Assembly (NCBI GenBank): GCA_043778225.1
Contig: JAYWGM010000068.1
Coordinates: 1-19,405 of the forward strand
Reading direction: 5' to 3'
DNA from: Deinococcales bacterium
Lineage (GTDB): Bacteria; Deinococcota; Deinococci; Deinococcales; JAAFIG01
Length of the DNA stretch: 19,405 nucleotides
Shown here: positions 1 through 19,405 of the stretch, piece by piece
Numbering within the stretch: position 1 is the first letter of the stretch
Layout: every line of letters begins with the position of its first letter
Made by a program: the position numbers and the translations under genes
Notes under the pieces: model-generated
Seen by the model: the letters and a program-made list of their open reading frames with translations, nothing else
What the model was told of the DNA's origin: nothing
Database searches by the model: none

Positions 1-148
1 TCCGCTTCGCTCCAAAGAGTCTCCGCACTCGTCAACAATGTACTTTGTGTTCACTCGCATAGCTCGCAAAAATTCTACGAATTTATTTAACAGTGTACTA
101 AGTCTTTTAACCTTTGCCCTTTTTCCCTTTTTACCCTATAAATACGCT

Positions 149-841
149 ATGCGGTTTTACTTTATTCGTCATGCCCAAAGCATCAACAATGCGCTTTTTG
201 AGGCGACTGGCGCAGAGAAAGGACGCTCCGAAGACCCTGAACTCTCGAGCCTTGGGATTAAGCAAGCGGTTGCTCTGGGCGATTTTCTAAGTCGCAATAA
301 CGACCCGCTCGATGGTGGGCAGCGTTTTACCCATTTGTATTGCAGCACCATGACCCGAGCCATCCAAACCGCGCTCGAGGTCGGGCGTGGTACAGGTCTA
401 GCCCCCGTTATCTGGGAAGAGTGGCATGAGACGGGTGGCATTTGGCTCGAGCAGGACGGCGTACAAGTTGGGCAAGCCGGAAAAAACCGAGTCGAACTCG
501 AGGCACGTTTTCCAGGCTTTGATTTTTCGATCTATGGCACACAAGGTTGGTGGTCTCGAGCCGCCGAAACCGACTGCGCTCCTCGGGCAGTCGGTGCGTG
601 GGCAGCCTTGCTTGAGCGACATGGCGGCACAAAAGACCGTGTGGCGATTGTCTCACATGGGCATTTTTATGCCCACATCATGGGGCAAGCCCTCGGACTC
701 GAAGTTGGTTCGGGCAAGCACTGGTTTATGCTCAATAACACCGCCATGACTCGGATTGATTTATCCGAAACCGAGCATCTGAGCCGCGAATTAAAATATG
801 CCAACCGCTTGGCGCATTTATCGCTCGAGCAAATAAGCTAA
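149..841 (+). CDS. Histidine phosphatase (phosphoglycerate mutase-like) family protein
   Basis: N-terminal FIRHAQS (RHG-type catalytic motif), STMTRAIQTA and a C-terminal VAIVSHG motif. Start moved from 38 to ATG 149 because the upstream part translates an AT- and pyrimidine-rich intergenic stretch. Stop overlaps the sbcC start (TAATG). Confidence 0.85.
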   Translation: MRFYFIRHAQSINNALFEATGAEKGRSEDPELSSLGIKQAVALGDFLSRNNDPLDGGQRFTHLYCSTMTRAIQTALEVGRGTGLAPVIWEEWHETGGIWLEQDGVQVGQAGKNRVELEARFPGFDFSIYGTQGWWSRAAETDCAPRAVGAWAALLERHGGTKDRVAIVSHGHFYAHIMGQALGLEVGSGKHWFMLNNTAMTRIDLSETEHLSRELKYANRLAHLSLEQIS

Positions 842-3800
842 TGCGTCCGCTTCGCTTAGAGCTACAGGGCTTTACTTGTTTCAGGGATTTTACAGTCATT
901 GACTTTAGCAACCTCGAGCTATTTGCGATTGTTGGTCAGACTGGTGCGGGTAAATCGAGCATTTTGGATGCGCTTACGTTTGCGCTGTTTGAGCAAACGC
1001 CGCGCTTGGGTTCTAAACCCGCCAAAGAACTGATTTCGCAAGGCAGCCAAGGCATGAGTTTGGCGCTCGAGTTTGAAGCCTCCGATGGGCGTAAATACCG
1101 TGTCGCAAGAACCTACTCGAGTAAAAGCTCGGAGGTGCGGTTTGAGCGCTTTGAAGCCGAAAAGTGGGTCACGGCAGTCGAGCAAATTAAGAAAAAAGAG
1201 GTTGCCGAAGCCATCGAGCGGGTCGTTGGTCTGGACTTTGAAGGGTTTACTCGAGCGGTGCTGTTACCGCAGGGCGAATTTGACCGTTTTTTGCGTGGCG
1301 AACCCAAGCAGCGCCGCGACCTCCTAAAAAACCTGATTGGCTTAGAACGCATCGAGATGATGCAAAAACGCTCGGGCGAATTGGCACGGGAAGCCAAAAC
1401 CAAATCCGAAACAATGCAGACTCAACTCGAGGCATTAGCCGATGCCACACCCGATGCCCTAGAAGCCCTAGAGTTAGAACAAATCGCGCAGCAAAAAGCG
1501 CTTGAAGAAAGTTTGGCTGCCCTTGGTACAGTCCGCCAACAATTGCTGGAAGCCCGAGAAGTCCATCGGATCGAGACCAGTTTAGGACAAGTCAAACTTG
1601 AAATAGAAAATTTAGAAAAGCAGAATCCGCAAATTGACTTGGCAAAAGAACGCTTATCACAAGCCCGACGGGTGGCTGGGGTTTTACCGTTGCTCGAAAA
1701 TCTGCTGCATCTCGAGGCGCGGCGACAACAGACCATCAGCCAAATGACCAACGCCCAAAAGCGTTTGGCGGTTGCCCAAGAAGAACAACAACAAGCCCGA
1801 GAAGCCCTAGAAACCGCCCGAGATGCGGCGCTGGACTCGGGTAGGCTCGAGGCTTTGGTGTTGCAACTCAGCAGCTTACAGCCCCGCTTGGAACGCTTAC
1901 AGGCATTGGGTGGGCGTTTAGCTCGGCAGGCAAACAGTCAGCCTTTTAGCGAAGCGGCTTGGAGCAAGCTCGAGCGACTTGGCGCAGAATTACCGCTTTT
2001 AGACAGAATCGCCAAAGCCTTATCCGAACTCGAGCGCCGCGATAAGGAATTAAATGGGGCTGCCAAGCGCTTAGAAGATGCCCAAACAGCTTTACTCGAG
2101 CAACAAAAAAACTTGGCAAAGTTGCAAAAGCAACAGCTTGAGGATTCGGCACAACTCAAAGAAACACGGCTGGCTGCTGCTAAAATTCCAGCCCTCGAGC
2201 TAACTTTGCGCCGACTCGAGGCACTCAAACCCAAATTACAAAGGCTTTTTGAACTGGGCGGTGATTTAGCACTAACTGAGGGCGGTGTGGTTTTTAGCGA
2301 ACGTGCTTGGTCGCGGCTCGAGACGGTGCAGAGCGAGCTTAGAACCCATGCCAGACTGATAAAACAACAAGCCACCCAGAAAACCGAACTTGAATTGGCA
2401 CGCGATGAACTGCTGAAATGGGAAGGGCAACTCGAGGAAAGCCAAACCAGACTCGAGGGCTTAAAAATTGAAGGTAAAGCCGCCGCCGCCGCCCAAAAAG
2501 CCCTCGAGATGGCACTTGAAGCCGCCAAGCGCCAGAACATTGCGGCTGAGTTGGTGCGTGGTTTAAGCCTTGGCGACCCTTGCCCAGTCTGCCAAAAACC
2601 ACTGACAACCTTGCCCGATTTATCTGGCTCGAGTGTACCCAATGCCCAAGAAGCCCTTGATGCTGGTTTACTCGAGGTCAGCCGTCTGCGCGATGAATAC
2701 ACCCGACTCAAAGAAGCCAGAAAAAACCATGAATTCAATAAAACCAAAGCCGATAAGGATTTAACCCGAACTGAGCAAGCAATGCGCGAAACTGCCGCCG
2801 AGCGCCAACAACTCGAGCAGGGCTGGCAGGATGTTTTAACCGATGTCGACGACCCAAAAAGCGCTGTTCAGATGGCTCGGGCTGCCCTTTTGGCGGGGTT
2901 AGCCAGCGAACTGGCTGGGGCAACCGACCTAGAAGCCCGTATAGCCGCTATTTTAGAAGAGAAAACCACACTCGAGGCTGCTGAGAAAAAAGCCAATCAG
3001 CAAGAAAACGAAACCCGCGCCCAACTTGCCCGCAGCCAAAGTGCCACCGAAGCTGCCCAAGTGTTGCTCGAGAGCCGCTTTATAGAACAAGAAAATGCCC
3101 AACAAGAAAAAATTCGACTGACCGAACAACGCCTTGGTTTGGTCTCCGAGCGCCAAGATTTTGTGGTCAAACTCGAGGCTCAACTTGGCACAAGTTCCAA
3201 CCCAGAAGTGGCTTTGGGTCAGGTTCAGTCCGCCCTTTTGGCGGGTTTAGCCAACGAATTACTCGAGGCTGGGGCAACCAATAACCTGAGTGGCGACATA
3301 AAAACCCTCAAAATCCAGCGCCAGCAACTCGAGCAAACCGAACGTCAAGCCACAGAAACCTTCTCGAATAAAAAAAGTGCCACGGCTGGTTTACAAAGTG
3401 CTTTTGCGGCAGCCCAGCAAAACCTCGAGCTAGTGCAACAAGAAGCCCAAAGCGCCCAACTCAAGACCCAACAGCAACTCGAGCAGTTGGGATTTGAAAC
3501 CAGCCAAGCCGCCCAAGCTGTGGCATTGCCCGAAACCAAAATGCAAGAACTCGAAGCAGGCATCCAACAGCATCAGCAAAACCTGATTCAAGCCAGTCGC
3601 CGTCAGCGCGAACTGTTGCACGAACTGGACGGACGCAGCCTCGAGAGACCACTTTTAGAACTCGAGCAGCAAATCAAAGACCTTGAAGTCAGCAGCCAAA
3701 GCCAGCGCGGTTATCTTGGGCGGCTCGAGGCACAAAAAACCCAGTTGGTGCAACACATCAGTCAAGCCAAAAACCTGCGGCGCGAACAAAATAATTTTGA

Positions 3801-4296
3801 GAAACGTTTTGATGTCTACGCCGCACTAGCAACCGACCTCAAAGGCAACGAATTTCAGGATTATCTTTTGGCGGGGGTACAACAACAACTGCTGCACCGC
3901 GCCAGTAAAACCATGCTTGGAATTACCCGAGAACGCTACACGCTCGAGTTTATCGATTCAGAATTTCATGTCCGCGATGCTTGGAATGGACTCGAGGCGC
4001 GTGGTGTAAAAACTTTATCTGGCGGCGAAAGTTTTATTGCTTCGCTTTCTTTGGCGCTGTCTTTGTCCGACTATTTGGCAGGCAACCAAGCGCTGGGCGC
4101 ACTTTTTCTCGATGAGGGCTTTGGCACACTCGATGCTGATGCACTTGAAATGGTCGCCAACACCCTCGAGAATCTGCAAACCCAAGGGCGAATGGTTGGC
4201 GTGATTACCCACGTTCCAGCCCTAGCCGAACGCTTGCCGGTGCGCTTACTGATTGAAAAAGCCCAAGACACCAGCCGTGTCAGTTGGGATTCTTAG
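841..4296 (+). CDS. sbcC: SbcC/Rad50-type SMC-like ATPase (SbcCD nuclease subunit C), unusually long at 1151 aa
   Basis: Walker [11 protein letters not shown]-loop LLPQGEF, central zinc hook CPVC (nt 2581), signature LSGGE, Walker B/D-loop [12 protein letters not shown]-switch VITH, and long heptad coiled coils. Confidence 0.95.
1807..3500 (+). repeat. Paired internal duplications in the sbcC coiled-coil arms, 348-nt (116-aa) period on each side of the zinc hook; boundaries approximate
   Basis: N-arm: ...[13 protein letters not shown]...[10 protein letters not shown] versus ...[13 protein letters not shown]...[10 protein letters not shown] (LGG at nt 1906 and 2254). C-arm: [14 protein letters not shown] versus [16 protein letters not shown] (nt 2884 and 3232). 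Both offsets are 348 nt. Confidence 0.85.
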
Positions 4297-5984
4297 CCAC
4301 CCAAGATACTCGAGTCTATTTTGAAATCTTCGGCAATCAGCCGCGCCGTCATTTTGGCGCTCATCATCACGCTCGGTGTGCCGCCGCCCGGTTGTGCGCC
4401 CGCCCCAACCATATAAAAACGTTCGATGTCCTCGGAGCGGTTGTGCGGTCTGAAAAAGGCGCTTTGTGCCAGAATCGGTTCGGGTCCAAAAGCATTGCCA
4501 AGGTAACTCGAGAGCGTGCCTTCAAAGTAGTCTGGGTCAATAAAACTCTGGTAGACCAAGCGCTGGCGCAAATTGGGAATATAACCGCGCTCCTCGAGAA
4601 AACGCAGAATTTTATCCACAAAAGGCTGCCCTAAAAGTTCCCAATCGAGTTTCGAGCCATTGTGCGGCACAGGGACAAGCGTATACGCCACATGATGCCC
4701 TTCTGGCGCAAGGCTTGGGTCGGTCAAGCTGGGAATATGCAGATATTGCGAGAAGTCTTTAGCCAGAATTTTACGCCCAAAAATATCTTTTAAGAGTTCT
4801 TCATAGCGCGGTCCCAAAATAATGTTGTGGTGCTTGAGGTTGGTTTCTAAACCATCGGCTTTGAAGCCAAAATAAACCACCACCAAACTCATGCTTTGCG
4901 GCGCGATTTTGACCTTAAAATCTGAGTTCCAGTTGCGAAACTTATTGGGAATCAGCTTCATGTAGGTGTTGGCATAATCGCCATTGGAAACCACCAAATC
5001 TGCCTCGAGGCTCTCGTTATTCTCGAGGGTTACACCTTTGGCAATTTTCTTTGAGAAACGCCCGACCGGCTCTGCCCCCAATTCATTTTGGATTTGAACA
5101 CTCGAGACAGGTGCATTAAAGCGAATTGTGCCGCCCATCTCTTCAAATTTTTGCACAAAGGCATTGACCAACGCGCCAGTTCCCCCAAGCGCAAAGTGTA
5201 TCCCCCATGTTTTTTCGACAAAGTGAATCATCGCGTAAATCGAAGGCACAGATAACGGATTGCCACCAACCAGCAGCGTCTCGAAGCTAAAGACTTGCTG
5301 CATTTTTGGGTTCTTAAAGTATTTTTTGGCAAAACCAAAAAGTGTCCGAATCGCATCGAGTTTCATTAAGTCTGGCACAACTTTAAGCATACTTACAACA
5401 TCGCCAAAGTGGGTATAACCAAGCTCGAGAAAACCACGTTCAAAAATTGCTTTAGCGTCGCTATGAAACTGCTCATAGCCAAGCAAATCCTCTGGAGCAA
5501 GGGTCTTTATTTGACTGCGGGTGCTGACTGGATCGCCATCGTAATCAAAGAATGTACCATCGTCAAAATAAATGCGGTAAAACGGCAAAATCGGCACAAG
5601 CTGTACATATTTGCTGGTATTGACCCCACCCGAGACCCCTGTCTTGACCCGAGCATTCTCGGTCAGGGTGTGCGGCGGGTAATCTGGGGTCGAAAGCATG
5701 GCTTTATTTGGCTCGAGACTAAAAAGTTCTTCGATAAAATGCGGCACGGTAATCACAGTTGGACCCATGTCAAAGGTAAAGCCTTGGTGCGGCTTGAGGG
5801 CGGCACGCTGTTTAACTTCTGTCCAAACCCCGTCTTGCTGCACGACTTTACGCACATACGCCCGCCCGCCGGGCGCATCGAGTTTCTCGAGAATTGTGGT
5901 CTCAAAACCAAGGCTTTGTAGCCGAATACCAAGGCTCAGTCCACCAATGCCACTGCCAATAATAATTGCTTTACGTCGTTCCAT
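4293..5984 (-). CDS. crtI: Phytoene desaturase (CrtI family)
   Basis: FAD-binding [20 protein letters not shown] and C-terminal [18 protein letters not shown]. Carries the PDYPP...GVSGG insert I recognise from Deinococcus CrtI. Stop overlaps the sbcC stop convergently by 4 nt. Confidence 0.92.
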
Positions 5985-5991
5985 GTTTTAC

Positions 5992-5997
5992 AGCTTA
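5992..5997 (-). promoter_or_regulatory. -10 box (TAAGCT) of leaderless crtI
   Basis: TANNNT 7 nt upstream of the ATG at 5984; no Shine-Dalgarno sequence. Confidence 0.6.
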
Positions 5998-6036
5998 AAC
6001 TCGAGATGCCGTAAACACCAAAGGGACAAACTACAG

Positions 6037-6828
6037 TTAGGATTCAAAGCTCATCCCCATGACGCTGTAGCCACCATCCACATAAATGGTTTCGCCAGTG
6101 GTTGCTCCAGACATTGGGCTAAACAAAAATAAGCACATATTGCCCACATCGTCAAAAGTTGCATTTTTGCCCATCGCACTGGTCTTGGCGGCTTTCTCGA
6201 GCATCTGGGTAAAACCGGGGATACTCTTGGCGGCGACCGTTCGCATTGGTCCGGGGCTGACGCAATTAACCCGAATTCCAGCCCTGCCAAGGTCGTAAGC
6301 CAGATAACGGCTGGTGGCTTCAAGAGCAGCTTTGGCGACCCCCATGACGTTGTACTTTGGCACGACTTTTTCCGAGGCATAATAGGTCAGCGCCACAATA
6401 CTCGAGCCAACTGGCATGATTGGCGCGGCGCGTTGCGCCAGTGCCAATAAGCTGTAGGCACTAATATCCAAGGCAATTTTCCAGCTTTCTCGAGAGGTTT
6501 CGACAAATGGATTTTCTTGGGTTTCTCGAGGCGTAAAAGCAATCGCGTGCATCAAGTAATCAATCCGCCCGAATTGGGTTTTTATTTTGGTAAACAGCGC
6601 ATCTATTTGCTCGTCGTACATCACATCGCAGACCTCGAGCATCAAAACTTGCTCACCAAATGGCGCAGTTAATTTCTCGAGGGCGGGAATGTTGCGTTCG
6701 CCCTGAAACGAGAAAATACATTTGCAACCCGCCGCCAGCAATTTCTTGGCGGCTGCCCAGCCAAGGCTGTATTCGTTCTGCACGCCAGCAATCAGCGCAA
6801 TTTTATCGGATAAGTCTATATTGACCAT
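6037..6828 (-). CDS. fabI: Enoyl-ACP reductase (NADH)
   Basis: SDR fold with ALIAGVQNEYSLGW, HAIAF, catalytic YNVMGVAKAALE and RVNCVSPGPMRT. Start reassigned from 6915 to ATG 6828 (MVNIDLSDK), which follows an extended -10 box. Confidence 0.93.
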   Translation of the reverse strand: MVNIDLSDKIALIAGVQNEYSLGWAAAKKLLAAGCKCIFSFQGERNIPALEKLTAPFGEQVLMLEVCDVMYDEQIDALFTKIKTQFGRIDYLMHAIAFTPRETQENPFVETSRESWKIALDISAYSLLALAQRAAPIMPVGSSIVALTYYASEKVVPKYNVMGVAKAALEATSRYLAYDLGRAGIRVNCVSPGPMRTVAAKSIPGFTQMLEKAAKTSAMGKNATFDDVGNMCLFLFSPMSGATTGETIYVDGGYSVMGMSFES

Positions 6829-6835
6829 ATGCGAG

Positions 6836-6844
6836 ACGATAGCA
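6836..6844 (-). promoter_or_regulatory. Extended -10 (TGcTATCGT) of leaderless fabI
   Basis: TGnTANNNT 7 nt upstream of ATG 6828. Confidence 0.65.
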
Positions 6845-6922
6845 CACCTACAAGACAGTTTTGCGTTGTTTGCCACTAGCCATACTGTGACTTGTGCGCT
6901 AACTCGAGCAGCCAAAACCGTG

Positions 6923-6928
6923 TAGGCT
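6923..6928 (+). promoter_or_regulatory. -10 box (TAGGCT) of the leaderless iorA-like gene
   Basis: TANNNT 6 nt upstream of ATG 6935; divergent from the fabI promoter. Confidence 0.6.
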
Positions 6929-6934
6929 TAAACC

Positions 6935-7432
6935 ATGAACTTAATGGTCAATGGAAAATCCACGCTTGTGCCTGAGTCACAGCGTCTCGAGCCACTTGTC
7001 TGGGTGCTGCGTGACACCCTCGGGTTGGTGGGTACGCGCTACGGCTGCGGCATTGGGGTTTGCGGAGCGTGCAATGTACTACTGGATGGCAAAGTCGTGC
7101 GCTCTTGTCAAACTCCAGTCCAGACAGCCTTGGGTAAAGAAATCATCACGCTCGAGGGTCTGGCAATGGGGAACGAGTTGCATCCAGTGCAACAAGCCTT
7201 TCTCGAGAATCCTTTGCAGTGCTGCTGGTGCATGACTGGGCATATCATGAACGCGGTCGAATTGCTCGAAAACAATAAGCAGCCTTCGCCCAACCAGATT
7301 GATGATGCCATGAACGATAATTATTGTCGTTGCGGTGGCTATAACAGCATTCGTGCCAACGTCGTTCGGGCTTCGGAAATCGCCTCGAGCCAGCCAGCCG
7401 CCAAACGCTTGAGCATTCGGAGGAAATCATGA
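6935..7432 (+). CDS. (2Fe-2S)-binding small subunit, isoquinoline 1-oxidoreductase alpha / CoxS-like
   Basis: GTRYGCGIGVCGACNV...SC (first 2Fe-2S cluster) and LQCCWCMTG...YCRCGGY (second cluster). ATGA overlap with the next gene. Confidence 0.9.
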   Translation: MNLMVNGKSTLVPESQRLEPLVWVLRDTLGLVGTRYGCGIGVCGACNVLLDGKVVRSCQTPVQTALGKEIITLEGLAMGNELHPVQQAFLENPLQCCWCMTGHIMNAVELLENNKQPSPNQIDDAMNDNYCRCGGYNSIRANVVRASEIASSQPAAKRLSIRRKS

Positions 7433-9624
7433 AACGCGCTCCTAAACCTAAGCCCGATGCGGTAACTCGTCCCAAGCCCGATGCGGCGACTCGTTGGAAG
7501 ACCACGCGACGGCGTTTGTTAATCGGAGCGGGTAGCCTTGGTGTGTTGGCGGTCGGTGGCTATTTTGGTCTCGAGGCGGGTCGTCCGCTTTTGGTAGACC
7601 GAATCGAAGGCGCAGGTGCGCCAAGCAGTCCAGCCCCTACTAATCCAAATCTGTGGTTTGAACTTAAAGCCGATAAAATTGTGTTTTTTGCCCCAAAATT
7701 TGAAATGGGTCAGGGCATTCAAAGTGCGCTGGCGCAAATCGCTGCCGAAGAACTCGAGGTCGATTGGCAAAGTCTCGAGTTACGTCAACCAGATTCGCAA
7801 CATGGTTTTGCACCCACCTTTATGTTTACTTTTGGCAGTACCTCGGTCAAGGATTTGTACCAACCGATCCGCGAAATGGCAGCCAGTCTGCGCGAAATGC
7901 TGCGAACCGAGGCGGCTTTACAACTAGGAACAGATAGCTCGAGTATCGAAATAAAAAATGGTCTGTGCAGCCTAAAAACCGATTCAAGTAAAACCTTGTC
8001 GTATGGCGCAGTGGTGGCAGCCAAAAAAGGCGAATGGGTGATGCCTAAAACCCCACCCACGCTAAAAGCCAAAAGCGAATTTACCACGATTGGTAAGCCG
8101 TTAAGCCGCTTGGATGCCAAGTCCAAAGTCATCGGGCAGCCTGTTTACAGCATGGATGCTCGAGCCGAAGGAATGCTGTACGGGGCGGTGGCTCGAGCGC
8201 CAAGGTTTGGGGCAAAACTCGAGACTGCCACGGCTGGACAAGCCGAAAGTCAAGTTGGTGTGGTTAAAGTTGTAATAGATTTGGCTGCTCATTTTGCGGG
8301 GGTGGTAGCCGAGACTCGCACCCAAGCTCGCAACGCCTTAAAATTCCTAAAGCTGACTTGGGTTGGCGGCACGAGTATTTCTCAAGCCGAATTGGACACC
8401 CTCGTGACTGCCAAAGCTGGGGCTGGTGTGGTGGTTCGTAAGCGTGGTCAGTCTGGCTTAACTGGCGATGTGGTTACGGCTTCGTACCGCACGCCATTTG
8501 CCGCTCACGCTCACCTCGAGCCTTTGGCAGCCTTAGCCGATGTTAAAGAAAAAAGCATTGATGTTTGGGTCGGTACGCAAGCTGCAAATTCCGACGAAAG
8601 CGCGATTAAAAAAGTAGTACCAGGCAATCGCAGTATTAAAATTTACCCGATGCAAATGGGTGGCAGTTTTGGGCGCAAAGGCAGCCAGAGTGCTGCTCCA
8701 GAAGCCGCCAGACTCTCGGCGGCAGTCGGTAAACCAGTCCATGTGGCGTGGACTCGAGAAGAAGAAATGCAGCAAAGTTTTTATCGCCCACCGACCAATA
8801 CCCTGCTCCAAGCCACGCTCGAGAATGGCATGATTACGGGGGTAGAGCAGGTGACTGCCAGTGGTGATATTCTATTTAGCATCATTCCGATTCCAGCTTT
8901 TATTAAGAACACCATCGGCTTTGATTTTGGTGTGTTAAGCGGACAATTTCTGCCGTACAGCCTTGCCAATTACACAGTTCGTAGCCAACGTATTGACCTG
9001 CCGATTCCAACCGGACCGTGGCGCGGTGTGGGCTTAATGCCCAATGTTTTTGCTTTAGAGAGTTTTATGGATGAATTGGCATTGGCAGCTAAGACCGACC
9101 CACTCGAGTTTAGGTTAAAACACACTTCTAACCCACGCATGAAAGCCGTACTCGAGGATGTCCAAATCCGTTCTGATTGGGCAAAACCAGCCCCAAATGG
9201 CGTGGCTCGAGGTGTGGCGTACTGCACAGCGGTTGGCACATTTGTAGCGATGGTTGTGGAAATTCGGCTCGAGGGCAAAGAAATTTTGGTGCAACGTGTA
9301 ACGGTCAGTATAGACGCTGGAATTGTGGTCAATCCGACCAATGCAGCCCTGCAAGCACGGGGCAGTGTGGTCATGGGGCTGAGTTCGACCTTGCTCGAGA
9401 AAATTGTTATCGAGAACGGCGCAGTGGTACAAAGTAATTTTAAGGATTATCCGCTTATCACCCTCAAAGCCACGCCTAAAATTATTGATGTGCATTTTAT
9501 GGAAAACGCCGAAGCCCCTTCGGGCATGGGCGAACCCGTGATTGGACCAGTGCCAGCCGCCGTTGCCAATGCCTTATTTGCCCTGAATGGACAACGCCTA
9601 CGGGAATTGCCATTGGTGCTGTGA
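7429..9624 (+). CDS. Molybdopterin-binding large subunit, isoquinoline 1-oxidoreductase beta (IorB)-like, with Tat-like signal
   Basis: TTRRRLLIG followed by a hydrophobic stretch (twin-arginine-like), EMGQGI, GSTSV, AHAHLEP, MGGSFGRK, GPWRGVG and SGMGEP, all typical of IorB-type xanthine dehydrogenase family subunits. Confidence 0.88.
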   Translation: MKRAPKPKPDAVTRPKPDAATRWKTTRRRLLIGAGSLGVLAVGGYFGLEAGRPLLVDRIEGAGAPSSPAPTNPNLWFELKADKIVFFAPKFEMGQGIQSALAQIAAEELEVDWQSLELRQPDSQHGFAPTFMFTFGSTSVKDLYQPIREMAASLREMLRTEAALQLGTDSSSIEIKNGLCSLKTDSSKTLSYGAVVAAKKGEWVMPKTPPTLKAKSEFTTIGKPLSRLDAKSKVIGQPVYSMDARAEGMLYGAVARAPRFGAKLETATAGQAESQVGVVKVVIDLAAHFAGVVAETRTQARNALKFLKLTWVGGTSISQAELDTLVTAKAGAGVVVRKRGQSGLTGDVVTASYRTPFAAHAHLEPLAALADVKEKSIDVWVGTQAANSDESAIKKVVPGNRSIKIYPMQMGGSFGRKGSQSAAPEAARLSAAVGKPVHVAWTREEEMQQSFYRPPTNTLLQATLENGMITGVEQVTASGDILFSIIPIPAFIKNTIGFDFGVLSGQFLPYSLANYTVRSQRIDLPIPTGPWRGVGLMPNVFALESFMDELALAAKTDPLEFRLKHTSNPRMKAVLEDVQIRSDWAKPAPNGVARGVAYCTAVGTFVAMVVEIRLEGKEILVQRVTVSIDAGIVVNPTNAALQARGSVVMGLSSTLLEKIVIENGAVVQSNFKDYPLITLKATPKIIDVHFMENAEAPSGMGEPVIGPVPAAVANALFALNGQRLRELPLVL
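7447..7494 (+). repeat. 24-nt tandem duplication encoding PKPDAVTR / PKPDAATR
   Basis: CCTAAGCCCGATGCGGTAACTCGT followed by CCCAAGCCCGATGCGGCGACTCGT, 21 of 24 positions identical. Confidence 0.85.
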
Positions 9625-9655
9625 ACTTTTTTGTTTACCCATTCGTATTTTGAGT

Positions 9656-10183
9656 ATGAAAAATCTTTCTCGAGTTCTTGGGCTTGGCATTCTGGCAATT
9701 TTTGGTTTCTCGAGCGCCCAACAAGCTGGCAGACCCGCCCCAGAATTCCAAGCCACGGGCATTTGGGTCAACAGCCCAGCCAAAAAAGTTGCCGATTACC
9801 GAGGTAAAGTGCTGCTGGTCAATATCTGGGTGCATTCGTGCATCAATTGCCACAACAGCTTGCCGACGCTGCGCGGTTGGTACGCCAAGTACAATGCCCA
9901 AGGGTTTGAAATTGTTGGGGTTCATACCCCAGAATTTGAAAGCGACAAAGACCCTGTGCAACTCAAAAAAAGCCTGCTCGAGAACAACGTCACTTGGGCA
10001 GTCTTCCAAGACAACCTCGAGAAAACTTGGAAAGCCTACAACAACCGCTATTGGCCCGCCTTTTACTTTGTAGACCGCAACGGTAAAATCCGAGCCACCC
10101 ATGCGGGCGAACTCTCAAGCCGCTACCCAGATGCGATTCCGGGACTCGAGAAGACCTTGCAGGGCTTACTAGCAGAAAAATAA
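9656..10183 (+). CDS. Secreted thioredoxin-like redoxin resembling the DipZ C-terminal redoxin domain
   Basis: Signal peptide MKNLSRVLGLGILAIFGFSSA, CxxC motif SCINC, GVHTPEF and NRYWPAFY. Start reassigned from 9587 to ATG 9656. Confidence 0.82.
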   Translation: MKNLSRVLGLGILAIFGFSSAQQAGRPAPEFQATGIWVNSPAKKVADYRGKVLLVNIWVHSCINCHNSLPTLRGWYAKYNAQGFEIVGVHTPEFESDKDPVQLKKSLLENNVTWAVFQDNLEKTWKAYNNRYWPAFYFVDRNGKIRATHAGELSSRYPDAIPGLEKTLQGLLAEK

Positions 10184-10208
10184 AATCCCCCGAAATTTTC
10201 TCGAGGGA
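10176..10208 (-). terminator. Intrinsic terminator downstream of tRNA-Gly
   Basis: Minus strand reads TCCCTCGAG-AAAAT-TTCGGGGGA-TTTTATTTTT: a GC stem with G-U pairs followed by a U tract, 8 nt after the tRNA CCA. Confidence 0.75.
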
Positions 10209-10216
10209 AGCTGTTT

Positions 10217-10290
<74 letters not shown>

Positions 10291-10303
10291 AATAGCGAAA
10301 CGT

Positions 10304-10332
10304 AATGTACCTGTAAAAATGCGTTTCGTCAA
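10304..10332 (-). promoter_or_regulatory. Sigma70-type promoter of tRNA-Gly
   Basis: Minus strand TTGACG-17 nt-TACATT, ending 13 nt upstream of the mature tRNA 5' end. Confidence 0.8.
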
Positions 10333-10371
10333 TCCCTGGGCATCGTGGCATTCTGCCCGAGCCAAAGGCGT

Positions 10372-10377
10372 TACACT
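10372..10377 (+). promoter_or_regulatory. -10 box (TACACT) of the leaderless ABC permease gene, overlapping a CTCGAG
   Basis: TACACT-cgagact-ATG(10385). Confidence 0.65.
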
Positions 10378-10384
10378 CGAGACT

Positions 10385-11560
10385 ATGAATTTTGCTGACC
10401 TGTCCAATCTGGCGTTTCGTGGTTTGTTGCGCCGTCCTGTACGAACCCTGCTGACGATTCTCGGGATTGTCGTGGCGGTTGCCAGCATGGTGGTGTTTTT
10501 ATCGCTTGGTGAGGGTTTTAGGCGTGCATTGGGCGACCAGATTGGCAACATTGGACCCGATATTCAAGTGCAATTGGCAGGCTCGGATAGCTCGAGTGTC
10601 TTTGGTAGCCCGATTCCAGATGTGCCGCTGGCTAATGTGGCGCGTTTTGAGGCGATTAAAGCCGAATTGGGAATTCGCCAAGTGATTCCGTACTTACTGA
10701 CGGCTCGAGGTAACTTTAGCGGCAGTGGCTATGTGATTTTGGCGTACCCGTTCGAGAATACCGAACTGACCGATGTCTATCCAAATATGAAACTCGGGTC
10801 TGGGCGTTGGGTTTTGCCATCCGAAGGCAATGCCAAAGTGGCGGTGGTCGGTTCGCAAGCTGCCAAAACCGCCAAATTAAAACTCGGCGATGAACTGCGG
10901 CTCTCGAGAACCGACCGCTATAAAGTCGTGGGATTACTCGAGAAAGGCGAAGGCTTTACCGATAGCGCTATTTTTTTGCCGTTCCAAAGCCTCAGTAATA
11001 CCCTTGCGGTACAGGGTAAAGCCACGGGTATAGCCTTAAAACTCAACGACCCCGGTGATGCGCGTAAAACCGCCAATGAAATCAACAAGCGCTTTAGCAA
11101 CGACCTCAAAGCCCAAACCCAAGGTGATGTGGTGCAAGTCCTCGACCGAGCCATTGCGATTGGCGATGCTTTTCGCTTTGGAATCAGTCTGATTTCCTTA
11201 ATTGTTGGTGGTTTAGCGGTCGCCAATACCGTGATGATGGGGGTCTATGAGCGGACCAAAGAATTTGGCGTGATTCGAGCGATTGGCGCAAAACCCAGTT
11301 TTGTGTTTCAGTTGGTGGTCTGGGAGAGCTTGCTGATGGCACTCTTGGGTGGCGTGGGCGGTATTTTTGTGGGTTGGCTTGGCACATTGGCGGTCAATTT
11401 TGCGGTGCGCGATTTAATCAGTGTCGAAATTGCTCAGATTACTTTTCGTTTGGCGGCGCTGGCGATTGGTGTAGCCACCGTGCTTGGCTTATTGTCTGGT
11501 TTGTTGCCTGCCCGCACCGCTAGCCGTCTGGTGATTACCGAAGCCTTAGGTAGGAATTAA
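10385..11560 (+). CDS. ABC transporter permease, MacB/FtsX family
   Basis: RTLLTILGIVVAVAS first TM segment, a large extracytoplasmic domain, ANTVMMGVYERTKEFGVIRAIGA and C-terminal GLLPARTA. Start reassigned from 10319 to ATG 10385. Confidence 0.9.
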   Translation: MNFADLSNLAFRGLLRRPVRTLLTILGIVVAVASMVVFLSLGEGFRRALGDQIGNIGPDIQVQLAGSDSSSVFGSPIPDVPLANVARFEAIKAELGIRQVIPYLLTARGNFSGSGYVILAYPFENTELTDVYPNMKLGSGRWVLPSEGNAKVAVVGSQAAKTAKLKLGDELRLSRTDRYKVVGLLEKGEGFTDSAIFLPFQSLSNTLAVQGKATGIALKLNDPGDARKTANEINKRFSNDLKAQTQGDVVQVLDRAIAIGDAFRFGISLISLIVGGLAVANTVMMGVYERTKEFGVIRAIGAKPSFVFQLVVWESLLMALLGGVGGIFVGWLGTLAVNFAVRDLISVEIAQITFRLAALAIGVATVLGLLSGLLPARTASRLVITEALGRN

Positions 11561-11561
11561 A

Positions 11562-12236
11562 ATGATTATTCTCGAGGCAACTGATATTTCTAAAGTTTAT
11601 CCAAGCGGCGAAAGCAGCGTCACGGCACTCAATCATCTTTCGCTTGGCTTTGAAGCGGGCAAAATTACCGCGATTGTCGGACCGTCTGGCAGTGGTAAAA
11701 GCACCTTGTTGAATTTGTTGGCGGGTTTTGACCGCCCCTCGAGTGGCAAAGTCACGCACCAAGGAAACGACATCACCACCATGCTCGAGACCAATTTGGC
11801 TTCTTATCGCTTGTCGCATTTTGGCTTTATTTTCCAAAATTATAATTTGGTCAGTATTCTCAGCGCCCAAGAAAATATCGAATTACCACTTTCCTTGGCT
11901 GGTGTCGCAAAAATCAAACGCAAAAGCATCTCGAGTGAAATCTTAAATCGAGTGGGGCTGAGTAAACGCGCCACCCATTATCCAAATCAGTTATCTGGTG
12001 GCGAACAACAGCGTGTGGCGATTGCCAGAGCGCTGGCGACCAACCCCAGTGTTTTATTTGCCGATGAACCAACTGGCAACCTCGACAGCGCCACGGGTAG
12101 CGGCATTCTCGAGCTTTTGACCGAGCCGATGGAAGGCAGCCAGAACCGCACTTTAATTTTAATCACCCACGATATGGAAGTGGCGGCAAAAGCAAATTAT
12201 ATTGTTCGCATCCGCGATGGGAAGCTCGAGGCATAA
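11562..12236 (+). CDS. ABC transporter ATP-binding protein (LolD/MacB-like)
   Basis: GPSGSGKST, GFIFQNYNL, LSGGEQQRVAIARAL, ADEPTGNLD and LITHD; starts 1 nt after the permease stop. Confidence 0.93.
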   Translation: MIILEATDISKVYPSGESSVTALNHLSLGFEAGKITAIVGPSGSGKSTLLNLLAGFDRPSSGKVTHQGNDITTMLETNLASYRLSHFGFIFQNYNLVSILSAQENIELPLSLAGVAKIKRKSISSEILNRVGLSKRATHYPNQLSGGEQQRVAIARALATNPSVLFADEPTGNLDSATGSGILELLTEPMEGSQNRTLILITHDMEVAAKANYIVRIRDGKLEA

Positions 12237-12322
12237 ATTTAGACCGAAGTAAAAATCTAGAAACTTTTTTACGGTTTTCCTGTATTCTGAGCGTGGTGCG
12301 TTTAACGTATCAGGGAGAGAAC

Positions 12323-12838
12323 TTGAAAAAACAATTGGCGATAATTATTTCTGGGTTTTTCTTTTTTAGCGTACTCGGTCAGGGTACAAAATTAGAACGA
12401 CACAATCCGATGCCCGAAATCACCATGCAAACCATGCGTGGCGAAAACATTCAACTCTCGAGTTTACGCGGTAAGCCTGTGCTGCTTAACTTCTGGGCTG
12501 CTTGGTGTGGACCCTGCCGCAATGAAATTCCTGTACTTGAACGTTTACAAGCCAAGTACCCGAGCATTCAAATCATTGGTGTGAATGTGGGCGAGAGTCA
12601 ACGCACGATCAATCGTTTTTTAGCCGATAACCCTATTTCGTATCCAGTTTGGATGGATCAACCCGATGGTGGTACAAATGTCGAACAACAAATGACGCAA
12701 TGGCAAGGACAAGCGAGTGGTTGGAGCATTCCATATACGGTTCTTGTGCGTAAAGATGGCATCATAGATGAAACCATTCTTGGCTTTGATGGTTCTGGAC
12801 GTGAACTCGAGCAAGCCATTCGAGAGGTCTTACAATGA
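12323..12838 (+). CDS. TlpA/ResA-family thiol-disulfide oxidoreductase, exported
   Basis: LLNFWAAWCGPCRNEIP, IIGVN and cis-Pro motif SIPYT, with an N-terminal signal or anchor. TTG start at 12323 follows GGGAG; alternative GTG starts at 12293 and 12296. Confidence 0.85.
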   Translation: MKKQLAIIISGFFFFSVLGQGTKLERHNPMPEITMQTMRGENIQLSSLRGKPVLLNFWAAWCGPCRNEIPVLERLQAKYPSIQIIGVNVGESQRTINRFLADNPISYPVWMDQPDGGTNVEQQMTQWQGQASGWSIPYTVLVRKDGIIDETILGFDGSGRELEQAIREVLQ

Positions 12839-13710
12839 AATGGAGCGTCATGAAATTCTTAAAAAATACCATCGTTTTCTTTGGCATCATCTTCAGTGCT
12901 GCCCAAGCCCAAACATATCTGCCAGATGTCTCGAGTAATCCACTGTACGGCGAATTGCTTTGGCACACACTGGCATACCGACAAGATGTGGCTGTCTATC
13001 CGGGTGAATTTGCACCGCGAATGCCACTTGAAATTATGATTCCTGAAGGTGGGCGCTTAATTGGCTCGGTGGTACGAGAATATGGCTCGCGGACTCGAGA
13101 AGTAACTGTCGTGCTAGAGAGCAAATTAACTTACGAAGAAGTCGGTGGTTTCTATAGACCTAAAGTCAAAGCACCGTGGCTTGAGCAATTACCAACCCCA
13201 AGCGGCTTTAGTTTTTCATCAAACGGGCAAAATGGTGGAGGCTACTTGCCTTTGTGCAACACAGCCACAGGTACTCGAGTTGATATATACGCCAATCCAA
13301 AAAATGTAGCCAATTGGCAAGCCAGCCCAAGTTTTATTTACATTCGATTTTTTGAAGCTGGACAGTCTGGCAATGGCTGCAACGATACACCATGGCAATT
13401 TCCAGTTTTAATTGTGCCAAACAACACCAGTCCATTTGGTGGAAATGGTGCTAACTTTGGCGATTTTAATTGCTCAGCCCTATCCTTTAATCTTCGCAAT
13501 ACCACTGCAAAAAAGCTCTTTGATGGCTTTGCGGCACAATTGCCAAGTACATGGCAACGTCTATCGGTTAGCGAGGATGAAACTGGTGTGGCAGCGGTCT
13601 ATCGTTATCTAGACCCCAAACAATCGGGCATTGCGGTCTTATCCGTCAATCAATTTAAGGAGCGTCCTGATGCTTACAGCGCACGCTTAATCGCCCTACC
13701 TCAACCCTAA
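12835..13710 (+). CDS. Secreted hypothetical protein
   Basis: 291-aa ORF with an ATGA overlap to tlpA, signal peptide ending AQA, three Cys residues, and no recognised catalytic motif. Confidence 0.7.
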   Translation: MKWSVMKFLKNTIVFFGIIFSAAQAQTYLPDVSSNPLYGELLWHTLAYRQDVAVYPGEFAPRMPLEIMIPEGGRLIGSVVREYGSRTREVTVVLESKLTYEEVGGFYRPKVKAPWLEQLPTPSGFSFSSNGQNGGGYLPLCNTATGTRVDIYANPKNVANWQASPSFIYIRFFEAGQSGNGCNDTPWQFPVLIVPNNTSPFGGNGANFGDFNCSALSFNLRNTTAKKLFDGFAAQLPSTWQRLSVSEDETGVAAVYRYLDPKQSGIAVLSVNQFKERPDAYSARLIALPQP

Positions 13711-13739
13711 AGCTCGAGACTCCTGTACCACGGTGTTTT

Positions 13740-13748
13740 TGTTAGACT
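13740..13748 (+). promoter_or_regulatory. Extended -10 (TGtTAGACT) of leaderless hisC
   Basis: TGnTANNNT 6 nt upstream of GTG 13755. Confidence 0.65.
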
Positions 13749-13754
13749 ACAAGG

Positions 13755-14816
13755 GTGCAAACTTCTATCGGTATTCGCGCCGCCGTTCGCAACGCACCAG
13801 CCTATCCTTTTGTGGCGATAGAAGCGGCTATTAAACTTGACCAGAACGAATCTGGCTATGATTTTCCGACTGAACTCAAGCATTTGGCTCTCGAGAAAAT
13901 GCTGCACACCAACTGGAATCGTTACCCCCAAATGCACGCCGAGACCTTGCGCCAAAAAATCGCGGCTCGAGTCGGCTGGACAGAACATGGTGTGGTGGTG
14001 ACACCGGGCAGCAATGTGCTGATTCATGCCTTGGCACAAGCGGCTGGCATTGGGCAAAGGGTCTTGAGTGTTTCGCCCGCTTTTAGTTTGTACAGCTTAT
14101 CGGCGGCTTTGCTCGAGGCGCAAATGCTCGAGCCACGATTGAATTCTGATTTTAGTTTACCGATGCAAAGCCTAACTCACGAACTGAAACAACCCACCCC
14201 TGGTGTTTTATTTTTGGCTGTGCCACACGCCCCAACTGGCGCAATGCCGAGTTTTGAAGAAATTACAGCATTGCTCGAGGCTGCCTCCCAAGACTGGATT
14301 ATTGTTCTCGATGAAGCCTATTTTGAATACAGTGGGCGCTCACATTTGGCGCTGCTCGAGACTTACCCTAATCTGTGCATCCTTCGCACTTTTTCTAAAG
14401 CATGGGGCTTAGGCGGGGTGCGGCTTGGGTATTTATTGGCACAACCAGAACTTGCCACCCACATTCAAAAAATCCTTAGCCCATTTAATGTTTCTGCCCT
14501 GACCCAAGCGGTTGCCGAAGTGGCGCTTGATAACCCAAGCTATGCCCAAACTCGAGTGAGCGAAAGTATCCTCGAGCGTCAACGGGTTTTTGCAGCCCTC
14601 GAGCCGCACCCAACTTGGAAAATTTATCCAAGTGCTGCCAACTATCACCTGATTCGTACCAAGGATGCCAAGCTCGCTCATAGCGACCTGCTGGAACGCG
14701 GGATTTTGGTACGAAAACAAGATGGTTATCTGGGGCTGCAAGGCTGCATTCGGGTTTCGGTTGGCACGCCCGAAGAGAACACGGCTTTTGTAACCGCAGC
14801 CCTTGAGTTGCGTTAA
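13755..14816 (+). CDS. hisC: Histidinol-phosphate aminotransferase (PLP-dependent, class I/II)
   Basis: KLDQNES, NRYP, LDEAYFEY, PLP-lysine motif RTFSKAWGLGGVRLGY and IRVSVGTPEEN. Confidence 0.88.
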   Translation: MQTSIGIRAAVRNAPAYPFVAIEAAIKLDQNESGYDFPTELKHLALEKMLHTNWNRYPQMHAETLRQKIAARVGWTEHGVVVTPGSNVLIHALAQAAGIGQRVLSVSPAFSLYSLSAALLEAQMLEPRLNSDFSLPMQSLTHELKQPTPGVLFLAVPHAPTGAMPSFEEITALLEAASQDWIIVLDEAYFEYSGRSHLALLETYPNLCILRTFSKAWGLGGVRLGYLLAQPELATHIQKILSPFNVSALTQAVAEVALDNPSYAQTRVSESILERQRVFAALEPHPTWKIYPSAANYHLIRTKDAKLAHSDLLERGILVRKQDGYLGLQGCIRVSVGTPEENTAFVTAALELR

Positions 14817-16306
14817 GGCAGTTGAATATCGGCTAGGCGCTGAATTTGTCCTCGAATCACATTGACTTCTAAACTGCTTGAAAAGCTGCTAATACTCAGT
14901 TTACCCTCGGGCAAGCGCGGACTGCCATAGTAGCCATTGGCATCTGAGCGCACTAAAATACTCGAGCCAGCGGCACTGCGTAACTCGAGTTCGGTATTGC
15001 TGACTCCAGCGCCGTTTTTGACCACCCGCCCCAAAATCCCCGAGAGTTTAGCGACATCGGGTTTCCCCCAAGTCACGGGACTCGAAAAGAGGCTCGAGAA
15101 GGCTTTTTGAAAATCCAATTTGCCGTTGTTTTCGGTTTTTTTAGCATTTAGCACTTCTAAGTCGGCGGTGCGGTAGCTGTAGCCAATCCAGCCCGAAATG
15201 CCAGCTGTGCCAATCGCTCGGGTGTACTGCTTTCTCGAGTCAGCAAGGCTATTGACAAAAATCCCAGCCCCGGTTGCGACCAAGGCGTTTTCTTTGGTGG
15301 CAGCCGCAAAAGCATTCCAGCCATCGAATTCTTTTTGCTGCATTGGGTCGTATTCGCGCTTATAATTCATCGGGATATTTAGGTCTAAAATCCCAGCTTG
15401 TGTCCAGCCAGCCCAGTCTTGCAGCACCTCGGCATAGGTGCGGGTGCGCTTAAATTCCTCAAGGTTGCGCGGTGCGGTGCGGTAAGTAATTGTGGCGGCA
15501 CTGACCCAGAGGTTTGGCTTGCGGATTTTGGCTTCTAAGTAAATTCGCCGCACCAGATTGCTGATTTGGTCGCGCCGCCAGTCTGTCCATTGTGTATCCA
15601 AAGGTTCGGGGGTGTCGGTGCGCTCGGTCTCGAGCCGAAAGCGATTTAAGGCGGTTGGGTTATAGCCCCAGACGGGGCGGTATTGATTGTCGCTGCTGTC
15701 TGGGTAGCGCACACGGTCAAACTGAATGCCATCTATATCGTAGTTCTCGAGAACCGACAAATAATACTGCACGATGTACTCGGCTGCCATCGGATGCCCG
15801 ACATCAAGAATCTCGTCCTTACCAGCGCGGCTCGAGCCAGAGGTGTTGAATGTCACCCAAGGGTCGGTGCTGCTGCGTCCGTGGGTTGCCATGACATGAT
15901 TGCTCGAGAAATATGGCTCGGAGGTATTAAAAGCGGCAGTCGTGATAATCCAAGCATGAACCTGAATCCCAAGCGGTTTGGCTTTTTTAATAATCGCTAA
16001 AAGTGGGTCAAAGTTCTTGGCTAGTTTTGGGTCGCTGCTGCGTGGCACCCGAGCAAGGTTACAAAAGCAATCCATACGCCGTCCAACTTGGACAAAAAGC
16101 GCATTGAGTTTCATATTTTTGGCATACGTCACTAAGGCTTCCACTTCGGTTTGGGATTTGAAACCCGCTCCAAAGGCATCCACCCAAAGCCCGCGCAATT
16201 GTGGCGTACCGACGCGGGGTTGCATACCCTGCACCATGGGAGGTTGAGCCAGACTCGAGCCAAGCAGTGCCAAAATAAAAACAACCAAAAGAGAAAGTAA
16301 ACGCAC
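14813..16306 (-). CDS. Secreted glycosyl hydrolase-like 10 (GHL10; YddW/DigH-like) protein with a C-terminal beta-sandwich domain
   Basis: Signal peptide, LRGLWVD, FDPL, GIQVHAW, YDIDGIQFDRVRYP, WTDWRR, QDWAGW and LNIPMNY. Start probably the second GTG (16306), 6 nt after TAAGCT. Convergent TTAA overlap with hisC. Confidence 0.85.
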   Translation of the reverse strand: MRLLSLLVVFILALLGSSLAQPPMVQGMQPRVGTPQLRGLWVDAFGAGFKSQTEVEALVTYAKNMKLNALFVQVGRRMDCFCNLARVPRSSDPKLAKNFDPLLAIIKKAKPLGIQVHAWIITTAAFNTSEPYFSSNHVMATHGRSSTDPWVTFNTSGSSRAGKDEILDVGHPMAAEYIVQYYLSVLENYDIDGIQFDRVRYPDSSDNQYRPVWGYNPTALNRFRLETERTDTPEPLDTQWTDWRRDQISNLVRRIYLEAKIRKPNLWVSAATITYRTAPRNLEEFKRTRTYAEVLQDWAGWTQAGILDLNIPMNYKREYDPMQQKEFDGWNAFAAATKENALVATGAGIFVNSLADSRKQYTRAIGTAGISGWIGYSYRTADLEVLNAKKTENNGKLDFQKAFSSLFSSPVTWGKPDVAKLSGILGRVVKNGAGVSNTELELRSAAGSSILVRSDANGYYGSPRLPEGKLSISSFSSSLEVNVIRGQIQRLADIQLP

Positions 16307-16312
16307 CACTCG

Positions 16313-16318
16313 AGCTTA
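16313..16318 (-). promoter_or_regulatory. -10 box (TAAGCT) of the leaderless GHL10 gene, overlapping a CTCGAG
   Basis: Minus strand TAAGCT-cgagtg-GTG(16306). Confidence 0.55.
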
Positions 16319-16326
16319 CGGGGATT

Positions 16327-16779
16327 TCATGAGACAATCTCAAAGGTTTCTTTGATAATCGGTTTACTTAAAACCACACTGGTACGGGTCGCGCCAAACA
16401 TTCCTAGGCGCTCTATCCAACTTTGTAATTCGGCGATGTCTTGCATCACCACTCGAGCCACAAAACTCGAGTCGCCAGTTACAAAATAGCATTCGCGGAT
16501 TTGGGCTTGGGTTTTGGCAAACTCAAGCACCCGTGGATAAGAAGTGGGATTGGTCTTGACTTCAATTAAAGCCATGACCGTATAGCCCAATTTCTCGAGG
16601 TCAAGCCGTACCGTAAAACCATTGATAATCCCAGCATCCTCGAGTTTACGAATCCGTTCAATCACGGTTGGGGTACTCAAGCCCACCCGCCGAGCAATTT
16701 GGTTGTAACTGATACGCCCATCCGATTGCAGTAGCTCGAGAATCTGACGATTTGGAGCATCTAAAAGTTCATGAGCCAT
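16327..16779 (-). CDS. Lrp/AsnC family transcriptional regulator, probable ald regulator
   Basis: HTH LQSDGRISYNQIARRVGLSTPTVIERIRKLEDAGII plus RAM domain ECYFVTGD; divergent from ald. Leaderless TAAAAT (16786-16791) lies 6 nt before the ATG. Confidence 0.92.
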   Translation of the reverse strand: MAHELLDAPNRQILELLQSDGRISYNQIARRVGLSTPTVIERIRKLEDAGIINGFTVRLDLEKLGYTVMALIEVKTNPTSYPRVLEFAKTQAQIRECYFVTGDSSFVARVVMQDIAELQSWIERLGMFGATRTSVVLSKPIIKETFEIVS

Positions 16780-16805
16780 ATTGCTATTTTAACCTGATAA
16801 ACATA

Positions 16806-16827
16806 AAAGTTTTTAACTAAAAACTTT
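16806..16827. promoter_or_regulatory. Perfect AT-rich palindrome, candidate operator between lrp and ald
   Basis: AAAGTTTTTA-ac-TAAAAACTTT (10-bp arms, 2-nt spacer). Confidence 0.55.
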
Positions 16828-16837
16828 ATAAATCTTC

Positions 16838-16866
16838 TTCTCAAGCTAAGTTTTGTTGACTATCAT
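16838..16866 (+). promoter_or_regulatory. Candidate ald promoter
   Basis: TTCTCA-17 nt-TATCAT, about 95 nt upstream of the ald ATG. Confidence 0.45.
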
Positions 16867-16960
16867 AAAGCCTCAAGCATTGAAAAAAAAGCTAAAAGCA
16901 AACCCTTTTGACCCTTTTACCTTTTCCCCTTTTTTCACCTTTTTTCACCAAGGAGTTTTT

Positions 16961-18067
16961 ATGTTAATTGGTATTCCCAAAGAAGTCAAAGTCAAAGAAA
17001 ACCGTGTCTCCATGACCGCCGCTGGTGTGACCGCTTTAATCAAACGTGGGCATGACGTGTTGGTACAGAGCGGGGCTGGGCTTGGTAGTGGCATCACCGA
17101 CCTCGAATACGAAAAAGCTGGAGCTAAACTGGTCTCGAGTGCTTCGGAGGCATGGGCAGCCCAGATGGTGGTCAAGGTCAAAGAACCGATTGAATCCGAA
17201 TATGCTTTTTTGCGCGAAGATTTAACGCTTTTTACGTATTTGCACTTGGCTGCCGAAAAACACCTGACCGAAGCCTTATTAAAGGCGGGAACAACTGCCA
17301 TTGCCTACGAAACAGTCCAAGTCGAAGATGGCAGCCTGCCGCTTTTAACCCCCATGTCCGAAGTGGCTGGGCGACTTGCACCACAAGTTGGCGCGGCGTG
17401 TTTACTCAAGCCCAACGGCGGGCGTGGGGTGCTGCTCGGCGGTGTTCCGGGCGTGATTCCGGGGCGGGTGGTAATTATTGGCGGTGGTGTGGTCGGTACA
17501 AACTCAGCAAAAATTGCAGTTGGTATGGGCGCTCGAGTGATTATTATGGATGTTTCGCACCGTCGTTTGGCGTACTTGGATGATATTTTTGGTGGGCGTA
17601 TCCAGACCATGGCAAGCAATGAATCGAACATCCGTGATGTGATTCGCAGTGCCGACTTGGTGATTGGTGGGGTGCTGATTCCGGGCGCAAAAGCCCCGCA
17701 TTTGATTACCAAAGATATGCTCTCCTCCATGCCCGAAGGCAGTGTGATTGTGGATGTTGCCGTAGACCAAGGCGGTTGTGTCGAAACAATTCATGCCACC
17801 ACCCACGACAACCCAACTTATGTGGTGGATGGCGTGGTGCATTATGGTGTTGCCAATATGCCCGGCAGCGTACCGCGCACCAGCACCTTTGCCCTGACCA
17901 ACCAAACCATTGGCTATGCCCTAAAGTTGGCTGACCGTGGTCTCGAGGCACTCAAACAAGACCCTGCGCTCTTAAAAGGCTTAAACACCCGACATGGCAA
18001 ACTGACTTATAGAGCCGTCGCCGATTCGTTTGGTCTCGAGTTTATTGCACCCGAAAGCACCTTATAG
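16961..18067 (+). CDS. ald: Alanine dehydrogenase
   Basis: MLIGIPKEVKVKENRV, VKVKEP, FTYLHLAA, LLTPMSEVAGR, IIGGGVVG, DVAVDQGGC and YGVANMPG. Start reassigned from 16853 to ATG 16961, after SD AAGGAG. Confidence 0.96.
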   Translation: MLIGIPKEVKVKENRVSMTAAGVTALIKRGHDVLVQSGAGLGSGITDLEYEKAGAKLVSSASEAWAAQMVVKVKEPIESEYAFLREDLTLFTYLHLAAEKHLTEALLKAGTTAIAYETVQVEDGSLPLLTPMSEVAGRLAPQVGAACLLKPNGGRGVLLGGVPGVIPGRVVIIGGGVVGTNSAKIAVGMGARVIIMDVSHRRLAYLDDIFGGRIQTMASNESNIRDVIRSADLVIGGVLIPGAKAPHLITKDMLSSMPEGSVIVDVAVDQGGCVETIHATTHDNPTYVVDGVVHYGVANMPGSVPRTSTFALTNQTIGYALKLADRGLEALKQDPALLKGLNTRHGKLTYRAVADSFGLEFIAPESTL

Positions 18068-18078
18068 ACATAATAGCG

Positions 18079-18114
18079 GCAAGGCTCGTATCTGGGAGGG
18101 GGAACGAGCCTTGC
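18079..18114. terminator. Stem-loop between the convergent ald and ddrH-like genes
   Basis: GCAAGGCTCGT-14 nt loop-ACGAGCCTTGC, a perfect 11-bp stem, but with only a weak U tail on either strand. Confidence 0.6.
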
Positions 18115-18191
18115 TTGATAAAACTTTACACCCAAATCATGATTTTAGGGTGAATTTTTGCTAAGAGCCTGTTTATGGTCAAGATAGATGT

Positions 18192-18446
18192 TTAGGCTTC
18201 GACCCGTTTTTTACCGGGAACATTGGTTTGCTGCATCTGCGAAGCCGCTTGTCCGACTTGCACCCCAAACATCCATGCCAAGCGGTGCATAAACGACACG
18301 GTTTCGTAGTCGCCAGCCAGAACTCGGTCACGCATATAGGCATCCACACCAGTCGGAAATTGGACACCTTTGACTTCTTCGCCATTGTGCTGTTTCATGC
18401 GTTCGATAAATGCCCGAACCTCGGCTAAACCCTCGGCTTCTTTCAT
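18192..18446 (-). CDS. ddrH: Small Deinococcus DdrH-like protein
   Basis: 84 aa. The segments FMHRLAWMFGVQVGQAA and C-terminal KRVEA resemble my recollection of Deinococcus DdrH; not verified by search. Leaderless TACACT (18453-18458) lies 6 nt before the ATG. Confidence 0.65.
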   Translation of the reverse strand: MKEAEGLAEVRAFIERMKQHNGEEVKGVQFPTGVDAYMRDRVLAGDYETVSFMHRLAWMFGVQVGQAASQMQQTNVPGKKRVEA

Positions 18447-18495
18447 GGTCTTAGTGTAATACTTTTATGGCACGAATGCGTAGCGCCAAACACGA

Positions 18496-19404
18496 TTAGG
18501 TATTTTCGTCATCCTCGAGTAAAGGCAGCGTAATTGTAAAAACCGTGCCTTGACCCAGTTCAGACTGCACTGCCACCGTACCACCATGGACTTTAGCAAT
18601 TTGCGCTACAATCGCTAAGCCCAGCCCCGCGCCTCTCGAGGTTGCGCCTTTGACAAATTTTTCAAAAATATGCGGCAGCAACTCTGGGGCAATTCCAGCC
18701 CCCTGGTCGGTCACAATAAACTCAAGTTTTTGCCCAACACGCCGCGTCTCGAGTTGGACTTTTTGCACGCCTGCGGCTCGGACAGCATTGGAGGTCAGGT
18801 TACGCAACAACTGGGCTAATCGGTCGGGGTCGCCAAGTAGCTCGAGCGATTCTTGGGGAAATTTTAGGTTGGTGATGTTAAATTCGCTGGCGACTCCCGC
18901 CATTAAATCCTTGGCATCCAAAACAAAAGGCACAAGTTCTTGAACCACTTCACCGCGCGAGAGTTGCAGTAAATCCGAGACCAAACGGGTCATGTTCTTG
19001 GCAACTCGAGTCGCATCATCAAGAATTTTCTGACTTTCTGGGCTGGCATCGCGCTTAGCTTGGCGCACATACCCTTCAAAGGCAGTCACGGGAGTGCGAA
19101 GCTCATGGGCAACTTCGGCAAGAAAAGTTTTTTGGGCCGCAAAAGCCCCATTTAAGCGCAAGACAAGTCGGTTTAGGGTTTCGACCAAAACTCCGAGTTC
19201 GTCCCGAGCGCCGTTGTATAGCAGTGGCTTTAAGTTGGATTCGCTTAAATCTTGGGCTTGGCGGGCCACACTAATCAGCGGACGTAAACCCAATTGGGTC
19301 AGCAGATAGCCACCGAGCAAGGCCAGCAGCACCAAAATTGCGGTCACAATCAGGGTTGCAACCTGCACCCGCGATGCCAAATTATTGATGTACTGGGTGC
19401 TGGC
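18496..19404 (-). CDS. Membrane sensor histidine kinase (TM-HAMP-HisKA-HATPase), 5' end outside the window
   Basis: HAMP motif RDELGVLVETLN, H-box AHELRTP, N-box NLTSNAVR and G-boxes DQGAGI / GAGLGLAI. The frame stays open to the window edge (...ASTQYINNLASRV). Confidence 0.92.
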   Translation of the reverse strand, partial: ASTQYINNLASRVQVATLIVTAILVLLALLGGYLLTQLGLRPLISVARQAQDLSESNLKPLLYNGARDELGVLVETLNRLVLRLNGAFAAQKTFLAEVAHELRTPVTAFEGYVRQAKRDASPESQKILDDATRVAKNMTRLVSDLLQLSRGEVVQELVPFVLDAKDLMAGVASEFNITNLKFPQESLELLGDPDRLAQLLRNLTSNAVRAAGVQKVQLETRRVGQKLEFIVTDQGAGIAPELLPHIFEKFVKGATSRGAGLGLAIVAQIAKVHGGTVAVQSELGQGTVFTITLPLLEDDENT

Positions 19405-19405
19405 G

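Follow-up and report, generated by a model that had tools for sequence, protein, structure and literature searches.

The hexamer CTCGAG is a highly iterated palindrome in the Deinococcales genome studied here, recurring about once per 140–230 bp, and we put at about 95% the probability that a sequence-specific pressure targets DNA as such rather than codons or peptides. The window (the whole stretch of DNA analyzed, 19,405 nt) contains exactly 130 copies, agreeing with the approximate hand count of an earlier note; the first is at position 244 and the last at 19005–19010. Dinucleotide-preserving shuffles of the window give a mean of 2.71 copies (sd 1.69, maximum 8), and none of 200 shuffles reaches 130, an excess of ∼48-fold. 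The genome to which the window belongs (G000; 4.03 Mb in 107 contigs) carries 24,877 copies, or one per 162 bp (6.2 per kb), with observed/expected (O/E) ratios of 26.7, 47.5 and 15.1 under zero-, first- and second-order Markov models. The enrichment that the earlier note described is therefore real, but its size, given as 25–30 times chance, is larger in the window and 27- to 47-fold in the whole genome. The palindrome spans exactly 6 bp, and the bases flanking it show almost no bias. It is present on every one of the 107 contigs at 4.0–10.6 sites per kb, and so is not confined to the contig of the window. Contigs assembled independently from a second sample show no differences from the window over the eight long stretches listed, which argues against an assembly or library artefact.

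As the earlier note had stated, the sites in the window occupy genes of both strands and all three reading frames (Table 1). The 16 longest ORFs, which Pfam matches identify as housekeeping-type genes with no candidate enzyme for the motif among them, hold 126 of the 130 sites, with 91 on plus-strand and 35 on minus-strand genes. By frame, 83 of these read CTC-GAG, 18 read nCT-CGA-Gnn and 25 read nnC-TCG-AGn. The four remaining sites begin at 6000, 10200, 13713 and 16309. Five sites had been offered as non-coding examples; the first three of these four are indeed intergenic, whereas the sites at 6903 and 10376 lie near the 5′ limit of ORFs drawn at their maximum length (6037–6915, minus strand, and 10319–11560, plus strand), and whether they are coding turns on where translation really starts.

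Table 1. CTCGAG sites and selected genes in the window
Feature	Position	Strand	Details
Array of 130 dispersed CTCGAG	244–19010	.	Mean spacing 145 bp, CV 0.77, gaps from 14 (minimum) to 634 (maximum)
SbcC/Rad50-like ATPase gene	841–4296	+	Pfam AAA_23, SMC_N, SbcC_Walker_B; 32 sites (9.3 per kb), 29 read CTC-GAG (Leu-Glu)
Intergenic site	6000–6005	.	Spacer between ORFs 4293–5984 and 6037–6915
FabI-type enoyl-ACP reductase gene	6037–6915	-	Pfam adh_short_C2, E 4.7e-80; 7 sites, frames 3/1/3
Molybdopterin oxidoreductase large subunit gene	7429–9624	+	Pfam MoCoBD_1/2; 15 sites, three frames
Intergenic site	10200–10205	.	Between redoxin ORF (end 10183) and tRNA-Gly gene (10217–10290, minus strand)
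Intergenic site	13713–13718	.	Immediately past stop codon of ORF 12835–13710
GHL10 glycosyl-hydrolase-like gene	14813–16309	-	Pfam; 9 sites, 6 off-frame
Edge site	16309–16314	.	5′ edge of ORF 14813–16309 (minus strand), extends into spacer
Alanine dehydrogenase gene	16853–18067	+	Pfam; 4 sites

Neither amino-acid demand nor codon bias can explain this abundance, as had been claimed from the window alone. In 2,879 long ORFs of G000, the three frames carry 12,134, 4,119 and 4,278 sites, compared with ∼1,489, 347 and 294 in synonymous shuffles; under this null, which keeps the amino acids and codon usage of each gene, an excess of 8- to 15-fold remains in all three frames. CTCGAG encodes 12,134 of the 17,484 Leu-Glu pairs in these ORFs, whereas CTC accounts for 9% of Leu codons elsewhere. 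Site density is the same within genes as outside them (one per 162 bp), and 1,359 short spacers carry one site per 156 bp, 36 times the number expected at their GC content. The pressure affects each of the six positions, operates in all frames as well as in intergenic DNA, and overrides codon choice. These results refute the view that CTCGAG arises incidentally from composition, codon usage, demand for a dipeptide or the assembly, with no process operating at the level of the motif. Some observations would fit such a view: the SbcC coiled coil encoded in the window has many Leu-Glu pairs by its nature, and CTC and GAG are common codons in GC-rich relatives, where the in-frame count is near the synonymous null (1.3-fold in G019 and 1.7-fold in G025). 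It does not survive the excess over the synonymous null and in the spacers, the match between samples, or the presence of the motif on all contigs. The reverse word GAGCTC is found only 24 times in G000 against the 24,877 copies of CTCGAG, and 16 of 16 independently assembled MAG loci carry CTCGAG at 4.6–8.2 per kb across GC contents from 45% to 62%.

The effect of the motif extends to proteins. When identical alignment columns of 74 orthologs are compared, Leu-Glu occurs 443 times in G000 (O/E 2.21, rank 1 of 285) and 203 times in the motif-free outgroup G040 (O/E 1.07), whereas the reverse pair Glu-Leu occurs 184 and 188 times, respectively. The Leu-Glu O/E is 2.44, 2.15 and 2.43 in three further genomes that hoard the motif (G006, G013 and G301). 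CTCGAG pressure has doubled the Leu-Glu content of these proteins.

A census of 301 genomes shows that CTCGAG density forms a continuum across the order. The 16 genomes from the window's family all lie at the extreme, and many other genera are intermediate, several of them with 2–3.5 sites per kb; the genus g7 (Deinococcus-type) is depleted in 91 of 91 genomes, at no more than 0.27 per kb. Ranked by composition-based O/E, CTCGAG is the first of all hexamers in the sampled genome G025 and the fifth in G019. The earlier suggestion that the motif is frequent elsewhere in Deinococcota holds in substance, and the motif is not restricted to a single family, which the words "this lineage" could be taken to imply. 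Two members of one genus, G301 (one site per 138 bp, 28-fold) and G277 (one per 2857 bp, 1.4-fold), differ 25-fold; they are 82% identical in alanine dehydrogenase, the marker gene used to find relatives and to place G301, G277 and G275. Whole-genome, family-wide and census data support the proposal that CTCGAG is generated or maintained by a process acting across the genome and the lineage. Genomes that hoard the motif also tend to have purged other palindromes: of the 64 palindromic hexamers, the number found at less than 0.1 of expectation is 34 in G000, 27 in G301, 25 in G006, 13 in G013, 9 in G040 and 4 in G277. The window's family appears to be uncultured, and the source organism is a relative of Deinococcus.

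Individual sites are not static. G000 shares 629 of 1,154 sites (54.5%) with G006, which belongs to the same genus, compared with 11.6% when a neutral hexamer is scored. Where a Leu-Glu pair is conserved, the probability of finding the motif in the second genome is 0.80 within the genus when G000 has it and 0.55 when it does not; between genera, the corresponding values for G013 are 0.45 and 0.40 (n = 531). Motif presence at conserved positions is thus nearly independent between genera, indicating that sites turn over, and much of the sharing between genomes could reflect independent re-creation. Because sites turn over while density holds, the force must be continuous. Only 19 motif-free gaps of at least 1.5 kb, 45.5 kb in total, exist in G000. 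The 15 that were examined have a low GC content of 31–47% and carry genes for surface polysaccharides and defense, namely EPS/O-antigen genes, GmrSD and HEPN pairs, and NACHT and KAP NTPases; recently arrived DNA is without CTCGAG.

Sites also influence one another. The probability that a Leu-Glu pair in G000 is written as CTCGAG rises from 0.42 when the nearest other site is 12–18 bp away to 0.77–0.79 at 100–300 bp (n = 18,541), a trend that is replicated in G006 and G013 and absent in six of six control codon pairs. CTCGAG sites repel each other at short range, and the pressure weakens near another copy with diminishing returns, which is a quantitative constraint for any model. The repulsion is present below 18 bp in non-coding DNA and reaches ∼70 bp in genes, where the longer range could alternatively arise because palindromic copies that would pair into an mRNA hairpin are avoided. 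From ∼70 bp to 1,200 bp, the upper range computed, the pair correlation is flat, and with the islands left out, spacing is slightly under-dispersed (CV 0.91).

The earlier note had offered a nucleoid protein site, methylation-directed repair, and an uptake or recombination signal as candidate mechanisms. One explanation for this behavior would be that CTCGAG is a selected site for an abundant dimeric protein that organizes or protects the chromosome, the cell needing ∼1 site per 150–200 bp, with selection acting on density and not on single sites. A perfect palindrome would suit a dimeric binder, the short-range exclusion would fit a footprint, and both the equal density in coding and non-coding DNA and the slight under-dispersion agree with the idea; Xu et al. 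argue that the cyanobacterial palindrome HIP1 functions in nucleoid structure (PMC5861425). We nevertheless consider it improbable. The flat pair correlation indicates that there is no periodic array (the periodicity reported for HIP1 is at the 10–90 kb scale, and the 107 short contigs of G000 cover only the shorter range), no candidate protein was identified, and a required architectural site is unlikely to become neutral within a genus, as in G277, or to be avoided in all 91 g7 genomes, unless the protein is dispensable.

A second explanation follows Elhai's model for HIP1, a methylation-linked repair ratchet. Here, an orphan methyltransferase specific for CTCGAG or TCGA would mark the site, methyl-directed nicking or mismatch repair would favor the strand that carries it, and sites would build up until most bases lie within repair range. 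The model foresees saturation once a neighboring site is in range (PMC4390886), which resembles the observed repulsion, and the effect of HIP1 on transformation is reported to depend on methylation (bioRxiv 10.1101/2024.09.10.611283). G000 is rich in methyltransferases (8 Eco57I-type, 6 C5, 6 N6_N4 and 4 D12 matches), one of them, at locus L001, having the architecture of M.TaqI with a TaqI_C domain. The co-variation of hoarding with the palindrome purge (27 of 64 in G301 versus 4 of 64 in G277) is likewise a sign of heavy restriction–modification load. However, in a genome set of which most members are 57–94% complete, six hoarding genomes from five genera have no methyltransferase orthogroup in common among matches to PF00145, PF01555, PF02384/PF07669, PF12950 and PF02086, a comparison that covers the major Pfam families by sequence, which does not reveal specificity. 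A C5 enzyme was not found in G010, an N6_N4 enzyme was not found in the single-contig G013, and a TaqI_C search returned none of five genomes. Close orthologs of the TaqI-like enzyme are present in only 2 of 40 other genomes, and one of these two copies contains a stop codon. Among the repair nucleases, Vsr was not found in G000, MutH-type nucleases are present in only 2 of 19 family genomes, and NucS, for which G000 gave no match, is shared by hoarders and avoiders. Within the genomes and families searched, the motif is tracked by none of these three nucleases and by no methyltransferase orthogroup. The one-step neighbors of the motif also speak against the ratchet, in that the CpG-transition words CTTGAG/CTCAAG (2,762) are no commoner than the outer-transition words TTCGAG/CTCGAA (2,696). 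On balance, we find this explanation unlikely.

The mechanism that we regard as most likely, although with somewhat less than even odds, is that CTCGAG acts in DNA exchange as a label of self-DNA. Fragments that bear the motif would be preferentially taken up, recombined or both, and transmission would then favor alleles that have gained a site over those that have lost one. Molecular drive of this kind has been described for uptake sequences in Pasteurellaceae and Neisseriaceae and has lately been suggested for HIP1 as well. Another copy only a few tens of bases away would bring no further advantage, and the repulsion would follow from this; in Haemophilus, a pair of uptake sequences less than 100 bp apart gave no extra uptake (PMC7811141). 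From the pattern of hoarding, we infer a discrete recognition factor whose gain, loss or retuning could lead related genomes to hoard, ignore or avoid the same word. Uptake machinery is present in the family, with the channel protein ComEC found in 18 of 19 genomes, and HIP1 has been reported to raise natural transformation efficiency (bioRxiv 10.1101/2024.09.10.611283). A 2026 study reports a correlation of HIP1 abundance with genes for pili and competence and no significant one with the HIP1 methyltransferases (PMC13756078), a pattern paralleled by the apparent absence of a conserved methyltransferase here.

Several observations count against an uptake signal. For Thermus and Deinococcus in culture, descriptions of DNA uptake report no sequence specificity. 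ComEC is equally present in 22 of 22 outgroup genomes searched and, with an intact frame of 736 aa, in the neutral G277, so that the uptake machinery does not track the motif. The co-variation of hoarding with the purge of other palindromes and the avoidance of CTCGAG in 91 of 91 g7 genomes are also left unexplained. A broader formulation, which we hold to be unlikely, is that Deinococcales have a discrete genome-branding system that can be gained or lost. A CTCGAG-recognizing factor other than a classical methyltransferase–nuclease pair would bias repair, recombination or uptake at all six positions, and depending on its presence, strength or inversion, related genomes, including members of a single genus, would hoard CTCGAG (4–7 per kb), hold it at intermediate or neutral levels, or avoid it. 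If this were true, the G301/G277 pair and the 301-genome census would make the driver of highly iterated palindromes solvable by phylogenetic profiling. The graded states of the relatives, above all G301 and G277, make the mechanism tractable by comparative genomics and bench work.

For three decades, highly iterated palindromes have been known in cyanobacteria, and no consensus on their mechanism has emerged. CTCGAG adds a second example, from a phylum unrelated to the cyanobacteria, several times denser than HIP1 and with a dipeptide doubled in the proteome. The over-representation of HIP-type palindromes is given as 15- to 300-fold genome-wide (PMC5861425), a range that includes the 27- to 47-fold excess of CTCGAG and its second-order value of 15.1. 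Like HIP1 (GCGATCGC) and the alternate cyanobacterial palindromes, CTCGAG is a short GC-containing palindrome found tens of times more often than by chance in all frames and in non-coding DNA. It is kept across related genomes, rare in recently acquired DNA, variable between lineages and lost in some. Unlike HIP1, it has 6 bp instead of 8, reaches ∼6 instead of roughly 1 per kb, has a measurable effect on proteins and is strongly avoided by a related genus; no conserved cognate methyltransferase was found for it in the families and incomplete genomes searched. Proposals for HIP1 include biased repair, nucleoid structure and an uptake or recombination signal (PMC4390886, PMC5861425, PMC13756078, bioRxiv 10.1101/2024.09.10.611283); new here are the 301-genome continuum, the short-range repulsion, the site turnover and the finding that none of the methyltransferases, Vsr, MutH or NucS searched tracks the motif.

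The resemblance to the uptake sequences of Pasteurellaceae (USS) and Neisseriaceae (DUS) is partial. In both cases, one word is spread genome-wide in all frames and is common to a whole family. Findlay and Redfield, using reverse-peptide controls, report that uptake sequences about doubled the encoded tripeptides and that genes without homologs also lack them (PMC2817400). Correspondingly, CTCGAG doubles its encoded peptide and leaves the reverse-order peptide unchanged, is scarce in recently acquired genes (the 15 islands examined), and shows relatively even spacing with short-range repulsion, as would be expected if a close second copy brought no gain. However, USS and DUS are non-palindromic words of 9–12 bp that occur ∼1 per kb and are under-represented in coding DNA, whereas CTCGAG is a 6-bp palindrome at 6.2 per kb that is equally dense in genes, and ComEC is also present in genomes without it. 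Uptake bias has been shown by experiment for USS and DUS, and CTCGAG is likened to them from sequence statistics.

CTCGAG is also the target of the XhoI/PaeR7I restriction–modification systems. Its avoidance in the 91 g7 genomes looks like classical restriction avoidance, but the window's family hoards it instead (27-fold in G000). A search for the XhoI-family nuclease (PF04555) returned nothing in G000 or in five depleted genomes and is uninformative, since the control search returned none in 14 genomes. Depending on methylation state, XhoI-type enzymes would either shred G000 DNA or fail on it. The motif is also a sensitive marker of native versus imported DNA, and could aid the binning of uncultured genomes.

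CTCGAG occurs exactly 130 times in the window, between positions 244 and 19010, in agreement with the hand count of about 130 in an earlier note on this DNA. The mean expectation is 2.71 copies, and the largest count among 200 dinucleotide-preserving shuffles was 8. The sites are spread across genes on both strands, with 126 of the 130 falling within the 16 longest ORFs, where they are read as CTC GAG (83), nCT CGA Gnn (18) or nnC TCG AGn (25). The assembly to which the window belongs (G000; 4.03 Mb in 107 contigs, the window being contig C68, with 48.7% GC and 89% completeness) carries 24,877 copies, or one per 162 bp, making CTCGAG its most frequent hexamer by approximately threefold. The observed/expected ratio (O/E) is 26.7 for base composition, 47.5 for a first-order Markov model and 15.1 for a second-order model. 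The motif is exactly six bases long, with almost no bias in its flanks, and 68% of all TCGA in the genome sit within it.

The 2,879 long ORFs of G000 contain 12,134, 4,119 and 4,278 sites in the three frames. When synonymous codons were shuffled per gene, a null that keeps the protein and its codon usage (the usage itself being motif-inflated), approximately 1,489, 347 and 294 sites were expected. Because an excess of 8-, 12- and 15-fold remains, the enrichment is not amino-acid or codon bias, as the earlier note had argued. CTCGAG spells 12,134 of the 17,484 Leu-Glu pairs (69%), while CTC elsewhere represents 9% of Leu codons. The density is one per 162 bp both within and outside called genes, stays level across gene starts and stops, and is one per 156 bp (36-fold over chance) in 1,359 short spacers with 43% GC. 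Two further doubts raised with the original observation, that it might be confined to one contig or be an assembly artefact, can be set aside: the motif is present on all 107 contigs, at 4.0-10.6 sites per kb, and a second sample from that study yielded independently assembled contigs with no differences from the window across eight listed stretches (6367-9835 and 11135-13977, for example).

To follow the motif into proteins, we built reciprocal-best orthologs to G000 from samples of approximately 400 kb per genome: G006 belongs to the same genus, G013 to a different genus of the family, and the outgroup G040 to a related family almost without sites. In the shared columns of 74 orthologs, Leu-Glu occurs 443 times in G000 (O/E 2.21, first of 285 dipeptides) and 203 times in G040 (O/E 1.07). 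The reverse pair, Glu-Leu, is found 184 versus 188 times in these columns, and Ser-Ser 129 versus 53 times. Among 317 CTC-GAG codon pairs of G000, the G040 counterpart is Leu-Glu in only 82. The Leu-Glu O/E is 2.44 in G006, 2.15 in G013 and 2.43 in G301, a genome of family f3, and it ranges from 1.11 to 1.63 in four genomes whose site numbers are low or intermediate.

Individual sites turn over. At the same aligned position, 629 of 1,154 G000 sites (54.5%) are shared with G006, where the neutral expectation for a hexamer is 11.6% at the observed identity of 69.8%; 245 of 1,191 (20.6%) are shared with G013 and 1 of 506 with G040. At positions encoding Leu-Glu in both genomes, the probability of finding the motif in G006 is 0.80 if it is present in G000 and 0.55 if it is not (n = 661), and the corresponding values for G013 are 0.45 and 0.40 (n = 531). 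At genus-level divergence, motif presence is therefore almost independent, with sites being lost and re-created while density is held. Where a site has been lost or gained, the aligned words one step away differ by ordinary synonymous transitions (CTCGAA, CTTGAG), and a single mutational path to or from CTCGAG was rejected because no neighbouring word is specifically drained or inflated.

Neighbouring sites repel one another. We binned Leu-Glu pairs (n = 18,541) by their distance from the closest other site and measured the fraction written as CTCGAG. This fraction is 0.30 at 6-12 bp, a bin with some confounding, since a gap of 6, which never occurs between sites, would create the avoided word GAGCTC. 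It rises to 0.42 at 12-18 bp, 0.59 at 18-24 bp, 0.66 at 24-36 bp, 0.73 at 48-72 bp and 0.77-0.79 at 100-300 bp. The trend is also seen inside genes of average density and is replicated in G006 and G013. Six other frequent codon pairs show no repulsion and, if anything, cluster. With counts fixed per segment, the pair deficit in non-coding segments is limited to distances under 18 bp (0.46 and 0.69 of the expected number), and in genes it extends to approximately 70 bp. Past this range the pair correlation is flat, with no long-range periodicity to 1.2 kb. These results can be read as diminishing returns together with a cost in coding sequence; alternatively, the longer repulsion in genes could reflect avoidance of mRNA hairpins between two palindromic copies. 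As a separate observation, CTCGAGNCTCGAG (gap 7) occurs 123 times in G000, in 122 distinct contexts, and gaps of 8-11 give 30-53 occurrences.

Only 19 stretches of at least 1.5 kb in G000 lack the motif, totalling 45.5 kb. The 15 that were analysed have 31-47% GC and carry EPS/O-antigen surface-polysaccharide genes, two GmrSD and HEPN pairs, a NACHT NTPase, a KAP NTPase, a methyltransferase and an IrrE-HTH module. We rejected rRNA as the reason for these gaps, as none of the 15 has an Rfam match. The islands are imported defence and surface cargo, and CTCGAG therefore marks long-resident DNA.

Coordinates of features in the window and in G000
Feature	Location	Details
CTCGAG sites beyond the 16 longest ORFs	window 6000, 10200, 13713, 16309	4 sites
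tRNA-Gly (anticodon TCC)	window 10217-10290	minus strand
Motif-free low-GC islands	C44:57429-63066, C40:7693-11073, C86:24231-26126, C70:76689-79170, C11:31446-33837, others	G000
M.TaqI-like methyltransferase, 650 aa	L001 = G000:C65:14561-17980	N6_Mtase, Eco57I and TaqI_C domains

Of 41 related genomes, 19 belong to the window's family and represent five genera; each of these 19 has 12,028-35,442 sites, and the reversed control word GAGCTC occurs 0-568 times in them. The nearest loci from uncultured Deinococcales MAGs all have 4.6-8.2 sites per kb (16 of 16, at 45-62% GC), and six loci from cultured Deinococcus species, about 108 kb, contain none. We then extended the comparison to a census of the order covering 301 genomes with a completeness of 80% or more, among them one unpublished genome (G240) on which no claim depends. 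The window's family is extreme throughout (16 of 16 genomes, 4.3-6.8 sites per kb), and the Deinococcus-type genus g7 is depleted throughout (91 of 91 genomes, at most 0.27 per kb). Intermediate densities of 1-3.5 per kb are found in many genera of families f2, f4 and f5, some of which have very few GAGCTC, and within family f3 there are 24,536 sites in G301 (7.0 per kb) and 13,562 in G275. These intermediate densities are genuine: when 400 kb was sampled from each of G019 and G025, sites out of the codon frame were 3.6- to 6.2-fold above the synonymous null, the non-coding density was one per 659 bp and one per 336 bp, respectively, and CTCGAG ranked fifth and first of 4,096 hexamers by composition-based O/E. 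Its rank in the outgroup G040 is approximately 3,980th of 4,028. The census and the intermediate genomes therefore indicate that the enrichment is order-wide and graded, extending beyond one family.

Two genomes of family f3, G301 and G277, form a natural experiment: they have the same genus label and approximately 50% GC and are mutual closest relatives by alanine dehydrogenase (82% identity). In 95 kb of G301 there is one site per 138 bp, 28-fold over chance; the three frames are 6.5-, 14- and 16-fold above the null, CTCGAG spells 296 of 366 Leu-Glu pairs, and 27 of 64 palindromic hexamers fall below 0.1 of expectation. In 60 kb of G277, which is neutral, there is one site per 2,857 bp (O/E 1.4, frames at the null), with 15 of 154 Leu-Glu pairs written as CTCGAG and 4 of 64 palindromes purged. 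The only shared locus aligned has five sites, none in common. The trait is therefore labile between congeners, suggesting a discrete determinant.

The window's gene content is ordinary (an SbcC-like ATPase, a FabI-type reductase, a molybdopterin oxidoreductase, ABC transporter parts, an aminotransferase and alanine dehydrogenase), and the earlier statement that it holds no candidate enzyme gene stands, as none of its genes is for DNA modification. Methyltransferases are numerous in G000, and one (L001 in the table) looked ideal because its M.TaqI architecture, of the TCGA type, fits the motif core. We dropped it because close orthologs occur in only 2 of 40 other genomes, both of the same genus, and the one in G003 (locus L016 on G003:C4) has an in-frame TAA. 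An adjacent-gene restriction-modification pair (L003) was rejected as it is present in 2 of 41 genomes. We also surveyed G000 and five further genomes covering all five genera of the family. G010 lacks C5 enzymes, the single-contig G013 lacks N6_N4 enzymes, and TaqI_C is absent from all five further genomes; D12 enzymes are present in five of five genomes searched, with the G000 copies only approximately 25% identical to those. Clustering of the C5, N6_N4, N6_Mtase/Eco57I, TaqI_C and D12 families gave no orthogroup common to the six genomes. Vsr has no match in G000, and MutH occurs in 3 of 41 genomes, of which 2 are among the 19 of the window's family. NucS was rejected as the determinant, being present in 31 of 41, hoarders and avoiders of the motif alike, with no link to it. 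Searches for XhoI-family nucleases gave no match, with the control likewise silent in every genome. Among the chosen families in these incomplete genomes, with specificity not readable from sequence, no methyltransferase orthogroup, Vsr, MutH or NucS tracks the motif. A methylation-linked repair ratchet acting on CTCGAG appears unlikely.

The pressure on CTCGAG acts at the DNA level, is specific to all six positions and is continuous; it is weaker near an existing copy, absent from imported DNA and switchable between close relatives. We consider the most likely mechanism, with a probability of roughly 40%, to be a self-DNA signal: CTCGAG would act as a mark during uptake and/or recombination and would spread through the genome by molecular drive. 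Its signatures match those published for uptake sequences, namely peptide doubling, scarcity in foreign genes and redundancy of close copies. Uptake sequences reportedly double their encoded peptides relative to reverse-peptide controls and are lacking in genes without homologs (PMC2817400), and a second copy within 100 bp gives no extra uptake (PMC7811141). However, CTCGAG is a palindrome, is shorter than known uptake sequences and is present at ten times the density of any of them. Among known systems, cyanobacterial highly iterated palindromes come closest; HIP1 is reported to boost natural transformation (bioRxiv 10.1101/2024.09.10.611283) and to correlate with genes for pili and competence, whereas its correlation with its methyltransferases is not significant (PMC13756078). 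Against the uptake reading, ComEC does not discriminate hoarders: it is present in 40 of 41 genomes plus G277, G301 and G275, in hoarders, avoiders and the neutral G277 alike, and was rejected as a discriminator. That reading also leaves the accompanying purge of other palindromes unexplained. We regard it as doubtful that this six-base, DNA-level pressure instead reflects a site for an abundant DNA-binding protein. A full-text literature search found no report of CTCGAG over-representation in Deinococcota, and neither "CTCGAG" nor "Deinococc" occurs in two key HIP papers, Elhai 2015 and Rodriguez-Cruz 2026, supplements excluded.

In G000, 34 of the 64 palindromic hexamers do not reach 0.1 of expectation (median O/E 0.077), compared with 2% of non-palindromic hexamers, and GGCC has 131 copies in 4 Mb. 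The window itself has no GAGCTC, CTGCAG or GGATCC and four GGCC. This purge co-varies with hoarding of CTCGAG (27 of 64 in G301 versus 4 of 64 in G277). The non-palindromic GGAGAG/CTCTCC is also strongly depleted in G000 (309 copies, O/E 0.17) and could be recognised by a Type IIS or Type III system.

The region around the tRNA-Gly gene (10214-10335) is 89-100% conserved throughout the genus. Positions 1-103 are a repeat with 98-100% copies at, or close to, contig ends in G000 (C30, C76, C58, C88, C100, C35 and C63), and further copies at 80-90% in same-genus genomes; it probably represents a mobile-element terminus that interrupts the assembly. At the other end, the histidine-kinase region (18192-19405) has an 87% paralog on G000:C40, and 60 letters of 18997-19405 differ from the contigs of both public runs, so this contig end may be a mixture of two paralogs. 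Neighbouring window genes have their orthologs on separate contigs in each of the same-genus genomes G001-G007, at 67-87% nucleotide identity, and gene order within the genus is strongly scrambled.

Follow-up and report, generated by a model that had tools for sequence, protein, structure and literature searches.

Paired duplication in both strands of the coiled-coil arm of SbcC from an uncultured genus of Deinococcales

The sbcC locus

The window analysed here, the whole stretch of 19,405 nucleotides of contig JAYWGM010000068.1 from a Deinococcales bacterium, carries an intact sbcC gene encoding a protein of 1151 aa (Table 1). The Pfam models AAA_23, SMC_N and SbcC_Walker_B all exceed their cut-offs, and the motifs are those of a split ABC ATPase head, with Walker A and the Q-loop in the N-terminal part and the signature, Walker B, D-loop and His loop in the C-terminal part. 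A CxxC zinc hook, for which zinc binding is predicted, is found centrally in the protein, where SMC has its hinge. The G-x-P-C..C sequence of the hook is invariant in the alignments, and both AlphaFold2 models described below have a beta-hairpin turn at the hook and a long antiparallel coiled coil leading to it from the head. The best fold matches of the arm models include the arms of MukB, Smc and Rad50, at the level of generic coiled coils. TIGR00618 (sbcc) is the best NCBIfam model, with 280 bits against a cut-off of 478.5; an ordinary relative of 923 aa, with 292 bits, also falls below this value, and the cut-off therefore does not cover this group. Judged from its sequence, the window protein is an ordinary SbcC, a variation on a known protein, and it should behave as any SbcC, with a predicted ATP-dependent nuclease activity, exerted together with SbcD, towards hairpins and blocked ends. 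The heads of SbcC bind DNA ends together with SbcD, and the hooks join two arms. A match above cut-off to TIGR00619, the model for the SbcD/Mre11 partner, is located on another contig than sbcC (G000:C58:18550-19305). In the window genus sbcD is not beside sbcC in any of the five loci scanned, and in relatives it lies within the fetched sbcC locus in 14 of 15 cases.

A histidine-phosphatase gene (1-841 side) overlaps the start of sbcC, and a phytoene-desaturase-like gene (4293-5984, minus strand; Pfam Amino_oxidase), which we take to be CrtI, runs towards sbcC, with an overlap of 4 nt at the stop of sbcC. Elsewhere in the window are a gene pair of the xanthine/aldehyde-oxidoreductase type (6935-9624, plus strand), with an Fe-S small and a molybdopterin large subunit and with all NCBIfam matches below cut-off, and, after a thioredoxin-like gene, an open reading frame of 291 aa (12835-13710, plus strand) whose start resembles a signal peptide and which matches no NCBIfam model.

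Table 1. Features of the sbcC gene in the window, with the boundaries of the repeated units
Feature	Position (nt)	Strand	Basis and remarks
sbcC gene	841-4296	+	intact ORF, 1151 aa; Pfam AAA_23, SMC_N, SbcC_Walker_B; top NCBIfam model TIGR00618 sbcc
Walker A, aa 32-39	934-957	+	sequence
N-strand copy 1 (outer, head-side), ~aa 294-409	1720-2067	+	self-alignment, profiles; ends +/- ~10 aa
Knuckle loop of N copy 1 (LGG...FSE, aa 356-370)	1906-1950	+	AlphaFold2 secondary structure; 15 non-helical residues
N-strand copy 2 (inner, hook-side), ~aa 410-525	2068-2415	+	self-alignment, profiles
Knuckle loop of N copy 2, aa 472-486	2254-2298	+	AlphaFold2 secondary structure
Zinc-hook CPVC, aa 581-584	2581-2592	+	single copy; turning point of the arm
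C-strand copy 1 (inner), ~aa 644-760	2770-3120	+	self-alignment, profiles, AlphaFold2; knuckle loop-helix(ALLAGLA)-loop at aa 663-696
C-strand copy 2 (outer), ~aa 761-876	3121-3468	+	self-alignment, profiles, AlphaFold2; knuckle aa 783-815
ABC signature LSGGE, aa 1059-1063	4015-4029	+	sequence
Walker B LFLDE, aa 1088-1092, then D-loop	4102-4116	+	sequence; Pfam PF13558

The repeated units and their predicted structure

A unit of about 116 aa is present twice on each strand of the arm, on either side of the zinc hook, with about 36% identity between the copies. Its anchors are LGG (aa 356 and 472) and FSE (369 and 485) on the N strand and ERQ (654 and 770) and ALLAG (682 and 798) on the C strand, arranged around CPVC at 581. 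The preliminary description of this DNA had given the same LGG and ALLAG positions, offsets of 116 and distances to the hook of 109/225 and 101/217, all of which are correct; its repeat region, 1807-3500, contains real repeats but was begun too late, the true start being at about nt 1720. On the N strand the best ungapped diagonal of the whole protein has an offset of 116 (aa 294-392 against 410-508, 36 of 99 residues identical) and scores 137; shuffling blocks of 7 residues 100 times gives 47 +/- 6 and at most 67. On the C strand the ungapped score is marginal (74 at offset 119 and 65 at offset 116; shuffles 45 +/- 6, maximum 68) because an indel of 2-3 residues sits after ALLAGLA; AGAT is found at aa 692 and 810, an offset of 118. 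When gaps are allowed, aa 644-754 align to aa 761-873 with a score of 111 and 40 of 110 residues identical (52 +/- 10, maximum 90, in 300 shuffles). Self-alignments of short relatives score at the shuffle level (57/40 for G011, 50/53 for G207 and 62/60 for G028), and these values and the block shuffles rule out generic heptad similarity, which the earlier account had set against its own reading. At the DNA level only traces of the repeat survive (37 nt at 84% and 31 nt at 74%, each spaced 348 nt), which excludes an assembly artefact, as does the finding that copies of only 36% identity are common to the genus. In a profile of 13 proteins of the window genus the units span about aa 290-405/406-521 (N) and 635-752/751-870 (C).

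The palindrome CTCGAG is by far the commonest hexamer in the 4.03 Mb genome (G000), with 24,877 occurrences, or 6.2 per kb, which is about 27 times the 931 expected from base composition; the next hexamer occurs 8,682 times, and GGCC, like several further palindromes, is almost absent. This abundance resembles the highly iterated palindromes of cyanobacteria. Loci from many further genera of Deinococcota show an enrichment of CTCGAG too, L040, L068 and L074 being exceptions, and a literature search on the palindrome found nothing. Two CTCGAG sites are in register between the N copies (1846/2194 and 1969/2317). We claim no link between the palindrome and the duplication, since the sites encode conserved Leu-Glu pairs, CTCGAG is equally common in short-armed sister genera, and it is not enriched in the locus of the long-armed G197.

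The arm was modelled with AlphaFold2 in a short form (G011, aa 251-700, 27 sequences, pLDDT 91.8) and in the long form (aa 241-940; 17 sequences, all of the long type; pLDDT 87.5, with a low pTM of 0.32). In the short-arm model each strand has one interruption, which on the N strand runs as a helix, a break, a 13-residue helix, a break, a 9-residue helix and a 16-residue loop, and on the C strand as a loop, a 24-residue helix and a loop; in the long-arm model this helix-break pattern appears twice on each strand. According to the models, the unit would comprise a single rod segment and a conserved knuckle, in which a 15-residue N-strand loop would face a C-strand loop-helix-loop. The knuckle motifs GG.L...[WFY][SD]E and LLAGLA...GG.DP are conserved across Deinococcota. 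A sequence search of solved structures for the knuckle returned only generic coiled coils, and fold searches with the arm models returned arm matches of high rmsd.

In the long-arm model 85 helical residues lie between the inner N loop and the hook, as against 64 + 19 on the C side, and 101 lie between the two N loops, as against 86 + 22 between the two C loops. Because these helix lengths on facing strands fit, each inner copy would pair with the inner copy of the other strand, and likewise for the outer copies, a pairing read from helix lengths rather than from coordinates and consistent with the nested arrangement (N copy 1 with C copy 2, N copy 2 with C copy 1) that had been anticipated. 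With about 1 nm per heptad of coiled coil, a figure taken from an excerpt of PMC5082667, the gain of about 100 helical residues would correspond to an estimated 14-15 nm, and the whole arm would, as a rough estimate, grow from 38 to 53 nm.

Distribution and balance of the doubling

The close relatives of the window are metagenome-assembled Deinococcales. All seven other genomes of the window genus match the SbcC; three of them have complete proteins (1151-1157 aa), two have proteins that end at contig ends and contain both N copies, and the remaining two contain fragments, which were left unscored. Further proteins, nine of 1150-1158 aa and three more, all have two N and two C modules, and this is the case for 13 of 13 aligned complete proteins of the genus. 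Eight complete proteins from three sister genera of the same family are 923-932 aa long; their hook is at 468-477, and each has a single N and a single C module. Forty-two short proteins went into the module profiles and match them by construction. Since the sister genera carry one copy per strand, the doubling is derived, and it is older than the spread of the genus. Copies within a protein are about 33% identical, as compared with about 50% between orthologous copies across the genus. Relative to the 923-aa form the long protein has gained 113 aa before the hook and 115 aa after it. This agrees well with the preliminary description, which had predicted a balanced extension and an ancestor that had about 920 aa and a single block on each strand; its concern that all related SbcC proteins might carry both copies is answered by the 1+1 form of the three sister genera, and the doubling throughout the genus, like its recurrence elsewhere, had escaped it. 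In ATPase motifs, CxxC hook, antiparallel arm and the presence of sbcD in the genome, the window protein is like the other Deinococcota SbcC/Rad50 proteins of SbcCD (Mre11-Rad50), whose short forms examined here have 896-977 aa, and it differs from them in an arm that is about 114 aa longer per strand through the doubled rod-and-knuckle unit.

Within the genus the four copies are 49-53% identical, as against 50-52% for the unduplicated arm, and the heads are 85% identical. The dN/dS values of the four copies are 0.16-0.21 (G003 vs G001) and 0.14-0.19 (G301 vs G310), all four genomes being relatives and not the window genome, and in these two pairs all four copies are under purifying selection.

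The balance of the two strands was analysed in 337 sequences, of which 321 are distinct and 286 have Walker A, hook and signature. The sample consists of the matches listed (best 120 of 878 and best 150 of 3589) and holds many close kin; a genome search with the hook region was used to choose further loci, and one of a set of 20 loci had no usable frame. The N arm is longer than the C arm by 22-99 aa in all 286 complete SbcCs (mean 70, r = 0.94). A unit on one strand only would give a difference of about 185 or -45 aa, and such a whole-unit imbalance occurs in 0 of the 286. By module count 172 proteins are 1+1 and 24 are 2+2; six are 1+2, which represent the balanced 69/80 type described below, two are 2+1, these being 1107-aa near-copies of G197 in which the inner C module is weak, and 82 are below threshold on one or both strands. 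The identity between copies is alike for N and C in several proteins (33/32% in the window, 35/35% in G301, 36/38% in G288 and 51/51% in G220) and uneven in others (37/29% in G310, 63/52% in P0122, 43/63% in P0137 and 29/37% in P0090). These identities indicate that the N and C pairs of the window genus are of similar age, and that the match is noisy in other proteins. No unbalanced intermediate is present among the 286 complete SbcCs, and we thus infer the order of events.

A search of 301 Deinococcota genomes gave a match in 253, and among the matches listed (best 150 of 502) long SbcCs are found in at least two other families. Proteins of genus g47 in family f2, which includes proteins named Trueperaceae, have 1146-1164 aa and units of 102 and 112-118 aa; G197 (labelled Deinococcaceae) and P0090 have 1107-1114 aa and units near 104 and 96 aa. 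Unrooted trees of the non-duplicated parts were built with 48 rows (quick tree) and with 55 rows. They contain three long groups, each nested in its own family, and short forms surround each of them in five families; three changes are forced by the starred branches of the 48-row tree. A single origin spread by gene transfer is rejected, since one clade of long forms has a p-AU of 1e-41 (55 rows). The knuckle doubling thus arose three times in Deinococcota. In trees of the modules, which have about 110 columns, leave many forks open and omit 15 rows that were close or partial, the copies of the window genus group together with SH-aLRT values of 82 (N) and 93 (C), and those of g47 with 99 and 87, and the copies of G197 are long branches inside their own family, not together. 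Gene conversion between copies could also yield such grouping by lineage.

It can be argued that the double form was ancestral in Deinococcota and that the short forms lost one unit many times, as an unrooted tree cannot separate gain from loss and recombination can delete repeats. We find this highly improbable: the copies group by lineage and not inner with inner across families, the unit sizes differ by lineage (116/116, 102/112-118 and 104/96), and many parallel losses would be needed because short forms surround each long group.

Paired changes of other sizes were also observed. A different unit, located headward of the knuckle and measuring 69 aa (N strand) and 80 aa (C strand), has been doubled in P0137, P0152, G110, G161, G104 and G146; the last four belong to genus g7, and four carriers come from nearly complete genomes. 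The distant SbcC P0226 has a 115/133-aa pair with 51/44% identity, and P0186, which at 710 aa is the shortest complete form, lacks some 95 and 120 aa at corresponding positions headward of the knuckle. The paired inserts in P0155, P0158 and P0169 (43-50 aa) were not counted as duplications, their self-repeat being not above shuffles, and the self-alignments of P0220 and P0250 are at or near the shuffle level. The sequences thus contain at least five independent paired duplications. The copies are more alike in G220 and P0122 (51-63%, and up to 87% over 60 nt in G220), and the N offset of both is that of G301; we read this as one g47 origin followed by gene conversion, with a further event being possible.

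The sbcC gene of G220 (L069:2656-5972) is frameshifted and its hook segment is missing, which may be a lesion or an assembly error; the near relative P0122 is intact. SbcCs of the Thermus type (953-977 aa; e.g. G038, L054:1790-4720) are longer mainly on the C strand, and the N strand of G038 has a weak self-match at an offset of about 156 (score 101, shuffle maximum 95).

Proposed history and significance

Our data suggest that the arm was probably lengthened by two in-frame tandem duplications, one per strand, in the ancestor of the genus. Two tandem duplications of about 348 nt would have occurred close in time in the ancestor of this one uncultured Deinococcales genus. A one-sided duplication would put the strands out of register and be short-lived, the repeat being deleted or selected against, unless a matching copy on the other strand followed soon and the balanced product was kept; the two would have been fixed close together, since only with both copies in place would the protein fold in register. 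Cells of Deinococcus and Thermus contain multiple copies of the genome, and in a cell of this kind two singly duplicated alleles possibly recombined across the hook region. The outcome would be an extra rod and knuckle inserted between head and hook, both of which keep their register.

The alternative is one nested event, in which the hook region was exchanged for a fragment of a second copy of this gene that carried an N unit, the hook and a C unit. The final sequence would be identical to the product of two duplications, and such an event would fit both the finding that no one-sided form exists among the 286 complete sequences and the similar age of the N and C pairs in the window genus, G301, G288 and G220. 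However, two out-of-register junctions would be required at once, and the ages of the strands are unequal in some proteins (P0137, 43/63%), which makes this event unlikely in our view. Of the two mechanisms in the preliminary description, two compensating duplications or a nested replacement, both fit as long as the nested event took place within the lineage; the module trees, where inner and outer copies group by lineage, lend no support to inner copies from a foreign donor.

Two duplications, as we propose, could be fixed with or without a benefit. The longer arm may be neutral, balanced doublings being tolerated and drifting to fixation without functional gain, and this is quite conceivable, if somewhat short of probable. 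Neutrality is compatible with the proposed history, and purifying selection shows that the copies must fold, not that length is favoured; in addition, the arm length in the family varies widely, from 20 to 60 nm according to the portions consulted of bioRxiv 10.1101/2020.06.24.160820 and of PMC7752040. Yet a newly formed tandem repeat of 348 nt would be prone to deletion (in D. radiodurans, direct repeats of 438 bp are efficient substrates for recombination, as stated in an extract of PMC4627823), and both repeats were kept genus-wide; moreover, the knuckle unit was fixed three times. If the longer arm does have an effect, it would most likely be on ring size and the timing of arm closure, not on nuclease chemistry. 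The preliminary description had raised a possible change in the reach of DNA-end tethering.

The arms of SMC proteins offer a close comparison. In the sections consulted of Burmann et al. 2017 (PMC5344682), both strands change together in natural steps of about 100 aa, as in SbcC, and the functional windows of Smc have a period of 91 aa, near the superhelical period of about 99 aa. The same sections base the SMC steps on length distributions and engineered arms and do not trace them to internal duplications; they regard Rad50 lengths as probably reflecting the same property, with the critical role of periodic elements in Rad50 unclear. If the step in SbcC were set by a superhelical period as in Bacillus Smc, only about 91-99 helical residues would keep phase, which would explain the three knuckle doublings: these add about 85-101 helical residues, the window unit giving about 101 on the N strand of the model, and the units of g47 (102 aa) and the g36 type (104/96 aa) giving about 85-90 after subtraction of a 15-17 aa loop whose length is taken by homology. 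Against this, the 69/80-aa additions were kept in at least six sequences, and there are the paired steps of 43-50 aa (P0155, P0158, P0169) and 115/133 aa (P0226). The steps thus span about 45 to 133 aa, and SbcC arms therefore do not seem to follow one Smc-like period; we consider the superhelical account of the step doubtful, and, taken as sequences, the natural SbcC alleles argue against one strict length period.

Knuckles and kinks would instead be the natural borders, and the arms would therefore be lengthened and shortened by paired modules of differing size and not by one fixed period. It is tempting to go further and regard SbcC arms as built of rod-and-joint modules that evolve by paired duplication and deletion, with joints that reset the superhelical phase and so let SbcC escape the Smc period, and with longer arms selected for the DNA that is sensed or held by the ring; this wider proposal is speculative, and we put it forward only tentatively. 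Chemoreceptor hairpins are comparable in that a folded-back coiled coil varies in paired units on both strands, and their classes are reportedly the result of symmetric insertions and deletions. They are formed by an unrelated protein with units of a few heptads, in length classes from 12 to 32 paired heptads (Alexander and Zhulin 2007, as quoted in a part of PMC6628036), whereas the SbcC units have 70-130 residues and contain a joint.

A literature search of titles and abstracts, in which subscription journals are poorly covered, found no description of internal duplications that are paired between the strands of an SbcC, Rad50 or SMC arm. The paired doubling is real, derived and recurrent, and apparently undescribed as a mechanism; new are its recurrence, the other paired duplications and the 0 of 286 whole-unit imbalances.

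Across the tree of life the length of Rad50/SbcC arms varies threefold, and the role of length or phase is left open in the sections of PMC5344682 referred to above. The genes described here show a natural route by which arm length changes, and they provide borders at which arms could be cut or extended without loss of register. Matched short and long alleles are on offer for testing arm length, including the 69/80-aa variant, which is present in nearly complete genomes from a genus in which many species have been sequenced. The genes are also clear cases of two mutations, useful or harmless only jointly, that were fixed repeatedly.
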